From Rubrivivax sp. (GTDB taxonomy: Bacteria; Pseudomonadota; Gammaproteobacteria; Burkholderiales; Burkholderiaceae_C): 64,000 nt of DNA. Location of the stretch: assembly GCA_020852865.1 (NCBI GenBank), contig JADYZZ010000054.1, positions 35,496 to 99,495 of the forward strand. The letters run 5' to 3'. The notes beneath the pieces are model-generated. The model worked only from the letters and a program-made list of their open reading frames with translations. It searched no databases and was not told where the DNA came from. This document shows, piece by piece, positions 1 through 64,000 of this stretch. Within the stretch, counting starts at the first letter, position 1. Each line of letters starts with the position of its first letter. The translations under genes and the position numbers were made by a program.

Positions 1-2
1 GC

Positions 3-695
3 AGCCAGACCCCCATCGTGCCCCCGATGGCCGACGTCGCGCGCGGCGACGCCCAGGCGGCGGCCGCAGGCGGTGCCGACGCAGCCGTCCATGCGGCGCT
101 CGCCGCAGCGCTCGAGCCGGCACCGGCCACGCGCGCGCCCGACGACCTTGTCGCCGGCGAGCGACCCGTGCTCGCGCCCGGCCCGCCTTCGTTCGTGCGG
201 GCAGCCGAGCGCGCGGCGCGCTGGCGCCGCCCGGGGGTGCGGGCGGCGCTGCTGGCCGCCGTTGCCGCGGCGCTGGCGCTGCTGGCGGCGCAGTGGCTCC
301 ACGCCTACCGCGACTACGCCGCCGCGCGCTGGCCTGCGCTGCGCCCGCTGCTGGTGCAGGCCTGCGGAGTGCTCGGCTGCCGCGTCGCTGCGCTGCGTGC
401 GATCGACGCGCTGGTGGTCGACAGCTCGGGTCTCGTGCGCGTCGACAAGACCGCGCTCTACCGGCTCAGCATCGCGCTGCGCAACCAGCGCGGCTTCGAC
501 GTCGCGCTGCCGGCCCTGGACCTCGCGCTCACCGACCTGCAGGGCCGGCCGATCGCACGGCGCGTGCTGCGCGCGGCCGAGCTCGGGGCCAGCGCGCCTA
601 CGCTGGCCGGCGGCGGCGAGCTCGCGCTGCAGGCCACGCTCGAGATCGCGGCGGCGCCGGTGTCGGGCTATACGATCGAGCTCTTCTACCCCTGA
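3..695 (+). CDS. DUF3426 domain membrane protein (5' end runs off the window)
   Basis: Frame open from the window edge; Pro/Ala-rich linker, one TM helix (AALLAAVAAALALLAAQW), then RxxPxLxLxLTDxxGxxxARRV and GYxxELFYP C-terminus typical of zinc-ribbon/DUF3426 proteins. Confidence 0.8.
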   Translation, partial: SQTPIVPPMADVARGDAQAAAAGGADAAVHAALAAALEPAPATRAPDDLVAGERPVLAPGPPSFVRAAERAARWRRPGVRAALLAAVAAALALLAAQWLHAYRDYAAARWPALRPLLVQACGVLGCRVAALRAIDALVVDSSGLVRVDKTALYRLSIALRNQRGFDVALPALDLALTDLQGRPIARRVLRAAELGASAPTLAGGGELALQATLEIAAAPVSGYTIELFYP

Positions 696-739
696 ACCCA
701 TCGGCCGCGCCGCATGCGCGGCCGCACTGCGGAGTCCCC

Positions 740-1657
740 ATGCCGGCGCTGATCTGCGGCTCGCTCGCCTTCGACACCATCACCACCTTCGGCGGCCGCT
801 TCGCCGAACAGATCCTGCCCGATCAGGTGCACATCCTGAACGTCAGCTTCCTGGTGCCGACGCTGCGCCGCGAATGGGGCGGCTGCGCCGGCAACATCGC
901 CTACAACCTGCACCTGCTCGGCGAGCGGCCGCTGGTGCTGGCGGCGCTCGGCGTCGACGGCGGCGAGTACCTGCGGCGTCTCGAGTCCTGGGGCGCCGAC
1001 ACCTCGCTCGTCTGGCGCGACCCCGAACTGCACACCGCGCAGTGCCACATCACGACCGACCGCGACAACAACCAGATCACGGCCTTCCACCCGGGGGCAA
1101 TGAGCCACGCGCACAAGGTCGCCGTGCCCGCGCGCGGCGAGCGCGACGACATCGCGATCGGCATCGTCGCACCCGACGGCCGCGACGCGATGTGGCAGCA
1201 CGCGGCGCAGATGGACGCCGCAGGCGTCCCCTTCGTCTTCGATCCCGGCCAGCAGTTGCCGCAGTTCGACGGCAGCGAGCACCGCGCGCTGCTCGGCATG
1301 GCGAGCTGGCTCGCGCTCAACGACTACGAGGCGCGGCTGCTCGAGGAACGCACCGGGGAATCGTTGCAGGAGATGTCGCGCCGGCCCAACCTCAGGGGCG
1401 TCGTCGTCACGCTCGGCGCCGACGGCTGCGCGCTGTGGGTGCAGGGCGAGCGCTCGCATGTCGCCGGTGTCGCCGCCGCGCAGGTGGTCGATCCCACGGG
1501 CTGCGGCGACGCCTTCCGCGCCGGGCTGCTCTACGGGCTCGAGCGCGGCTGGCCGCTGCCGCGCTGCCTGGCGCTGGGCAACCGCCTCGGCGCCGCAAAG
1601 GTCGCGAGCCGCGGCCCGCAGAACCACCGCCTCGACGGCGTGCTCGACGGCGTGTAG
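740..1657 (+). CDS. PfkB-family carbohydrate kinase (adenosine kinase-like)
   Basis: MPALICGSLAFD start, GGCAGNIAY, DPGQQ, and DPTGCGDAFRAG PfkB signature. Confidence 0.9.
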   Translation: MPALICGSLAFDTITTFGGRFAEQILPDQVHILNVSFLVPTLRREWGGCAGNIAYNLHLLGERPLVLAALGVDGGEYLRRLESWGADTSLVWRDPELHTAQCHITTDRDNNQITAFHPGAMSHAHKVAVPARGERDDIAIGIVAPDGRDAMWQHAAQMDAAGVPFVFDPGQQLPQFDGSEHRALLGMASWLALNDYEARLLEERTGESLQEMSRRPNLRGVVVTLGADGCALWVQGERSHVAGVAAAQVVDPTGCGDAFRAGLLYGLERGWPLPRCLALGNRLGAAKVASRGPQNHRLDGVLDGV

Positions 1658-1708
1658 CGGCGGCTGACGCCGGCAGCGGGCCAGCGGCCGGGGTCCGCCC
1701 GCGCCGCT

Positions 1709-2773
1709 CTACTGCACCCGCTGCACGAGTTCGCCGCGCGCGTAGCTGTGCGCCATGTCGACCAAGGTGCGCGGCTTGATCTTCGCGGCCTGGCCTTCGC
1801 AGCCGAACTCGAGATAGCGCTGCCTGCACACCTTGTAGGCGGCCTCGCGCGCCGGCTTGAGCCACTCGCGCGCGTCGAACTTCTCGGGGTTCTCGGCCAG
1901 GAACTTGCGCACCGCGCCGGTCATCGCCAGGCGGATGTCGGTGTCGATGTTGACCTTGCGCACGCCGTGCTTGATGGCCTCCTGGATCTCCTCGACCGGC
2001 ACGCCGTAGGTCTCCTTCATGCGGCCGCCGTACTGGTTGATCACGGCGAGCAGCTCCTGCGGCACCGACGACGAGCCGTGCATCACGAGGTGCGTGTCGG
2101 GAATGCGCGCGTGGATCTCCTTGACGCGGCTGATCGCCAGGATGTCGCCGGTGGGCTTGCGCGTGAACTTGTAGGCGCCGTGGCTGGTGCCGATGGCGAT
2201 GGCCAGCGCGTCGAGCTGCGTGGCCTTGACGAACTGCGCCGCCTCCTCCGGGTCGGTGAGCAGCGCGCTGTGGTCGAGCTTGCCCTCGGCGCCGATGCCG
2301 TCCTCCTTGCCCGCTTCGCCGGTTTCGAGGCTGCCCAGGCAGCCCAGTTCGCCCTCGACGGTGACGCCCGCCTTGTGCGCCATCTCGACCACCTTGCGCG
2401 TGACGTCGACGTTGTAGTCGAAGCCGGAAGGCGTCTTGCCGTCTTCCAGCAGCGAGCCGTCCATCATCACCGAGCCGAAGCCCAGCTCGATGGCGCCGGC
2501 GCAGACCTTGGGACTGGTGCCGTGGTCCTGGTGCATGACGAGCGGGATCTGCGGATACGCCTCGGCAGCAGCCTGGATGAGATGCTTGATGAAGCTCTCG
2601 CCGGCGTACTTGCGTGCGCCCGCGCTGGCCTGCAGGATCACCGGCGCGCCCACTTCGGCCGCGGCCGACATCACAGCCTGGATCTGCTCGAGATTGTTGA
2701 CGTTGAAAGCCGGGATCCCGTAGCCGTTTTCCGCGGCATGGTCCAGCAGCTGGCGCATCGAGACGAGAGGCAT
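1709..2773 (-). CDS. fba: Class II fructose-bisphosphate aldolase
   Basis: [42 protein letters not shown] motifs; ATG at 2773. Confidence 0.97.
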
Positions 2774-2973
2774 GGCGGGCTCCGGCAAGAGTGGGATGGA
2801 CAGGTGGCCGCGCGGGCAAGCGGCAGCAACTCTTAATTTTACCGGCGCGGCCTCGGCGGCGAATTGACCGCGATCCATACCGCTGTTCGTTGCGCCGGCC
2901 ATCGGCGCCGCGGCCCACACTCGCGGGCGAGACCGAGCGGCCGGGCATGCCGCAAGGCCGCAGGAAGGACACC

Positions 2974-4008
2974 ATGGCCCGCCCGCACCGCATCGACCTG
3001 GCGCCGCTCACGCAGTGGATCACCGCGGCCGCGCTGCAGCAGCCGCAGGCGCTGCCCGAGCTGCTGATGCAGCGCCTGGCCATCGGCCGGCGCGCTGCCG
3101 GCCGGCTGCTGCAGCGGCTCGCCGCTGCGCAGTGGCTGAGCGTCGAAGGCACGCCGCGTCGGCGGCGCTACCGCCCCGGCGCGCTGCGCCAGGTCGTCGT
3201 GCGCTATGCCCTCGCCGGTCTGCAGGAAGACCAGGCCTGGCGGCGCGACTTCGCACCCTGCCTCCTGTTGCCGGCCGAAGTGCAGCGCATGGCGCAGCAC
3301 GCGTTCACCGAGCTCGTCGACAACGCCGTCGAGCACAGCGGCGGCACGCAGCTCACGGTGTCGCTGCGCCAGACGCCGCTGCAGCTGCAATTGCTCGTCT
3401 CGGACGACGGCTGCGGGCTGTTCCGGCATGTCGCGCGCCACTGCGCGATCGACGAGCCGGCACTGGCGATGCTCGAGCTGGCCAAGGGCAAGCTGACGAG
3501 CGCGCCCGCGCGGCACTGCGGCCGCGGCCTGTGCTTCACTTCGCGGCTGGCCGACGTATTCGACGTGCATGCCGATGGCGCGGGCTTCCAGCGCCGCGCC
3601 TGGCAACCCGGGCAATGGCACGCCAGCGGCACGGCGCTCGCCGGCCGCGCCGGCACCTCGGTCTACCTGGCGATCGCGCTCGATACGCCGCGCACGCTCG
3701 ACGGCGTGCTGCGCGCGGCCAGTCTGGACGGCCGCGGCTACGGCTTCGAGACGACGCGCGTCCCGCTCGGCCTGCTCACCGCCGGCAGCGGCTTGCTCGC
3801 GTCGCGCGCCGACGCGCGCCGCGTCGTCGCACGCCTGGCGCAGTTCCGGCGCGTCGAACTCGACTTCGCCGGCATCGATGCGATCGGGCACGGTTTCGCC
3901 GACGAACTGCTGCGCGTGTTCGGCGGCGCGCATCCCGAGGTCGCCCTCGTGCCGGTGTCCGCCGGCCCGCGCGTGGCGGCGATGCTGCAGGCTGCGGCAG
4001 CGGGCTGA
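2974..4008 (+). CDS. wHTH + HATPase_c + DUF4325 (STAS-like) protein
   Basis: ATG 2974 after GGAAGGA; [13 protein letters not shown]-box, SDDGCG, GRGL; C-terminal SRADARR...[23 protein letters not shown]. Confidence 0.8.
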
Positions 4009-4070
4009 GCGCCGCCGACAGCGGGCAGCGGGAGCCGGCGCGCGGCGTAGGCAGCGCGCGGCGAGCGCGC

Positions 4071-5501
4071 TCAGCGCACCTCGCCGACCTTGAGCATGTT
4101 GGTGCCGCCGGGGTGCCCCATCGGCTCGCCGCAGGTGATGGCATAGGTGTCGCCCGGCTTGAGCACGCCGCGCTCGACGAGCAGGGCTTCGGCCTGCGCC
4201 AGCGCCGCCTCGCGCTCGGTGACCTTGGGCGTCAGGATCGGGCAGACGTTGCGGTACAGCGCCATGCGCCGCTGCGAGTTCGGCTGCGAGGTCAGGCCGT
4301 AGATCGGCACCTTGATGTTGTGCCGGCTCATCCACAGCGCGGTGCTGCCGCTCTCGGTGAGCGCGATGATCGCCTTGCAGCCCAGGTGGTGCGCGGTGAA
4401 CAGCGCACCCATCGCGATCGCCATGTCGATGCGGCCGAACTGCTTGTTGACGAAGTCCGACTCGAGCTCGATGTCCTCGGCGCGCTCGGCCTCGAGCGCG
4501 ATCAGGTGCATGTGCTCGACCGTCTCCACCGGGTAGCGGCCGGTGGCCGTCTCGGCGCTCAGCATCACGGCGTCGGTGCCGTCGAGCACGGCGTTGGCGA
4601 CGTCGCTCACCTCGGCGCGCGTGGGCACCGGCGCCAGGATCATGCTCTCCATCATCTGCGTGGCGGTGATGGCGACCTTGTCGTGCTCGCGCGCCATGCG
4701 GATCATCTTCTTCTGCAGCGCCGGCACGGCGGCGTTGCCGACCTCGACCGCGAGGTCGCCGCGCGCGACCATGATGCCGTCGCTGGCGCGCAGGATCGCC
4801 TCGAGCTGCGGGATCGCCTCGCTGCGCTCGATCTTGGCGATCATCGCCGGCTTGTGGCGCCAGGCCTCGCCGGCGACGTTGGCGAGCTGGCGCGCCATCT
4901 CCATGTCGGTGGCGCTCTTCGGAAAGCTCACCGCCACGTACTCGGCCTGGAAGGCCATCGCGGTCTTGATGTCCTCCATGTCCTTGGCCGTCAGCGCCGG
5001 CGCGGTGAGCCCGCCGCCGGCCTTGTTGATGCCCTTGTTGTCGCCGAGCTCGCCGCCGAGGACGACGCGCGTGCCCACGCGCTCGCCGTGCACGTCCTCG
5101 ACGGCGAGCTTGATGAGCCCGTCGTTGAGCAGCAGCGTGTCGCCGGGGCGCACGTCGCGCGGCAGCTCCTTGTAGTCGAGCCCCACCGCGCCGGCGTCGC
5201 CCGGTTCGCTGCGCGCCGCATCGAGCACGAAGCGCGCGCCCGCCTCGAGCCTGACGCTGCCGCCGGCGAACTTGCCGACGCGGATCTTCGGGCCCTGCAG
5301 ATCGGCCATCAGCGCCACCGTCTTGCCCACGCGCCCGGCGGCGGCACGCACGAGCTCGGCACGCGCGATGTGGTCCTGCACGCTGCCGTGGCTGAAGTTC
5401 AGCCGCACGACGTCGACGCCGGCGCGCAACAGCCGCTCGAGCACCTCGGGCGCGCTCGATGCAGGGCCGAGGGTGGCGACGATCTTGGTGGCGCGGGTCA
5501 T
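4071..5501 (-). CDS. pyk: Pyruvate kinase
   Basis: TKIVATLGPAS, RLNFSHG, DLQGPKIR, MVARGDLAVE, ATQMMESM, DAVMLSAET; true start is ATG 5501 inside the over-extended track ORF. Confidence 0.97.
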   Translation of the reverse strand: MTRATKIVATLGPASSAPEVLERLLRAGVDVVRLNFSHGSVQDHIARAELVRAAAGRVGKTVALMADLQGPKIRVGKFAGGSVRLEAGARFVLDAARSEPGDAGAVGLDYKELPRDVRPGDTLLLNDGLIKLAVEDVHGERVGTRVVLGGELGDNKGINKAGGGLTAPALTAKDMEDIKTAMAFQAEYVAVSFPKSATDMEMARQLANVAGEAWRHKPAMIAKIERSEAIPQLEAILRASDGIMVARGDLAVEVGNAAVPALQKKMIRMAREHDKVAITATQMMESMILAPVPTRAEVSDVANAVLDGTDAVMLSAETATGRYPVETVEHMHLIALEAERAEDIELESDFVNKQFGRIDMAIAMGALFTAHHLGCKAIIALTESGSTALWMSRHNIKVPIYGLTSQPNSQRRMALYRNVCPILTPKVTEREAALAQAEALLVERGVLKPGDTYAITCGEPMGHPGGTNMLKVGEVR

Positions 5502-5587
5502 GGGCGGGTCGCGAGGCTTGGGGCGGCGCATTATCCGGCCGCCGCCGCTGCACGCGCAGGCGACGCGCGGCGCCGCAGCCCGCCGCG

Positions 5588-7900
<2,313 letters not shown>

Positions 7901-8036
7901 GTCCCGTCTCCTGTTGTCGTGGGCAGCGGAGCGGAGATTACGCCCGAACGGCTGCCGCCGGCGCACGCGTGCGGCGGCGGCTGTTTCGACTGTGGCGCAG
8001 GGAATCGGAGCCCGTGCGACGGCAAGCGTCGCGAGC

Positions 8037-9230
8037 TCAGCCGGCCGCGCGCCGCTCCAGGATCTCGAAGGCCGGCAGCGTCTTGCCCTCCAGCACCTCG
8101 AGGAAGGCACCGCCTCCGGTGCTGATGTAGCCGATGTCGCGCTCGATGCCGTACTTGGCGATCGCCGCCAGCGTATCGCCGCCGCCGGCGATGCTGAACG
8201 CGCTGCTCGCCGCGATGGCGCGCGCCACCGTCTCGGTGCCGTGGGCGAAGGCGTCGAACTCGAACACGCCGACCGGGCCGTTCCAGACGATGGTGCCGGC
8301 CGCCCTCAGCTGCCCGGCCAGCAGCGCGGCCGTCGCCGGGCCGATGTCGAGGATCAGGTCGTCGGCGGCGACCTCGGCCGCCGCCTTGACGGTGGCCGGC
8401 GCGTCGGCCTTGAACTCCTTGGCCACGACGACGTCGCCGGGGATCGGCACTTCGGCGCCCCGCGCCTTCATCGCCTCGATCACTGCGCGCGCCTCGGCCA
8501 CCAGGTCGGGCTCGGCCAGGCTCTTGCCGATCGGCAGTCCGGCAGCGAGCATGAAGGTGTTGGCGATGCCGCCGCCCACCACCAGACCGTCGACCTTGCC
8601 GGCCAGGCTCTTCAGGATCGTCAGCTTGGTGCTGACCTTGCTGCCGGCGACGATGGCCACCAGCGGCCGCTTCGGGTTGGCCAGCGCCTTGCTGATGGCA
8701 TCGATCTCGGCGGCCAGCAAGGGCCCGGCACAGGCCACCTTCGCGAACTGCGCGATGCCGTAGGTGCTGGCCTCGGCACGATGCGCCGTGCCGAAGGCAT
8801 CGTGCACGAAGATGTCGGTGAGCGCGGCCATCTTGCGCGCCAGCACTTCGCTGTTCTTCTTCTCGCCCTTGTTGAGCCGGCAGTTCTCGAGCAGCACCAG
8901 CTCGCCCGGTGCGACCTCGACGCCGTCGACCCAGTCGGCGCGCAGCGGCACCGGCCGGCCGAGCAGTTCGGCCAGGCGCGCGGCCACCGGCGCGAGCGAG
9001 TCCGCGGGCTTGAACTCGCCTTCGGTCGGGCGGCCCAGGTGCGATGTCACCATCACCGCCGCGCCGGCGTCGAGCGCCATGCGAATGCACGGCAGGCTGG
9101 CGCGGATGCGCGTGTCCTCGGTGATGCGGCCGCTCGCGTCCTGCGGCACGTTGAGGTCGGCGCGGATGAACACGCGCTGGCCGCGCACGCGGCCGGCGGA
9201 GACGAGATCGGCGAAACGCAGGATGTTCAT
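8037..9230 (-). CDS. pgk: Phosphoglycerate kinase
   Basis: [46 protein letters not shown]. Confidence 0.98.
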
Positions 9231-9361
9231 GAACGGGCTCGATGCGTGGGTGGGACGGAACGGTTCAAGCTCGATTCTCGGCCAGCGCTGCGCGCGCCAA
9301 GTGGACCGTGATCAACCGGCGTCGCTGCGGCGGCGGCGGCCGCGGCGCGCACCGCCATCGG

Positions 9362-9691
9362 CTACCAGCCCAGCCACAGCCTGAGCGGCAGCATCACCGC
9401 CATGCCGACGACGATCGTGCCGAGGATGCCGCGGCGCCGGAAGTACCAGGCCGCGCCGGCCGCGGCGCCGAACAGGCGCGCGTCGAGCATCGTGGCGACG
9501 AGCCGGCCGTCGGTCATGACGAGCTCGGGCGCGACCACCGCCGCCATCGCCGCCAGCGGCGCGCAGCGCAGCCCGCGGTAGAGCCGGCCTGGCAGCGGCA
9601 GCTCGCGCTCGGTGAAGAAGAACAGGCCGCGCGTGCCGAGCGTGATCGCCGTCAATCCGACGACCAGGATCGTGCCTTCGACGAATCCCAT
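9362..9691 (-). CDS. azlD: AzlD-family branched-chain amino acid exporter small subunit
   Basis: Hydrophobic 109 aa, LRCAPLAAMAAVVAPEL, downstream of an azlC-like sequence. Confidence 0.8.
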   Translation of the reverse strand: MGFVEGTILVVGLTAITLGTRGLFFFTERELPLPGRLYRGLRCAPLAAMAAVVAPELVMTDGRLVATMLDARLFGAAAGAAWYFRRRGILGTIVVGMAVMLPLRLWLGW

Positions 9692-9705
9692 CGCACGCGC
9701 CGTCG

Positions 9706-10450
9706 TCAGGTGCGGTCGTCGAGCGGTGCCGCCGCACGAGAGCCGGTCTCACGCCCGGGATCGAGCAGCAACCCGAGGGCCAGCGCGGCCGCGATCGCCA
9801 CCACGATGTTCAGCTCGAGCGGCAGCGCGTAGGCCGCGACCGCGGCGCAACCGGCGACGGCGCCCGCCACTGCCGTGGCGCGGTCGGTGAGCAGCGAACA
9901 GGCGACGCCGAGCTGCGCCAGCGTGCCGGCGAAGCCCAGCCCCCACGACAGCGGCACCAGGCCGGCGAGCACGATGTCCGCCAGCGAAGGCAGCTGCCAG
10001 GCCAGCCGGTTCGTGACCGCGCCGCCCCAGAAGTACGGCCATTGTTCGGACACCGGCCGCGGCTCGGGGACCCGGCGCATGAACAGCACGTAGGTCAGGT
10101 CGACGGCGAAATGGGCTGGTAGCGTGGTCGCTCGCCGAGCGTGCGCTGCATCCAGTAGGGCCGCCACATCGTGCCGAAGATCAGGAAGCGCAGGTTCACG
10201 CAGGCCGCCGTGGCCCAGGCGACCCAGAGCGGAGCGCCGCCGGCCAGGAGCGGCAGCACGGCCAGTTGCGCGCTTCCGGCGAACATCAGCAGCGACAGCG
10301 CCAGCACCAGCGGCAGTCCGCTGCGGGCCATCGCCACGCCGGTGATCAGCCCCCAGGCGCCGATGCCCAGCGCCGTGCCGGCCATGTCGGCGCGCCACGG
10401 CGGAATTCTGGGTGACGCCAGATCGGCGGCGCGGCGGCGGGAACGCTCAC
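9706..10450 (-). pseudogene. azlC: AzlC-family permease broken by two frameshifts
   Basis: Three frames are needed: VSVPAAAPPIWRHPEFRRGA / (D)MAGTALG...MFAGSAQLA...VNLRF...WRPY / FAVDLTYVLF...; shifts near 10390 and 10110-10140. Confidence 0.8.
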
Positions 10451-10490
10451 GCAGGCATTGTCGGCGCTGCCGCCGGACGCGCGCCGACGT

Positions 10491-10540
10491 CAGCGGCCGT
10501 CAGTGGCCGTCAGTGGCCGTCAGTGGCCGTCAGTGGCCGT
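10491..10540. repeat. 10-bp tandem repeat (CAGTGGCCGT x5, first copy has one mismatch)
   Basis: Read directly; it overlaps the stop codon of the lipoprotein gene. Confidence 0.95.
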
Positions 10541-10973
10541 CGTCGGTCTTAGCAGCCGCGACCTTGGCCGGCTTGCCGCGCTTGTCCGCTGCCTTCTCGG
10601 CGCCCTTCTCGGCGCCCTTGTCGGCCGCCTTGTCCCCGCCCTTGTCCTCCGGCGCGGCCTGCGCGGCGCCCGCCTGGGCATGGGCCTGGCCCGCGGGCTC
10701 GAGGTCCGGCGCCGGCATCGCCTCGAGCTTGTTCTCGCGCATGTAGTCGTTCATCTCGCGCCAGCCGGCAAAGACGGCCGCCTTGTCGGCGCGCTTGTTC
10801 TGCTCGTAGCAGGCCTCGATCGAGCGTGCGGCGTGGCGGCAGGCGCCGCCGATGGCCTTGCCTTCGGCCTCGCGTCGTGCCGCCACCTGGCTGGCCGACT
10901 CGATGCCGAGCTGATCGCAGCCGGCCAGCCAGGGCAAGGCGGCAGCAAGCAGGGCGAGGACGTGTCGGCGCAT
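10530..10973 (-). CDS. Conserved hypothetical lipoprotein
   Basis: MRRHVLALLAAALPWLAGC lipobox-like signal; GKAIGGACRH...GWREMNDYMRE core; low-complexity DK/EK tail. Confidence 0.75.
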   Translation of the reverse strand: MRRHVLALLAAALPWLAGCDQLGIESASQVAARREAEGKAIGGACRHAARSIEACYEQNKRADKAAVFAGWREMNDYMRENKLEAMPAPDLEPAGQAHAQAGAAQAAPEDKGGDKAADKGAEKGAEKAADKRGKPAKVAAAKTDDGH

Positions 10974-11078
10974 GGCGGGCGGCGAGGGGCTGGTTTCGTT
11001 ATCGACCCGCGCCGGTCGGGCTTGAGACCGCAAGGTCTCGGATCGCGCGCGCTGGAGGAATTCGCGCGCGCGTTCGCG

Positions 11079-12035
11079 TCAGGCAAGGCCGAGTCGCGGC
11101 AGCAGCTCGCGCGCGCGCTGGCGTCGGCCGCCGGGCAGTTGCAGCTCGAGCAGCTCGAGCGCGCCTTGGCCGCAGGCGACGACGAGGCGGCCCGTGCCGG
11201 CGTCGATCCGCGCGCCCGGCGTCGCATCCGCGGCCGGCAGCACGGCGGCGCGCCAGACCTTCAGCGTCTGCCCGCCGATCTCGGCCGTGCAGCCCGGAAA
11301 GGGGTCGAACGCGCGGATGCGCCGCTCGAGCGCGGCGGCGTCGGCACGCCAGTCGAGTGCTGCTTCGGCCTTGTCGATCTTGTGCGCGTAGCACGCGCCC
11401 GCCGCAGGCTGCGCGCGCGGCACCAGCGCGTCGAGCTGCCGCAGCGCCTGCACCACCAGCCGGGCGCCGAGTGCCGCCAGCGCCGCCGTCAGCGTGGCGC
11501 CGGTGTCGGCGGCAGTGATCGGCAGCGCGCGCTCGAGCAGCATCGGCCCGGTGTCGAGCCCGGCGTCCATCTGCATGATCGTGACGCCGGTCTCGCGGTC
11601 GCCGGCCTCGATGGCACGTTGCACCGGAGCAGCGCCGCGCCAGCGCGGCAGCAGCGAGGCGTGGATGTTCAGGCAGCCGCGCAGCGGCAGGGCCAGCACC
11701 CAGGGCGGCAGGATCAGGCCGTAGGCCGCCACCACCAGGACGTCGGGCCGCGCCGCCTCGAGCGAGGCGCGCGCGGCCTCGGCGTCGGCGGCGAAACGGC
11801 CGTCCAGGCGCAGGCTGCGCGGCTGCGCCAGCGGCAGCGCGGCGCCGAGCGCGTACTGCTTCACCGCCGAGGCCTGCAGCTTCATGCCGCGCCCGGCCGG
11901 CCGGTCGGGCTGGGTCAGCACCAGCGGCACGTCGAAGCCGGCCAGCACGATGGCTTCGAGTGCAGCGCGTGCGAACTCGGGCGTGCCGGCGAAGGCCGCG
12001 CGCGTTACGGGCGAGAGCCAGGCACCCGCGTTCAT
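11079..12035 (-). CDS. fmt: Methionyl-tRNA formyltransferase
   Basis: [42 protein letters not shown]; AGGAGA RBS. Confidence 0.97.
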
Positions 12036-12063
12036 CGGTCTCCTGACGAACGTGAGCGAGCGC

Positions 12064-12579
12064 TCACGCGCGGCGTTGCTCTTCGCGTGAGCGCTTGAGC
12101 ATCTTGCTGCGGATGCGGTCGCGCTTGAAGGCGCTCAGGTACTCGACGAAAACCTTGCCCACGAGGTGGTCCATCTCGTGCTGCACGCACACGGCCGTCA
12201 GACTCTCGGCCTCGAGCTCGAACCCGGCGCCGTCGCGGCCGAGCGCGCGCAGCGTGACACGCGCCGCACGCTCGACGCGGTCGTAGATCTGCGGTACGGA
12301 AAGGCAACCCTCCTCCGCCACCACCGTCTCGTCGCTGCGCGCGACGATCTCGGGGTTGATCAGCACCAGCGGCCGGTCACGCGCTTCGGAGGTGTCCATC
12401 ACGATCACGCGTTCGTGCACGTCGACCTGCGTCGCAGCCAGGCCCACGCCCTCGGCAGCGTACATGGTCTCGAGCATGTCGTCGACGAGGCGCCGGATGC
12501 GCTCGTCGACCACGGCCACGGGCCGCGCCACGGTGTGCAGGCGCGGGTCGGGATAGCGCAGGATCGTCAGTTGCGGCAT
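12064..12579 (-). CDS. def: Peptide deformylase
   Basis: [23 protein letters not shown] motifs. Confidence 0.98.
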
Positions 12580-12894
12580 GTCGGGCTGGCGGCGTCTTTC
12601 CGGTCGGGGAGGCCTGCAACCGGAGATGGGGTCGGCGAAACAGCCCGCAACAGCTGTGGAGCGCTCGCAACGCAGACGGCGAAACAGGTCCGATGCGAGT
12701 GCAATCGTGACGGAGGTTTCATTGCGACATCAAGGGTTTAGGGGCAGAATCTGCGAAACCAAATGAGCATTGCGGCGTCGCCCGGGGCGGCGGTCGCAAC
12801 AGCCCGCAGTGCAGCCCGCGCCCGGGTGTGTGCAGGAAGCTCGATTTTCGCATCCGCCGCGCGGCGGCCCAGAGCGCACCGGAGAGACCGCTTG

Positions 12895-14076
12895 ATGGAT
12901 CCATGCAATCGTCGAGATGGGCTGGCCGCCCTGCCGGCGCGGCGCCAAGCCCTCGCCGCCTTGCTCTGCGCGGGGGCAGCTGCGAGCCTGCCGCTGTCGA
13001 CGCTGGCCCAGTCCGGCCGGCCGGTGCTGCCGCAGTGGCGCGCGACAGCCGAGCGCGTGGCACAGGCCGGCATCCCGATCGAGGATCTGGCGCCCAACGC
13101 GCCCGACTCGCACACCGTGCAGCGCGGCGACACGTTGTGGGGCATCTCGGCGCTGTTCCTCGAGTCGCCCTGGCGCTGGCCCGAGCTCTGGGGCATGAAC
13201 CTCGAGCAGATCCGCAACCCGCACCTGATCTACCCGGGCCAGGTGCTCGTGCTGGAAAAACGCGACGGCCGCGCCACGCTGCGCATGGCCGGCGCCGCCG
13301 ACGGGCTGCCGCCGGGCACCGTGAAGCTGTCGCCGCGGGTGCGCGTGCAGACGCTGGACAACGGCGCGATCGCCGCGATCCCGCTGCACCTGATCGGCCC
13401 CTTCCTCAACGAGGCGGTCGTTTTCGACGACAACGAGCTCGACACGGCGCCGCGCATCGTCGCCGCACAGGAAGGCCATGTGCTGCTGGCCCGCGGCGAG
13501 ACAGCCTACGTGCGCGGCGAGCTCGGCGGCGCGCGCGACTTCCGTGTCTTCCGCCAGCTCACGCCCCTGGTCGACCCCGAGACGCGCGCCGTGCTCGGCT
13601 ACGAGGGCCGCTACGTCGGCACCGCCGAGCTCGTGCGCCCCGAGCAGGCCGGCCCGCTGCTCGTGCCGGCCACCTTCCGCATCACGAGCACGCGGCTCGA
13701 GGCCGGGGTCGGCGACCGGCTCGCGCCGGTGCCGCAGCAGGAGCTCGTCGCCTACGTGCCGCATCCGCCCGCCCGCCCGGTGGACGGGCGCATCATCTCC
13801 GTCTACGGCGAGGGCGTATCGGCCGGCCAGAACCAGGTGGTGGCGCTCAACCGCGGCAAGCGCGAAGGCATCGAACGCGGCAACGTGCTGGCGCTGTGGC
13901 GCGCCGGACGCCGCGTGGTCGACACCACGACCCCGGGCGAGCGCACGGCGCTGCAGCTGCCCGACGAGCGTCACGGGCTGCTCTTCGTCTTCCGCGTGTT
14001 CGAGCGCGTGTCCTACGCCCTCATCCTGAGCGTGCAGGAGCCGGTGACGCGCGGCGATCGCTTCACGCAGCCCTGA
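12895..14076 (+). CDS. LysM peptidoglycan-binding protein
   Basis: HTVQRGDTLWGIS...WRWPELW...IRNPHLIYPGQ LysM; usual position between def and dprA; start chosen from GGAGA RBS. Confidence 0.9.
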   Translation: MDPCNRRDGLAALPARRQALAALLCAGAAASLPLSTLAQSGRPVLPQWRATAERVAQAGIPIEDLAPNAPDSHTVQRGDTLWGISALFLESPWRWPELWGMNLEQIRNPHLIYPGQVLVLEKRDGRATLRMAGAADGLPPGTVKLSPRVRVQTLDNGAIAAIPLHLIGPFLNEAVVFDDNELDTAPRIVAAQEGHVLLARGETAYVRGELGGARDFRVFRQLTPLVDPETRAVLGYEGRYVGTAELVRPEQAGPLLVPATFRITSTRLEAGVGDRLAPVPQQELVAYVPHPPARPVDGRIISVYGEGVSAGQNQVVALNRGKREGIERGNVLALWRAGRRVVDTTTPGERTALQLPDERHGLLFVFRVFERVSYALILSVQEPVTRGDRFTQP

Positions 14077-14109
14077 GCAAGCCTGTGACCCCATGAATCG
14101 CGCCCCGGT

Positions 14110-15258
14110 GTGATTCATACGCACACAGGATCGGCGCCGCGCACAACCGCCGCCGAGGACTTCGAGGCCTGGTTCCGTCTGCTCGAGACGCCGGGCCTGG
14201 GCCGTGGCGGTGCGCGCCGGCTGCTTGCCGCCTGCGGCTCACCCGAGGGCGTGCTGCGCGCCCCTGCCGCCGCCCTGCGCCAGCTTGTCGGCGCCGAAGT
14301 CGCCGCGGCCATCGCCAAGCCGCCGCCGCACGGGCCCGAACGCCTGGCGGCCGCGCGCCGCTGGCTCGCCGCTGCCGATGTCGCGCCGCGCCTGACGCTG
14401 ACGCTGGACATGCCCGAGTACCCGACGCAACTGCTGCAGACCGCCGATCCGCCGCTGCTGCTGTACGTCGAGGGCGACGTCACCCGGCTGGCCCAGCCCG
14501 CGCTGGCAATCGTGGGCAGCCGCCACGCCACCGCGCAGGGCCTGGACAACGCGCGCGCCTTCGCGGCCGCGCTCAGCCGGCAGGGGTTGGTCGTGGTGTC
14601 GGGGCTGGCGCTGGGAATAGACGGCGCGGCGCACGAAGGCGCGCTCGAGGGCCGGGCCGGCACGATCGCGGTGCTGGGCAACGGGCTCGATCCGGTGTAC
14701 CCGCTGCGCCATCGGCCGCTGGCGCGGCGCATCGCCGTGCACGGCGCCCTGGTGAGCGAGTTCGCTCCGGGTACGCCGCCGCTGCGCGAGCATTTCCCGT
14801 TGCGCAACCGCATCATCGCCGGGCTCGCGCGCGGCACGCTGGTGGTCGAGGCGGCCGTGCACTCGGGCTCGCTGATCACCGCACGCCAGGCCGCCGAAGC
14901 CGGCCGCGAGGTGTTCGCCATACCGGGGTCGATCCACTCGCCGCAGGCACGGGGCTGTCACGCACTCATCAAGCAAGGCGCCAAGCTGGTCGAGTCGGCG
15001 GCCGACATCCTCGACGAGCTGCCCTCCACGGCCGGGCCGGTGCTGCCGCCGGCCGCGAACCAAGGCGACGCGGGCGCGGCGGAGCCGGCCGATCCGCTGC
15101 TCGAGGCGCTCGGGCACGACCCGGCGACGCTCGACGCCCTGCAGGCCCGCACCGGCTGCAGCACGGCCGAGCTGACGGCCCGGCTGCTCGAGCTCGAGCT
15201 CGACGGCCGCGTGGCCCGGCTGCCCGGCGGACTGTTCCAGCGCCGCGGCAGCGCGTAG
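14110..15258 (+). CDS. dprA: DNA-processing protein DprA
   Basis: AIVGSR, VVSGLALGIDGAAH, FPLRNRIIAG, SGSLITA, VFAIPGSI, C-terminal wHTH LLELELDG. Confidence 0.96.
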   Translation: MIHTHTGSAPRTTAAEDFEAWFRLLETPGLGRGGARRLLAACGSPEGVLRAPAAALRQLVGAEVAAAIAKPPPHGPERLAAARRWLAAADVAPRLTLTLDMPEYPTQLLQTADPPLLLYVEGDVTRLAQPALAIVGSRHATAQGLDNARAFAAALSRQGLVVVSGLALGIDGAAHEGALEGRAGTIAVLGNGLDPVYPLRHRPLARRIAVHGALVSEFAPGTPPLREHFPLRNRIIAGLARGTLVVEAAVHSGSLITARQAAEAGREVFAIPGSIHSPQARGCHALIKQGAKLVESAADILDELPSTAGPVLPPAANQGDAGAAEPADPLLEALGHDPATLDALQARTGCSTAELTARLLELELDGRVARLPGGLFQRRGSA

Positions 15259-15333
15259 GGGCCGGCGAAGGTCCGGGCGCGCCGCGCCGGCCGTTCGCGC
15301 GCGCGAGCCCTGCCATGCGCACTGCGCGGGGTC

Positions 15334-15442
15334 TCGACCCGTGGAGCCGCGCGGGCGTCTCGTCTCGCCGCGCACCCGGTCGATGCGCGCGGTGAGGTAC
15401 TGCTGTCGACCCGTGAGGGCGCGCGGGCGTTGCGTCTCGCCG
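15334..15442. repeat. Pair of 37-bp direct repeats (32/37 identical) separated by 35 bp
   Basis: TCGACCCGTGGAGCCGCGCGGGCGTCTCGTCTCGCCG at 15334-15370 and TCGACCCGTGAGGGCGCGCGGGCGTTGCGTCTCGCCG at 15406-15442. Confidence 0.85.
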
Positions 15443-15521
15443 TCGGCCGCGGGATCCGGCACGCCCCTCCCGAGACCGCGCAGCAAGGCCGCACCGGGCC
15501 GCCCTCGGGTATAGTGAATCG

Positions 15522-15974
15522 ATGTTCCAGGTACTCGTCTATCTGTACGAAAACTACTGGCGCCCCGACGCCTGCCCGGAGGAGCCGCAGCTGCGCCGCA
15601 AGCTGAGCGCGGTCGGCTTCGAGAGCGATGAGATCCGGGACGCGCTGCACTGGCTCGACGGCCTGGCCAGCACGGCGCAGTCGCACACCGGCTCGGCCGG
15701 GACGGGCAGCCTGCGCATCTACACCGAGGCCGAACGCGAGGCGCTCGGCGACGAGTCGATCGCCTTCATCGGCTTCCTCGAGTCGGCCGGCGTGCTGCCC
15801 GCGCCGATGCGCGAGACCGTGATCGACCGCGCGCTGGCCGCCGGCGGCCGGCCGCTCGACCTCGACGACCTGAAGATCATCGTGCTGATGGTCTTCTGGA
15901 GCCACGGCGAGGAGCCCGACGCACTGATCCTCGACGAGCTGTTCGTCGATCCGCAGGACCGCCTCATCCACTGA
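15522..15974 (+). CDS. smg: DUF494 / Smg protein
   Basis: MFQVLVYLYENY, LSAVGF, LKIIVLMVFW; follows dprA; TATAGT -10-like box just upstream. Confidence 0.92.
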   Translation: MFQVLVYLYENYWRPDACPEEPQLRRKLSAVGFESDEIRDALHWLDGLASTAQSHTGSAGTGSLRIYTEAEREALGDESIAFIGFLESAGVLPAPMRETVIDRALAAGGRPLDLDDLKIIVLMVFWSHGEEPDALILDELFVDPQDRLIH

Positions 15975-16033
15975 ACCCCGCGCCGCGGGCAGCCCCGACC
16001 CGGAGCCTTGGCGCGAGAAACCCGTCCCCGCTG

Positions 16034-18403
16034 CTAATTCAGCAGCCGCGAGACGTCGACGTCGAGCTTGGCCAGCGCGCTGCGCGTGGCGCGCACGGTG
16101 AGCGCCTCGTCCTGCGCCGGCAGCAGCAACCCGGCCTGCAGATAGCTCGCCAGCCGGTGCTGCTGGAACAGCACGCAACGCCCCTGCGGCGTGACGAAGA
16201 GCGACAGCTGCTTCTTCAGGCCGTGCCAGGCCAGCTGCACCGCCTCGCTGCGGCCGCCGCGATCGAGCATGTACCAGCTGCCCACCTGCAGCTCGCGTGC
16301 CCAGGCGAGCATCGCCGGCGTGGGCATCGAGCCGCCGTCGAGCACCACCTCGAGCTCGCCGTCCCGGTAGTCGGACAGGTCGAGCACCATGCTTTCGTCG
16401 ATCTCCACGCTCCGGGCGTCGGGCAGCAGCTCCTCGACCGTCTCCAGGCGTTCCATCAGCTCGCGCAGGCGGTCGTCGGGAATCGCCGCGGCGCGCGCGG
16501 TGAAGGCCGCCGCCAGCGAGTTGTTGAGCTGCTGGATCTGCTCGTCCTGCCTGGCGGCGTCGAGGCCGGCGGCGGCCATGCCCTCGCGCAGCGACTTCAG
16601 CAGGCCGGGCAGCCTGCGGATGACCTCGGCGCGCTCCTCGCGCGTGACCTTGGCGCTGGCGCTCCAGATGAGGTCGGCGGCGGCGCGCTTCATCTGCCGC
16701 GTCGGCTCGCCCTGCGCGCCGTGGCGCACGGCGGCGGTGGCCAGCACGTCGGCCCAGATGTGGAACAGGAACTGGCGCACGCCCTCTTGCACCGGCACCT
16801 CGTTCAACATGCGGCGCAGCTCGATCGTGTACTGGATGGCGAGGGTCTCGCGTTGCTCGACCTGCTGCGCCAGCGATACCCCCTTGCGCGTGGCCTCGTT
16901 CTCGCTGCTGAAGTAATGCTCGAGCCACTTCTCGAACTCGACGAGGACGGTCTGGAAGACGCGCCGGCCGGTATCGGGGTAGGCCTCCACCACCTGCACC
17001 ACGCGCTTGACCTCCTTGTCCAGCGCCTCGCCGACGCCGCTGCCGGCGCTGGCGCTGTCGAAGCCCATGACGCAGGCGCCCATGCGGTCGATCAGGCGCC
17101 GTGCCGGGTGGTCGACGGTGGCGAAGAAGTCGGGCTCGCTCACGGCCACGCGCAGCACCGGCATTTGCAGCCGCGCGAACCACACGCGGATGCTGGCCGG
17201 TATGCGCTCCTCGGTGAGGATGCTCTGGAACAGCAACGCGACGATCTCGATGGTGGCGCGCTCCTCGGGCGTCGCCGCCGCCTTCTTCAGCGCCTGCTTG
17301 CGCTGGTGCAGCTCCTCGAGCAGCGCCGGCGCGGTGGCCGGCGGCTCGCCGTGGCGGCTGGCCGAATCGACGCGCCTGCGGATGCCCTGCTGCGCGGTGT
17401 CGATGGCACGCGCCAGGCCCGGCGACAGCGGCCGCGCGCTGTCCTGCGGCAGGCGCTGGGCGCGCGTCGAGGCGGCGAACTCGGGTACATGGCGCGCCAC
17501 CAGCCGGTTCAGGCGTCCGAGCACGGCCTCGGCATGCTCGCGGCTGCGCACCAGCGGCGCGCCGCGCGTCATCATGCGCGTCTCGTCGCCCACTTCGTGG
17601 CGCGCGACCTCGTAGCCGCCGCGCGCGGCGCGCGGCGCCGGCAGGCCCGCCGCGTAGCCCGACGCCGAAGCCGGGCCGGCATAGCCGCTGTCGTCGAAGC
17701 CGCCGCGCCCGCTGCCGCTGGCCTGCCAGCCGAGCTGCGCGTTCGGGTGCGTGCGCGAGCGCCGGATGTAGGGCCGCAGATCCACTTCGGGCAGCACGCG
17801 CTGCTCGACGAGCCAGCGGTTGGTCTCGTGGTAGGCCTCCTCGGCGAGATGCGCGAACTCCTCGTGCAGCACGGCCTGCAGTTCGCGCCAGCCCTCGGGC
17901 GTCTGGCCCGCCAGACGCCAGGCGTCGAAGACGATGCGCGCCAGCACGTGGGCGCGCAGCAGGTCCTGCGCGTCGAGCTCGCCGCGGCCCTCGAGGTGGG
18001 CGACGCGCGAGCGCAGGTCGGCGAACTCCCAGGACGCGCGGTCCATGATCGCCAGCGCCAGGCGCGAGGTGACGATCTCGAGCTCGATGGCGTCGTCGGG
18101 CACGAGCGAGAGCGTCTCCTTGCGCGCCGCCGGCAAGTCGCTGCGCGTGACGACCGAGCCGGCGCCGAGCGCGTGCCTCAGCCCGCCGACGATGCCGCGG
18201 TGCCAGGCCTGGGCGCCGGCGTGCAGGCCCTGGAAGACGTCGCGCCGGCGCGCGAAGACGGCTGCCTCGGCGGGCTTGTCGGCGAGCGCGCGCGCCGCCT
18301 CGAGCGTGCTCTGAACGACGCCCACCAGGCCCTTGACCAGCTCCTCCGTGTAGCGCCTGCGGGCCTGGGCGGCGAGCGTGTCGGGCGAGGCGCCGAGGGC
18401 CAT
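16034..18403 (-). CDS. DUF1631 family protein
   Basis: ATIEIVALLFQSIL...ARLQMPVLRVA...FF...HPARRLIDR core and C-terminal QLAW...LFV. Confidence 0.85.
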   Translation of the reverse strand: MALGASPDTLAAQARRRYTEELVKGLVGVVQSTLEAARALADKPAEAAVFARRRDVFQGLHAGAQAWHRGIVGGLRHALGAGSVVTRSDLPAARKETLSLVPDDAIELEIVTSRLALAIMDRASWEFADLRSRVAHLEGRGELDAQDLLRAHVLARIVFDAWRLAGQTPEGWRELQAVLHEEFAHLAEEAYHETNRWLVEQRVLPEVDLRPYIRRSRTHPNAQLGWQASGSGRGGFDDSGYAGPASASGYAAGLPAPRAARGGYEVARHEVGDETRMMTRGAPLVRSREHAEAVLGRLNRLVARHVPEFAASTRAQRLPQDSARPLSPGLARAIDTAQQGIRRRVDSASRHGEPPATAPALLEELHQRKQALKKAAATPEERATIEIVALLFQSILTEERIPASIRVWFARLQMPVLRVAVSEPDFFATVDHPARRLIDRMGACVMGFDSASAGSGVGEALDKEVKRVVQVVEAYPDTGRRVFQTVLVEFEKWLEHYFSSENEATRKGVSLAQQVEQRETLAIQYTIELRRMLNEVPVQEGVRQFLFHIWADVLATAAVRHGAQGEPTRQMKRAAADLIWSASAKVTREERAEVIRRLPGLLKSLREGMAAAGLDAARQDEQIQQLNNSLAAAFTARAAAIPDDRLRELMERLETVEELLPDARSVEIDESMVLDLSDYRDGELEVVLDGGSMPTPAMLAWARELQVGSWYMLDRGGRSEAVQLAWHGLKKQLSLFVTPQGRCVLFQQHRLASYLQAGLLLPAQDEALTVRATRSALAKLDVDVSRLLN

Positions 18404-18453
18404 GTCAGTCTGGGTCGCCGGGGCCGGCGCGGGTTGGATGGGGCGAAGTCACT

Positions 18454-19515
18454 CTACACCACCGCCCCGGCGTTCGGATCGTCGCGGTCGAGCTCCTTGG
18501 CCCCTAGCTTGACGAGGTCCTCGCGCTTGACACCGAGCCACATCGCGATGCCGGCGGCCACGAAGATCGACGAGTAGATGCCGAACAGGATGCCGATCGT
18601 CAGCGCGATCGCGAAGTAGTGCAGCGTCGGCCCGCCGAAGATCAGCATCGACAGCACCATCGTCTGCGTGCTGCCGTGCGTGATGATGGTGCGGCTGATC
18701 GTGCTCGTGATCGCGTGGTCGATCACCTCGTGCGGCGTCAGCTTGCGGAACCTGCGGAAGGTCTCGCGCACGCGGTCGAAGATGATCACCGACTCGTTGA
18801 CCGAGTAGCCGAGCACCGCCAGCACCGCCGCCAGCACCGCCAGCGAGAACTCCCACTGGAAGAAGGCGAAGAAGCCGAGGATGATGATCACGTCGTGCAG
18901 GTTGGCGATGATGCCGGCCACCGCGAACTTCCACTCGAAGCGGAAGGCCAGGTAGAGCATGATGCCGGCGATCGTGGCGGCCAGCGCGAGCGCGCCGTCG
19001 CGCGCCAGTTCCGAGCCGACCGAGGGCCCGACGAATTCGGTGCGCTTGAGCTGCACCGGCTCGCTGCCGTCGGCCTTGCTGCACGAGGCGCGGCTGACCT
19101 GCTCGCCCTGCGGCGTGGTGTACTGCTTGGTGTCGACGCGGCCCTGCTCGGCCGCGCACAGTGCGCCGAAGGCCTGCGCCGCGAGGCGATCGCCCTTGAG
19201 CGTGGCCGCGGCCGCATCGCCGTCGGCCGCGCCGCGCAGCGGCAGACGGATCAGCACGTCGTGCGAGGTGCCGAAGTTCTGCACCTGCACCTCGCCGAGC
19301 TTGAGCCGGTCGATCGCTTCGCGCGCCTTCACGATGTCGGCCGGCTGCGCGTACTGCACCTCCATCAGCGTGCCGCCGGTGAACTCGATCGACAGGTGCA
19401 GCCCGCGCGTCGCCAGGAAGAACACCGCCAGCGCGAAGGTGATGAACGACGCCACGTTCAGCGCCAGCGTGTAGCGCATGAAGGGGATGTCGCGCCGGAT
19501 CCTGAAGAACTCCAT
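18454..19515 (-). CDS. secF: Protein translocase subunit SecF
   Basis: SIEFTGGT, VGPSVGSEL, HDVIIILG, GYSVNESVIIFDRVRE, RTIIT. Confidence 0.97.
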   Translation of the reverse strand: MEFFRIRRDIPFMRYTLALNVASFITFALAVFFLATRGLHLSIEFTGGTLMEVQYAQPADIVKAREAIDRLKLGEVQVQNFGTSHDVLIRLPLRGAADGDAAAATLKGDRLAAQAFGALCAAEQGRVDTKQYTTPQGEQVSRASCSKADGSEPVQLKRTEFVGPSVGSELARDGALALAATIAGIMLYLAFRFEWKFAVAGIIANLHDVIIILGFFAFFQWEFSLAVLAAVLAVLGYSVNESVIIFDRVRETFRRFRKLTPHEVIDHAITSTISRTIITHGSTQTMVLSMLIFGGPTLHYFAIALTIGILFGIYSSIFVAAGIAMWLGVKREDLVKLGAKELDRDDPNAGAVV

Positions 19516-19631
19516 CTTGCGTCCTCGTCACCTGCCGGGGCGGTCCGGGTCGGCTGCCCGCGCGTGCAGCGCGGAAGGCCACTTCACGGGGAACCCCACG
19601 ATCGATTCCTGTGCCGGCCCGCGCCGCCTGT

Positions 19632-21494
19632 TCAGGCGTCGCCGGCCGGCGCCGCCACGGCGCCCTCCGGCCGCCAGACCTGGCCGATCGACACGGCCTT
19701 GAGCCGCTTCTTGCGCCCGTACCAGAGGTTGACCAGGCCGCGCGAGAACATCACCGCCGAGAACATCGAGGTCAGGATGCCCAGGCAGTGCACCACCGCG
19801 AAGCCGCGCACCGGCCCCGAGCCGAAGGTGAGCAGCGCCAGGCCGGCGATGAGCGTCGTGATGTTGGAGTCGAGGATCGTGCCCCAGGCGCGCTCGTAGC
19901 CCGCGGCGATGGCCTGCTGCGGCGGCATGCCGTGGCGCAGCTCCTCGCGCACGCGCTCGTTGATCAGCACGTTGGCGTCGATGGCCATGCCCAGCGTGAG
20001 CGCGATGGCGGCGATGCCGGGCAGCGTGAGCGTGGCCTGCAGCATGCTCAGCACCGCCACCAGCAGCAGCAGGTTGAACGCCAGCGCCAGCGTGCTGAAC
20101 ACGCCGAACAGCAGGTAGTACGCACACATGAAGGCGGCGATCGCCGCGAAGCCGTAGGCCACGCTGTCGAAGCCCTTGGCGATGTTCTCGGCGCCCAGGC
20201 TCGGGCCGATCGTGCGCTCCTCGATGATCTCCATCGGCGCGGCCAGCGAGCCGGCGCGCGTGAGCAGCGCCAGGTCGGCCGTCTCCTGCGGCGTGAACAT
20301 GCCGGTGATCTGGAAGTCCGAGCCGAACTCGCCCTGGATCGTGGCCACCGAGATCGCCTCGCCCTTGCCCTTCTCGTACAGCACGATGGCCATCGGCTTG
20401 CCGAGGTTCTCGCGCGTCACGGCGCGCATCGCACGGCCGCCGACGTCGTCCAGGCGCACGCTCACCGCCGGGCGCTGATCCTTGTCGATCGTGGCCGAGG
20501 CGTTCTTCAGCTGGTCGCCGGTGGCCACGACCTCGCGCTTGAGGCCCACCATGCGCGTGGCGCCGTCGCGCGTGCGCTCGGGCACGACCTCGGCGGCCGC
20601 CGCGGTGTCGGGCTCCACGAGGCGGATCTGCAGCGTCGCCGTGCGGCCGATGATGTCCTTGGCGCGCGCCGTGTCCTGCACGCCGGGCAGCTGCACCACG
20701 ACGCGGTCGGCGCCTTGCTGCTGGATCACCGGCTCGGCCACGCCGAGTTCGTTGACGCGCTTGTGCAGCGTCTCGATGTTCTGCTTGAGCGCCTGGCTCT
20801 GGGTCTCGACGATCGTCTTGGGCAGCAGCACGCCGCGCAGCCGCGCGCCGCCGCCTTCGGCCGCCGGCTCGCTGCTCCACTGCAGCGCGGGCAGCCGGTC
20901 GGCGAGCAGCCCCTGGGCCTGCTGCGCGGCCGCCGCATCGGGCAGCTGGATCGTGATGCCGTCGGGCTCGCGCGTGATGCCGGCGAAGCGCAGGCGCTTC
21001 TCGCGCAGCGCGTTGCGCGCGTCGCTGGCGTAGGTGTCCACGCTCTGCTTGAGCGCGGCGCGCATGTCGACCTGCATCAGGAAATGCACGCCGCCGCGCA
21101 GGTCCAGGCCGAGGTACATCGGCAGCGCATGCAGACGCGCCAGCCAGGCCGGCGAGCGCGACAGCAGGTTCAGCGCGACGATGTAGCGCGGGTCGGCCGG
21201 GTCGGGGTTCAGCGCCTTGGCGATCGCGTCCTTGGCCTTGATCTGCGTGTCGGTGTCGGCAAAGCGCGCGCGCACCGAGTTGCCGTCGAACTGCACGAAG
21301 TCGCTCGGAATCGCCGCGGCCGCGAGCGCCTGGCGCACGCGCTCGGCGGTGGCCGCGTCGACCCTGGCGGTGGCCTTGCCGCCGGAGACCTGTACCGCAG
21401 GCGCCTCGCCGTAGAAGTTGGGCAGCGTGTACAGCACGCCGATCACGAGCGCGAGGCCCAGGATTGCGTACTTCCACCAGGGGTAGCGGTTCAT
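19632..21494 (-). CDS. secD: Protein translocase subunit SecD
   Basis: LGLDLRGGVHFL, RVNELGVAEP, IGPSLG, TLPGIA, DANVLINERVREE, DSNITT. Confidence 0.97.
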   Translation of the reverse strand: MNRYPWWKYAILGLALVIGVLYTLPNFYGEAPAVQVSGGKATARVDAATAERVRQALAAAAIPSDFVQFDGNSVRARFADTDTQIKAKDAIAKALNPDPADPRYIVALNLLSRSPAWLARLHALPMYLGLDLRGGVHFLMQVDMRAALKQSVDTYASDARNALREKRLRFAGITREPDGITIQLPDAAAAQQAQGLLADRLPALQWSSEPAAEGGGARLRGVLLPKTIVETQSQALKQNIETLHKRVNELGVAEPVIQQQGADRVVVQLPGVQDTARAKDIIGRTATLQIRLVEPDTAAAAEVVPERTRDGATRMVGLKREVVATGDQLKNASATIDKDQRPAVSVRLDDVGGRAMRAVTRENLGKPMAIVLYEKGKGEAISVATIQGEFGSDFQITGMFTPQETADLALLTRAGSLAAPMEIIEERTIGPSLGAENIAKGFDSVAYGFAAIAAFMCAYYLLFGVFSTLALAFNLLLLVAVLSMLQATLTLPGIAAIALTLGMAIDANVLINERVREELRHGMPPQQAIAAGYERAWGTILDSNITTLIAGLALLTFGSGPVRGFAVVHCLGILTSMFSAVMFSRGLVNLWYGRKKRLKAVSIGQVWRPEGAVAAPAGDA

Positions 21495-21564
21495 CGGGAC
21501 ACCTGCTGGGGCCGCGCGGGCCCGCGATGCGACAACGCGGCAGCGGACAGCGCCGCCCGGCCGC

Positions 21565-21888
21565 CTACTTGAACGTGCCCTTGGGCAGCACCTGCGCGAC
21601 CGAGCCGCGCTGCACCTGCAGCTCGACGCCGTTGGCCACCTCGACGTGCAGATAGCTCTCGCCGAGCCTGGACACGCGCCCGAGCACGCCGCCGGCGATC
21701 ACCACCTCGTCGCCCTTGGCGATGGCCTCGACCATCGCCTTGTGCTCCTTCTGCTTCTTCATCTGCGGCCGGATCATGATGAAGTACAGCACCACGAACA
21801 TCAGCACCAGCGGCAGCAGGCTGAACAGCGTGGAATCGGAGCCGCCCGCGGGCGCGGCGGTCTGGGCTTGGGCGATGGAAATGAACAC
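21565..21888 (-). CDS. yajC: Preprotein translocase subunit YajC
   Basis: LYFIMIRPQMKKQKEH...KGDEVV; directly upstream of secD. Confidence 0.96.
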   Translation of the reverse strand: MFISIAQAQTAAPAGGSDSTLFSLLPLVLMFVVLYFIMIRPQMKKQKEHKAMVEAIAKGDEVVIAGGVLGRVSRLGESYLHVEVANGVELQVQRGSVAQVLPKGTFK

Positions 21889-21936
21889 GGCGTGCTCCCT
21901 CGTGGCGCCGGGTCATGGCGCGCAAAGTTTTCTATT

Positions 21937-24900
21937 CTATGGCGGCCGCGTCGCGCGACGCGGCCGCCGCCCGGGGTCGTCCGCAACGCCCGCTGCCTCG
22001 GGCCGCCCGTCGCCCGTGCCGGGTGTGCGCCGTGCGCACCGCACGACCGTCGCCAGCGCGAGCACGACGAGCAGGCTGACGCGGGGCGAATCCAGCACGC
22101 TGTCGAACGCCGCCACCACGCCCAGGCCCGCCGCCATCGCCCAGAGCGCCGCCGCGTTCGAAGCTGCCGGGTCCAGCGCCAGCGACCTGCGCAGAACGGC
22201 CACGATCAGCGCGAGCCAAGCGGCAAGCCCGAACAACCCCTGCTCGAACATCACCTGCAGCGGCGTGTTCAGCACGCGCCAGGCCAGATGTACGTCGGAA
22301 GTGGTGAACCAGCGGTCCAGCCCCTGCGCGAACGAGCCGTTGGCGAGGATGTCGCGCGGGCCGTCGAACAGCGCCAGCCGCGCGACGTCGACGCGCGTGC
22401 CGAAGGCGCGCTGATGCAGCGACAGCGACACCGGCGCCAGCGCCCCGGCCTGCGTCGTCGGCACCTTCAGCCGCAGCTCGAACGGGCGCCACTCGGGCGT
22501 GGCGCGGACCTCGCTCCATTCGCACTGCGTCGAGTTCAGCAGCGACTTCTCGCACAGGCCGACCTCGAGCGACGCGCCCTGCGGCGAGCGCACGAGCCCG
22601 GTGAAGCGCAGTTGCGCGCCGCGCCGCGCGCCGACGCGCTGGTCGACGTACAGGCCGCGCCCGCCCAGCAGTTCGAGCGCGTCGAGCCCGGCGCCGGCAT
22701 CGTGCGCCAGGCGATACGCTGCAAGCTGCTGCGCCGCACCGAATGCCGTGTAGAAGACGCGCGGGAAGCTCCCGAGCCCCATGCCGAACACCAGGTGCGG
22801 GGCATCCATCGTCATCGCGTCGAGCGCGTCGCGCCAATGCGCTGCGCGCCGCTCGAAATCGGCCCCGGAAGCACCGAGGCGCTGGCGCATCGCTCCGGAC
22901 TGCGCGCCCCACAGCGTCGCGCCGATCAGGCAGACGAGCGCGACGCCGGTGCCCCAGCGCCGGCGCGCCGGCGCCGCGCTGCGGCCGCGGCGCGATTCCA
23001 TCGCCCACACAACGGCAAAGACGGTCATCGCGACGAGCCAGCCGGCGAAGGCGGCGCGCGACAGCGTCATCAGGATGGCCGCCGCTCCCGACACGACGAC
23101 CGCGCCCCAGGCGAGCCGCGGCGCCACGGACCGCGCGTCAAGCGCCTGCGCAACGGCAAAGGGCGCGAGCACGACGAGCACGGCTTCGAGGTACGCGCCG
23201 CCGACATGCGTCGCCGAGACGAGGCCGGCCGCGCGGAACGGCGCCGCGAGGTCCGCGAACCCGACGAACGCCAGGCGCTCCCACAGCACGCCGGCCACGG
23301 CCGCGGCGAGGCCCAGCGCGAGCCCGGTTCCGAGCGCGCCCGCTCCCCTTTCGGCGCAGCCATCGCGCGCCACCAGCCAGACCAGGGCCAAGGCCCAGGC
23401 ATAGCCCTTGGCGACGCGCAGCGCATTGAAGCGGCTGAGGTAGCTCGTGAACGCGTTGGCGTCGAGCGCATCGAGCGGCAGCAGGCCCACGAACGTGCTC
23501 ACGGCCACCGACGCGGCGAGCAGCGCGAGCGCGATCCAAGGCCCCTTGGCCGCCGCGCCGCGCCGCACCGGCATCGGCTGCAGCAGCCGCAGGCCCAGCG
23601 TGAGCGCGAGCAGCGCATCGAACTCGTCCCAGTACAAGCGACCGCTCGCCGGCGCCAGATCGAGCAGCGGCAGCAGCAGCGGCACGACGATGAGATAGGC
23701 CGTCGGCACGCGCCACAACAGCGCCGCGTAGCCGGCCAGGCCGAACAGCAGCGCCCAGCGGCCGACCGGGAAGTCGAAGGCCGTCCAGAGCGCGAGCGCG
23801 AGCAAGGCGAGGCCGGCGAGGCGGCCGAGCGGTCTGCTCGCCCCCGCGCCGGGAGCTTGCGCGGCCGCGGCAGCGCCGAGCGGCGGTCGCGCTGCCGCAG
23901 CCGAGTCGGGCACGGGTCTGTGCGGCGTCGACACCCAGCGCAGCATCGCCAGCGCCGCCGCCGCGGCCACCGCGGCGATGAGCACGTCGGTGTAGTCCGC
24001 AACGCGGCCGGCGAGAAACACCTTGCTCGTCTCGGCGCCGAAGGCCAGCGCCGCCGCCAGCGCCGCTGCCGGCCCGAGCGGCGCCTGCGCGCGCCGGCGC
24101 GCCCACAGCCAGCACAGCAGGCCCACCGGCGCATAGAGCGCGAGGTGCAGCAGCGTGCTCGCCATGGTTTCGGTGTAGGGCGCGAAGTACTGGTGGTAGA
24201 AGGGCATCCAGCGCACTTCGTCCGCGCGTGCCAGCGCGCCGTCGACGCCGAGCCAGGGCGCGCGGAACCAGCCCGCCACGTAGGCAATCGCGGCGAGATA
24301 GGGCAGGAGCAAGGCGATCACGGCCGGCCGGCCGAGGCGGTTGAGATCGACGGCCGCGAAGCGCGCGCGGCCCCCGTACGCCAAGGCGCCCAGCGCCATG
24401 CCGAGCGCGCGCGTCGCCACCGAGGCGCCCTGGCTGAGGCCGCTCACCATCAGGAAGTGCAGCGCCTCGATCGCCGTCGCCGCGATGGCCCCGACCAGGC
24501 CTGCCGCGAGCCAGCCGGTGCGCGCCGGCCGCCGCCGCAGCGCGAGCCACCAGCCGCAGGGCAAGGTCGCCAGCGCGACGGCCACCGACTTCAGCCAGCA
24601 CGGCGCCGGCCCGCAGCCCACCGGCGCGCGCCAGAGGCCGTACAGATCGGAGCCGATCTTCTGCGCGAGCTCGGCCGGGCTCGTGACGAAGTCGAACGGC
24701 ATCAGGCTCGCGATCAGGTAGGCGAACACGTAGCCGTCGAGCGCCGCGCGCACGCTCACCGGCCCGCCCGACGCGAGCCGGCTCCACCAGCTCAGGCCGG
24801 CCCGGCCGAGGCCGCTCCACAGCAACGCGCCGAGCGCAACGCCTGCCAGCTCGGCGGCGACGTTGTTCAGATTGACGGTGCGGCCCGGGAACCACAGCTG

Positions 24901-25218
24901 CGCGAAGTTGACGCCCAGGGCCCAGGCCGTGCCGAGCAGGCAGGCGGCGATCCAGGCCGGCCATTCGAGGCGCCGGCGCGGCGCCGGCGCAGCCGAGGCG
25001 GTGAGCAGCGCGCCGAGCGGCAGGAACATCAGCGCCCGCGACACGAGCGCGACGTTCTGATCCGAGCCGAGCCGATCCCAGCGGATGCGGGCAAAGCGCC
25101 AGGCCGCCTCGCTCGCCGTCAGCGGCGCGAACGCATAGGGCAGGAAGAGCAGATGCGCGACGAGCAGCGCACAGGCGATCGTGGCCAGCACCAGCCGCGT
25201 TCTCGTCAACTCGATCAC
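21937..25218 (-). CDS. Large membrane protein: three VanZ-like repeats, O-antigen-ligase-like region and periplasmic carbohydrate-binding-like insert
   Basis: Repeated MFLPLG/LYAPVG...E/Q...R...G VanZ-type blocks; TLSRAA, RAAHWRDA, GMGLGSFP, QVMFEQGLFGL; LANGSFAQGLDRWF; GTG start with GAAGGGG RBS. Confidence 0.75.
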   Translation of the reverse strand: MIELTRTRLVLATIACALLVAHLLFLPYAFAPLTASEAAWRFARIRWDRLGSDQNVALVSRALMFLPLGALLTASAAPAPRRRLEWPAWIAACLLGTAWALGVNFAQLWFPGRTVNLNNVAAELAGVALGALLWSGLGRAGLSWWSRLASGGPVSVRAALDGYVFAYLIASLMPFDFVTSPAELAQKIGSDLYGLWRAPVGCGPAPCWLKSVAVALATLPCGWWLALRRRPARTGWLAAGLVGAIAATAIEALHFLMVSGLSQGASVATRALGMALGALAYGGRARFAAVDLNRLGRPAVIALLLPYLAAIAYVAGWFRAPWLGVDGALARADEVRWMPFYHQYFAPYTETMASTLLHLALYAPVGLLCWLWARRRAQAPLGPAAALAAALAFGAETSKVFLAGRVADYTDVLIAAVAAAAALAMLRWVSTPHRPVPDSAAAARPPLGAAAAAQAPGAGASRPLGRLAGLALLALALWTAFDFPVGRWALLFGLAGYAALLWRVPTAYLIVVPLLLPLLDLAPASGRLYWDEFDALLALTLGLRLLQPMPVRRGAAAKGPWIALALLAASVAVSTFVGLLPLDALDANAFTSYLSRFNALRVAKGYAWALALVWLVARDGCAERGAGALGTGLALGLAAAVAGVLWERLAFVGFADLAAPFRAAGLVSATHVGGAYLEAVLVVLAPFAVAQALDARSVAPRLAWGAVVVSGAAAILMTLSRAAFAGWLVAMTVFAVVWAMESRRGRSAAPARRRWGTGVALVCLIGATLWGAQSGAMRQRLGASGADFERRAAHWRDALDAMTMDAPHLVFGMGLGSFPRVFYTAFGAAQQLAAYRLAHDAGAGLDALELLGGRGLYVDQRVGARRGAQLRFTGLVRSPQGASLEVGLCEKSLLNSTQCEWSEVRATPEWRPFELRLKVPTTQAGALAPVSLSLHQRAFGTRVDVARLALFDGPRDILANGSFAQGLDRWFTTSDVHLAWRVLNTPLQVMFEQGLFGLAAWLALIVAVLRRSLALDPAASNAAALWAMAAGLGVVAAFDSVLDSPRVSLLVVLALATVVRCARRTPGTGDGRPEAAGVADDPGRRPRRATRPP

Positions 25219-25469
25219 CCCTTCAGGCTTGCGCGCGCGGCAATGCCAGCGCTTGCAGCCGCCGCCCGGATGCCGGCCGGCCGGCGTCGAATGCGGGCAT
25301 CAGGCAGCCTGAGGCCGGCGTGAGATCGGCGTGCGGACGGTGCGACTTCGGCGCGAGTATCACGCCGCACGCACCCGCACGGCGTGCACGCGTTCAGGCG
25401 CCGCGGTGCCGCTGCGCCCCGGGCGGCTCCGGCTCGGGCTGCGCTCGCACGCGAGGCGGCGCGGCCCGT

Positions 25470-25901
25470 TCAGCAGCCGCCGCCGCCGGACTTGATCCGG
25501 GCCTTGATTTCGGGATTGGCACTGCACAGGCTGTGCGTGCCGTCGCCGTTGTCCCAGACGGAGTAGGTGAAGATCTTGCCGCCGCCGTAGTCATAGGTGA
25601 CGAAGACGCCGCGGCCGTCGGCGCCGCTGACCGACCAGGTGCCGATCTGCTTGCGTGGATCGACCGGATCGACCGGCCCGCGCTTGAAGTCGAAGAGCAG
25701 GCCGCCGGCCAGATGCTCTTCCTGCGCATCCATCGTCGGCTGCGTCACCGGCGGCACGCACGCCGTATTGCCGGTGAGCAGCGCGCTCATCGCCGCTTTC
25801 GTGTTCACGCGCACCGACGGCGCGGCGCATGCTGCCATCGAGGCAGCCGGCACCGACGCCAGCAAGGCACCGGCAGCCGTGGCTAGGATCAGCGATCTCA
25901 T
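25470..25901 (-). CDS. Secreted hypothetical protein with four Cys
   Basis: Signal peptide MRSLILATAAGALLASVPAASMA; QEEH...FDFKRGPVDPVDP...IGTW core. Confidence 0.75.
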   Translation of the reverse strand: MRSLILATAAGALLASVPAASMAACAAPSVRVNTKAAMSALLTGNTACVPPVTQPTMDAQEEHLAGGLLFDFKRGPVDPVDPRKQIGTWSVSGADGRGVFVTYDYGGGKIFTYSVWDNGDGTHSLCSANPEIKARIKSGGGGC

Positions 25902-25943
25902 GGTCTCGCTCCGATTCCGGGGTTGGGTCATGGGAAGAACGAT

Positions 25944-25969
25944 GCCGACCGGGCTCGGCCCCGGTCGGC
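25944..25969 (-). terminator. GC-rich hairpin downstream of the PEP-CTERM gene
   Basis: GCCGACCGGG-ctcggc-CCCGGTCGGC perfect 10-bp stem; only a weak U-tract (ATCGTTCTT) follows on the minus strand. Confidence 0.5.
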
Positions 25970-26029
25970 GATTCTCGAGTGCAGCGAGGGGCGGCGGCAG
26001 CGAGGCAGCGGCGCCGGCTCACCCATGGT

Positions 26030-26608
26030 TCACGCTCGCCGCTGGCGACGTCGGCGGGCCACCGCACCGGCCACCCCGGCCAGCCCGAGCATCATCATCG
26101 CGACAGACCCCGGCTCGGGCACCGGAGCGCTGAACTGCGAGATCGTCAGGGTCGCGTTGCCGAACTGGTTGTCGTTGGTCCCGATGCTGAAGCCGATCAA
26201 CTGGCCGGCACTGACCGCAAAGCTCACGTCGCCCGACTGGGTCGTGGAGCCGCTGTCACTGGTCAGTTGGACCTGGCCGCCGTTCCAATACCAGGCCGGG
26301 TCGTACAGAGGATCGGAGTCGCTGGATGCATATGCCCAGTGAAAGGTGACCGTCCCCGCAGCCTGCGTGAGGATCGTGAAATCGCGCCGGCTGAACTCAC
26401 CCGAATCGGTATCCGAGCCGACCAGCTCGATCGAAGCCGGCGCGCCCAGCAGGGAAACGCTGCCGTTGTCGTCGGCGCAACCCGCCGGCGAGCACGCCTG
26501 CGTCCAGTTGCCCACCGCGTAGTAGCCGCTGAAATCGGCCAACGCCGGCATCGACAGCCCCAGCAGCGCCGCCGCCGCCGCCGCGGCACGAAAGATCGAC
26601 TTGCTCAT
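26030..26608 (-). CDS. PEP-CTERM sorting domain protein
   Basis: Signal peptide; Ser/Thr/Asp/Gly-rich body; VPEPGS + TM helix + RRRRQRR tail. Confidence 0.95.
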   Translation of the reverse strand: MSKSIFRAAAAAAALLGLSMPALADFSGYYAVGNWTQACSPAGCADDNGSVSLLGAPASIELVGSDTDSGEFSRRDFTILTQAAGTVTFHWAYASSDSDPLYDPAWYWNGGQVQLTSDSGSTTQSGDVSFAVSAGQLIGFSIGTNDNQFGNATLTISQFSAPVPEPGSVAMMMLGLAGVAGAVARRRRQRRA

Positions 26609-26644
26609 CCTGCTTTCCTCTCCAATTGCCGTTCCGGCGTTTCA

Positions 26645-26660
26645 TGCAAGTTCCGAGCCA
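26645..26660 (-). promoter_or_regulatory. Sigma-54 (-24/-12) promoter of the PEP-CTERM gene
   Basis: Minus strand TGGCTCGGAACTTGCA matches TGGC-N7-TTGCW, 36 bp upstream of the ATG. Confidence 0.85.
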
Positions 26661-26725
26661 TGACGGGCAAGACCCCGGGAATCAAGCGCTTGCCCGGCCA
26701 CCTCGGCAGCAGCCGCGGACGGGGC

Positions 26726-26742
26726 TGTAAAGGATATCGACA
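26726..26742. promoter_or_regulatory. Enhancer-binding-protein site (TGT-N11-ACA), candidate PrsR box
   Basis: TGTAAAGGATATCGACA, 65 bp upstream of the -24 element, AT-rich island in GC-rich DNA. Confidence 0.65.
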
Positions 26743-26849
26743 ATCGGCGACACGCGGGCCTCAGCACAAGCCTGGGCCCGAAGCACCGCAGCGGCACCAG
26801 AATCCCGCCATTCACCGACAGCCGACCGCCGACTGCGGCAACGCCGCGC

Positions 26850-28091
26850 ATGCCCCAAGCCCACCGTGACACTCGGCGCTGCACCCGCCGCCGCTGGCTG
26901 CTTGCCGCCGCGCCCTGGTACGCGCCCTGGTGCATCCTGCCCGCCGCCTGCGCGACACGCGGCGATGCGCAGCCCGCGCCGCCCACGCTCCAGGTCGGCC
27001 CCGGCCGCGCGCTGAAGACCATCGCCGCAGCCGCAAGCGTTGCGCGCGACGGCGACGTCGTCGAAGTCGACGCCGGCGAATACCGCGGCGAGGCCGCCGT
27101 CGCCGCCTGGCTGCAGGACCGCCTGACGCTGCGCGCCACGGGCGGGCGCGTGCGCGTCGTCGCCGACGGCCAGGCCGCCGAAGGCAAGGCGATCTGGGTC
27201 GTGCGCGGCGGGCGCGTCGCGGTGAGCGGATTCGACTTCGAGGGCGCGCGCGTGGCCGCGCGCAACGGCGCCGGCATCCGCTTCGAGGCCGGACAGCTCA
27301 CGCTGCGCCGCTGCCGCTTCGGCGGCAACGAGATGGGCCTGCTCACGAGCAACGACCCGCGTGCCGAACTGGTGCTGCAGTTCAGTGAATTCGCGCACAA
27401 CCTGAGGCCCGACGGACACAACCACCAGCTCTACGCCGGTAGCATCGCCAGCCTTGCCGTATGGGGCTGCTGGTTCCATCACGGCAGCGTGGGCCACCTG
27501 CTCAAGAGCCGCGCCGCGGTGAGCCGCGTCTTCTACAGCCGGCTCACCGACGAGGCGGGCGGAACATCGAGCTACGAGCTCGAGTTCCCGAACGGCGGCG
27601 TGGCGCTGGTGGTGGGCAACGTCGTGCAGCAAGGGCCGATGACCGACAACCCGATCATGATTTCGTACGGCGCCGAGGGCTACCGCTGGCCGCGCAACAC
27701 GCTCGCGCTGGTGCACAACACGCTCGTCGACGAACTGCCCGAGGGCGGGCGCTGCCTGCGCGTGGCGCCGGGCGCGGTCGACCTGCTTGCCGCCTGCAAC
27801 CTGCTGGTCGGCAACGGCGCGCACCTGGAAGGGGCGGCCGCGGGCGAGTACCGCGCCAACGCCTATGCCGGCCCTGAGGTGTTCGCCGACCCCGCCGGGT
27901 ACGACTACCGCGTGGCGCGCGGCGCCGCGCTGCCCGCTCCGCTCGACCCCGGCCGCCGCGAAGGCATGCCGCTCATGCCCACGCACGAGTACCTGCACCC
28001 CTGCGCCACGCGCGCGCTCGGCGCGCGGCCGGCACTGCCCGGCGCGCTGCAGACGCGGGCCGACAGGCACAAGCGGGCGAGCCAGGCATGA
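26850..28091 (+). CDS. Right-handed parallel beta-helix (pectate lyase-like) exported protein
   Basis: RRR-containing N-terminus; VGPGRALKTIAAA, GDVVEVDAGEY, NGAGIR, GHLLKSRA repeats. Confidence 0.8.
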   Translation: MPQAHRDTRRCTRRRWLLAAAPWYAPWCILPAACATRGDAQPAPPTLQVGPGRALKTIAAAASVARDGDVVEVDAGEYRGEAAVAAWLQDRLTLRATGGRVRVVADGQAAEGKAIWVVRGGRVAVSGFDFEGARVAARNGAGIRFEAGQLTLRRCRFGGNEMGLLTSNDPRAELVLQFSEFAHNLRPDGHNHQLYAGSIASLAVWGCWFHHGSVGHLLKSRAAVSRVFYSRLTDEAGGTSSYELEFPNGGVALVVGNVVQQGPMTDNPIMISYGAEGYRWPRNTLALVHNTLVDELPEGGRCLRVAPGAVDLLAACNLLVGNGAHLEGAAAGEYRANAYAGPEVFADPAGYDYRVARGAALPAPLDPGRREGMPLMPTHEYLHPCATRALGARPALPGALQTRADRHKRASQA

Positions 28092-28216
28092 GCACGCCGG
28101 GCCGGTTCCAGACGCCCGTCGCGCGGCGCGCGGCGCCCGTCGCGCGGTGCGCGGCGACCATCGGGCAGCGCTGGGCGGCCATCGCGCAGCGCACGGCGCG
28201 CAAGGCTCTGCTGTGA
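28088..28216 (+). CDS. Possible 42-aa Arg/Ala-rich small ORF with a 21-bp internal duplication
   Basis: ATGA overlap with the upstream stop and GTGA overlap with the downstream start; duplication at 28113-28154. Confidence 0.35.
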   Translation: MSTPGRFQTPVARRAAPVARCAATIGQRWAAIAQRTARKALL

Positions 28217-29925
28217 GCGGGCAGCCCCCCGGCGCCTGCACGGGCGAGTACGGTCGCAAGCCTACCGCCCCCACCGGCTGGGTGCAAGGCACGCCGCGCT
28301 TCGCCGACCCGCGCCTGGCCGACCTCGCACGGCGCGAGGGCCCTCTCGCCGCCTTTGCCGCAGCGCTGCAGCAAGGCCCCGAGGCCGCAGCCGCGGCCGC
28401 CGAAGGCGACTTCGCCGTCACGCTCGAAACCGGCGGCCGCAGCTTCCTCGCCACCGACCGCTTCGGCATCCGCCGGCTGTGCTGGCGCATCGTCGACGGC
28501 CGGCTGCACTGCGCCGAACGCGCCGACGAACTGGCCGCCCTCGCGCCGCGCGCCGAGATCGAGCCGCAGGCGCTGTTCGACTACCTCTACTTCCACGTCA
28601 TCCCCTCGCCGCGCACCATCTTCAGCGGCGTGTTCCGGTTGCCGCCGGCGCACTGTGCCGTCTTCGAGAGCGGCCGGCTCACGCTCGCGCGCTACTGGCA
28701 GCCGCGCTTCGACGAACCGCGCCGGCCCGACTTCTCCGCGCTCGCCGCCGAATTCCGCCAGCACCTGCGCGACGCCGTGGCGGCGCAGCTCGACGGCAGC
28801 AAGGCCGCCTGCTTTCTGAGCGGCGGCACCGACAGCTCCACGGTCGCGGGGATGATCGGCGAGACCACCGGCCGCGCCGCCGCCACCTACTCGATCGGCT
28901 TCGAGGCCGAGGGCTACGACGAGATGCAGTTCGCTCGCATCGCGGCGCGCCGCTTCGGCACCGAGCACCACGAGTACTACGTGACGCCAGACGATCTGGT
29001 GCGCAGCATCCCCGCCGTGGCCGCGCACTACGACCAGCCCTTCGGCAACAGCTCGGCGCTGCCCGCCTTCTACTGCGCGCAGATGGCGCGCGCCGACGGC
29101 GTGACCAGGCTGCTGGCCGGCGACGGCGGCGACGAGCTCTACGGCGGCAACGCGCGCTACGCCAAGCAGCGCATCTTCGGCTGGTACCACGCCGTGCCCG
29201 GCGCGCTGCGCACGGGCCTGCTCGAGCCCATGTTCGAGCGCACGCCGCTGGGCGCGCTGCCGCTGGCGCGCAAGGGCCGCAGCTACGTCGAGCAGGCCAA
29301 GGTGCCGATGCCCGACCGCATGGAGATGTACAACCTGCTGCTGCGCCTGGGCCCGGCCAACGTCTTCACGCCCGACTTCCTGGCGCAGGTCGACGCCGCG
29401 GCGCCGCTCGCGCAGCAGCGCGAGGTCTGGCAGGCCGTGCCCGGGGCGAGCGCGCTCAATCGCACGCTCGCCTTCGACTGGCGCTACACGCTCACCGAGA
29501 CCGACCTGCCCAAGGTCGTCGGCACCACCGCGCTGGCCGGCGTGCAGGTGGGTTTTCCGTTCCTCGACGCGCGCGTCGTCGACTTCTCGCTCGGCCTGCC
29601 CACCGAATACAAGCTCAAGGGCCTCAAGCTGCGCTGGTTCTTCAAGGAGGCGCTGCGCGGCTTCCTGCCCGACGAGATCATCGCCAAGCGCAAGCAGGGC
29701 TTCGGCCTGCCCTTCGGCGTCTGGGCCAACCGGCACGAGGGGCTCAAGCGCCTCGCAACCGACTCGCTGCATTCGATCGCCGGCCGCGGCGTCGTGCGCC
29801 GCGACTTCGTCGAGACCCTGCTCGCGCAGCACCTGCCGGCGCACCCCGGGTACTACGGCGAGATGGTGTGGATCCTGATGATGCTGGAGCAGTGGCTGCG
29901 GCGGCACACTCGGGCCGCTCCCTGA
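28213..29925 (+). CDS. Asparagine synthase-like amidotransferase lacking the N-terminal catalytic Cys
   Basis: ATDRFGIRRL, LSGGTDSS PP-loop, GDGGDELYGG, PFLD, KQGFGLP; GTG start 28213. Confidence 0.85.
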   Translation: MSGQPPGACTGEYGRKPTAPTGWVQGTPRFADPRLADLARREGPLAAFAAALQQGPEAAAAAAEGDFAVTLETGGRSFLATDRFGIRRLCWRIVDGRLHCAERADELAALAPRAEIEPQALFDYLYFHVIPSPRTIFSGVFRLPPAHCAVFESGRLTLARYWQPRFDEPRRPDFSALAAEFRQHLRDAVAAQLDGSKAACFLSGGTDSSTVAGMIGETTGRAAATYSIGFEAEGYDEMQFARIAARRFGTEHHEYYVTPDDLVRSIPAVAAHYDQPFGNSSALPAFYCAQMARADGVTRLLAGDGGDELYGGNARYAKQRIFGWYHAVPGALRTGLLEPMFERTPLGALPLARKGRSYVEQAKVPMPDRMEMYNLLLRLGPANVFTPDFLAQVDAAAPLAQQREVWQAVPGASALNRTLAFDWRYTLTETDLPKVVGTTALAGVQVGFPFLDARVVDFSLGLPTEYKLKGLKLRWFFKEALRGFLPDEIIAKRKQGFGLPFGVWANRHEGLKRLATDSLHSIAGRGVVRRDFVETLLAQHLPAHPGYYGEMVWILMMLEQWLRRHTRAAP

Positions 29926-29948
29926 TCGCGGCGCCAAGCGACAGGGCT

Positions 29949-30243
29949 GTGCCGCGTCCCGAGACGCAGTCGACACCGTCGTACTTCCCGCACGTCGACG
30001 GCCTGCGCGGCCTCGCCGTCATCGCGGTGCTGCTGTATCACCTCGACCCCAGGTGGCTGCCCGGCGGCTTCGTAGGCGTCGATGTCTTCTTCGCGATCTC
30101 CGGCTACGTAGTGACGGCCTCGCTGGCCGGCCACCAGGCCGAAGGCGCGGGCGCCTTCCTTGCGCGCTTCTATTCGCACCGCCTGGCGCGCTTGGTTCCC
30201 GCACTTGCCACGATGCTCGTCGCCACGACGCTGCTCTACGTGC
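29949..30243 (+). pseudogene. 5' fragment of an OafA-like acyltransferase-3 gene
   Basis: HVDGLRGLAVIAVLLYH...GGFVGVDVFFAISGYVVT...FYSHRLARLVPAL, then similarity ends at about 100 codons. Confidence 0.85.
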
Positions 30244-30516
30244 TTGTTTGCCGGCTCGGTGTTGTCAGCCAAGGAGCGCGGCGAAGTGTTCGATGGCTTG
30301 ATGAGCCGGTGCCGATGGGTCGAAGTGTTCTACGCCTGGCGACCCAACTTGCCCGACGAGGGCGACAACCATCTCATCGAGTTGGGTGTCGCCGCGCAGG
30401 CCGGCGCCATCGTCACGCGCAACCTGCGTGACGTGGCGCGCGGCGAGTTGATGTTTCCCCCGCTCAGGGTGCTGACGCCCGAGCAATGCCTGGAGGCGTT
30501 TCCATGTCCACCTTGA
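30244..30516 (+). pseudogene. 3' half of a PIN-domain toxin gene (no start, N-terminal LDTN motif missing)
   Basis: LFAGSVLSAKERGEVF...WRPNLPDEGDNHLIEL...IVTRNLRD; junction position approximate. Confidence 0.8.
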
Positions 30517-30719
30517 CGATCCGTTTGCCCGACGACAAGCACGAGCGCCTGAAGGCGCTGGCGAAGTCCAACGACATCAGCGTCAACAAGCTGATGGACG
30601 AACTGGCCACGGTCGCGCTCGCCAACTATGACGCCCGTGTGCGCTTCGAGACCCGCGTGGCGCGCGGCAACGCCAGGCGTGCGCTGGCGCTGCTCGACAG
30701 GCTCGATCGGGCGGGGTGA
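30504..30719 (+). CDS. RHH antitoxin (HicB-like family partnering PIN toxins)
   Basis: MSTLTIRLPDDKHERLKALA...SVNKL; overlaps the PIN 3' end; GGAGG RBS. Confidence 0.88.
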   Translation: MSTLTIRLPDDKHERLKALAKSNDISVNKLMDELATVALANYDARVRFETRVARGNARRALALLDRLDRAG

Positions 30720-30907
30720 GGCAGCGCGGCGCGTGAGCGGTAAGGCGCACGCGTTGGACGTTGGAGAAAGGTCAGGTCACGAACCGCACCCGATGCTCTG
30801 CGCCAGTCCGTGATCTGGTGCCTGATTCCCAGGCGTGGCGCCCCCGAGACCCTTCGGTCAGAAGCTACATTTCGACCCCGCGCGCCGCAGTGCGCGGTGC
30901 TTCCGAC

Positions 30908-32362
30908 GTGACCTCGATCCCCATCCGCCGCGGCATCGCCTGGGCCTTCGCCGGCCGGGTCAGCGACCAGGTGCTGACGTTCGCGTTCGGCGTCGTGCTG
31001 GCGCGCCTGCTTGCGCCCGAGGCCTTCGGCATGCTGCTGACGATCCAGATCTTCACCGGCCTGGTCGGCTTCGTCGCGGGCGGCGGCATGGGCCAGGCCC
31101 TGGTCCGCGCCGAGCGCGTGAGCAAGGAGGACTTCGACGTCGTCTTCACGCTGCAACTGCTCATCGGCTGCGTGATCTACGGCCTGTTCTACGTCACCGC
31201 GCCGCTGTTCGCCGACTGGTACGGCAACCCGATCTATCGCGATCTGCTCCGCCTTTCGGCCCTCAGCTTCGTCTTCCGCCCCTTTGTCACGGTGCCAAGC
31301 AATGCGCTGCATCGCGATCTGCGCTTCAAGGCGATGACCGGCGTCAACGTCGCCTGCCTGGTGGCTTCGAGCGGCGTCAGCATCGCGCTGGCGCTGCGCG
31401 GCTGGGATGTCTGGAGCCTGATCTGGGGCGGCATTGCCGGCTCGGCCCTGCGCTCCGTCCTGCTGATGTGGCAGACCGGCTGGCGGCCCGCCTTCTCGCT
31501 GCAGCTCGCCCGCGCCGGCGATCTGGCGCGCTACGGCGCACTCGTCGCCGGCAACGATCTGGTCGACTACTTGCGCGAGCGGGTCAGCATCTTCATCCTG
31601 TCGCAGACCCTGGGTCCGCGCAGCGTGGGCCTGTTCAACAAGGGCGAGAGCCTGGCAATGATGCCGTTCCTCTTCGCCTCGGGGTCCGTGTATCAGGTGC
31701 TGTTTCGTGCGCTCGCGCTCGAACAGGCCAACCTGGACAAGTGCCGCTATCTGTTCAATCGCAGCATCGGCCTCGTGGCCGTCTATGCCACGCCGATCTA
31801 CGTCGGCCTGTTCTGGCTCGCCGAGCCCCTTGTGCGGGGCATCTACGGCGCGCAATGGGTCGCTTCGGCCGGACCGTTGTTCTGGCTGTCGTTTGCCTGG
31901 CCGATCTGGCTGCTGGGCAACCTGAGCGGAGCCGTTGCCGCCTCGCACAATCGCCTCGGCGCCGAACTGCGCATCCAGCTGCTGTCGCTGGCCCTCAACG
32001 CCGTCGCCATCTGGCTGGCATTGCCGGCAGGCATCGACGGCGTGGCCTGGGCGCTGGTCGCGGTGAGCGCCACCACCGGCAGCATGATGTTCGTGCTCGC
32101 GCTGCGCACGCTGCAGGCCGATTGGCGCGACACGCTCCGCGCCTTGTATCCGGCGATCGGGCTCAACCTGGCGCTGGCGCTGATCCTGGCCGGCGTCGAG
32201 CTGACCCTGCCCGCCTGGATCCTCGCGCACGATCTCCTGCATGTGGCCTGCGTCGGCGCGATCGGGGCGCTGGTGTATGCCGCTCTGGCCCTGTACGCCC
32301 CGCTGCCTGCGCTGCGCACGGAGCAGGCCCGTTGGCGCACCCTGCTGCGGTTGCCGACATGA
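30908..32362 (+). CDS. wzx: Wzx-type polysaccharide flippase
   Basis: VLARLLAPEAFG, GMGQALV, multiple TM helices, LGPRSVGLF. Confidence 0.9.
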   Translation: MTSIPIRRGIAWAFAGRVSDQVLTFAFGVVLARLLAPEAFGMLLTIQIFTGLVGFVAGGGMGQALVRAERVSKEDFDVVFTLQLLIGCVIYGLFYVTAPLFADWYGNPIYRDLLRLSALSFVFRPFVTVPSNALHRDLRFKAMTGVNVACLVASSGVSIALALRGWDVWSLIWGGIAGSALRSVLLMWQTGWRPAFSLQLARAGDLARYGALVAGNDLVDYLRERVSIFILSQTLGPRSVGLFNKGESLAMMPFLFASGSVYQVLFRALALEQANLDKCRYLFNRSIGLVAVYATPIYVGLFWLAEPLVRGIYGAQWVASAGPLFWLSFAWPIWLLGNLSGAVAASHNRLGAELRIQLLSLALNAVAIWLALPAGIDGVAWALVAVSATTGSMMFVLALRTLQADWRDTLRALYPAIGLNLALALILAGVELTLPAWILAHDLLHVACVGAIGALVYAALALYAPLPALRTEQARWRTLLRLPT

Positions 32363-32365
32363 GAG

Positions 32366-33517
32366 ATGGCGCAACGCCCCGTACGCCCGCCCTGCGGCCG
32401 GGACCGGCGTGCGGCTGCAGCCGTGAATCGGCAGGCTCGTGAATTGAACCCGAGCGCATTCGCCACGACGCCCAGCCTCGGGACGGGCGCGCTAGCTGCC
32501 GTTGTTGCGCCCGACGCTCCCGCGCTGTCGACTGGCATCGTCCCGGCCGTCGGTACGGCCGGCCGCGCAGCAGCGGATGCGCCGCCTCCGAGCGTGTGGG
32601 CGCTCGTGCTCAACTTCAACTCGCTCGACGACACCCTGGGCTGCGTTGCCGCCCTGCGCGCAAGCGACTACCCCGCGTTGCACATCCTCGTTCTCGACAA
32701 CGCGTCGCCCGACTGCAGCGGGCAGCGGCTGCAGACCGCCCTGCGGGAAGACGAATTCGTCCAGCTTCCGGCCAACACGGGCTATGCGGGCGGCAACAAC
32801 GCCGGCATCCGCCGGGCGCTTGCCGGCGGAGCGCGCTACGTCTTCATCGTCAACCCCGACGCGCGCGTCGCCAGCCAGTGCATCGGGCACTTCGTCGCGT
32901 TGTGCGAGGCCGATCCGGGCATCGGCGCGCTCAATTCGATCGAAGTCGAGCGCGACGGCGTCACGATCGACTCCTTCTTCGCGCGCAGCGTGATGGCCGA
33001 TGCCGGCATCACGGCGCTGCGTGCGGACGAGCCTCAGATCCCGTCCGAGTTCGCCGCGCCGCGCCTGTTCGGAGCGGCGTTGTTCCTGCCCTCGCGCGCC
33101 ATCGAGCGGGTGGGCGGCTTCGACCCCTTGTACTTCGCCTACTGGGAGGAGTTCGACTTGTGCCGCCGCCTGCAATGGCACGGCTACAAGCTGCTCGTCA
33201 GCCGCGCGGCGCCGGTCGTGCACCTGCGCACGAACGAGCACCGCGGCGTGAGCCGCTTCGTGGTGTTCCTGCGATTGAAGTCGACTTACCTCGAGCGGCT
33301 CAAGGATCCGGGCGTGCGCTTCTCTGTTGCACTGCGTTTCGTGGCACGCAAGTTCTGGCGCCAACTGCTGCACGGCGGCGCGCGCAACGAGTACCCCTTC
33401 ACTTTGCACGAGATCGACCGTGGCCTCGTCCTGCGCTCGGGCTGGTGGGTGCTGCGGCACATCGGCAGCATTCGCCGCCATCGTCAACTCGAGATTCGTG
33501 GTCGAGCGCATGTCTGA
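32366..33517 (+). CDS. GT2 glycosyltransferase
   Basis: LVLNFN, VLDNAS, NTGYAGGNN, VNPDA, GGFDPLYFAYWEEFDLC; start uncertain. Confidence 0.9.
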   Translation: MAQRPVRPPCGRDRRAAAAVNRQARELNPSAFATTPSLGTGALAAVVAPDAPALSTGIVPAVGTAGRAAADAPPPSVWALVLNFNSLDDTLGCVAALRASDYPALHILVLDNASPDCSGQRLQTALREDEFVQLPANTGYAGGNNAGIRRALAGGARYVFIVNPDARVASQCIGHFVALCEADPGIGALNSIEVERDGVTIDSFFARSVMADAGITALRADEPQIPSEFAAPRLFGAALFLPSRAIERVGGFDPLYFAYWEEFDLCRRLQWHGYKLLVSRAAPVVHLRTNEHRGVSRFVVFLRLKSTYLERLKDPGVRFSVALRFVARKFWRQLLHGGARNEYPFTLHEIDRGLVLRSGWWVLRHIGSIRRHRQLEIRGRAHV

Positions 33518-34541
33518 AGCGGCACCTCGGTCCACCGTCCATCGCCCTTTGATCGCCGGCGCCTCGCCGACAACGAAAGCAGCCATGAAGCAACTGATCA
33601 AGAGCATCCCCTACATCCGTCGGCTGCACGAGGAGATCGACCGCCAGCAGCTCGAACTGCGGCGCTGGAAGACCTGGCAGCCGCCCGGGCACTTCTATTC
33701 GCCGATCCCGGCGCTGGACGAGGTCGAGCGACGCGCAGCGGCCATTTTCGACACCGGCCACGCCCGGCTCGGCGGGCTCGACCTCAACGCCGAGCGGCAG
33801 GCCGAACTCGTCGAAGTGTTCGCATCGCTGCACGGCGACATCGCGTTTCCCGACGGGCCGACGCCGGACTTCCGCTACCACTTCAAGAACGAATACTTCT
33901 CGTATGCGGACGGTGTGACGCTGTATTCCATGCTGCGGCATCAGCCGCCCAAGCGCATCGTCGAGGTCGGCTCGGGGTATTCGTCGGCACTCATGCTCGA
34001 CACCAACGACCGACATCTCGGGCACCGCGTCGCGTTCACCTTCGTCGAGCCCCACCCCGAGCGTCTCGAGTCCCTGCTGTGGGAAGGCGACCGCGCGCAT
34101 GCGACGGTGCTGCGCCAGCCGGTGCAAGCCACGCCGCTGTCGGTCTTCCAGGAGCTGGAGGCCGGCGACATCCTGTTCGTCGACAGCAGCCACGTCAGCA
34201 AGACGGGCTCGGATGTGAACTTCCTGTTGTTCGAGGTCCTGCCCCGGCTCGCATCGGGCGTACGCGTCCACTTCCACGACATCTTCTACCCGTTCGAATA
34301 CCCCAAGGAATGGGTGCGCGAGGGCGTAGCCTGGAACGAGGCGTATCTCTTGCGCGCCTTCCTGCAATACAACCCGGCGTTCCGCATCGAGTTCTTCGTT
34401 TCCTACGTCGTGCGCCACATGCGCGAGCGCGTTGCACGGTCGATTCCCCTGGCACTGAAGAGCGAGAAGGACCCGATTTCGTTCTTCGAGGACGCACCGG
34501 GCGGCAGTCTCTGGCTGGTCAAGACCGGGCCGGCGACTTGA
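33510..34541 (+). CDS. Class I SAM-dependent methyltransferase (Methyltransf_24-like)
   Basis: PPGHFYSPIP, IVEVGSGYSS, DILFVDSSHV, HFHDIFYPFEYP, WNEAYLLRAFL. Confidence 0.9.
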   Translation: MSEAAPRSTVHRPLIAGASPTTKAAMKQLIKSIPYIRRLHEEIDRQQLELRRWKTWQPPGHFYSPIPALDEVERRAAAIFDTGHARLGGLDLNAERQAELVEVFASLHGDIAFPDGPTPDFRYHFKNEYFSYADGVTLYSMLRHQPPKRIVEVGSGYSSALMLDTNDRHLGHRVAFTFVEPHPERLESLLWEGDRAHATVLRQPVQATPLSVFQELEAGDILFVDSSHVSKTGSDVNFLLFEVLPRLASGVRVHFHDIFYPFEYPKEWVREGVAWNEAYLLRAFLQYNPAFRIEFFVSYVVRHMRERVARSIPLALKSEKDPISFFEDAPGGSLWLVKTGPAT

Positions 34542-34711
34542 GCCGGACTCGGCCGACCGACGCGACCTGGTCGCGACGTCCCCGCGCAAGGTTGCACATG
34601 TCGAGCCGACCTGTGCCGCACCTCGCGCAGCGCGACCGCGCGGTGGGCAGCCATCCGAGGCTAGACTCGGAGCAGGGTCATCTGTCTCGTCTGCATTCGA
34701 AGGAGGTCGTC

Positions 34712-35107
34712 ATGGCGATAGCCACGCGTGGAGTCTGTGCGGCCCTGATGGCGTTCGTCTTGACCGTCTTCGCGGCATCCGACGCCAGGGCCGTCGTCGA
34801 TCTGGCCAACGGCTGGGGGCCGAGTGCGCTCGAGACCTCGAAACTGCCCGACTATTGCCAGCGCTTCTTCCTCGAGCGGAAGTTGCCGCCGAACTGCGAC
34901 GGCGTGCACCATCTGTGCGCGGGAAAGGTTCTGATGCTCAGGTTGACCGACTTCTCCATTCCCAAGCAGGAGCGGCAGAGGATCCTCGGCCATGCGAAGA
35001 GCGAAGTGGAGTACATGTTCGGCCGCCAGAATGCCTCGTGCACCTACCTTGGGCAGGCGCGGGAGGCGCAGCGCCAGCTTCGGACGTTCGAGGCACTCCT
35101 GCGTTGA
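34712..35107 (+). CDS. Secreted hypothetical protein with four Cys in the mature part
   Basis: AGGAGG RBS; signal peptide; WGP..LE..KLPDYC...C.GVHHLC. Confidence 0.7.
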   Translation: MAIATRGVCAALMAFVLTVFAASDARAVVDLANGWGPSALETSKLPDYCQRFFLERKLPPNCDGVHHLCAGKVLMLRLTDFSIPKQERQRILGHAKSEVEYMFGRQNASCTYLGQAREAQRQLRTFEALLR

Positions 35108-35281
35108 TCAACGCCGCAGCAAGGCTCGGTTTCGATCGGGCGATCATCCGCCGCCGCACCGCGTACGTCGGTGCCGGCGCACGCGTTGCCTGCGGCACGC
35201 TCGGCTCGGTCGATCGAACTGCGCACGGGGCAAATCCGGTGTCGACGACGGCGTTTTTCGACCGCGGCTGATGCGCGACGA

Positions 35282-36265
35282 ATGAGTACCTGTCGCATCT
35301 GCCACGACGACGGTGCGCATCGGAGTTTCTTCCCCAAGGAGATGCAGTTCGGAACGCAAGTCCGGTTCGAATACTTCCAGTGCGCGCGGTGCGGTTGCCT
35401 TCAGATCGCGGAGATCCCGACGGACCTGGCCGCACATTACCCACCCAACTACTACTCGTTCCGGCCGGCTGAAGCGCGCGCACGGCACGGACGCCTATAC
35501 CGCCGGCTGCAGAAGCTCCGCGTGGCGAATCGGCTTGCGTGGAAGCGCTCCGCGCTCGAGGCGCTGCTCTGGCGCTTCGTGGAACTGCCTTACGAGTGGC
35601 GGCAATGCACGCCGTATCTTCCCGCCGATCGGCGCCGCGGCATGCGCACGAGCTTTCTCGACGTCGGCTGCGGCGAGCGCTCGTGGTGGCTCGAGGCGCT
35701 GGAGGAACTGGGGTTCGGCTCGTTGACCGGGGTCGACCCGTTCATGCGCGGCGACCACCGGAGCGGAAAGGTCTCGTATCGACGTTGCGACATTTCCGAA
35801 GTCGGCGGCCGCTACGACTTCATCAGCTTCCATCATTCGCTCGAACACATTCCCGATCAGGACGCCACCTTGCGCGCGGCACGCACGCTGCTGAGCGATG
35901 ATGGCACCTGCCTGGTGCGGGTGCCCGTCGTGCCCTCGTACTTGTGGGAGAAGTACGGCGTGTGCTGGATGGGCCTGGACGCGCCGCGGCATCTGTATCT
36001 GCACAGCAGGGAGAGCATGCGCATCGCGGCTGCCCGTGCCGGTTTCGTCGTCGAGCGCGTGTTCTTCGACATGGACGAAGTGACGCTCATCGCCAGCGAG
36101 CAGTACCTGAAGGACATCGCAATGTTCGGCGCGCGCTCGTATTTCACGTCGCGCGACGATTGCGAGATCACGCCGGCCCAGGTGGCGGAGTTCCGCACCC
36201 TTGCGGCGACGCTCAACGCCGAGGAACGCGCCGACTGCGCGGCCTTCCTGTTGAGGCCGGCCTGA
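35282..36265 (+). CDS. Class I SAM-dependent methyltransferase with N-terminal CxxC...CxxC
   Basis: CRIC, CARCG, FLDVGCG, GVDP, HHSLEHIPD, LDAPRHLY. Confidence 0.9.
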   Translation: MSTCRICHDDGAHRSFFPKEMQFGTQVRFEYFQCARCGCLQIAEIPTDLAAHYPPNYYSFRPAEARARHGRLYRRLQKLRVANRLAWKRSALEALLWRFVELPYEWRQCTPYLPADRRRGMRTSFLDVGCGERSWWLEALEELGFGSLTGVDPFMRGDHRSGKVSYRRCDISEVGGRYDFISFHHSLEHIPDQDATLRAARTLLSDDGTCLVRVPVVPSYLWEKYGVCWMGLDAPRHLYLHSRESMRIAAARAGFVVERVFFDMDEVTLIASEQYLKDIAMFGARSYFTSRDDCEITPAQVAEFRTLAATLNAEERADCAAFLLRPA

Positions 36266-36297
36266 AGCCGCGGCGTCAGGCGCATACGGGTGCGGCG

Positions 36298-37233
36298 ATG
36301 GGGGCCCGCATATCGGTCGTGATGCCCTGCTTCGACGCAGCGGCGCATCTCGCGCAGAGCATCGCCAGCGTGCGCGCGCAGACGCTGTCCGAATGGGAGC
36401 TGGTGTTCGTCGACGACGGCTCGACCGACGGCTCGGTCGCGCTCGCCGAGGCGCTGGCGCGCGACGACGCGCGCATCCGCGTCGTGCGCCAGCCCAACCG
36501 CGGCGTCTGCGCCGCCCGCAACGCGGGCCTTGCCGCCGCGCGCGGCGAGTACCTGGCCTTCCTCGACGCCGACGACACCTGGGAGCCGGACTTCCTGGCG
36601 CAGATGCTGGCCGCGCTGGAGGCGCATCCGCAGGCGGGCATCGCCTACTGCGGCTGGCAGAACCTCGGGCTGCCGGGCGGCCGCGGCCAGCCCTACGTGC
36701 CACCCGAGCTCGAAGGGCCGGACAAGCTCGCGAAGCTGTTCGACAGCTGTCAGTGGCCGATCCACGCCTGCCTCGCGCGGCTGGCCGACGTGCGCGCCGC
36801 GGGCGGCTTCGACCCGCGGTTCAAGACGTCGGAGGACATGCTCCTGTGGCTCAAGCTCGGCAAGAGCCGGCCGCTCGTGCGCGTGCCGCGCGTGCTGGCC
36901 TACTACCACTTCCACGACGCGCAGACGACGCGCGACAAGGCCGCTGCCGCGATCAACCACTTGCGCGTGCAGAAGAGCTTCGTTGCCGAGTTCCCCGACG
37001 ACGCGGCGCGCATCCCGCGGGCGGCACGGCGCGCCTCGATGCAGGGGCGCCTGGCCCGCAAGGGGCTCGAGTGCCACTGGGCCGGCGACATCGACAACGC
37101 GCGCGCGATCTTCCGCGCGCTGCCGCGCGCCGGCCGCGTGGCGCCGCAGCACTGGAAGTACTGGTTCGCCGCGCTGCTGCCGCGCGCCGTCTATGCCCGG
37201 CTGCTGGGCCGGCGCGAAAGCGCCGTGCGCTGA
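36298..37233 (+). CDS. GT2 glycosyltransferase
   Basis: ISVVMPCF, VDDGSTD, AARNAG, FLDADD, GGFDP. Confidence 0.92.
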   Translation: MGARISVVMPCFDAAAHLAQSIASVRAQTLSEWELVFVDDGSTDGSVALAEALARDDARIRVVRQPNRGVCAARNAGLAAARGEYLAFLDADDTWEPDFLAQMLAALEAHPQAGIAYCGWQNLGLPGGRGQPYVPPELEGPDKLAKLFDSCQWPIHACLARLADVRAAGGFDPRFKTSEDMLLWLKLGKSRPLVRVPRVLAYYHFHDAQTTRDKAAAAINHLRVQKSFVAEFPDDAARIPRAARRASMQGRLARKGLECHWAGDIDNARAIFRALPRAGRVAPQHWKYWFAALLPRAVYARLLGRRESAVR

Positions 37234-37379
37234 CGCGGGTTCTCGAGGCGCGTGACTCCGTGACGTAAAGCCCACCGCCGGCGCGGCGCCACACCGATGC
37301 GACGCAGGGTTTTGTTACGCTGCGCCACCCTGCAGCCAGGCCCACGCGCCGGCCGCCGCGGGCCGAACGAGCGAGACAA

Positions 37380-38198
37380 GTGCAGCCAGCACCGCGAACC
37401 GATGGCATGGGCGCCGAGCGCGTACCCGTACTGATGTACCACCGTGTCGATCCGGCCGCGGACGACCCCGCGCTGTGCGTGGCACCGCGGCGCTTCGCCG
37501 CACAGATGCGCTGGCTCGCCGACCACGGTTACCGCCCCTGCAGCCACGCCGCGTTCCGTGACTGGTACCTCGGCCTGGCGGCGCTGCCCCCGCATGCCGT
37601 GCTGCTCACCTTCGACGACGGCTACGCCGGGCTGCACGAGCATGTGCTGCCCGTGCTTGCGGCGCGCGGCTGGCCTGCCGCCGTGTTCCTCGTCAGCGCG
37701 CTGATCGGCGCGCACGACCGCTGGGCCGCAGGCGCCGATACGCGCGGCGGCCCGCGCGCGCTGCTGGCGCGCGCGCAGATCGACGAGATGGCCCGCCACG
37801 GCTTCGATTTCCAGAGCCACTCGCGCACGCATTCCGATCTGACCACGCTCGACGCGGCACGGCTGCACGAGCAGGTCGCCGGCTCGCGCCGCGAGCTCGA
37901 GGATCTGCTCGGCCGCGCCGTGGACGGCTTCGCCTACCCCTACGGGCGCTGCGACGAGGCCGCGCGCGCGGCGGTCGCGCAGGCGGGCTACCGCATCGCC
38001 TACAGCGTGCGTTCGGGCTTCAACCGGCCGGGCGGCGACGCGCTGGCCGTGCGGCGGCTCGACATCACGGGGGGCGACAAGCCGGCGCGCTTCGGGCGCA
38101 AGGTGGCGATGGGCACCAACGACGGCTCCTGGCAGGGCCGCATGCGCTATCTGGCCGCGCGCCTGCGCGGCGCCGGGCGCGAAGCGGCGCAGGCATGA
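37380..38198 (+). CDS. Polysaccharide deacetylase (NodB/CE4)
   Basis: VLMYHRV, LTFDDGY, FQSHSRTH, FAYPYG. Confidence 0.92.
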   Translation: MQPAPRTDGMGAERVPVLMYHRVDPAADDPALCVAPRRFAAQMRWLADHGYRPCSHAAFRDWYLGLAALPPHAVLLTFDDGYAGLHEHVLPVLAARGWPAAVFLVSALIGAHDRWAAGADTRGGPRALLARAQIDEMARHGFDFQSHSRTHSDLTTLDAARLHEQVAGSRRELEDLLGRAVDGFAYPYGRCDEAARAAVAQAGYRIAYSVRSGFNRPGGDALAVRRLDITGGDKPARFGRKVAMGTNDGSWQGRMRYLAARLRGAGREAAQA

Positions 38199-39157
38199 AC
38201 ACGCTCGCGCCGGCTCCGCAGCGCACCGCGCCGCGCGTGGTGCTGGGCTTTTGCACCTACCGCCGCGCCGCGCGCCTGCCGGGGCTGGTGCAGGCGCTGC
38301 GCGCGCAGCGCTGCGACGAGCCGTTCGAGATCGTCTGCGTCGACAACAACAGCCCCGACGACGCCCGAGCCGTGCTGGCGCGGCTGGCCGCCGAGCCCGG
38401 CGCGCCGCTGCGCTTCGTCACCGAGAGCGAACAGGGCATCGTGCCGGCGCGCAACCGGCTGCTGGCCGAGGCCGCCGGCGCCGAGTTCCTGCTCATGCTC
38501 GACGACGACGAACTGCCCGAGCCCGGCTGGGTGCAGCAGGGCGTGGCCGCGCTGCGCGACGAGGGTCTGGATTGCGCGGGCGGGCGCGTGCGCGTGCAGT
38601 TCGAGGCGCACGAACGGCCGAGCTGGCTGGGGCCCGAGCTGCTGGGCTTCCTGGCCGAAGTCGACTACGGCGACGCCGCCTTCGCGATCCGCGACGCGAG
38701 CACGCCGGTGTGGACGGCCAACGTCTGCTACCGCATGAGCCTGTTCGCCGACGGCCTGCGCTACGACCGCCGCTACAGCCGCGCGGGCGCTGCGGTGGGC
38801 GGCGGCGAGGACGTGGTCATGTTCGAGGCGCTGCTCGAGCGCGGCTGCCGCATCGGCTACCGGCCGGCGATGGTGACGCAGCATTTCGTCGAGCCCTGGC
38901 GGCTCGAGCGCAGCTACTTCCTGCGCCTGCACTACGCGAGCGGCCTGCGTGCCGGGTTGTACGACACGCCCGACTCGCCGCGCCGGCTCTTCGGCGCGCC
39001 GCTGTACCTCTATCCGCAGGCCGTGCGCCAGGCCCTGCGCACGCTGCGCGCGATGCTGGGCATGCAGCGCTGGGTGCGCCAGGGCATGAATTTCACCAAC
39101 GCCTGCGGGCGCATCGTCGGCGCCCGGCGGCGGACCGCCGACCGCCAGGCCCGATGA
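38195..39157 (+). CDS. GT2 glycosyltransferase
   Basis: CTYRR, VDNNS, ARNR, LDDDE, GGGED; ATGA coupling on both sides. Confidence 0.9.
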   Translation: MNTLAPAPQRTAPRVVLGFCTYRRAARLPGLVQALRAQRCDEPFEIVCVDNNSPDDARAVLARLAAEPGAPLRFVTESEQGIVPARNRLLAEAAGAEFLLMLDDDELPEPGWVQQGVAALRDEGLDCAGGRVRVQFEAHERPSWLGPELLGFLAEVDYGDAAFAIRDASTPVWTANVCYRMSLFADGLRYDRRYSRAGAAVGGGEDVVMFEALLERGCRIGYRPAMVTQHFVEPWRLERSYFLRLHYASGLRAGLYDTPDSPRRLFGAPLYLYPQAVRQALRTLRAMLGMQRWVRQGMNFTNACGRIVGARRRTADRQAR

Positions 39158-40200
39158 CGGCGAGCCGAGCGGCTGCGCCGAGGGGCGACGCGGCCGAAGC
39201 GACCGGTGCGGGCGAAGCAACCGGCACGGCCGACACGATCGACGCGTCCCGCGTGACCGACGCGACCGAACCTGCCGAAGCGTCCGGCGCAACCGATGCA
39301 GCCGACGCGTTCATGGCGCGCGTCAGCGCCGTCATCCCGGCCTACAACGCCGAGCGCCATCTCGCGGCCTGCCTGGCGAGCGTGCTCGCGCAGCGCGGGC
39401 CGTTCGCGCTCGAGGTGATCGTCGTCGACGACGGTTCGGCCGATGCCACGGCCGAAGCGGCGCGCCGCTTCGCGGGCGTGCGCTGCATCCGGCAGGCCAA
39501 CGGCGGCCCGAGCGCGGCGCGCAATGCCGGCATCGCCGCCGCCGCAGGCGAGTTCGTCGCCTTCCTCGACGCCGACGACCGCTGGGAGCCGGGCAAGCTG
39601 GCGCGCCAGGTGACGCTGCTGCGCGCGCAGCCCGAGGTGGGCTTCTGCTCCACCGCGGCGCGTGTGGTCGACGCCGAGGGCCGTGCGGTGGCCGACTGGC
39701 CCTGCCTGGCCGACCCGGCTTCGCTGCCCGAGGCGCTGTTCCTGAACGGCGCCGCCATCGCCGGCTCCACCTCGGGCGTGATGGCGCGGCGCACATTGCT
39801 GCTCGAAGCGGGCGGCTTCGACACCGCGCTGCGCGGCTTCGAGGACCCCGACCTGTGGATGCGGCTGGCGGCACGCGCGCGCTACGCCTGCATCCCCGAA
39901 GTGCTGACCACGGTCGTGCGCACGCCGGGCAGCGTGAGCAGCCGGCTGCCGCGCATGCGCGCCGCCACGCTGGCCTCGTACCGCAAGAACCGCGCGCTGC
40001 TGGCGCCCGACAGGCGCGGGCGCTGGTGGCACGCGGCCTGCGCCGGCGCGCTCACCGACTACGCCAAGGCGGCCTGGCGCAGCGGCAGCCGCGCGCGCGC
40101 CCTGGCCTGGACGCTGGAGGCGCTGGCCCGTGCGCCGCTGGCGCGTGGGCGGCTCGCCCTCGGCCTGCTGGCCGTGATGCTCCGCGGCGGGCGGCTGTAG
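39154..40200 (+). CDS. GT2 glycosyltransferase with acidic hexapeptide-repeat N-terminal extension
   Basis: DAAEAT-type repeats, then VSAVIPAYN, VDDGS, SAARNAG, FLDADD, FEDPDLW. Confidence 0.9.
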   Translation: MTASRAAAPRGDAAEATGAGEATGTADTIDASRVTDATEPAEASGATDAADAFMARVSAVIPAYNAERHLAACLASVLAQRGPFALEVIVVDDGSADATAEAARRFAGVRCIRQANGGPSAARNAGIAAAAGEFVAFLDADDRWEPGKLARQVTLLRAQPEVGFCSTAARVVDAEGRAVADWPCLADPASLPEALFLNGAAIAGSTSGVMARRTLLLEAGGFDTALRGFEDPDLWMRLAARARYACIPEVLTTVVRTPGSVSSRLPRMRAATLASYRKNRALLAPDRRGRWWHAACAGALTDYAKAAWRSGSRARALAWTLEALARAPLARGRLALGLLAVMLRGGRL

Positions 40201-40437
40201 GGCGCGAGGCTGCAATGAAGTGCCAGCCTGCCGTGAAGCGCGTGCCTGCCGTGAAGCGCGAACCTGCCGCGAAGCGCCAGCCTGCGATGGAGCGCGCCTC
40301 GCCGTGAAGCGCGAACTGCCTCTGGTGAGCGCGGTGGTTCCGGCCTGGAACGCGGCACGCCACCTCCAAGCCTGCCTGGCGAGCGTGCTCGCGCAGCGCG
40401 GGCCGTTCACGCTCGAGGTGATCGTCGTCGACGACGG
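39367..40437. repeat. 68-bp direct repeat (one mismatch) shared by the two adjacent GT2 genes
   Basis: 39367-39434 vs 40370-40437: GCCTGCCTGGCGAGCGTGCTCGCGCAGCGCGGGCCGTTC(G/A)CGCTCGAGGTGATCGTCGTCGACGACGG. Confidence 0.9.
40215..40321 (+). repeat. Degenerate 18-bp tandem repeat (about 6 units, VKREPA-like), fifth unit 17 bp
   Basis: Units start at 40215, 40233, 40251, 40269, 40287 and 40304. Confidence 0.85.
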
Positions 40438-41245
40438 CTCGCAGGACAACAGCGCCGAGATCGCGCGCGGCCACGCCGACGTGCGGTGCATCCGCCAGGC
40501 CAACGCCGGCCCGAGCGCGGCGCGCAACCGGGGCATCGAGGCCGCGCAGGGCGAGTACCTGGCCTTTCTCGACGCCGACGACCTGTGGCCGGCCGGCAAG
40601 CTCACAGCCCAGCTCGAGGTGCTGCAGCGCGCACCCGAAGCGGCCCTGGTGTTCGGCGACTGCCGCCAGTTCGACGCGCAGGGCGTGCGCGCGCGCACCG
40701 AGTTCGAAGCCAACGGCCTGGGCGCCGCCGCCTGGGGCCGCGGCTGCATCGTGCCGCAGGCCTATGCGCGGCTGCTCGACAACAACTTCATCACCACCGG
40801 CTCGGTGGTGGCGCGGCGCGCCGCGCTCGAGCGCGCCGGCGGCTTCGCCGAGGACTTGCGCCTGGTGGAAGACCTGGACCTATGGCTGCGCCTGGCGCGT
40901 CAGGCGCCCCTGGCCTGGTGCGGACGCGAGTGCCTGCAGCGCCGCCGCCACGACGCCAACATCTCGGCCGACGGCGAGGCGCTCGGCCTGGCCTTCCTCG
41001 ACGTGCTGCGCCGCCACGCCGCCGGCTGGCAGCCGGGCGAGGCGCAGGCGCTGGGGGTCGACGCGCGCCGGCTCGAAGCGCGCGAGTGGCTGCACCTGGC
41101 GCAGCTCGCGCACCGGCGCGGCGACTCCAGCACGGCTTGGCGACGGCTGGGGCGCAGCGTGGCCGTACGGCCCTGGTCGGCGACGCCGTGGCGGGCAGCC
41201 CAGGCGGCGCTCGGGATGCTGGGCGGCGCGGCGGGCCGCAAGTGA
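40304..41245 (+). CDS. GT2 glycosyltransferase
   Basis: GTG 40304; VSAVVPAWN, VDDGS, SAARNRG, FLDADD, VEDLDLW. Confidence 0.88.
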   Translation: MKRELPLVSAVVPAWNAARHLQACLASVLAQRGPFTLEVIVVDDGSQDNSAEIARGHADVRCIRQANAGPSAARNRGIEAAQGEYLAFLDADDLWPAGKLTAQLEVLQRAPEAALVFGDCRQFDAQGVRARTEFEANGLGAAAWGRGCIVPQAYARLLDNNFITTGSVVARRAALERAGGFAEDLRLVEDLDLWLRLARQAPLAWCGRECLQRRRHDANISADGEALGLAFLDVLRRHAAGWQPGEAQALGVDARRLEAREWLHLAQLAHRRGDSSTAWRRLGRSVAVRPWSATPWRAAQAALGMLGGAAGRK

Positions 41246-41356
41246 GCGTTCTTCCGCCCGTCCAACGGGCTGGTTCCTTCCTGCGCGCGAGCGGGCTCGC
41301 CTGTCCCTCGAGTCGCATCGCATTACCATGACGCGGATTCCGCCAATGGACAACGC

Positions 41357-41646
41357 ATGAAGCCTTCCGAAGCGCTGGCGTCGAACCGGGCCGCGACCCG
41401 GCGCGTGATCGAATCTCACCGCACCCGAAACGCCCGGGTTTTCGGTTCCGTCCTGCTTGGCGAGGACACGGACCGAAGCGACTCGACATCCTCGTCGACC
41501 CGACGCCCGAGACGACACGGTTCGACATCGGTGCCATCCGGCACGAGCTGGGCAGGCTGCTGGGCGTGCCGGTGGACGTGCCGACACCCGGCGCACTGCC
41601 CGACGAGTTCCGGGCCAAGGTTCTCGCCGAAGCGCGCCCGATATGA
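41357..41646 (+). pseudogene. MNT (minimal nucleotidyltransferase) antitoxin with a 1-nt deletion
   Basis: RVFGSV...DTDRSD then shifted frame LDILVDP...IRHELGRLLGVPVDV; one C missing at about 41482. Confidence 0.85.
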
Positions 41647-41782
41647 CGCGCGACTCGCAGCGCCTCGCCGGTTGTCTTGCTCACATCCTCGAGCCGCTCG
41701 AGCGCATCGGCCGCTGCGCCGGCGACATGGATGAGGCGGCGTTTCTGGACAAGCCGCTGGCGCAGGACGCCGTCATCCGGAA
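41643..41782 (+). pseudogene. HepT/DUF86 toxin, N-terminal about 46 codons only
   Basis: MTRDSQRL...HILE..ERI...MDEAAFLD..L.QDAVIR, then similarity is lost; no RxxxxH motif. Confidence 0.8.
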
Positions 41783-41831
41783 ATCTGCTCGCGCCTTCGG
41801 TATCGACCTTGCAGCACCGCGCGTGTCTGCA

Positions 41832-41843
41832 ATGTATATACAT
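41832..41843. promoter_or_regulatory. Perfect palindrome ATGTATATACAT, candidate MazE operator
   Basis: 18 bp upstream of the mazE start, flanked by TGCA on both sides. Confidence 0.6.
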
Positions 41844-41861
41844 CTGCAAAGGAGAGACGTC

Positions 41862-42095
41862 GTGCGAGCGGAGCTTCAGAAGTGGGGAAACAGCGCCGCG
41901 GTGCGCGTTCCCGCGCCGGCGCTCGAGGATGCCGGCATGCAGATCGGCCAGAGCCTCGAGCTGCGCGTCGAAGAAGGCAGGCTCGTCATCGAACCGGCTG
42001 CCGAAAACCTCGAGGACCTGCTGGGCAGGATGACGCCGGAGAACCGCCATGGCCCGGCTCTCGAAGGGCCGGCAGTCGGCGCCGAAGTCTGGTGA
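41862..42095 (+). CDS. mazE: AbrB/MazE-family antitoxin
   Basis: AGGAGA RBS + GTG; LQKWGNSAAVRVP...LEDLL. Confidence 0.92.
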   Translation: MRAELQKWGNSAAVRVPAPALEDAGMQIGQSLELRVEEGRLVIEPAAENLEDLLGRMTPENRHGPALEGPAVGAEVW

Positions 42096-42433
42096 CGGCC
42101 ATCTACGTCCCCGAGCGGGGCGATGTCGTCTGGCTGGACTTCACGCCCCAGGCGGGCCATGGGCAAGCGGGCCGTCGCCCTGCTCTGGTGCTGTCCCCTG
42201 CGGCCTACAACGCAAGGAGCCGCCTGATGCTGTGTTGCCCGGTTACCAGCCAGGCCAAGGGCTACCCGTTCGAAGTGGCGGTCACACCTTCCTCCGGCAA
42301 GGTCATGGGAGTGGTCTTGGCCGACCAGGCGCCGTGTCTCGATTGGCAGTCTCGCAATGCCTCGAAATTCGCGTCGGTCACGACACAGTGCGCGCTGGAC
42401 GTGAGTGCGAAAGTGAAGCTGCTGCTGCCCTGA
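42092..42433 (+). CDS. mazF: MazF/PemK-family endoribonuclease toxin (possibly attenuated)
   Basis: YVPERGDVVWLDF.PQAG...GRRPALVLSP..YN...CPVTSQAKGYPFEV; GTGA overlap with mazE. Confidence 0.92.
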   Translation: MTAIYVPERGDVVWLDFTPQAGHGQAGRRPALVLSPAAYNARSRLMLCCPVTSQAKGYPFEVAVTPSSGKVMGVVLADQAPCLDWQSRNASKFASVTTQCALDVSAKVKLLLP

Positions 42434-42464
42434 GCAGCAGTGAAGCAAGCTGGCGAGCGGCACG

Positions 42465-44159
42465 ATGAGCAGCCCGGCGGCGTCCTTCGAATCCGGTCCC
42501 GGCTTCGTCGGCTGCGCGCAGCTCGGCGCGGCCGCCTGGGCGACGCCGGAGCATGGGCCCAGGATCTGGTTCGACGGCGAGCTGCACAACCTGCCCGAGC
42601 TGCGCCGCACGCTCGGCCTCGACGGCGCGGCCACGCTGGCGCAGGTGCTCGCCGCGGCCTGGCGGCGCTGGGGCGAGCGCATCGGCGAGCATCTGAACGG
42701 CGTCTACGCGCTCGTGCTCGCCGATGAGCAGGGCGCGCTGCTGCTGCGCGACGCCTCGGGCCTGCGCAGCCTGTACGCCGACACCACCCGGCCGGGCGAG
42801 CTGTGGTTCGCCAGCGCGCTCGGCCCGCTGATGCGCCGCCCGGGCGCACGGCGCCGGCTGGCGCGCGCGTCGCTGCACGAGTACCTGCGCCTGGGCGACA
42901 TCGCCGCGCCGCGCACCATCTTCGAAGGCGTGCAGGCGGCCGAGCCGGGCGTGCCCTGGCGCTGGTCGGAGGAGGGCCTGCAGCTCGCTGCGCAGGAGTC
43001 GGCGCGCGCAGCGGCCGAGCCGCCGCCCGACTTCGAAGCCGCGCTCGACGCGCTCGACGCCCTGCTGCGCGCGGCGCTGGCGCGCCGGCTCGAAGGCGCG
43101 CAGCGGCCCGCGGCCTTCGTGAGCGGCGGCGTCGACTCGGCGCTGCTGTGCGCACTGGCCGCGCCGCAACGCGCCGACCTCACGGCGCTCACCATCGGCT
43201 TCGACGCGGGCGAGCTCGACGAGAGCGCGATCGCGCACCGCATCGCGCAGCACCTCGGCCTGCGCCACGAGGTGCTGCGCTTCGGGCGCGCGCCCTGCCT
43301 GCAGGCCTTCGAGCGCCTGGCGCGCGACGCCGACCAGCCGATGGCCGACCCGGCGACGCCGGTCACGGTGCTCGCCTTCGACCACTGCCGCGAGCGCTTC
43401 GACGCCGTGCTCGACGGCACCGGCGCCGACGAGGCGGTGGGCTTGATGCCGCTGCGGCATGCGCGCGTGGCCGTGGCGTACGCGGCGCACCTGCCCTTGC
43501 CGCTGCGGCGCGGCCTGACGGCGCTGCTGCGCCTCGCGCCGCGCAGCGCGCCCTATGCGCGCATCACCGACTTCGAGCACCCGGCCGAGGCGCTGATGCG
43601 CTGGTGGGGCTTCCGGCGCGCCGAGATCGAGGCCCTGGCCGGCGAGCCGGTGTCGCTGGCCGGCACGCGCTTCGTGCGCACCTTCGAGCGCTACGCGCGC
43701 GGCGCGCATTTCGAGCGCTACAGCGCGCTCTACGACGCCATGCCCTGCGAGCGGCTGAACCAGGCCGAGCGTGTGAGCGGGCTGGCGCCGCGCTTTCCGT
43801 ACGCCGATCCGAACGTCGACCGCCATCTGCGGCAACTTCGCACCGACTACCGCTGGTTGCCGGGCCAGCCCAAGCGCATCCTGCGCGCGCTTCTGGCACG
43901 CTACGTGCCGGCGCCGATCTGGGACATGCCCAAGCACGGCCTGGACTTCCCGCTGCACGCCTTCCTCGCCGCCGACGGCCACGCGCTCGTCAGGCGCCAC
44001 CTCGACGCGGCGCGTTGGCGCGAGCGCGGCGTGCTCGACGGCGCTCTCGTGGCGCGCTACGCGGCGCGCTACATCGCCGGCGACGCCGCCCTCGCGTTCC
44101 GCGTCTGGAGCCTGGTGATGCTGGGCGCCTGGCTCGAAGCCCACGATGACCTTGCCTGA
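42465..44159 (+). CDS. Second asparagine synthase-like amidotransferase lacking the N-terminal Cys
   Basis: FDGELHN, RDASGLRSLY, VSGGVDSA, DGTGADE, PKRILR, KHGLDFP. Confidence 0.85.
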   Translation: MSSPAASFESGPGFVGCAQLGAAAWATPEHGPRIWFDGELHNLPELRRTLGLDGAATLAQVLAAAWRRWGERIGEHLNGVYALVLADEQGALLLRDASGLRSLYADTTRPGELWFASALGPLMRRPGARRRLARASLHEYLRLGDIAAPRTIFEGVQAAEPGVPWRWSEEGLQLAAQESARAAAEPPPDFEAALDALDALLRAALARRLEGAQRPAAFVSGGVDSALLCALAAPQRADLTALTIGFDAGELDESAIAHRIAQHLGLRHEVLRFGRAPCLQAFERLARDADQPMADPATPVTVLAFDHCRERFDAVLDGTGADEAVGLMPLRHARVAVAYAAHLPLPLRRGLTALLRLAPRSAPYARITDFEHPAEALMRWWGFRRAEIEALAGEPVSLAGTRFVRTFERYARGAHFERYSALYDAMPCERLNQAERVSGLAPRFPYADPNVDRHLRQLRTDYRWLPGQPKRILRALLARYVPAPIWDMPKHGLDFPLHAFLAADGHALVRRHLDAARWRERGVLDGALVARYAARYIAGDAALAFRVWSLVMLGAWLEAHDDLA

Positions 44160-46605
44160 CCGCTCGCCGATGCCCGCCCCGCCCCGCGCGCCGCACGCGC
44201 CGCTGCGCATCCTGATGTACGCGGCCTTCTTCGCGCCCGAGTACAGCGGCGCGGCGATCCAGGCGCTCACGCTCGCGGGCGAGCTGCGCCGGCGCGGCCA
44301 CCACGTCGAGTTCGTCACCAACCGCTGGCCGGGCCTGGCCGACAGCGCCGTCGTCGACGGCTTCGCCGTGCGCCGGCTCGAGCCGGGGCGGCTGCGCAAG
44401 CACCGCGAGTTCAGGCTCTGGTTCAACCTCGCGCGCTACGTCTGGGCCCGGCGCCGGGACTTCGACATCCTGCACAGCCACGGTGCGTACTACACGCATT
44501 CGTTCATCGGCCCGCTGGCGCGCGTGCTGGGCCTCGGGTCGCTCGTCAAGGCGAGCCTGGCCGACGACGACCTGCACGGCCTCGCGCAGCCGCTGGTGGG
44601 CCGCATCCACCGCGCGATGCTGCGCCGCATCGGCGTCTGCGTCGGCATCAGCCGCGATCTGGTCGAGGAGTTCCGCCGCGGCGGCATGCGGCCCGAGCGA
44701 ATCCACTACCTGCCCAACGGCGTCGACACGGCGCGCTTTGCCCGGGTGCCTCCCGCCGCGAAGACCGCGCTGCGCGCGCAGCTCGGCCTGCCGCCCGCCC
44801 AGCCGCTGGCGCTCTACGTCGGCGTGCTCGACAAGCGCAAGAACATCTGCTGGCTGGCCGAGCAATGGGTGGCGCACGACGCCTTCGGCACCGGCGCCTT
44901 GCTGGTTGCCGTGGGGCCGCAGAGCCGCGACGACCCCGACGGCGCACTGCGCAACGGGCTGGCCGCGCTGGCGCGCGCGCACCCCGGGCGCTTCGTGCTG
45001 CACGACTTCCACGACGACGTGCGGCCCTACTACCAGTGCGCCGATCTGCTGGTACTGCCTTCGGTCAACGAGGGCCTGCCCAACGTCATGCTCGAAGCGA
45101 TGGCCTGCAGCCTGCCCTGCGTCGCGGCGCGCGCCAGCGGCAGCCGCGAGCTGGTGATGGAGGGCGTGAACGGCTACACCTACACACCCGACGACGCCGC
45201 GGCGCTGGCGCTGGCCGTGCAGCGCTGCCTCTCGCCGGCCGGCGCCGGCATGGGCGAGCGCGCACGCGAGATGGTCGAGCGGCATTACTCGATCCTGCGC
45301 GTGGCCGACCGCTACGAGACGATCTACGCGCGGCTGCTCGCGCAGCGGCGCGGCGCGGCGGCTGCAGCCGCGCCCAGACCGATCGTCTATGTCGAGAACG
45401 GCATCGGCTACGGCGGCGCGGTGACCTGCCTGCTGCACCTGGTGCGCGCGATCGACCGACGCAAGTACGAGCCGATCGTCGTCACCGGCCAGGCCGGCGG
45501 CCCGTACGCGCGCATCGCCGACGATGCCTGCTGGCTGGCCATACCGGATCGGCGCGTCGACGTCACCGGGCTGCGCCGCCGCGTCGAGCAGGCGCGCTGG
45601 GCGAGCGGCATCCCGGCGCTGCGCTGGCTGCTGCTGCAGTCGATCGCGCGGCTGGACGACGCCGTCAACTTCCTGCCGCAGTTGCTTCAGCTCACCTGGC
45701 GGCTGCGTCGCATCCGGCCTGCCGTGGTGCACGCCAACAACGAGCCGCTGTGCAACCGCGCGGCGGTGGTGGCCGCCTGGCTGCTGCGCATTCCGCTCGT
45801 GAGCCATGTGCGCGGCGACCAGTTCGGCTCGCGCAGCATGAAGCTGCTGTTCCGGCTGCCCGACCGCTTCATCCCGGTCTCGCGCTGGATCGCGGGCAGC
45901 ATCGCGCAGCTGGGCGTGCCGGTCGAGCGCAGCACGCTCATCTACGACGGCGTCGACTTCTCGCGGCTCGACCCACGCACCGAAGGCAGCGCCTTTCGCG
46001 AGCGCTTCGGCGTGCCGCCAACGGCCTTCGCCGTCGGCCTGCCGGGCGTGCTGATCGCCTGGAAGGGGCAGGCGCTCTTCCTCGAAGCGGTGCGCCTGCT
46101 CGAGCACGAGTTCCCCGACCTGCGCTTCCTCGTCATCGGCGGCACGCCCGACGAATGCCGCCCGTACGAGGCCGAGCTGCGCGAATTCGTCGCACGCCAC
46201 GGGCTGCACGGGCGCGTCACCTTCACCGGCCATATCTCGGACATGACGGGCGCCTACGCCGGGCTCGACCTGGTCGTCTCGGCGTCGACCTCGCCCGAGC
46301 CGCTGGGCATGGTGGTGGTCGAAGCGATGGCGATGCAGCGCCCCGTCGTCGCCCCGGCGCATGGCGGTGCGCTCGAAGTCGTCGAGCACGAGAAGACCGG
46401 CCTGCTCTTCGCCCCCAACGACGCCGCCGCACTCGCCGCGGCGATCCGCCGCTGCCGCGAAGACGGCATGCTCAGGCAGCGCCTCGCGTCAGCGGGTCGC
46501 CGGCAGGTGATCGAGACCTTCTCGATCGAGCGGCGGGCGCGGGATGTGGAGGCGCTGTACGAGGGCTTGCTCGGGTCGCGCGGTGCGTACGGCGCGTCGG
46601 GCTGA
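44146..46605 (+). CDS. Tandem two-domain GT4 glycosyltransferase
   Basis: Two GT-B units: PSVNEGLPNVMLEAMA and SPEPLGMVVVEAMA. Confidence 0.9.
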   Translation: MTLPDRSPMPAPPRAPHAPLRILMYAAFFAPEYSGAAIQALTLAGELRRRGHHVEFVTNRWPGLADSAVVDGFAVRRLEPGRLRKHREFRLWFNLARYVWARRRDFDILHSHGAYYTHSFIGPLARVLGLGSLVKASLADDDLHGLAQPLVGRIHRAMLRRIGVCVGISRDLVEEFRRGGMRPERIHYLPNGVDTARFARVPPAAKTALRAQLGLPPAQPLALYVGVLDKRKNICWLAEQWVAHDAFGTGALLVAVGPQSRDDPDGALRNGLAALARAHPGRFVLHDFHDDVRPYYQCADLLVLPSVNEGLPNVMLEAMACSLPCVAARASGSRELVMEGVNGYTYTPDDAAALALAVQRCLSPAGAGMGERAREMVERHYSILRVADRYETIYARLLAQRRGAAAAAAPRPIVYVENGIGYGGAVTCLLHLVRAIDRRKYEPIVVTGQAGGPYARIADDACWLAIPDRRVDVTGLRRRVEQARWASGIPALRWLLLQSIARLDDAVNFLPQLLQLTWRLRRIRPAVVHANNEPLCNRAAVVAAWLLRIPLVSHVRGDQFGSRSMKLLFRLPDRFIPVSRWIAGSIAQLGVPVERSTLIYDGVDFSRLDPRTEGSAFRERFGVPPTAFAVGLPGVLIAWKGQALFLEAVRLLEHEFPDLRFLVIGGTPDECRPYEAELREFVARHGLHGRVTFTGHISDMTGAYAGLDLVVSASTSPEPLGMVVVEAMAMQRPVVAPAHGGALEVVEHEKTGLLFAPNDAAALAAAIRRCREDGMLRQRLASAGRRQVIETFSIERRARDVEALYEGLLGSRGAYGASG

Positions 46606-46720
46606 GGCACCGGCCGGAACATCGGCAAATGGGACCAATGCGTTCCTGCCTACCGCTCGCCCAAGGGTCGAGGCACTGCCCGGCAGCCGGCAGCCGGTGC
46701 GTTTCGAGGGATGCGCATCG

Positions 46721-47647
46721 ATGAACGCGGCGTCCGCCGGCCTGCAGTTCTTCACGCCTTCGTATGCCGGGGACCTGGAGCGCTTCGTGCTGCTGCGGCA
46801 GACGGTGAGGCATTTCGCGCGGTGCGCCGTCGCGCATGTGGTGGCGGTTCCGCGCCGCGATGTGCACTCGTTCCGGCGCGCGCTGGCCGACGACACGGCA
46901 ACCCGCGTGCTCGCGCAGGAAGATTTCGTTTCGCCGATCTTCTACGCACCCGCCTGGAGCCGCCGCCTGCAGCGCGTGCTGGGCAAGCGCGCCTGGAGGC
47001 TCGAGCGGAGCCGCTTCGGCGGCCGGCCGGGCTGGATCGTCCAGCAGATCGTCAAACTCTCGGCGCCGGAGGTGTTCCAGACCGGGGCAGTGTGCCTCGT
47101 GGACTCCGACCTGCTGTTCATCCGGCCGTTCGCGCACGACGACCTCGTGCCGACCTCCGGACCCCGAATCCTGATGCGCATGGAGCCGGACGACGTGACG
47201 GCGCAGCACCCATCGCACATGCGCAGATCGCGTGAGATCCTCGGCTTGCCGCCCGGCAGCGAGCGTCACCACTTCATGGAATCGCCGGGCATCTGGTACG
47301 TCGACTGGGTGCGGGCGCTGCGCACCGAGATCGAGCACCGCCAAGGCAAGCCATGGCAGCGAGTGCTTTACGACGCGGGCGTCTTTTCCGAGTACCTGCT
47401 GTGCGGGATCTTCGTGGACGAGATCCTTCGGCCGCCGCAGCTGAGGCAACGAACGGCCCCCTTCAGTGTGGGCATCTGGAACCGAGGCGACTTCGACCGC
47501 TTCGTCCGCGATCCGCAGGCGCTGTTGCGCCAGGCGGCTGAGTGCGAACGACCGCTGTCGCTGGTCGTCCAGTCGAACATCGGCGTGGAGGCAGCGGCCT
47601 ATTCGGCCATCGTGCGGGCGGCCCTGCTCGGCTCGGCCGCCGAGTGA
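46721..47647 (+). CDS. DUF6492-like protein
   Basis: TPSYAGDLERF, GWIVQQIVKL, VDSDLLFIRPF (DxD-like), SEYLLCG. Confidence 0.7.
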   Translation: MNAASAGLQFFTPSYAGDLERFVLLRQTVRHFARCAVAHVVAVPRRDVHSFRRALADDTATRVLAQEDFVSPIFYAPAWSRRLQRVLGKRAWRLERSRFGGRPGWIVQQIVKLSAPEVFQTGAVCLVDSDLLFIRPFAHDDLVPTSGPRILMRMEPDDVTAQHPSHMRRSREILGLPPGSERHHFMESPGIWYVDWVRALRTEIEHRQGKPWQRVLYDAGVFSEYLLCGIFVDEILRPPQLRQRTAPFSVGIWNRGDFDRFVRDPQALLRQAAECERPLSLVVQSNIGVEAAAYSAIVRAALLGSAAE

Positions 47648-47823
47648 CGACGACGCCGGGCGCGACGCCGCGGCGGTCTATTCGACTATCGGCTGGCCCG
47701 CGCCACGCCGCGGGCCTCGCAGGATCCGGCAAATTGCCGCAGCCGAGCGCGCCGAGGGGCCCGGTGACGGCGCATCCCTGGCTACCATTGCGCGCGCCTG
47801 GCGACGCTCGGACAAGCCGCGAC

Positions 47824-49887
47824 ATGAACGATGCCCGAACGATCCCGGACAAGCGCGCAGCGGCGCCGGCGCATGTGAGCGCAGTCGGCACCGACGCCAG
47901 AGGCCGGGCGGCACCGCGCCGCGAGCCACAGGTCGTGGGGCTGGCCGCACACGCCGAAGTCCGTCAGGACATCCAGTTCCTGCGGGGCATCGCCGTTCTG
48001 GCCGTGCTGCTGAATCACTCCAAGCTGGTGCCGCTGTCCGCCGGATACCTCGGGGTGGACATCTTCTTCGTGATCTCGGGCTTTCTGATCACGGGCAACA
48101 TCGTTCGGGACTGCGACGCCGGCCGCTTCTCGTTCGGCGGCTTCTACGCGCGGCGCGCGCGCAGGCTGCTGCCGGCAGCCTACTGCACGCTGGTGGTCAC
48201 GACGCTGCTGGCCGCCAAGGTGCTGACGGAAGACCGTTGGCGGGATTTCGTCGCGCAGTTGCTCGGCACGGTGACGTTCACCGCCAACGTCGTGCTGCCC
48301 TTCCAGTCGGGCTACTTCGAGACGGCCGCCGACACGAAGCCGCTGCTGCATACTTGGTCGCTCTCGGTGGAGGAGCAGTACTACCTGGTGGCTCCGCTGC
48401 TGGTCTGGTGGCTGCGGCCGCGGTGGCGCCTGCCCGTCCTCGCGCTGCTCGGCCTGCTCAGTCTGGCGCTGTGCGTTGCCTTGGTCAGCACGCACATGAG
48501 CTACTGGCGGTTTCCCGACCTGGAGTCGCAGTCGATAGCGTTCTTCATGCTGCCGACGCGCGCCTGGGAAATGCTCGCGGGCTCGCTGCTCGCCGTGGCG
48601 GGCCAAGGCGGCGGCGGCTGGAACCCGGCACGCTGGCTGAAGCTTGCCGCGCTGGGTCTACTGGTCGCGATCTGCTCGACGCCTCTCGACTCCGTGCACC
48701 CGCGCACCGATGCGGTGGCAGTGGTCTTGCTCACCGCCTTGCTCATCGCCGGGCGCGGTGCATGGCTCGGCTCCACTGTGCCGGTGCGCGCCATCGCGAC
48801 GGTGGGTGACTGGTCCTATTCCCTGTACCTCGTGCATTGGCCCCTGTTCGCGCTCGCCCAGAGTGCCTTTCTCGGTGACGTGCCGGCAGCGGTCAGGGCC
48901 GGCCTCGTCGGGCTCTCGGTGCTGCTGGCCTATCTGCAGTACCGCTTCGTCGAACAGCGGTTTCGCCACCGCGCAGCCGGTGCGCCGACTCTGGCCTTGC
49001 GCCGTCTGGCCGCTGCCTCGGTCCTTGTGGCGGCGCTTCCGTATGCCCTCGCGATGACGAGGCTCGAAGCCGATCCCGGGCGATACGCCTACCTCCACAA
49101 GCGCAACAGCGGGCTGAGTGCGGCCTGCGCGGCCGGCGCTGCCATCGGGGACCCGGCGGCCTGCAGCACTTCACCTGAGCCACGCGTTGCGCTGTGGGGG
49201 GACAGCTACGCGATGCATCTCGTGCCGGGCTTGCGGGCGCTGCCCGCGATCGGGCCCTCGATGATCCAGATCACCAAGGCCGCATGCGCCCCGGTGCCCG
49301 GCGTGGCGTCGCTCGACCAGAACTACGACGCGCAGTGGGCCGCAGGCTGCCTGGCGTTCGCCGAACAGGCCCTGGGCATGATCACCCGCATGCCGTCGGT
49401 TCACGACGTGATTCTCGGCTCGCCGTACTCGGGCTACCTCGACAACGGCAAGCTCCAGCTCTTCGTGGATGGCCGCAGCGTGAGCGGGGACCGCTCCATT
49501 GCGCTCGACCGTCTGGTGAAGACGGTGCAGCGGCTGCAGGCGGCGGGCAAGTCGGTGACGCTCGTCGCACCGCCGCCGCGCCCCGGGTTCGACATCGGCG
49601 CCTGCCACGAGCAACGGGGCCTGGGCCTGATCGTCCTGGGGCGATCGGGTTGCGACTTCGCGTACGCGGAACACCTCCGTCACCAGGCCGGGATCATCGA
49701 CGGCTTGAAGGAAGTCGCGCACCGCACCGGGGCGAAAGTGGTCTGGTTCGATCCGCTTCTATGCGACGCGGTCACCTGCCGGACCAGCACCGAGGATGGC
49801 GTGTCCATCTACAAGGACGGCGGACATCTGTCGATCCCGGGCTCGGTCTGGGCGGTACGCCGACTCGCGCTCGAGGTCCAGCCGTAG
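47824..49887 (+). CDS. OafA-type O-acyltransferase (acyltransferase-3 + SGNH domain)
   Basis: DIQFLRGIAV, GVDIFFVISGFLI, HTWSLSVEEQYY, SYSLYLVHWP, WGDSYA, YKDGGHL. Confidence 0.93.
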   Translation: MNDARTIPDKRAAAPAHVSAVGTDARGRAAPRREPQVVGLAAHAEVRQDIQFLRGIAVLAVLLNHSKLVPLSAGYLGVDIFFVISGFLITGNIVRDCDAGRFSFGGFYARRARRLLPAAYCTLVVTTLLAAKVLTEDRWRDFVAQLLGTVTFTANVVLPFQSGYFETAADTKPLLHTWSLSVEEQYYLVAPLLVWWLRPRWRLPVLALLGLLSLALCVALVSTHMSYWRFPDLESQSIAFFMLPTRAWEMLAGSLLAVAGQGGGGWNPARWLKLAALGLLVAICSTPLDSVHPRTDAVAVVLLTALLIAGRGAWLGSTVPVRAIATVGDWSYSLYLVHWPLFALAQSAFLGDVPAAVRAGLVGLSVLLAYLQYRFVEQRFRHRAAGAPTLALRRLAAASVLVAALPYALAMTRLEADPGRYAYLHKRNSGLSAACAAGAAIGDPAACSTSPEPRVALWGDSYAMHLVPGLRALPAIGPSMIQITKAACAPVPGVASLDQNYDAQWAAGCLAFAEQALGMITRMPSVHDVILGSPYSGYLDNGKLQLFVDGRSVSGDRSIALDRLVKTVQRLQAAGKSVTLVAPPPRPGFDIGACHEQRGLGLIVLGRSGCDFAYAEHLRHQAGIIDGLKEVAHRTGAKVVWFDPLLCDAVTCRTSTEDGVSIYKDGGHLSIPGSVWAVRRLALEVQP

Positions 49888-49996
49888 ACGCCAGCCGCCA
49901 CGGGCTGCGGGGCGACCTCCACGCATGCAACGCCCGGCCCGAGCTGGGCTCGCCGACGCCGGCCGGCGCCGCCTTCCCGTCGAGACACGCACGAGC

Positions 49997-50295
49997 TCAA
50001 CCCGCGTCGGCCGCCGCCTGCACGGCCGCGCTCACCGCCGAGGCCACGACTTCGTCCTTCAGGATCGGGAACTCCTTGACGAGCTTGTTCGATACCTGCC
50101 CGCCGTGCTCGCGCACCGATCGGATGATGCGGTCGATTTCCGGGTCCGAGGCTTCGATGACCTGCTTGACGCGCTCGCGTGCGATGCGCAGGCTGCGCAG
50201 ATGGCCGGCCTCCTGGCGCATCTCCTGCTCGATGGTGACGCGCACGACTTCGGCCAGGTACTCGAGGTGTTCCGTCAGATCGGGCGAGCGCCGCC
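49997..50295 (-). pseudogene. 3' remnant of a Fic-family gene
   Basis: PDLTEHLEYL...EMRQEA...IDRIIRS...KEFP tail; in-frame stop shortly upstream and no Fic motif. Confidence 0.65.
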
Positions 50296-50482
50296 TCGGC
50301 GAGCGGGTCATCGCGCCGGCCGCACCGGCGCTCCATCACGGCGGCGAAGCGGCGTACGCGGTCGACTTGCAGATCCCTGCCCTGCGCGCGTACTGGCCGC
50401 CGGCCCCATCGTGGAGCAAGTCAGCTCGGGCGTCAGTGACGGCGCCACTTCATCGCCTCGCATGCAGCCGTTGCCCGCACGC

Positions 50483-51178
50483 TCAGCGCACCAGCGCCTT
50501 GATGCGCGCCCACAGCGCCGCCTTGGACACGGTGGTCATGGCCGTCGCCTGCATGCACTGGTCCAGCCGATGGGGCCGCGCACGCAGGTCCTCCACGGCA
50601 CCGGCCAGGTCGGCGGCCACGCTGTCGCCGTACGAGCCCTGGGCCTTGGCCATGGCCCGCTTCAGCAGCGCCTTGGGCGGCGCCATCATCGCCAGGTCGA
50701 TGAGGTCACGGCTCATCACGGCATCGTCGCGCCAGCGGTCGGAGTTGGCCAGCAGCTTGCCCGTCGCCATGTCCAGCGCAGTGAGCGTGGCGACGCCGCA
50801 CTGCCTGTCGTCCGGACCCGGTGCTTCGAGTTCGATCCGGCCCTCGAGCACGATCTCGAACTTGATGTCGGCGCCGTCGACCTGCAGCATGGTGCGGATG
50901 CCGTACTGGTCTGCGCGCACCGCGCGCTTCTGGTTCAGCGCGTGGCCGGGCCGGGTGATGGCACGCAGGCCGTCCGGGCCGGTCAGCCGCTGGCGCAGTT
51001 GGCGATAGCCTTCGACCCTGGAAACCAGGAAGTCGATGTCGATCGATTCGCGGTATTCGCCGTAGCGCAACGCGATGGCGGTACCGCCCCCGAAGAGACA
51101 GACATTCGCAGCCAGTACCTCGGCGTCCAGCGCCTCGAGGACGGCCGCTATGCGGCGGTGATGCGCCCGCTCAAACAA
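50483..51178 (-). CDS. AbiEii/AbiGii-family nucleotidyltransferase toxin
   Basis: FGGGTAIAL...YRESIDIDFL, IKFEIV, KLLANSDRW, SRDLIDL. Confidence 0.9.
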   Translation of the reverse strand: MFERAHHRRIAAVLEALDAEVLAANVCLFGGGTAIALRYGEYRESIDIDFLVSRVEGYRQLRQRLTGPDGLRAITRPGHALNQKRAVRADQYGIRTMLQVDGADIKFEIVLEGRIELEAPGPDDRQCGVATLTALDMATGKLLANSDRWRDDAVMSRDLIDLAMMAPPKALLKRAMAKAQGSYGDSVAADLAGAVEDLRARPHRLDQCMQATAMTTVSKAALWARIKALVR

Positions 51179-51650
51179 GCAGGCGCCCTCCGCCCAGTCG
51201 GTCCACCAGGGCCTGCAGCAACGCGCGCTCGGCGGGCTCCATGCCGGCCCGGTCGACGTGACGCCAGTTGCGTTCGTACAGGTTCAAGGCATCCGCCGGG
51301 CTCAGTTCGTCCACGTCGTGCAGCTGCCAGGCCAGGCCCCTGAGCTGATCGAAGTCCGCCAGCCGTATGCTCTGCGGCAGGCTGGCGATGTCGGCCGTGG
51401 CCGGGCGCGCCTGCGGATCGCGAAGCTCCAACTGCAGCCCGACAGCGTCAATCGCGCTCAGGTAGGCGCCCATGGTCACGGATGGCTCGCCGCGCTCGAT
51501 GCGATGCAAGGTCACGCGGGACATGCCCGCGGCCTCCGCGGCCAGCGTGGCGCTGACCTTCTGGCGCTCGCGATGGGCACGAATGCGCTCTCCCAGGGCC
51601 CGGAGCCTGGTGGCGAGTACATCACCGGCAGGAGGCGCTTTGGCGGGCAT
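51171..51650 (-). CDS. XRE-HTH protein with C-terminal LAWQ/YERNWRH domain (putative antitoxin)
   Basis: IRAHRERQKVSATLAAEAAGMSRVTLHRIERG HTH; overlaps the toxin start. Confidence 0.85.
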   Translation of the reverse strand: MPAKAPPAGDVLATRLRALGERIRAHRERQKVSATLAAEAAGMSRVTLHRIERGEPSVTMGAYLSAIDAVGLQLELRDPQARPATADIASLPQSIRLADFDQLRGLAWQLHDVDELSPADALNLYERNWRHVDRAGMEPAERALLQALVDRLGGGRLLV

Positions 51651-51659
51651 TGCGCATCT

Positions 51660-51693
51660 CATTCTATACATTTACTGGAGGTTGTACAGAATG
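51660..51693. promoter_or_regulatory. 11-bp inverted repeat over the HTH-AbiEii promoter
   Basis: CATTCTATACA-N12-TGTACAGAATG (one mismatch); the left arm contains a minus-strand TAGAAT -10 box. Confidence 0.7.
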
Positions 51694-51902
51694 GGCAACA
51701 ACATCGGATCGGACCGTCACGACCTGTGCACGACCGGGCGACGCCCCGCGGTCAGGCCTGCGCAAGCATGGCGACAAGGTCGACTTCCTGCGAGTTGCCG
51801 GCAGCGACGAGAAGTCTTGTCCCTGTCGAGGATGTCGGACAGCTGCAGCCGCTCGTCCGCTTGACGCGCGTACTTGGCGTCGCCCCGATAAAAATCAAAA
51901 AT

Positions 51903-51931
51903 TTGCGACAAATAGTCATAACTGATACACT
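51903..51931 (+). promoter_or_regulatory. Sigma-70-type promoter of the Fic gene
   Basis: TTGCGA-N17-TACACT. Confidence 0.65.
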
Positions 51932-52003
51932 GAAACCGACACACGATGCTCTGAGCTTTTCTCCGTTCAAACAAAGACGACACAGATAGATCGGAGCTCG
52001 TTC

Positions 52004-53581
52004 ATGGTTTCATCAACGCAAAGCGACGGTAAGCTGCACCAACGCAAGCAAAGACGACAAAATGACCTCCGCGGCACGTCCAGCCCAAAAGTGCCGACGG
52101 TCGATGACTCCCTGCTGCTGTACGCAGAGCTGACCCCTGCGGAGATTCGAGCGACCCAGCGCCGACTGCATGCGGGCCGTCTCAAACGCATCGTCCCGGG
52201 CGTCGTTACCGGCCTTGCCGAGGAAACCTGGCCCTCCTTGGTTGCCCGAGAACGCATACGGATCTTGGCAGCGCTCTACCCGAAGGCAGTCGTGGGGCCG
52301 CGCAGCGCCTTCCATGGTGGCGTGCCCAGCCAGGGGGTCATGTACCTGACGTACTCCTACACGAAGAAGGTGGAACTGCCCGGCATGACCGTCCAGTTGC
52401 TGGACGGGCACGGCCCTGCACGAGGCGACGCGCCCATGATGGGACGAGAGCTGTACTTCCCCTCGACCCCTCGTGTCTTGCTGGAAAACCTCACCGTATC
52501 GCGCGCAGCGGTCAGGAAGTCGGTCGGCAAAGCGGAGGTCGAACGCCGACTCATCGAGACCTGCGAGGCGCGCGGCGAGGAAGCGCTCAACGTCCTCAGG
52601 GAGCAGGCGCGCGCTCTCGCTCCGACGCTCGGCCTCGAACGCGAATTCGGCATCCTGGACGCACTCATCGGCGGCGTCCTTGGCACGAAGAAGACGGAGA
52701 TGTCCACTCCTGCCGGCAAGGGGCTGGCGGCCAACGTCCCTTACGACGCAAATCGCCTCGCGCTCTTTGAAGCCCTTGCAGTGGAGTTGCGCTCCGTGCC
52801 TCTGAGGCAGCCTGCTGCGCCCGTCAAGAGCGAACAGGGGCGGGCCCATTTCGCATTCCTCGAGTCGTACTTCAGCAATTTCATCGAGGGCACCGAGTTC
52901 GATGTCGGCGACGCCCGGGCCTTCGTTCTTGAAGGCAAGCCCGTCATCGAGCGCCCCAAGGACTCGCACAACATCATCGGCGTGTTTCGTCAGGCTCTGA
53001 ATCCAGGATGGGCGAACCAGACCCTCGGTTCCGGCGAGCCCGTACTGAATCAGTTGCGCGAGCGCCATGCGGATCAGATGAAAGCGAGGCCGGAGGTCGG
53101 CCCCGGCGAGTTCAAGACGCAAGCAAACAGAGCCGGCAACACCGAGTTCGTGTCACCGCGCCTGGTTCGCGGCACTCTTGTCGAGGGCTCCAAGCTGCTG
53201 CCGACCGTTCCGCCCGGAAGCGCCCGAGCCTTGCTGGCCATGTTCCTCGTCTCCGAGGTTCATCCCTTCACGGACGGCAACGGACGGCTGGCCCGTTTGG
53301 TGATGAACGCGGAGCTGTCGGTTGTCGACGGCTGTCGAATCATCGTGCCGACGCTCTTTCGGGACGAGTACCTCGACTGCCTGCGGGCCCTGACGCGCGA
53401 GCGCATCGTGAAGCCGTACCTCGACGCCATGCAGCGGATTCACGAGTGGACCGCGGCGTTTGACTACGAGGACCTGGACAAGGTCATTGCGGACATGAAA
53501 GCGTGCAACGCGTTCGAGAAGTCACGTACGCAGCACAGGCTGCTCAACCCGCGTCGAACGCCGACCGTACCGCGGCGCTGA
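52004..53581 (+). CDS. Fic-domain protein with long N-terminal extension
   Basis: Complete HPFTDGNGRLAR motif; ESYFSNFIEGT; start uncertain (52004 or a later GTG). Confidence 0.9.
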   Translation: MVSSTQSDGKLHQRKQRRQNDLRGTSSPKVPTVDDSLLLYAELTPAEIRATQRRLHAGRLKRIVPGVVTGLAEETWPSLVARERIRILAALYPKAVVGPRSAFHGGVPSQGVMYLTYSYTKKVELPGMTVQLLDGHGPARGDAPMMGRELYFPSTPRVLLENLTVSRAAVRKSVGKAEVERRLIETCEARGEEALNVLREQARALAPTLGLEREFGILDALIGGVLGTKKTEMSTPAGKGLAANVPYDANRLALFEALAVELRSVPLRQPAAPVKSEQGRAHFAFLESYFSNFIEGTEFDVGDARAFVLEGKPVIERPKDSHNIIGVFRQALNPGWANQTLGSGEPVLNQLRERHADQMKARPEVGPGEFKTQANRAGNTEFVSPRLVRGTLVEGSKLLPTVPPGSARALLAMFLVSEVHPFTDGNGRLARLVMNAELSVVDGCRIIVPTLFRDEYLDCLRALTRERIVKPYLDAMQRIHEWTAAFDYEDLDKVIADMKACNAFEKSRTQHRLLNPRRTPTVPRR

Positions 53582-53700
53582 CCGCCGCGGCCACGACTTC
53601 GTCCTTCAGGAGCGGGAACTCCTTGGCGAGCCTGTTCGACACCCGCCCGCACGACGCCGTAGCGCTGCGCCAGCCAGCGAGAGCCGATCCAATCCGTCAT
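53544..53700 (-). pseudogene. Internally deleted Fic-family gene: about 16 N-terminal codons joined to about 35 C-terminal codons
   Basis: MTDWIGSRWLAQRYGV, then in another frame GRVSNRLAKEFPLLKDEVVAAAVSAAVRSAFDAG*; AT-rich DNA upstream. Confidence 0.55.
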
Positions 53701-53813
53701 GTGGAGCGGCTGCGCAAGCCGTCGAATAGATTAGACGGCACAAATTCCAATTATCTCTGTCTGTGTCGTCAATTTTTCAATTACGCCGCGAAGCGCGTCG
53801 AGACGCCAGGCAC

Positions 53814-54830
53814 CTAAGCACCCGACTCCATGCTCCAGCGCCCAGCCAGGTAGCTGTCGAGGTTGGCCCTGAAGCCCTTGCCGTGGCGGTATTCCCACCA
53901 GCCGACGAGCTGGCCGACGTTGTTGCACAGGCTGCGCGCCATCACGATCGGCGGCACGTACCAGCCGGCGCCGGGCGCCGCGGTGCGCTCGCGCACGCCG
54001 GCTAGAACCGGGCGCACGAGGTTCAGGTACAGGTACACCAGCATCGCAAGCGTCACCAGCAGCAGCCAGGGGTACAGCGGCGCAAGCGCAAGCGGCAGCA
54101 GCCACAGCGCATGGTTGCGCAGGTGGTAGCGCATGGTGCGCAGGTCGGCCGCGCCTATGCGTCCGGTGCCGCGCCCGTACAGGTAGTACTGCTTGCACAG
54201 CTTGCGCATATTGGGCCGCGGACGCCAGGAGACGACGGCGTCTTCGGCCAGCGCGACGCGGCAGCCCAGCGCCTTGGCGCGCCTGGCGAACAGCGTGTCC
54301 TCGGCGGTGTAGAGCCACTCGGGGTAGCCGCCTACCTCGGCCCAGACCGACTTGCGGAAAGCCGAGTTGCGCCCGTGGAAGGTGCGCTCGGCCTCGTCGG
54401 GCGCATTCACCGAAGTCGACAGCACGCCGGCGAACTCCTCGAAGCGGTTGGCGCCGACGATGCGGCGCGCGCCGGTGACGGCCCCGTAAGCGGCGTCGGC
54501 CTCGAGCGGACGCACGAGATGCTCGAGCCAGTCGGGCTCGGGCCGGCAGCCACCGTCGGTGACGGCGATCAGATCCGACTTCGCATGCGCGATCGCGATG
54601 TTGCGGCCGCGCGCGATGTTGACGCCCGGCGCCACGACGACGACCACGACGCCCGGGTGCGCGCGCTCGTACTCGCGCAGGATGTCCTGCGTGCCGTCGT
54701 TCGAGCCGCCGTCGACGACCACGATCTCGTCGGGACGGCGCGTCTGCGCCAGAAAGCCGTCGAGCAGTGCGCGCAGGCCGGCGCGCTCGTTGAGCACCGT
54801 CGAGACGACGGCGACGCTGTGGTGGATCAT
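53814..54830 (-). CDS. GT2 glycosyltransferase
   Basis: VVSTVLNE, VVDGGSND, ARGRNIAI, VTDGGC, GGYPEWLYTAED. Confidence 0.92.
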   Translation of the reverse strand: MIHHSVAVVSTVLNERAGLRALLDGFLAQTRRPDEIVVVDGGSNDGTQDILREYERAHPGVVVVVVAPGVNIARGRNIAIAHAKSDLIAVTDGGCRPEPDWLEHLVRPLEADAAYGAVTGARRIVGANRFEEFAGVLSTSVNAPDEAERTFHGRNSAFRKSVWAEVGGYPEWLYTAEDTLFARRAKALGCRVALAEDAVVSWRPRPNMRKLCKQYYLYGRGTGRIGAADLRTMRYHLRNHALWLLPLALAPLYPWLLLVTLAMLVYLYLNLVRPVLAGVRERTAAPGAGWYVPPIVMARSLCNNVGQLVGWWEYRHGKGFRANLDSYLAGRWSMESGA

Positions 54831-54877
54831 CGCATCGGCCTCGCCTGGCTCACGCCGTTGCTGTGCCTCGCCCGCAG

Positions 54878-55996
54878 TCACGCGCCGACGTCGCCATAGT
54901 CGCCGTCCAGCCCGCTGCGAATCCAGGCCTCGAGCGTCGAAGGCGCCAGCGGCGGCGCGGCATGGATCCAGTAGCGGTTGCCCTTGGACGGCACCGCCTC
55001 GCAGCCCAGCTCGCGCCAGCAGCGCGCCAGCCGCGGCGAGGTCACTTCCAGGCTGGCCCAGGCATGGCCCAGCGCGCGCCAGTGCGCCAGCAGCGCGTGC
55101 AGCATCGCCGGCAGCGCGGCGCTGTCCTCGTCGGCCCAGAGCAGATCGCGCAGCACGGCGCTGCTCACGTGCTCGTCGTAGCGCTCGGTCGTCCACACCG
55201 CGAGCGCGCGCAGCGTGCCGGCCGCGCCGCGCAGCGCGGCCAGGCGCAGCGGCGCCGTCGGCTGCTCGAACAGCCGCCAGTCGAGGTAACGGCTGCCGCG
55301 TTCGAGGCAGGAGCGCTGCGTGGCGCGGCAGCGCAGCCACAGACGCTCGACTTCGTCGTCGCAATGCGTGAGCTCCTCGAGCCGCAGCCGGCCGGTGGCG
55401 AGCGCGCTGCGCTCGCGCCGCACGAGCAGCAGATCGAGCGGCGCGCCGAGCACGCGCCCGAGCGTGCCGCCGAAGCGGCGCTGCAGCGAGCCGACGTAGC
55501 TCGCACGCACGCGATGGAAGCCGCTGTCGCGGCCGCCGATGGCGGCGAAGCCGAGCCGGGCATACGACTTCTGGGTGACGACGCCCGCACTCGTGCTGCC
55601 GCTGATGCGGGCAAAGGCGCGGCTGGCGTCGATGAGTGCGGTGCCCAGCCCCTGCCCGCGCCGGCGCGGGTCGACCGCGGTGTGCGCGGCGAAAGCGGCC
55701 ACCGTCGACGCGCCCTCGAGCCACCAGGGCTGCGCGAACATCGCGCGGAACGCCACCAGCTCGCCTTCGCACCGCAGCCCGACGCCGATGCCCGGCAGCC
55801 GGTGCTGCCAGGGATTGGCGAGCACGCGCGCGTCGAACCAGGCGCGCACCATCGCCTCGCCGCGCTCGAATTCCTCGAAGCTGCGCGCGGCCAGCGCCAC
55901 GCATTCGGCGATGTCGGGCGGCTGCAGCACGAGCGGCTGCACGCCGGCGTCGGCGGCCATCGGCGGCACGGCCGGCATGCCCCGGACGGCGCTCAT
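54878..55996 (-). CDS. GNAT-family N-acyltransferase
   Basis: HTAVDPRRRGQGLGTAL acetyl-CoA motif A; RGSRYLDWRL second GNAT half; ATGA coupling. Confidence 0.8.
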   Translation of the reverse strand: MSAVRGMPAVPPMAADAGVQPLVLQPPDIAECVALAARSFEEFERGEAMVRAWFDARVLANPWQHRLPGIGVGLRCEGELVAFRAMFAQPWWLEGASTVAAFAAHTAVDPRRRGQGLGTALIDASRAFARISGSTSAGVVTQKSYARLGFAAIGGRDSGFHRVRASYVGSLQRRFGGTLGRVLGAPLDLLLVRRERSALATGRLRLEELTHCDDEVERLWLRCRATQRSCLERGSRYLDWRLFEQPTAPLRLAALRGAAGTLRALAVWTTERYDEHVSSAVLRDLLWADEDSAALPAMLHALLAHWRALGHAWASLEVTSPRLARCWRELGCEAVPSKGNRYWIHAAPPLAPSTLEAWIRSGLDGDYGDVGA

Positions 55997-57228
55997 GCGG
56001 GGCCCGCCTCGCCGCGCAGCGGCGCGTGCGCGGGCGGCGCCAGCAGCGTGACCAGCGCCGCGCCGATCGCACCGGCACCGCTCCAGCGCAGCAGCTTGCC
56101 CAGGCGGCGCACGCGCCGAAGGCGCTGCAGGTAGAACGGCAGCCGGCCGCGCCAGCCGTCCAGCAGCCACTCGCGATCCTGGCGCTCGAGCACGCCGCAG
56201 AGCTCGGCCGTGGAGAGGAAGCGCAGCTCGGGCCAGCGCTGCAGCGCGCCCGCGAGCAGCGCATCGAGTTCGCGCCAGGCGTGCGCGCTGCGTTCGTCGT
56301 CCTGCAGGAAGTTGTCGCGGTGGTTCTCGAGCACGCTGGGCCGGCCCTGGGCACGGTCCTCGGCGAGTGTGGCCAGCGCGTGCGCGGCGTCGCGCCCCTT
56401 CTTCGGCTCGAAGTAGCCCGTGCGCACCAGGCGGCGCAGGCCGCCGACGCGCTGGCCGTTGAACCACGCACCCTCGGCGCCGCCCGCCTCGCCCTGCGCG
56501 CCGCGCGTCGTGTAGCGGCAGCCCGGCGTCACCAGCCAGGCGACGCCGTGGCGCGCCCATTCGCGCTCGACCGCCTCGGTCCAAACGAAAGTGGGCGGCA
56601 CGACGATGCGCGGCGCCTCGCCCAGCAGCTCGCGGTAGGCGGCCACCTCGTCGGCCACCGCGGCGGCCACGTCGGCATCGGCATGCGGCCGCGCCGGCAG
56701 CGTGGCGGCATGCACCCAGCGGCTTTGCAGTGCCGAGGGCAGGGCTTCGGTCAGCGCCGGCTGCGGTGCACGGCACCAGGCCTGCACGGCGGGGTCGGCG
56801 CTCGCCATCAGCGTCGCGGGCCAGTAATGCTCGAGGCCGTGCAACTGCCACGCGAGCAGGCCCTCGGCGCGGCCCCGGCGCAAGGACTCCTGCACCGGGC
56901 GCAGCGCGGCGGCGTCCAGGCGCAGGCGGGCATAGCGGCCGGTGGCGGCGATGGCTGCGCCGTCGGGCACCGCGAGCACGAGCGCGAGGCTCGCCACAGC
57001 CGGGCGGCCGCTCGCGTCGCGGTGCCGCGCCAGCACTTCGCACAGGCGCTGCAGGGCCTGCGCCTGGACCAGCGGTCCGGCGCCCCAGTCGTCGCTCTCG
57101 AACACGAGCACGGGCGCCCGGAACACCGGCTCGCGCCACAGGCGCCGCAGCACCGGGGCAAAGGCGAGCGCCACCGCTGCGCAGGCCAGCGCCCAGGCCA
57201 GCATAGCCACGAACACCCACTCGAGCAT
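55993..57228 (-). CDS. Membrane-anchored deacetylase/glycoside-hydrolase-like protein (ESDDWG family)
   Basis: N-terminal TM; VFESDDWG, WQLHGLEHY, VPPTFVW, ENHRDNF. Confidence 0.65.
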   Translation of the reverse strand: MLEWVFVAMLAWALACAAVALAFAPVLRRLWREPVFRAPVLVFESDDWGAGPLVQAQALQRLCEVLARHRDASGRPAVASLALVLAVPDGAAIAATGRYARLRLDAAALRPVQESLRRGRAEGLLAWQLHGLEHYWPATLMASADPAVQAWCRAPQPALTEALPSALQSRWVHAATLPARPHADADVAAAVADEVAAYRELLGEAPRIVVPPTFVWTEAVEREWARHGVAWLVTPGCRYTTRGAQGEAGGAEGAWFNGQRVGGLRRLVRTGYFEPKKGRDAAHALATLAEDRAQGRPSVLENHRDNFLQDDERSAHAWRELDALLAGALQRWPELRFLSTAELCGVLERQDREWLLDGWRGRLPFYLQRLRRVRRLGKLLRWSGAGAIGAALVTLLAPPAHAPLRGEAGPA

Positions 57229-57246
57229 GGCGCGGCGGCGCGAACC

Positions 57247-58620
57247 CTAGCCGGGCCGCTGCCGCAACGCGCCGACCGGCGGCGTCGCTGCGGCCGGCTG
57301 GGCCGCGCCCGCCTGCTGGGCCGCGGCTTGCGGCTGCGCCGCTGCCGCCGCCGGCTGCGCCGCGCTCGGGGCACCGGCGCCCTGCGCCTGCAGCGCCCTG
57401 CGCGCCAGGTCGTAGGTGACGACGACGAGCGCGATCAGGTGGTACAGGTAGTCGAAGTAGCCCAGGCCGAGGAAGGCCCCGCCGACCATGTACGCGGTGA
57501 GGCTGACCTGCAGCATCGCCGCCAGGTTGCCGGCCCAGCGCACCGACTCGTTCTTCTTGGCCAGCCGGATCACGATGCCGCATTTCCACCAGGTCATCGC
57601 CAGCAGCGCGAGGAAGATCCCCAGGCCCACGAAGCCGTGGTGGCCCATCATCTGGAAGTAGATGCTGTGCGAGTCGTGCACGTCGTGCGGCACCGGTGCG
57701 TAGCGCTGGAACGAGGGCGCCAGGAAGGATTCGAAGCCGCCGCCGAAGAAACGGTCGCGCGCCATGTTCCAGGCCATCCACCAGGCGTTGATGCGGCCCA
57801 GCGCCGAGGCGTCGCTGTCGTAGGTCTTGATCGTGTCCATGCGCTCGTACCACGAGGCCGGCATCAGGTCGGCGACGACGGCGACCAGGGCCACGATCAG
57901 CAGGCCGCTCCAGACCTTGTTGCGGCTCTTGAGCCAGAACAACAGGCCCGTGGCGGCAAGTGCGACGAGCGCGCCGCGCGACTGGCTGCCGACGGCCGAG
58001 ATGGCGGTGAGCGCCATGCCGGCCAGCAGGCCCAGGCGCACCCACTTGCCGCGGGCCTCGAGCTGCAGGTAGCGCATCAGCGGGATCGTCATCGTCATCG
58101 CCAGCGCCAGTTCGTTGTTGCCGCCGATGAAGGTGCCGAATGGCCCCTGCACGCGGTACACGCCGCCGTGAGCGATGGTGAACAGACCGCCCTTGATGCC
58201 GTAGTAGCCGAGCGACAGCACGATGACCCAGACGAAGGCCCGCACCTTCTCGCGCGAGGTGAGCATCAGCAGCGTCATCGCGGTGAGGATCTGGATCTTC
58301 AGCACCTTCACGTACTGGATGATCGCCAGTTCCTGATACAGCGCCTGCGTCGTCGTCAGCCCCATCCAGGCCACAAACACCACGAGCAGCGTCATCTCGC
58401 GGCTCCAGACCAGGCGCTTGGCCTCCTTCGACATCAGCATGCCGACGAGGGTGGCGATGGCGACGATCTGCACCACCGGCATCTCGAGCATGAAGCCGTA
58501 GCACAGGCGGTGCGGGTTCATGTAGCCCAGCCAGGCGAGCAGCAGCACGCCCCAGAACGGGCGCTTGAGCACGAACGGCAGCGAGCCGAAGACGATGCCG
58601 GCGAGGACGAGGTCACGCAT
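57247..58620 (-). CDS. Putative O-glycosylation ligase, exosortase A-associated
   Basis: MRDL...WLGYMNPHR, GGNNELA, SQSRGA, SALGRINAWWMA, HDSHSIYFQ. Confidence 0.88.
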   Translation of the reverse strand: MRDLVLAGIVFGSLPFVLKRPFWGVLLLAWLGYMNPHRLCYGFMLEMPVVQIVAIATLVGMLMSKEAKRLVWSREMTLLVVFVAWMGLTTTQALYQELAIIQYVKVLKIQILTAMTLLMLTSREKVRAFVWVIVLSLGYYGIKGGLFTIAHGGVYRVQGPFGTFIGGNNELALAMTMTIPLMRYLQLEARGKWVRLGLLAGMALTAISAVGSQSRGALVALAATGLLFWLKSRNKVWSGLLIVALVAVVADLMPASWYERMDTIKTYDSDASALGRINAWWMAWNMARDRFFGGGFESFLAPSFQRYAPVPHDVHDSHSIYFQMMGHHGFVGLGIFLALLAMTWWKCGIVIRLAKKNESVRWAGNLAAMLQVSLTAYMVGGAFLGLGYFDYLYHLIALVVVTYDLARRALQAQGAGAPSAAQPAAAAAQPQAAAQQAGAAQPAAATPPVGALRQRPG

Positions 58621-60019
58621 GGTCGGACAGGGCGGGTTCCGGTGCGCTCACGGGGCCGGCCTGGCCCACCTGGCCGACGTGGCTCACGACGTAACGGTAC
58701 TTGCCCGAGCGCTCGGGGGCAATCCCGACCACGCGCTCGACCTGCACGCGCACCGGCTGGCCCAGGCGCGCCTTGAACTGCGCCACGACGCGCGCCTCGG
58801 CGGCGGCGTCGAAGCCGGCGTCGGCGACGACCTGCACGCGCAGCTCGTCGCGGCTTTCCTGCACGATCTTGAACTGGCGGATCTCGGGCAGGTCGCGCAG
58901 CACGTAGACGAGCGCCAGGCCGTGCATCACGGTGCCGTCGGCAGCGACGACGAAGTCGGTCGTGCGGCCCTGGATCTCCTGCAGCAGGGGCAGGCCGCGC
59001 CCGCAGGCACACTGCGCGTCGCCGAGCACGGCCACGTCGCCGGTGCGGTAGCGCACGAACGGGAATTCGCGCGTGGCCAGGTGCGTGACGACGATCTCGC
59101 CGGCCTGGCCCGGGCCGAGCACGCGCCCGGCGGCGTCGACGATCTCGACGATCACGTCCTCGGCCGTCAGGTGCATGCCGCCGGCCGGGCATTCGTGGGC
59201 GATGAAGCCGGCGTCGCGCCCGCCGTAGCCGTTGGCGACGCGGCAGCCGAACACGCGCGCGATGGCCGCGCGCTGCTCGTCGTACAGGCGCTCGCTGGTG
59301 ACGAAGGCCACGGCGATGCCGAGGTCGTCCATGCGCTGGCCGCGCGCCTGGGCGTGGCGCGCGATGTGGCCGAGCGCGCTCGGGTAGCCGAACAGCATCT
59401 TCGGGCGCCGCCTGCGGATCGCGGCGACGAAGCCGTCGAGCTTGCGCTCGCTCATCTCGAAGGCCGGCAGCAGTTCCGTGCGCAGCAGCCGGTCGCGCAG
59501 CGCGCGCACGCGGTCCTGCGCGCCCAGCTCGATCGGCGAACCCCAGACGACGATCTCGGGGTCACCGATGTCGACTCCCCACCAGCGTGTGGCGCGCCAC
59601 TTGGCAGCGACGTCGTGGCTGACGCGCTCCTTGCCGATGAAGAACACGAGCGGCTCGCCCGAGCTGCCGCCGGTGTTGAAGCGCGCGAGGCGGCGCGCCT
59701 GCTCGTGCTCGAGCTGCCCGGTGTGGGCGCGCACGAGCGGCTTGTCGAGCAGGGGCAGGCGCTGCAGGTCGGCCAGGCTCGCGATGCCGGCCGGCTCGAA
59801 GCCGAGCCGTGCGAACAGCTCGCGGTAGTAGGGCACGTGGCGGCCGGCGTCGACGAGCAGCGCGCGCAGGCGTTCGAGCTGCAGCGCGGCGAGCTGCTCG
59901 CGCGTCCACCACTGCGTGCGCTCGAGCCGGCGGCGCACGGCCAGCGTGGCGTGCCCCTTGAGCCGTTCGTGCAGCGGGAACAGCAGGCCGGAGGCGAAGC
60001 GGGTGTAGGCGCCGGGCAT
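58613..60019 (-). CDS. Phenylacetate-CoA ligase-like (CapK-type) adenylating enzyme
   Basis: TGGSSGEP, FGYPS, GYGGRDAG, FPFVRYRTGD, IQGRTTD. Confidence 0.9.
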   Translation of the reverse strand: MPGAYTRFASGLLFPLHERLKGHATLAVRRRLERTQWWTREQLAALQLERLRALLVDAGRHVPYYRELFARLGFEPAGIASLADLQRLPLLDKPLVRAHTGQLEHEQARRLARFNTGGSSGEPLVFFIGKERVSHDVAAKWRATRWWGVDIGDPEIVVWGSPIELGAQDRVRALRDRLLRTELLPAFEMSERKLDGFVAAIRRRRPKMLFGYPSALGHIARHAQARGQRMDDLGIAVAFVTSERLYDEQRAAIARVFGCRVANGYGGRDAGFIAHECPAGGMHLTAEDVIVEIVDAAGRVLGPGQAGEIVVTHLATREFPFVRYRTGDVAVLGDAQCACGRGLPLLQEIQGRTTDFVVAADGTVMHGLALVYVLRDLPEIRQFKIVQESRDELRVQVVADAGFDAAAEARVVAQFKARLGQPVRVQVERVVGIAPERSGKYRYVVSHVGQVGQAGPVSAPEPALSDHA

Positions 60020-60034
60020 CGCGGTACCTCGACC

Positions 60035-61282
60035 TCAGGGGCAGGCGGCCTGGCCGTGCGCCTTGCAGGCCGGCCGCCGCTCGTGCAGCGCGCGCAGTTC
60101 GGCCACCAGCTCGGCGACGCGCCGCTCCCAGCCGTTGGCCTCGGCATGGCGGCGGATCGCCGCCGCGTCCCAGCGCCGCGCAAGCGCGTCGCCGATCGCC
60201 TGCTGCAGGGCAGCCGCGTCGCCGAAGGGCACGACGCTGCCGAGTTCGGGCCGGCACACGACCTCGGCGTTGCCGCCGACGGCCGTCGTCACCACCGGCA
60301 GCCCGCAGGCCATGGCTTCGAGGAAGACGTTGGCCCAGCCCTCGTTGCGCGTGGCGAGCACGAAGACATCGGCCGCACTGAGCGGGCCGCCGAGTTGGTC
60401 GGGCGCGAGCGGCCCGAGGAAGCGCACCGTGTCTTCGAGCCCGGCCGCCTGCACCTGGCGGTGCAGCGCTTCGCTCATGTCGCCCTCCGGCCCCGGGCCT
60501 CCGACCACAAGGTAGACGAGGCCCGGGTGGCGCTGCCGCAGCGCCGGCAGCAGCTCGATCACGCGGTGGAAACCCTTGCGCTCGACGAGGCCGCCCACGC
60601 TCACCAGCACCGGCGCGTCGAGCCCGAGGCCGAGCGCATGCCGCGCCTGCGCCCGCGGCAGCGCCCGGAAGCGGTGCAGATCGACGCCGTTGCCGACGAC
60701 GCGCACCTTGTCGGCCGCGATGCCCAGGCCGAGCGCCACCTGGCGCAGCGACTCCGACACCGCGAAGACGCGCGTCGCGCGCACGAGCGCCGTGCGCAGC
60801 CGGCGGCGCAGCACCGCATCGCGGGCCTGCCGCGGCTCGGTGCCGCGCAGCGTGATCGCCACCGGCACGCCGAGCCAGCGCCCGAGCAGCGTGGCCGCGT
60901 GGCCGTCGGGGTAGCCGAAATGCGCGTCGATGAGGTCCAGGCGCCCGGCGCGCCTTAGCCGCCACAGCGCAGGCAGCGCGCCCAGCGCCATCAGCCAGCC
61001 GTCGAAGCGCTTGAGCACACCAGGCACGGACAGGAAGCGCGGATACCAGACATCGAAGCCGCGCTGCGTCTCGTGGCGCGGCGCGCCCGGTCGGAACCCG
61101 GGCCGCACGCGGCGCAGCAGGCCCTGCAGCGGGAACCAGGGCGTCGGCGCCACCACCGCCAGCGGCAGCTGCGCGCCGACGCGGAACATGCGCTCGCGCA
61201 CGAACAGCCCCGCCATCGGCTGGCGTTCGCTCGGGAACAGGCTGCTCAGCACGACGACATGCGGGTCGGCCATGGCCTTCAC
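60035..61282 (-). CDS. GT4 glycosyltransferase (TuaC-like)
   Basis: LSSLFPS, IDAHFGYPDG, TRNEGWANVFLEAMACG; GTGA coupling. Confidence 0.92.
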   Translation of the reverse strand: MKAMADPHVVVLSSLFPSERQPMAGLFVRERMFRVGAQLPLAVVAPTPWFPLQGLLRRVRPGFRPGAPRHETQRGFDVWYPRFLSVPGVLKRFDGWLMALGALPALWRLRRAGRLDLIDAHFGYPDGHAATLLGRWLGVPVAITLRGTEPRQARDAVLRRRLRTALVRATRVFAVSESLRQVALGLGIAADKVRVVGNGVDLHRFRALPRAQARHALGLGLDAPVLVSVGGLVERKGFHRVIELLPALRQRHPGLVYLVVGGPGPEGDMSEALHRQVQAAGLEDTVRFLGPLAPDQLGGPLSAADVFVLATRNEGWANVFLEAMACGLPVVTTAVGGNAEVVCRPELGSVVPFGDAAALQQAIGDALARRWDAAAIRRHAEANGWERRVAELVAELRALHERRPACKAHGQAACP

Positions 61283-62490
61283 GCCGTAACCTGCTGCACG
61301 AGCCGCTCGTACACCGGCCGGTAGCGCGCCACCGAGCGCGTCCAGTTGCGCTCCTGCTCGACGAAGCGGCGGCCGGCGGCGCGCAGGTGCGGCCATTGCG
61401 CGCGGCGCCCGAGCAGCTCGTCGACGGCCGCGGCCAGCGCGGCGGTACTGCCGGCCTCGAACAGCCATCCGGTCTCGCCGTGGCGGATGAGCTCCCTGTG
61501 CCCGCCGACGTCGCTGGCCACGAGAAGGCGGCCCTGCGCCATCGCCTCCAGCGGCTTGAGCGGGGTCACCAGTTCGGTCAGGCGCATGCTGCGGCGCGGA
61601 TAGGCGAGCACGTCGACGAGGTCGTAGTAGCGCTGCACCTCGGCGTGCGGCACGCGGCCGGTGAAGACCACCTTGTCGGCCAGGCCGAGCGCGGCCGCCT
61701 GCGCCTTCAGCGCGTCTTCCTGCGGGCCGCCGCCGACGAGCAGCAGGCGCACCTCGGGGCGCCGCGCGAGCAGCAGCGGCAAGGCCTCGAGCAGCAGATC
61801 GAGGCCCTCGTAGGCGTAGAAGCTGCCGATGAAGCCGACCACGGTGGCGCCGGCCAGTCCGAGCGCGGCTTTCAGCGCTTCGTCGGCGCTGCCGCCGGGC
61901 TCGAAGGACTCGATGTCGACCGCGTTCGGGATCACCGTCACCTTGTCGGCGGCGATGCCGCGGCCGACGATGTCGCCGCGCAGTCCCTCGCAGATCGTGA
62001 ACACGTGGCTGGCCTGGCCGAGCGCGTGCGTCTCGAGCCGCCGCGTGAGGCGGTAGCGGAGGCTGCCCTGGGCGGTGGTGCCGTGGTCGACGGCGGCGTC
62101 CTCCCAGAACGCGCGCACTTCGTAGACGACCGGGATGCCCAGGCGCCGGCCGACGCGCAGCGCCGGCACGGCGTCGAGCACCGGCGAGTGCGCGTGCAGC
62201 AGCTGCGGGCGCACCGCCTCGGCCACTTCGTGCAGCCGGCGCTCGAGCTGGCGCATCAGCAGCACCTCGTCGAGCCCCGGCAGGCGCGCGGCGGCGTCGG
62301 CGGGAAGCGTGCGATGGAAATGCCAGCCGTCGACGCTCTCCTCGAGCGCGCGCGTCGCGCTGTGCTTGGGGCTCGTGAGCTGGAACGTCTGCCAGCCCAG
62401 CCGCCGCTGCTCGCGCAGGATGGCGAGCGTGCGGAAGGTGTACCCGCTGTGCAGCGGGATCGAGTGGTCGAGGATGTGCAGGATGCGCAT
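61279..62490 (-). CDS. PEP-CTERM/XrtA-system GT4 glycosyltransferase
   Basis: MRILHILDHSIPLHSGYTFRT, YEVRAFWEDA, VTPLKPLEAMA. Confidence 0.93.
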   Translation of the reverse strand: MRILHILDHSIPLHSGYTFRTLAILREQRRLGWQTFQLTSPKHSATRALEESVDGWHFHRTLPADAAARLPGLDEVLLMRQLERRLHEVAEAVRPQLLHAHSPVLDAVPALRVGRRLGIPVVYEVRAFWEDAAVDHGTTAQGSLRYRLTRRLETHALGQASHVFTICEGLRGDIVGRGIAADKVTVIPNAVDIESFEPGGSADEALKAALGLAGATVVGFIGSFYAYEGLDLLLEALPLLLARRPEVRLLLVGGGPQEDALKAQAAALGLADKVVFTGRVPHAEVQRYYDLVDVLAYPRRSMRLTELVTPLKPLEAMAQGRLLVASDVGGHRELIRHGETGWLFEAGSTAALAAAVDELLGRRAQWPHLRAAGRRFVEQERNWTRSVARYRPVYERLVQQVTA

Positions 62491-62507
62491 GGCTCGCGGC
62501 TGCGGCA

Positions 62508-62900
62508 TCAAATCACTACGCGTCCAGCGAGTTCGTCGTACGCGGCGAACGCCGCATCCGCCGAAGCGAGTCGCGCATCAAGCGCCAGCGCCGTGGCAAT
62601 GATGATGCGATCGAACGGATCGCGGTGGTGCTCGGGCAATTCGACGGCGCGCACCGCAATCGCTTCATCCAACGGCAGCAGTTCGATGCCCGAGGGGTGA
62701 AGGGCCTGTTGGACCCAGGTCCGCGCATCGACGGGGAGCTCGAGCCGCCGCCGCCGGGCGGCCAATGCGATCTCGAAGCACGACACCGGTGAGACGCCGA
62801 CGGCAGGTTCCGCAGCCAGCGCTTCCAGCAGCACGCGCGACAAGCGTCCGCGCTCGCCGCTCACCCACCAGAACCAGATGTGGGAGTCGAGGACGATCAC
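62508..62900 (-). CDS. vapC: VapC-type PIN toxin
   Basis: VLDSHIWFWW, SCFEI, HRDPFDRIIIATA, SAD: all PIN acidic residues present; GTGA overlap. Confidence 0.9.
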   Translation of the reverse strand: MIVLDSHIWFWWVSGERGRLSRVLLEALAAEPAVGVSPVSCFEIALAARRRRLELPVDARTWVQQALHPSGIELLPLDEAIAVRAVELPEHHRDPFDRIIIATALALDARLASADAAFAAYDELAGRVVI

Positions 62901-63133
62901 GAGACTGCCGTCCAGTCTGCGGGATCGACGATGGGGCCGACGATGTCGCCGAGCGTGCGTCCCTTGCCCGCAATCAGCAGGCTGGGCCGACGAAGCGGCC
63001 GCGCGGCTTGCGCCTCGGCATCGTCGTCGACGACGAGTGCGATCACTTCGACGCGCCGATTGACGAACGACGCCGGCAGTTCGAGCACCACCCGGGTGTC
63101 GCTGACGTCGATGATGCGGCGTTGGACTTCCAT
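62897..63133 (-). CDS. Putative VapB-type antitoxin
   Basis: 78 aa upstream of and coupled to PIN; AAGGAG RBS; C-terminal GDIVGPI. Confidence 0.75.
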   Translation of the reverse strand: MEVQRRIIDVSDTRVVLELPASFVNRRVEVIALVVDDDAEAQAARPLRRPSLLIAGKGRTLGDIVGPIVDPADWTAVS

Positions 63134-63159
63134 GACCAGCTCCTTGCGGGGCGCGCGGC

Positions 63160-64000
63160 TCACGCGCACACCGGCGCATCATGGCGTAGCGCGACTTCCG
63201 ACGCCAGAGCATGATCGGGCACCACGTTGCGCAGGAACGCCTCGAACATGAGCAGCGTCCACAGCGGCGCGCTGTAGTCGCTCGCGCCCGACTGGTGCGC
63301 CTGCACCAGATGCTCCAGGTAACGCCGGTTGAACCAGCCGGTGTCGGCCAGGCGCTCGCCGAGCACGGCGTCGCGCACGCGCTGCGCGAGCGGCCCGCGG
63401 AACCAGCGCGCCAGCGGCACCGAGAAGCCCATCTTCGGGCGGTACAGCACGTCGGCAGGCAGCATCGGCTCCATCGCCTTCTTGAGCAGGTATTTGCCTT
63501 CCTGGCCGCGCACCTTCATCGAAGCGGGCAGCGTGGCCAGCCACTCGACGAGCTTGTGGTCCATCAGCGGCTCGCGCACCTCGAGGCTGTGCGCCATGCT
63601 GGCGCGGTCGACCTTGGTGTTGATGTCGCCGACGAGGTAGGTCTTGAGATCGAGGTACTGCACGAGCGAGAGCGCGTCGTCGGTGCCCGCGCGCGCGGCG
63701 TGGCGCTCGAACACCTGGCGCGCGGCGTAGCCGCCGAGCTCGCGTCTGAGCGCCTCGCTGAAGAGCTGGCGGCGCATCGGCGCGCGCAGGATCGACACCG
63801 AGTGGAAGTAGGCCTCGATCGCGTTGCGCGCCATGCCCTCGAAGGTGGTCTTGGCGCGCAGCATGCGCGGCGCCCAGTCGGCCTTCGGGTAGACGCGCCC
63901 GAGCAGGCCGAACAGCGGCCGGCGCAGCGCCAGCGGCAGTGCCGCGCGCATGCGCTCTTCCATCAGGTGCAGGCGGTAGCGGCGGTAGCCGCCGAAGTTC
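63160..64000 (-). CDS. asnB: XrtA/PEP-CTERM-system asparagine synthase-like amidotransferase (3' part)
   Basis: NFGGYRRY, LKTYLVGDINTKVDRASMAHSLEVREPLMDH, KMGFSVPL; 5' end beyond the window. Confidence 0.9.
   Translation of the reverse strand, partial: NFGGYRRYRLHLMEERMRAALPLALRRPLFGLLGRVYPKADWAPRMLRAKTTFEGMARNAIEAYFHSVSILRAPMRRQLFSEALRRELGGYAARQVFERHAARAGTDDALSLVQYLDLKTYLVGDINTKVDRASMAHSLEVREPLMDHKLVEWLATLPASMKVRGQEGKYLLKKAMEPMLPADVLYRPKMGFSVPLARWFRGPLAQRVRDAVLGERLADTGWFNRRYLEHLVQAHQSGASDYSAPLWTLLMFEAFLRNVVPDHALASEVALRHDAPVCA

What the first reader, a model, noticed from the sequence alone, without database searches (positions are those of the whole stretch)
29949..63133. EPS locus partitioned by five toxin-antitoxin modules in graded states of decay
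PIN-RHH (30.2 kb), MNT-HepT and MazEF (41.4-42.4 kb), AbiE-type with Fic (50-53.7 kb) and VapBC (62.5 kb) occupy four junctions roughly 10 kb apart between blocks of glycan genes. There is no integrase, transposase or convincing attC site. Toxins are truncated or substituted in three modules, and damage falls mainly on toxins. Known: TA modules stabilise superintegrons and islands. Inference: TA modules mark and stabilise exchangeable EPS tailoring blocks of a costly public-good locus, then decay.
Basis: partly seen in the sequence, partly recalled or inferred. Interest (0 to 1): 0.7.

Follow-up and report, generated by a model that had tools for sequence, protein, structure and literature searches.

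The report
Toxin-antitoxin cassettes embedded in EPS operon
A Rubrivivax-like bacterium carries six small toxin-antitoxin "addiction" cassettes (two dead, four intact) wedged between genes of its exopolysaccharide locus. Comparison with over 100 relatives shows they are mobile passengers at re-used insertion spots, not general markers of exchangeable sugar-gene blocks.

Summary
The region is an XrtA/PEP-CTERM exopolysaccharide (EPS) locus.

**Modules at the stated places:**
- A PIN_3 toxin stump with an intact RHH antitoxin.
- A frameshifted MNT with a truncated HepT.
- Intact MazEF.
- An intact HTH/AbiEi-like–AbiEii pair, next to an unlinked class II Fic gene and two Fic-gene stumps.
- Intact VapBC.
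- A sixth module (VapBC2) lies 3.3 kb beyond the window.

No integrase, transposase or shared junction repeat is present.

**Enrichment.** In this genome it is about 15–20-fold (6 of about 24 toxin-family loci in 1.3% of the genome).

**Comparison with relatives.**
- Every module is an indel in spacers that are normally 6–120 bp.
- The same spacers elsewhere hold unrelated TA families, IS elements or extra glycan genes.
- Orthologues of five modules recur in or beside XrtA loci of other Rubrivivax genomes, sometimes at different junctions.
- Outside that clade TA occupancy is rare (2/54, against 9/29 inside).
- PIN genes are not enriched in the relatives' loci.
- TA-only insertions (about 8) and glycan-only insertions (about 16) are largely separate.

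**Reading.** TA cassettes accrete selfishly at permissive junctions and decay toxin-first. "Stabilising exchangeable blocks" is plausible locally but not shown, and it is not general.

The parts
29949..30251 (+). 5' stump of an acyltransferase-3 gene (about 90 codons), left side of a deletion scar
   Evidence: PF01757 profile 4-97 of 326, 40 bits. The frame ends where the PIN_3 similarity starts in another frame.
30256..30516 (+). 3' stump of a PIN_3 toxin gene (dead: lacks about 56 N-terminal residues, including the catalytic Asp)
   Evidence: PF13470 profile 63-114 of 115. It is 93% identical to the C-terminal part of an intact ~140-aa toxin in L262.
30504..30719 (+). Intact RHH antitoxin, now orphaned
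   Evidence: HicB and FitA-like RHH hits. Orthologues of 77-92% identity lie downstream of an intact PIN_3 gene in most of 80 loci.
41357..41646 (+). MNT nucleotidyltransferase antitoxin with a -1 frameshift near 41481
   Evidence: PF01909 and NF047752 match the two halves once they are joined. A 1-nt gap appears against the uninterrupted L028 orthologue.
41643..41786 (+). HepT toxin remnant (first ~47 codons only, no RX4HXY site). It reads in frame into the mazE region.
   Evidence: 54-57% identity to residues 1-47 of the L028 protein, which is HepT-like (PF01934, 91 bits). The fragment alone gives no Pfam hit.
41832..42095 (+). MazE antitoxin, intact
   Evidence: PF04014 35.8 bits; NF007312.
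42092..42433 (+). MazF endoribonuclease toxin, intact. It overlaps mazE by 4 nt and ends 31 nt before AsnB2.
   Evidence: PF02452 82.7 bits; NF007386 135 bits, above the 120-bit cut-off.
49997..50311 (-). 3' remnant (C-terminal quarter) of another Fic-family gene. Its last 109 nt form the left copy of a direct repeat.
   Evidence: tblastn up to 61% to residues ~256-334 of 356-aa 'Fic family protein' genes. PADLOC PDC-S24 positions 397-489 of 497. Repeat D4.
50483..51178 (-). AbiEii nucleotidyltransferase toxin, intact
   Evidence: PF08843 79 bits. PADLOC AbiEii 233 bits, full length.
51171..51671 (-). HTH_31 (XRE) antitoxin with an AbiEi-type C-terminal domain, cognate partner of AbiEii
   Evidence: PF13560. 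PADLOC AbiEi 72.7 bits on residues 100-165. Paired with AbiEii in nearly all of the 80 orthologous loci; the exceptions are mostly loci where AbiEii lies at a contig end.
52004..53581 (+). 525-aa class II Fic protein (own inhibitory SNFIEG motif and HPFTDGNGRLAR core). It is not part of the AbiE module.
   Evidence: PF02661. FICD-like hits in the PDB. Weak SoFic hit. No close (>=50% coverage) homologue of this Fic protein was found next to the 80 AbiE orthologues; one locus, L202, has a weak Fic-like match (35% over 89 aa) beside the module. Motifs read from the translation.
53542..53696 (-). Second, shorter remnant of the same Fic-family 3' end; right copy of the 109-nt direct repeat (87% identity, 3547 nt apart)
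   Evidence: the repeat finder D4. tblastn of orf104, 68% over 41 aa.
62508..62900 (-). VapC1 PIN toxin, intact. It ends 17 nt before the TIGR04063 glycosyltransferase start.
   Evidence: PF01850 66 bits, profile 1-119 of 120. Acidic residues are conserved in four intact orthologues (sequences). Spacers.
62897..63133 (-). VapB1-like antitoxin. It starts 26 nt after the XrtA-system amidotransferase stop and overlaps vapC1 by 4 nt.
   Evidence: Small ORF with orthologues of 63-80% identity at the same junction in G001, L031, L033 and L038. It has no credible Pfam family; the only hit is a sub-threshold HyaE match.
61279..62490 (-). TIGR04063 PEP-CTERM/XrtA-system glycosyltransferase (flank of VapBC1)
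   Evidence: NCBIfam 671 bits, above the 442-bit cut-off.
63160..64000 (-). XrtA/PEP-CTERM-system amidotransferase (AsnB3). It is the other flank of VapBC1 and continues past the window end.
   Evidence: TIGR03108 1086 bits, above the 817-bit cut-off.

Best explanation
The stretch is the variable arm and part of the core of an XrtA/PEP-CTERM exopolysaccharide locus of a Rubrivivax-like betaproteobacterium.

Six toxin-antitoxin cassettes have entered short spacers between EPS genes. They are PIN_3-RHH, MNT-HepT, MazEF, HTH/AbiEi-AbiEii, VapBC1 and, just outside the window, VapBC2. A Fic gene and two Fic stumps are also present. The cassettes are mostly co-oriented with the flanking operon.

They are mobile, self-retaining passengers. 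The likely sequence of events is as follows.
1. They arrive by recombination with DNA from related strains, with no integrase or transposase of their own (inferred).
2. They land in the few junctions where an insertion does not break an EPS gene.
3. They persist because losing an intact pair is harmful to the cell (inferred from established TA biology).
4. They decay once the toxin is inactivated: toxin first, antitoxin later.

As a by-product, an intact cassette should make deletions or allelic replacements spanning it costly, which would locally stabilise neighbouring EPS genes. This step is inferred, not shown.

In the Rubrivivax clade the same small pool of cassettes recurs in XrtA loci at the same or different junctions. 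Outside that clade this is rare.
For: **Identity of the parts:**

**Cassettes are indels**
- G001 has GT2e and AsnB2 390 bp apart, against 1220 bp here. It lacks the 9.4-kb DUF6492..GNAT block with AbiE/Fic. It also lacks the sulfatase-like gene and VapBC2.
- In 66 and 64 evaluable XrtA loci, the AsnB3|GT4b and GT4c|AsnB3 spacers have medians of about 0-60 bp.

**The same spacers are re-used by unrelated elements**
- L031: BrnT, AbiE and VapBC.
- L095: MazE-PIN, Xre-RES and MqsR.
- L021: BrnT, IS200-like transposase, HipBA and HicB.
- L039: HipBA. L089: PIN.
- G020: IS4 transposase, VapB-PIN, a beta-CASP RNase and VapBC2.
- About 16 other expansions hold glycan genes only.

**Orthologous cassettes in other Rubrivivax XrtA loci**
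- VapBC1 at the same junction in G001, L031 and L038, and decayed in L033. L202 also has it beside GT4b, but its AsnB3 appears disrupted there.
- VapBC2 in G020 and L203.
- MNT-HepT at TviB|GT4c in L028.
- AbiE directly after AsnB1 in L191, and next to VapBC2 in L203.
- MazEF 4 kb from Wza-EpsF in L103.

**Clade restriction:** 9 of 29 TA-bearing loci inside the clade against 2 of 54 outside (Fisher P = 0.001).

**Foreign composition:** TA genes have GC3 0.74-0.90, against 0.92-0.96 for core genes.

**High mobility**
- The PIN_3-RHH module is 86-93% identical across different genera.
- MazF is 55-63% identical across phyla.

**Toxin-first decay:** PIN_3 and HepT here, VapC1 in L033.
Against: - No mechanism of entry is shown. 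There are no flanking repeats or recombinase, so homologous recombination is only inferred.
- The 15-20-fold enrichment in this genome, and 3-4 of 8 AbiE orthologues in Rubrivivax lying in XrtA loci (P about 3e-4), are more than a 'neutral permissive site' model obviously predicts. They leave room for selection.
- VapBC1 has stayed intact at one junction in several diverged genomes. This fits either addiction or a host benefit.
- TA detection in relatives was complete only for PIN. Other families were seen only inside expanded core junctions, so background rates are rough.
- Most genomes are MAGs.
Confidence: 0.6

Rival explanations
1. Selected stabilisers. The cassettes are kept because they protect a costly, easily lost public-good locus, or its exchangeable tailoring blocks, against deletion or replacement. 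Each marks a block boundary.
For: - Strong enrichment in this genome.
- VapBC1 and VapBC2 are wedged with 17-70-nt spacers inside the core operon, so they would be lost together with the EPS genes.
- VapBC1 is conserved and intact at one junction in four diverged genomes.
- Recurrent association in Rubrivivax.
- Low-GC3 glycan blocks abut J1 and J3.
Against: - Most XrtA loci (over 85% of about 90) have no TA in these junctions.
- PIN is not enriched in relatives' loci.
- TA-only and cargo-only insertions are largely separate.
- The point where G000-G001 protein identity drops from 82-87% to 64% or less (GT4b|g477) has no TA.
- Two modules are dead while their neighbouring EPS genes are intact.
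Confidence: 0.2
2. Anti-phage defence islets. The modules are defence genes parked next to a surface-polysaccharide locus, which is a phage receptor determinant. They turn over under phage pressure.
For: PADLOC recognises:
- AbiEi and AbiEii (72.7 and 233 bits);
- MNT as candidate system PDC-S09;
- the Fic remnant as PDC-S24;
- Fic525 weakly as SoFic.

The junctions show fast turnover and diverse families.
Against: - MazF, both VapC proteins, VapB1 and the intact L028 HepT orthologue give no PADLOC hit.
- The modules are scattered over 40 kb, inside operons, rather than forming one island.
- No phage or other defence genes lie nearby.
Confidence: 0.12
3. Assembly or binning artefact. The TA segments are chimeric joins in a draft or metagenome-derived contig.
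For: - The genome is a 102-contig draft.
- TA segments have lower GC3 than their flanks.
- Reads could not be examined.
Against: Orthologous cassettes lie at the same junctions in independent assemblies (G001, G020, L031, L033, L038, L203), with the same flanking genes on both sides.
Confidence: 0.03

Closest known systems
TA modules that stabilise genomic islands, ICEs and superintegron cassette arrays. Examples found are HipAB on a Shewanella composite island (PMC8978831), a TA system on Salmonella Genomic Island 1 (PMC5006074), and SezAT plus AbiE on ICESa2603 (PMC11062541).
   Same: - Several TA families cluster in non-essential, horizontally exchanged DNA.
- Retention by post-segregational killing is the presumed logic.
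- AbiE is among the families involved.
   Different: - There is no integrase, attC, tRNA target, direct-repeat borders or conjugation genes.
- The cassettes sit singly in 17-110-nt spacers inside a chromosomal biosynthetic operon, not on an excisable element.
Surface-polysaccharide loci (capsule, O-antigen) as recombination hot spots with conserved flanks and variable middles (review PMC6249986, found)
   Same: Conserved signature genes (TIGR03108, TIGR03088 and TIGR04063) flank junctions where accessory glycan genes come and go between species.
   Different: The three literature searches found no report of TA cassettes as regular occupants of such junctions. Here they fill about 40% of the expanded AsnB3-flanking junctions.
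XrtA/PEP-CTERM EPS system (Haft et al. 2006, PMC1569441)
   Same: The following are all present above curated cut-offs: exosortase A with an EpsI domain, the system amidotransferase, the stp1, stp2 and stp3 glycosyltransferases, the FemAB-like protein and the ATPase. Two proteins with PEP-CTERM-like tails were recognised by reading their sequences only.
   Different: In this genome and some Rubrivivax relatives, the canonical gene neighbours are split by TA cassettes.

Membership tests
Type II VapBC (VapBC1, 62508-63133) | PIN-domain toxin with conserved acidic active-site residues | tested here: met
   PF01850 66 bits, full length. D5, E in CFE, D in HRDPFDR and D in SAD are conserved in the G000, G001, L031 and L038 sequences.
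Type II VapBC (VapBC1) | Small antitoxin gene immediately upstream, overlapping or adjacent, with a recognised DNA-binding fold | tested here: inconclusive
   The gene arrangement fits (4-nt overlap), and the pair is conserved in relatives. However, the antitoxin matches no credible Pfam family.
Type II MazEF | PemK/MazF-fold toxin preceded by an AbrB/SpoVT-type MazE | tested here: met
   NF007386 135 bits, above the 120-bit cut-off. PF04014 35.8 bits. 4-nt overlap.
Type VII MNT-HepT | HepT toxin with the RX4HXY active site, and an intact MNT adenylyltransferase | tested here: not met
   HepT stops aligning after residue 47 of the L028 orthologue, before RNRVSHGY. MNT has a 1-nt deletion. It is a dead relic of a member.
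Type IV AbiE | AbiEii nucleotidyltransferase toxin | tested here: met
   PF08843 79 bits. PADLOC AbiEii 233 bits over 1-221.
Type IV AbiE | AbiEi antitoxin (N-terminal wHTH plus C-terminal toxin-neutralising domain) | tested here: inconclusive
   The C-terminal 66 residues match a PADLOC AbiEi model (72.7 bits), but the N-terminus is an XRE HTH_31 rather than the canonical wHTH. The pairing holds in nearly all of the 80 orthologous loci.
PIN_3-RHH module (30256-30719) | Complete PIN_3 toxin including the N-terminal catalytic Asp | tested here: not met
   Only profile positions 63-114 of 115 are present. The intact relatives are about 140 aa.
Integron or superintegron cassette array | IntI integrase and attC recombination sites flanking the cassettes | tested here: not met
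   All ORFs in 29.9-63.1 kb are accounted for and none is a recombinase. No repeat is shared between junctions.
Genomic island or ICE stabilised by TA | Integrase, tRNA or other target gene, direct-repeat borders, excisable unit | tested here: not met
   None was found in the locus. The only direct repeat (109 nt) is a duplicated Fic 3' end around AbiE/Fic.
XrtA/PEP-CTERM EPS locus | Exosortase A plus the system-specific amidotransferase, glycosyltransferases, FemAB-like protein, ATPase and PEP-CTERM substrates | tested here: met
   TIGR03109 332 bits (cut-off 208), TIGR03108 1086 (817), TIGR03087 551, TIGR03088 494, TIGR04063 671, TIGR03019 518 and TIGR03015 399. The PEP-CTERM tails at 25470-26608 were identified by reading the sequence only.
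Class II Fic AMPylator (52004-53581) | HPFx[D/E]GNGRxxR core and an intramolecular inhibitory [S/T]xxxE[G/N] helix before it | tested here: met
   PF02661. HPFTDGNGRLAR and SNFIEG were read in the translation. FICD-like matches in the PDB. Activity was not tested.

The most novel reading that the evidence does not exclude
In the Rubrivivax lineage, a small circulating pool of TA cassettes (VapBC1, VapBC2, AbiE, MNT-HepT, MazEF) is specifically adapted to life inside XrtA/PEP-CTERM EPS operons. The cassettes would be transcribed from the operon's own promoters. They would act as locks that penalise deletion, allelic replacement or silencing of the EPS genes. This would be a chromosomal, integrase-free analogue of plasmid or island addiction that protects a cooperative trait.
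Probability: 0.15. Interest if true: 0.75.

Novelty: new variant of a known kind. Interest (0 to 1): 0.5.

Why it matters
It would show that addiction cassettes colonise and persist inside a biosynthetic operon for a shared extracellular product, not only on mobile elements. The work also identifies specific, re-used insertion junctions on either side of the XrtA-system amidotransferase across Burkholderiales and Rhodocyclales.

This gives a concrete system for testing whether TA cassettes slow the loss or exchange of cooperative-trait genes. XrtA/PEP-CTERM EPS loci have been linked to floc formation in activated-sludge bacteria (PMC9850573 abstract, seen).

If the cassettes are only passengers, the result is still useful. 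It is a natural series of toxin-first decay states with intact orthologues in hand for comparison.

Tried and rejected
- **attC-like or shared junction repeats.** The repeat finder over 29-64 kb gave only the 109-nt Fic-end duplication.
- **Integrase or transposase in the region.** None was found among the annotated ORFs. The nearest mobile-element gene is a group II intron reverse transcriptase about 25 kb beyond the window.
- **General PIN enrichment in relatives' XrtA loci.** Not found: 3 of 138 hits against 1.7 expected.
- **'AbiE with Fic' as one system.** Rejected. None of the 80 AbiE orthologues has a close homologue of this Fic protein or of the Fic stump next to it; L202 alone shows a weak Fic-like match.
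- **Pfam detection of short fragments.** The HepT fragment, and a RelE/ParE-like remnant at the G001 GT2e|AsnB2 junction, gave no hit. HepT was confirmed through the L028 orthologue instead. The G001 remnant stays unconfirmed.
- **PIN_3-RHH as an EPS-associated module.** Rejected: 0 of 80 orthologues lie in EPS context.
- **Literature precedent.** Three full-text searches found no report of TA cassettes in PEP-CTERM, capsule or O-antigen loci.
- **Automatic ORF filters for TA genes in relatives.** These were noisy in this 72% GC DNA. They were replaced by junction-gap analysis.


Full report
**Setting.** The window is C54:35496-99495 of a 4.19-Mb, 102-contig genome with 72% GC.
- Bases 1-25 kb hold housekeeping genes.
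- From about 25.5 kb an exopolysaccharide locus begins. It runs past the window end to about window-equivalent 81.6 kb.
- It is an XrtA/PEP-CTERM system. The following all score above curated cut-offs: exosortase A with an EpsI domain (TIGR03109), the system amidotransferase AsnB3 (TIGR03108), the stp1, stp2 and stp3 glycosyltransferases (TIGR03087, TIGR03088, TIGR04063), the FemAB-like protein and the ATPase.
- The part covered by the finding holds a Wzx flippase, many GT2 and GT4 transferases, methyltransferases, deacetylases, two further AsnB-like ligases, an AT3-SGNH acyltransferase, a GNAT and a Wzy polymerase.
- Titles of related records name the lineage as Rubrivivax / Sphaerotilaceae.

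- *J1 (30.2 kb).* An acyltransferase-3 5' stump is joined to the 3' part of a PIN_3 toxin gene, followed by an intact RHH antitoxin. Intact orthologues are about 140 aa. The local copy is 93% identical to one of them but lacks the first ~56 residues, including the catalytic Asp. This is a deletion scar.
- *J2 (41.4-42.4 kb).* MNT has a 1-nt deletion relative to an uninterrupted 77%-identical orthologue in Rubrivivax sp. SCN 70-15 (L028). HepT aligns only to the first 47 residues of the L028 protein, which is a full HepT (PF01934, 91 bits) with RNRVSHGY. An intact MazE-MazF pair follows directly.
- *J3 (50-53.7 kb).* This junction holds an intact AbiEii toxin with an XRE-type partner. The partner's C-terminus matches a PADLOC AbiEi model. 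It also holds a divergent 525-aa Fic gene with both the inhibitory SNFIEG motif and the HPFTDGNGRLAR core. Two remnants of a different Fic-family gene form a 109-nt direct repeat around the unit.
- *J4 (62.5-63.1 kb).* An intact VapB-VapC pair lies 26 nt after the amidotransferase stop and 17 nt before the TIGR04063 transferase start.
- *J5, a sixth module.* An RHH-VapC2 pair lies 3.3 kb past the window, between a sulfatase-like gene and the TIGR03088 transferase.
- No recombinase gene fits in the region, and no repeat is shared among the junctions.

**Is it more than chance?** Within this genome, yes.
- Uniform scans with five toxin families gave 21 hits, four of them in the 56-kb locus (P = 1.6e-4).
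- Counting the two stumps and a BrnT homologue elsewhere, it is 6 of about 24 (P about 1e-6).
- This is the densest TA cluster seen in the genome.

**What relatives show.**
- *Closest relative, G001 (XrtA 77% identical).*
  - It has VapBC1 at the same junction, at 58-67% identity between flanks of 82-87%.
  - It lacks MNT-HepT-MazEF. GT2e and AsnB2 are 390 bp apart there, and that spacer may hold a RelE/ParE-like remnant that Pfam did not confirm.
  - It lacks the whole 9.4-kb DUF6492-to-GNAT block that includes AbiE/Fic.
  - It lacks the sulfatase-like gene and VapBC2.
- *G020.* It has VapBC2 next to the same transferase. The same spacer also holds an IS4 transposase, a second VapB-PIN pair and a beta-CASP RNase.
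- *Four other congeners.* The three core genes are directly adjacent.
- *Eighty further loci, fetched through the amidotransferase.*
  - The triad TIGR03088-TIGR03108-TIGR04063 is conserved across Burkholderiales and Rhodocyclales, with spacers of a few to about 120 bp.
  - Expansions of 300 bp or more occur in 11 of 64 and 8 of 66 loci.
  - About 40% of these expansions are filled with TA genes of many families: VapBC, BrnT, AbiE, MazE-PIN, Xre-RES, MqsR, HipBA and HicB. Some also carry an IS200-like transposase.
  - The rest hold glycan-tailoring genes such as acyltransferase, carbamoyltransferase, methyltransferases, MBOAT, epimerases and a PEP-CTERM protein.
  - TA and glycan cargo share a junction only in this genome (J5), and perhaps in G020.

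**A lineage effect.** On an amidotransferase tree, 9 of 29 loci in the Rubrivivax-like clade carry TA genes in core junctions, against 2 of 54 elsewhere (Fisher P = 0.001). Orthologues of five local modules recur in or beside other Rubrivivax XrtA loci:
- VapBC1 at the same junction in G001, L031 and L038. In L033 the toxin is internally deleted and the antitoxin is intact. L202 also has VapBC1 beside GT4b, but only a 46-aa AsnB3 fragment was detected there.
- VapBC2 in G020 and L203.
- MNT-HepT at the TviB|TIGR03088 junction in L028.
- AbiE directly after the AsnB1 orthologue in L191 (the J1-equivalent position), and beside VapBC2 in L203.
- MazEF 4 kb from Wza-EpsF in L103.

Whole-collection scans temper this.
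- Only 4 of 80 AbiE orthologues lie in XrtA loci, all of them in Rubrivivax.
- One of the five closest MazEF orthologues does.
- None of 80 PIN_3-RHH orthologues does.
- PIN genes in 18 relatives are not enriched in XrtA loci: 3 of 138 against 1.7 expected.

**Do TA sites mark glycan blocks?** Only in part.
- J1 and J5 coincide with differences in glycan gene content.
- J3 lies inside a genome-specific block, at its convergent midpoint.
- J2 and J4 are TA-only indels.
- Between G000 and G001, protein identity drops from 82-87% to 64% or less at GT4b|g477. That boundary has no TA.
- TA genes have lower GC3 (0.74-0.90) than core genes (0.92-0.96). Two low-GC3 glycan blocks (Wzx-MTb and DUF6492-AT3SGNH) abut J1 and J3, so co-arrival is possible there.

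**Most likely mechanism.** Mobile TA cassettes enter the few spacers of a recombination-prone, non-essential glycan locus where insertion is tolerated. They persist by addiction, then decay toxin-first.
- *Shown:* the indel nature of the cassettes, re-use of the junctions, recurrence within the clade, foreign composition and the order of decay.
- *Inferred:* entry by homologous recombination, addiction itself, and any stabilising effect on neighbouring EPS genes.

The rivals (selected stabilisers, defence islets, assembly artefact) are weighed in their own sections.

**Limits.**
- Most comparison genomes are MAGs.
- Only PIN was surveyed genome-wide in relatives.
- The sulfatase-like label, the PEP-CTERM tails and the Fic motifs rest on reading the sequence.

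**Earlier notes.** Earlier first-reader notes on this window were used only as leads and were re-tested.
- Confirmed: the deletion scar, the MNT/HepT decay, the Fic-remnant repeat and the VapBC wedge.
- Not supported: the proposed three-gene AbiE-Fic system.

Noticed in passing
C54:102837-103507 (window-equivalent 67342-68012, beyond the window end): A sixth TA module. An RHH antitoxin and an intact PIN toxin (VapC2, PF01850 47.6 bits) lie between a sulfatase-like membrane protein and the TIGR03088 glycosyltransferase. Orthologues lie at the same place in G020 and L203.
   Followed up: yes
C54:123960-124967 (window-equivalent about 88.5-89.5 kb): An ORF that looks like a group II intron reverse transcriptase/maturase, read from the translation only. 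It lies about 7 kb past the end of the EPS locus and is the nearest mobile-element gene.
   Followed up: no
window 39322-39621 and 40325-40624: Two adjacent GT2 genes are tandem paralogues (300 nt at 78% identity, 1003 nt apart). A third related GT2 gene lies at 36.4 kb.
   Followed up: no
window 34640-35030 (+): A ~130-aa ORF with a signal-peptide-like start lies in the 630-bp gap between the two methyltransferase genes. It has no Pfam match.
   Followed up: partly
G001:C36:16612-17003 (L001), minus strand: The short GT2e|AsnB2 spacer of the closest relative encodes a stretch (VNAVFWRPGALRQLRKIDPRAGRKIRDAV...) that resembles the N-terminus of RelE/ParE toxins. Pfam gave no hit. If real, the same junction holds a relic of a different TA family.
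   Followed up: partly
L202 (Rubrivivax sp. C15 MAG, JAUXVE010000142.1), about 4032-8693: Only a 46-aa fragment of the XrtA-system amidotransferase is detected next to VapBC1. A Fic-like stretch and HTH-AbiEii follow. The core amidotransferase may be disrupted there. The same MAG has MazEF 4 kb from Wza-EpsF (L103).
   Followed up: partly
L189 (Aquabacterium MAG), 7508-10122 and 14864-16279: The AbiE antitoxin gene and a neighbouring GT2-like gene appear twice, 7.36 kb apart. This suggests a tandem duplication of a segment that carries the module.
   Followed up: no
L262-L283 (PIN_3-RHH orthologues): The PIN_3-RHH module is 80-93% identical at protein level in MAGs labelled as different genera (Vitreoscilla, Ramlibacter, Paucibacter). 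This points to recent horizontal spread.
   Followed up: partly
window 28300-29925, 42465-44159 and 63160 onward: There are three AsnB-like ligases in one locus. Only the third reaches the TIGR03108 cut-off. The other two score far below it (230 and 166 bits against 817).
   Followed up: partly
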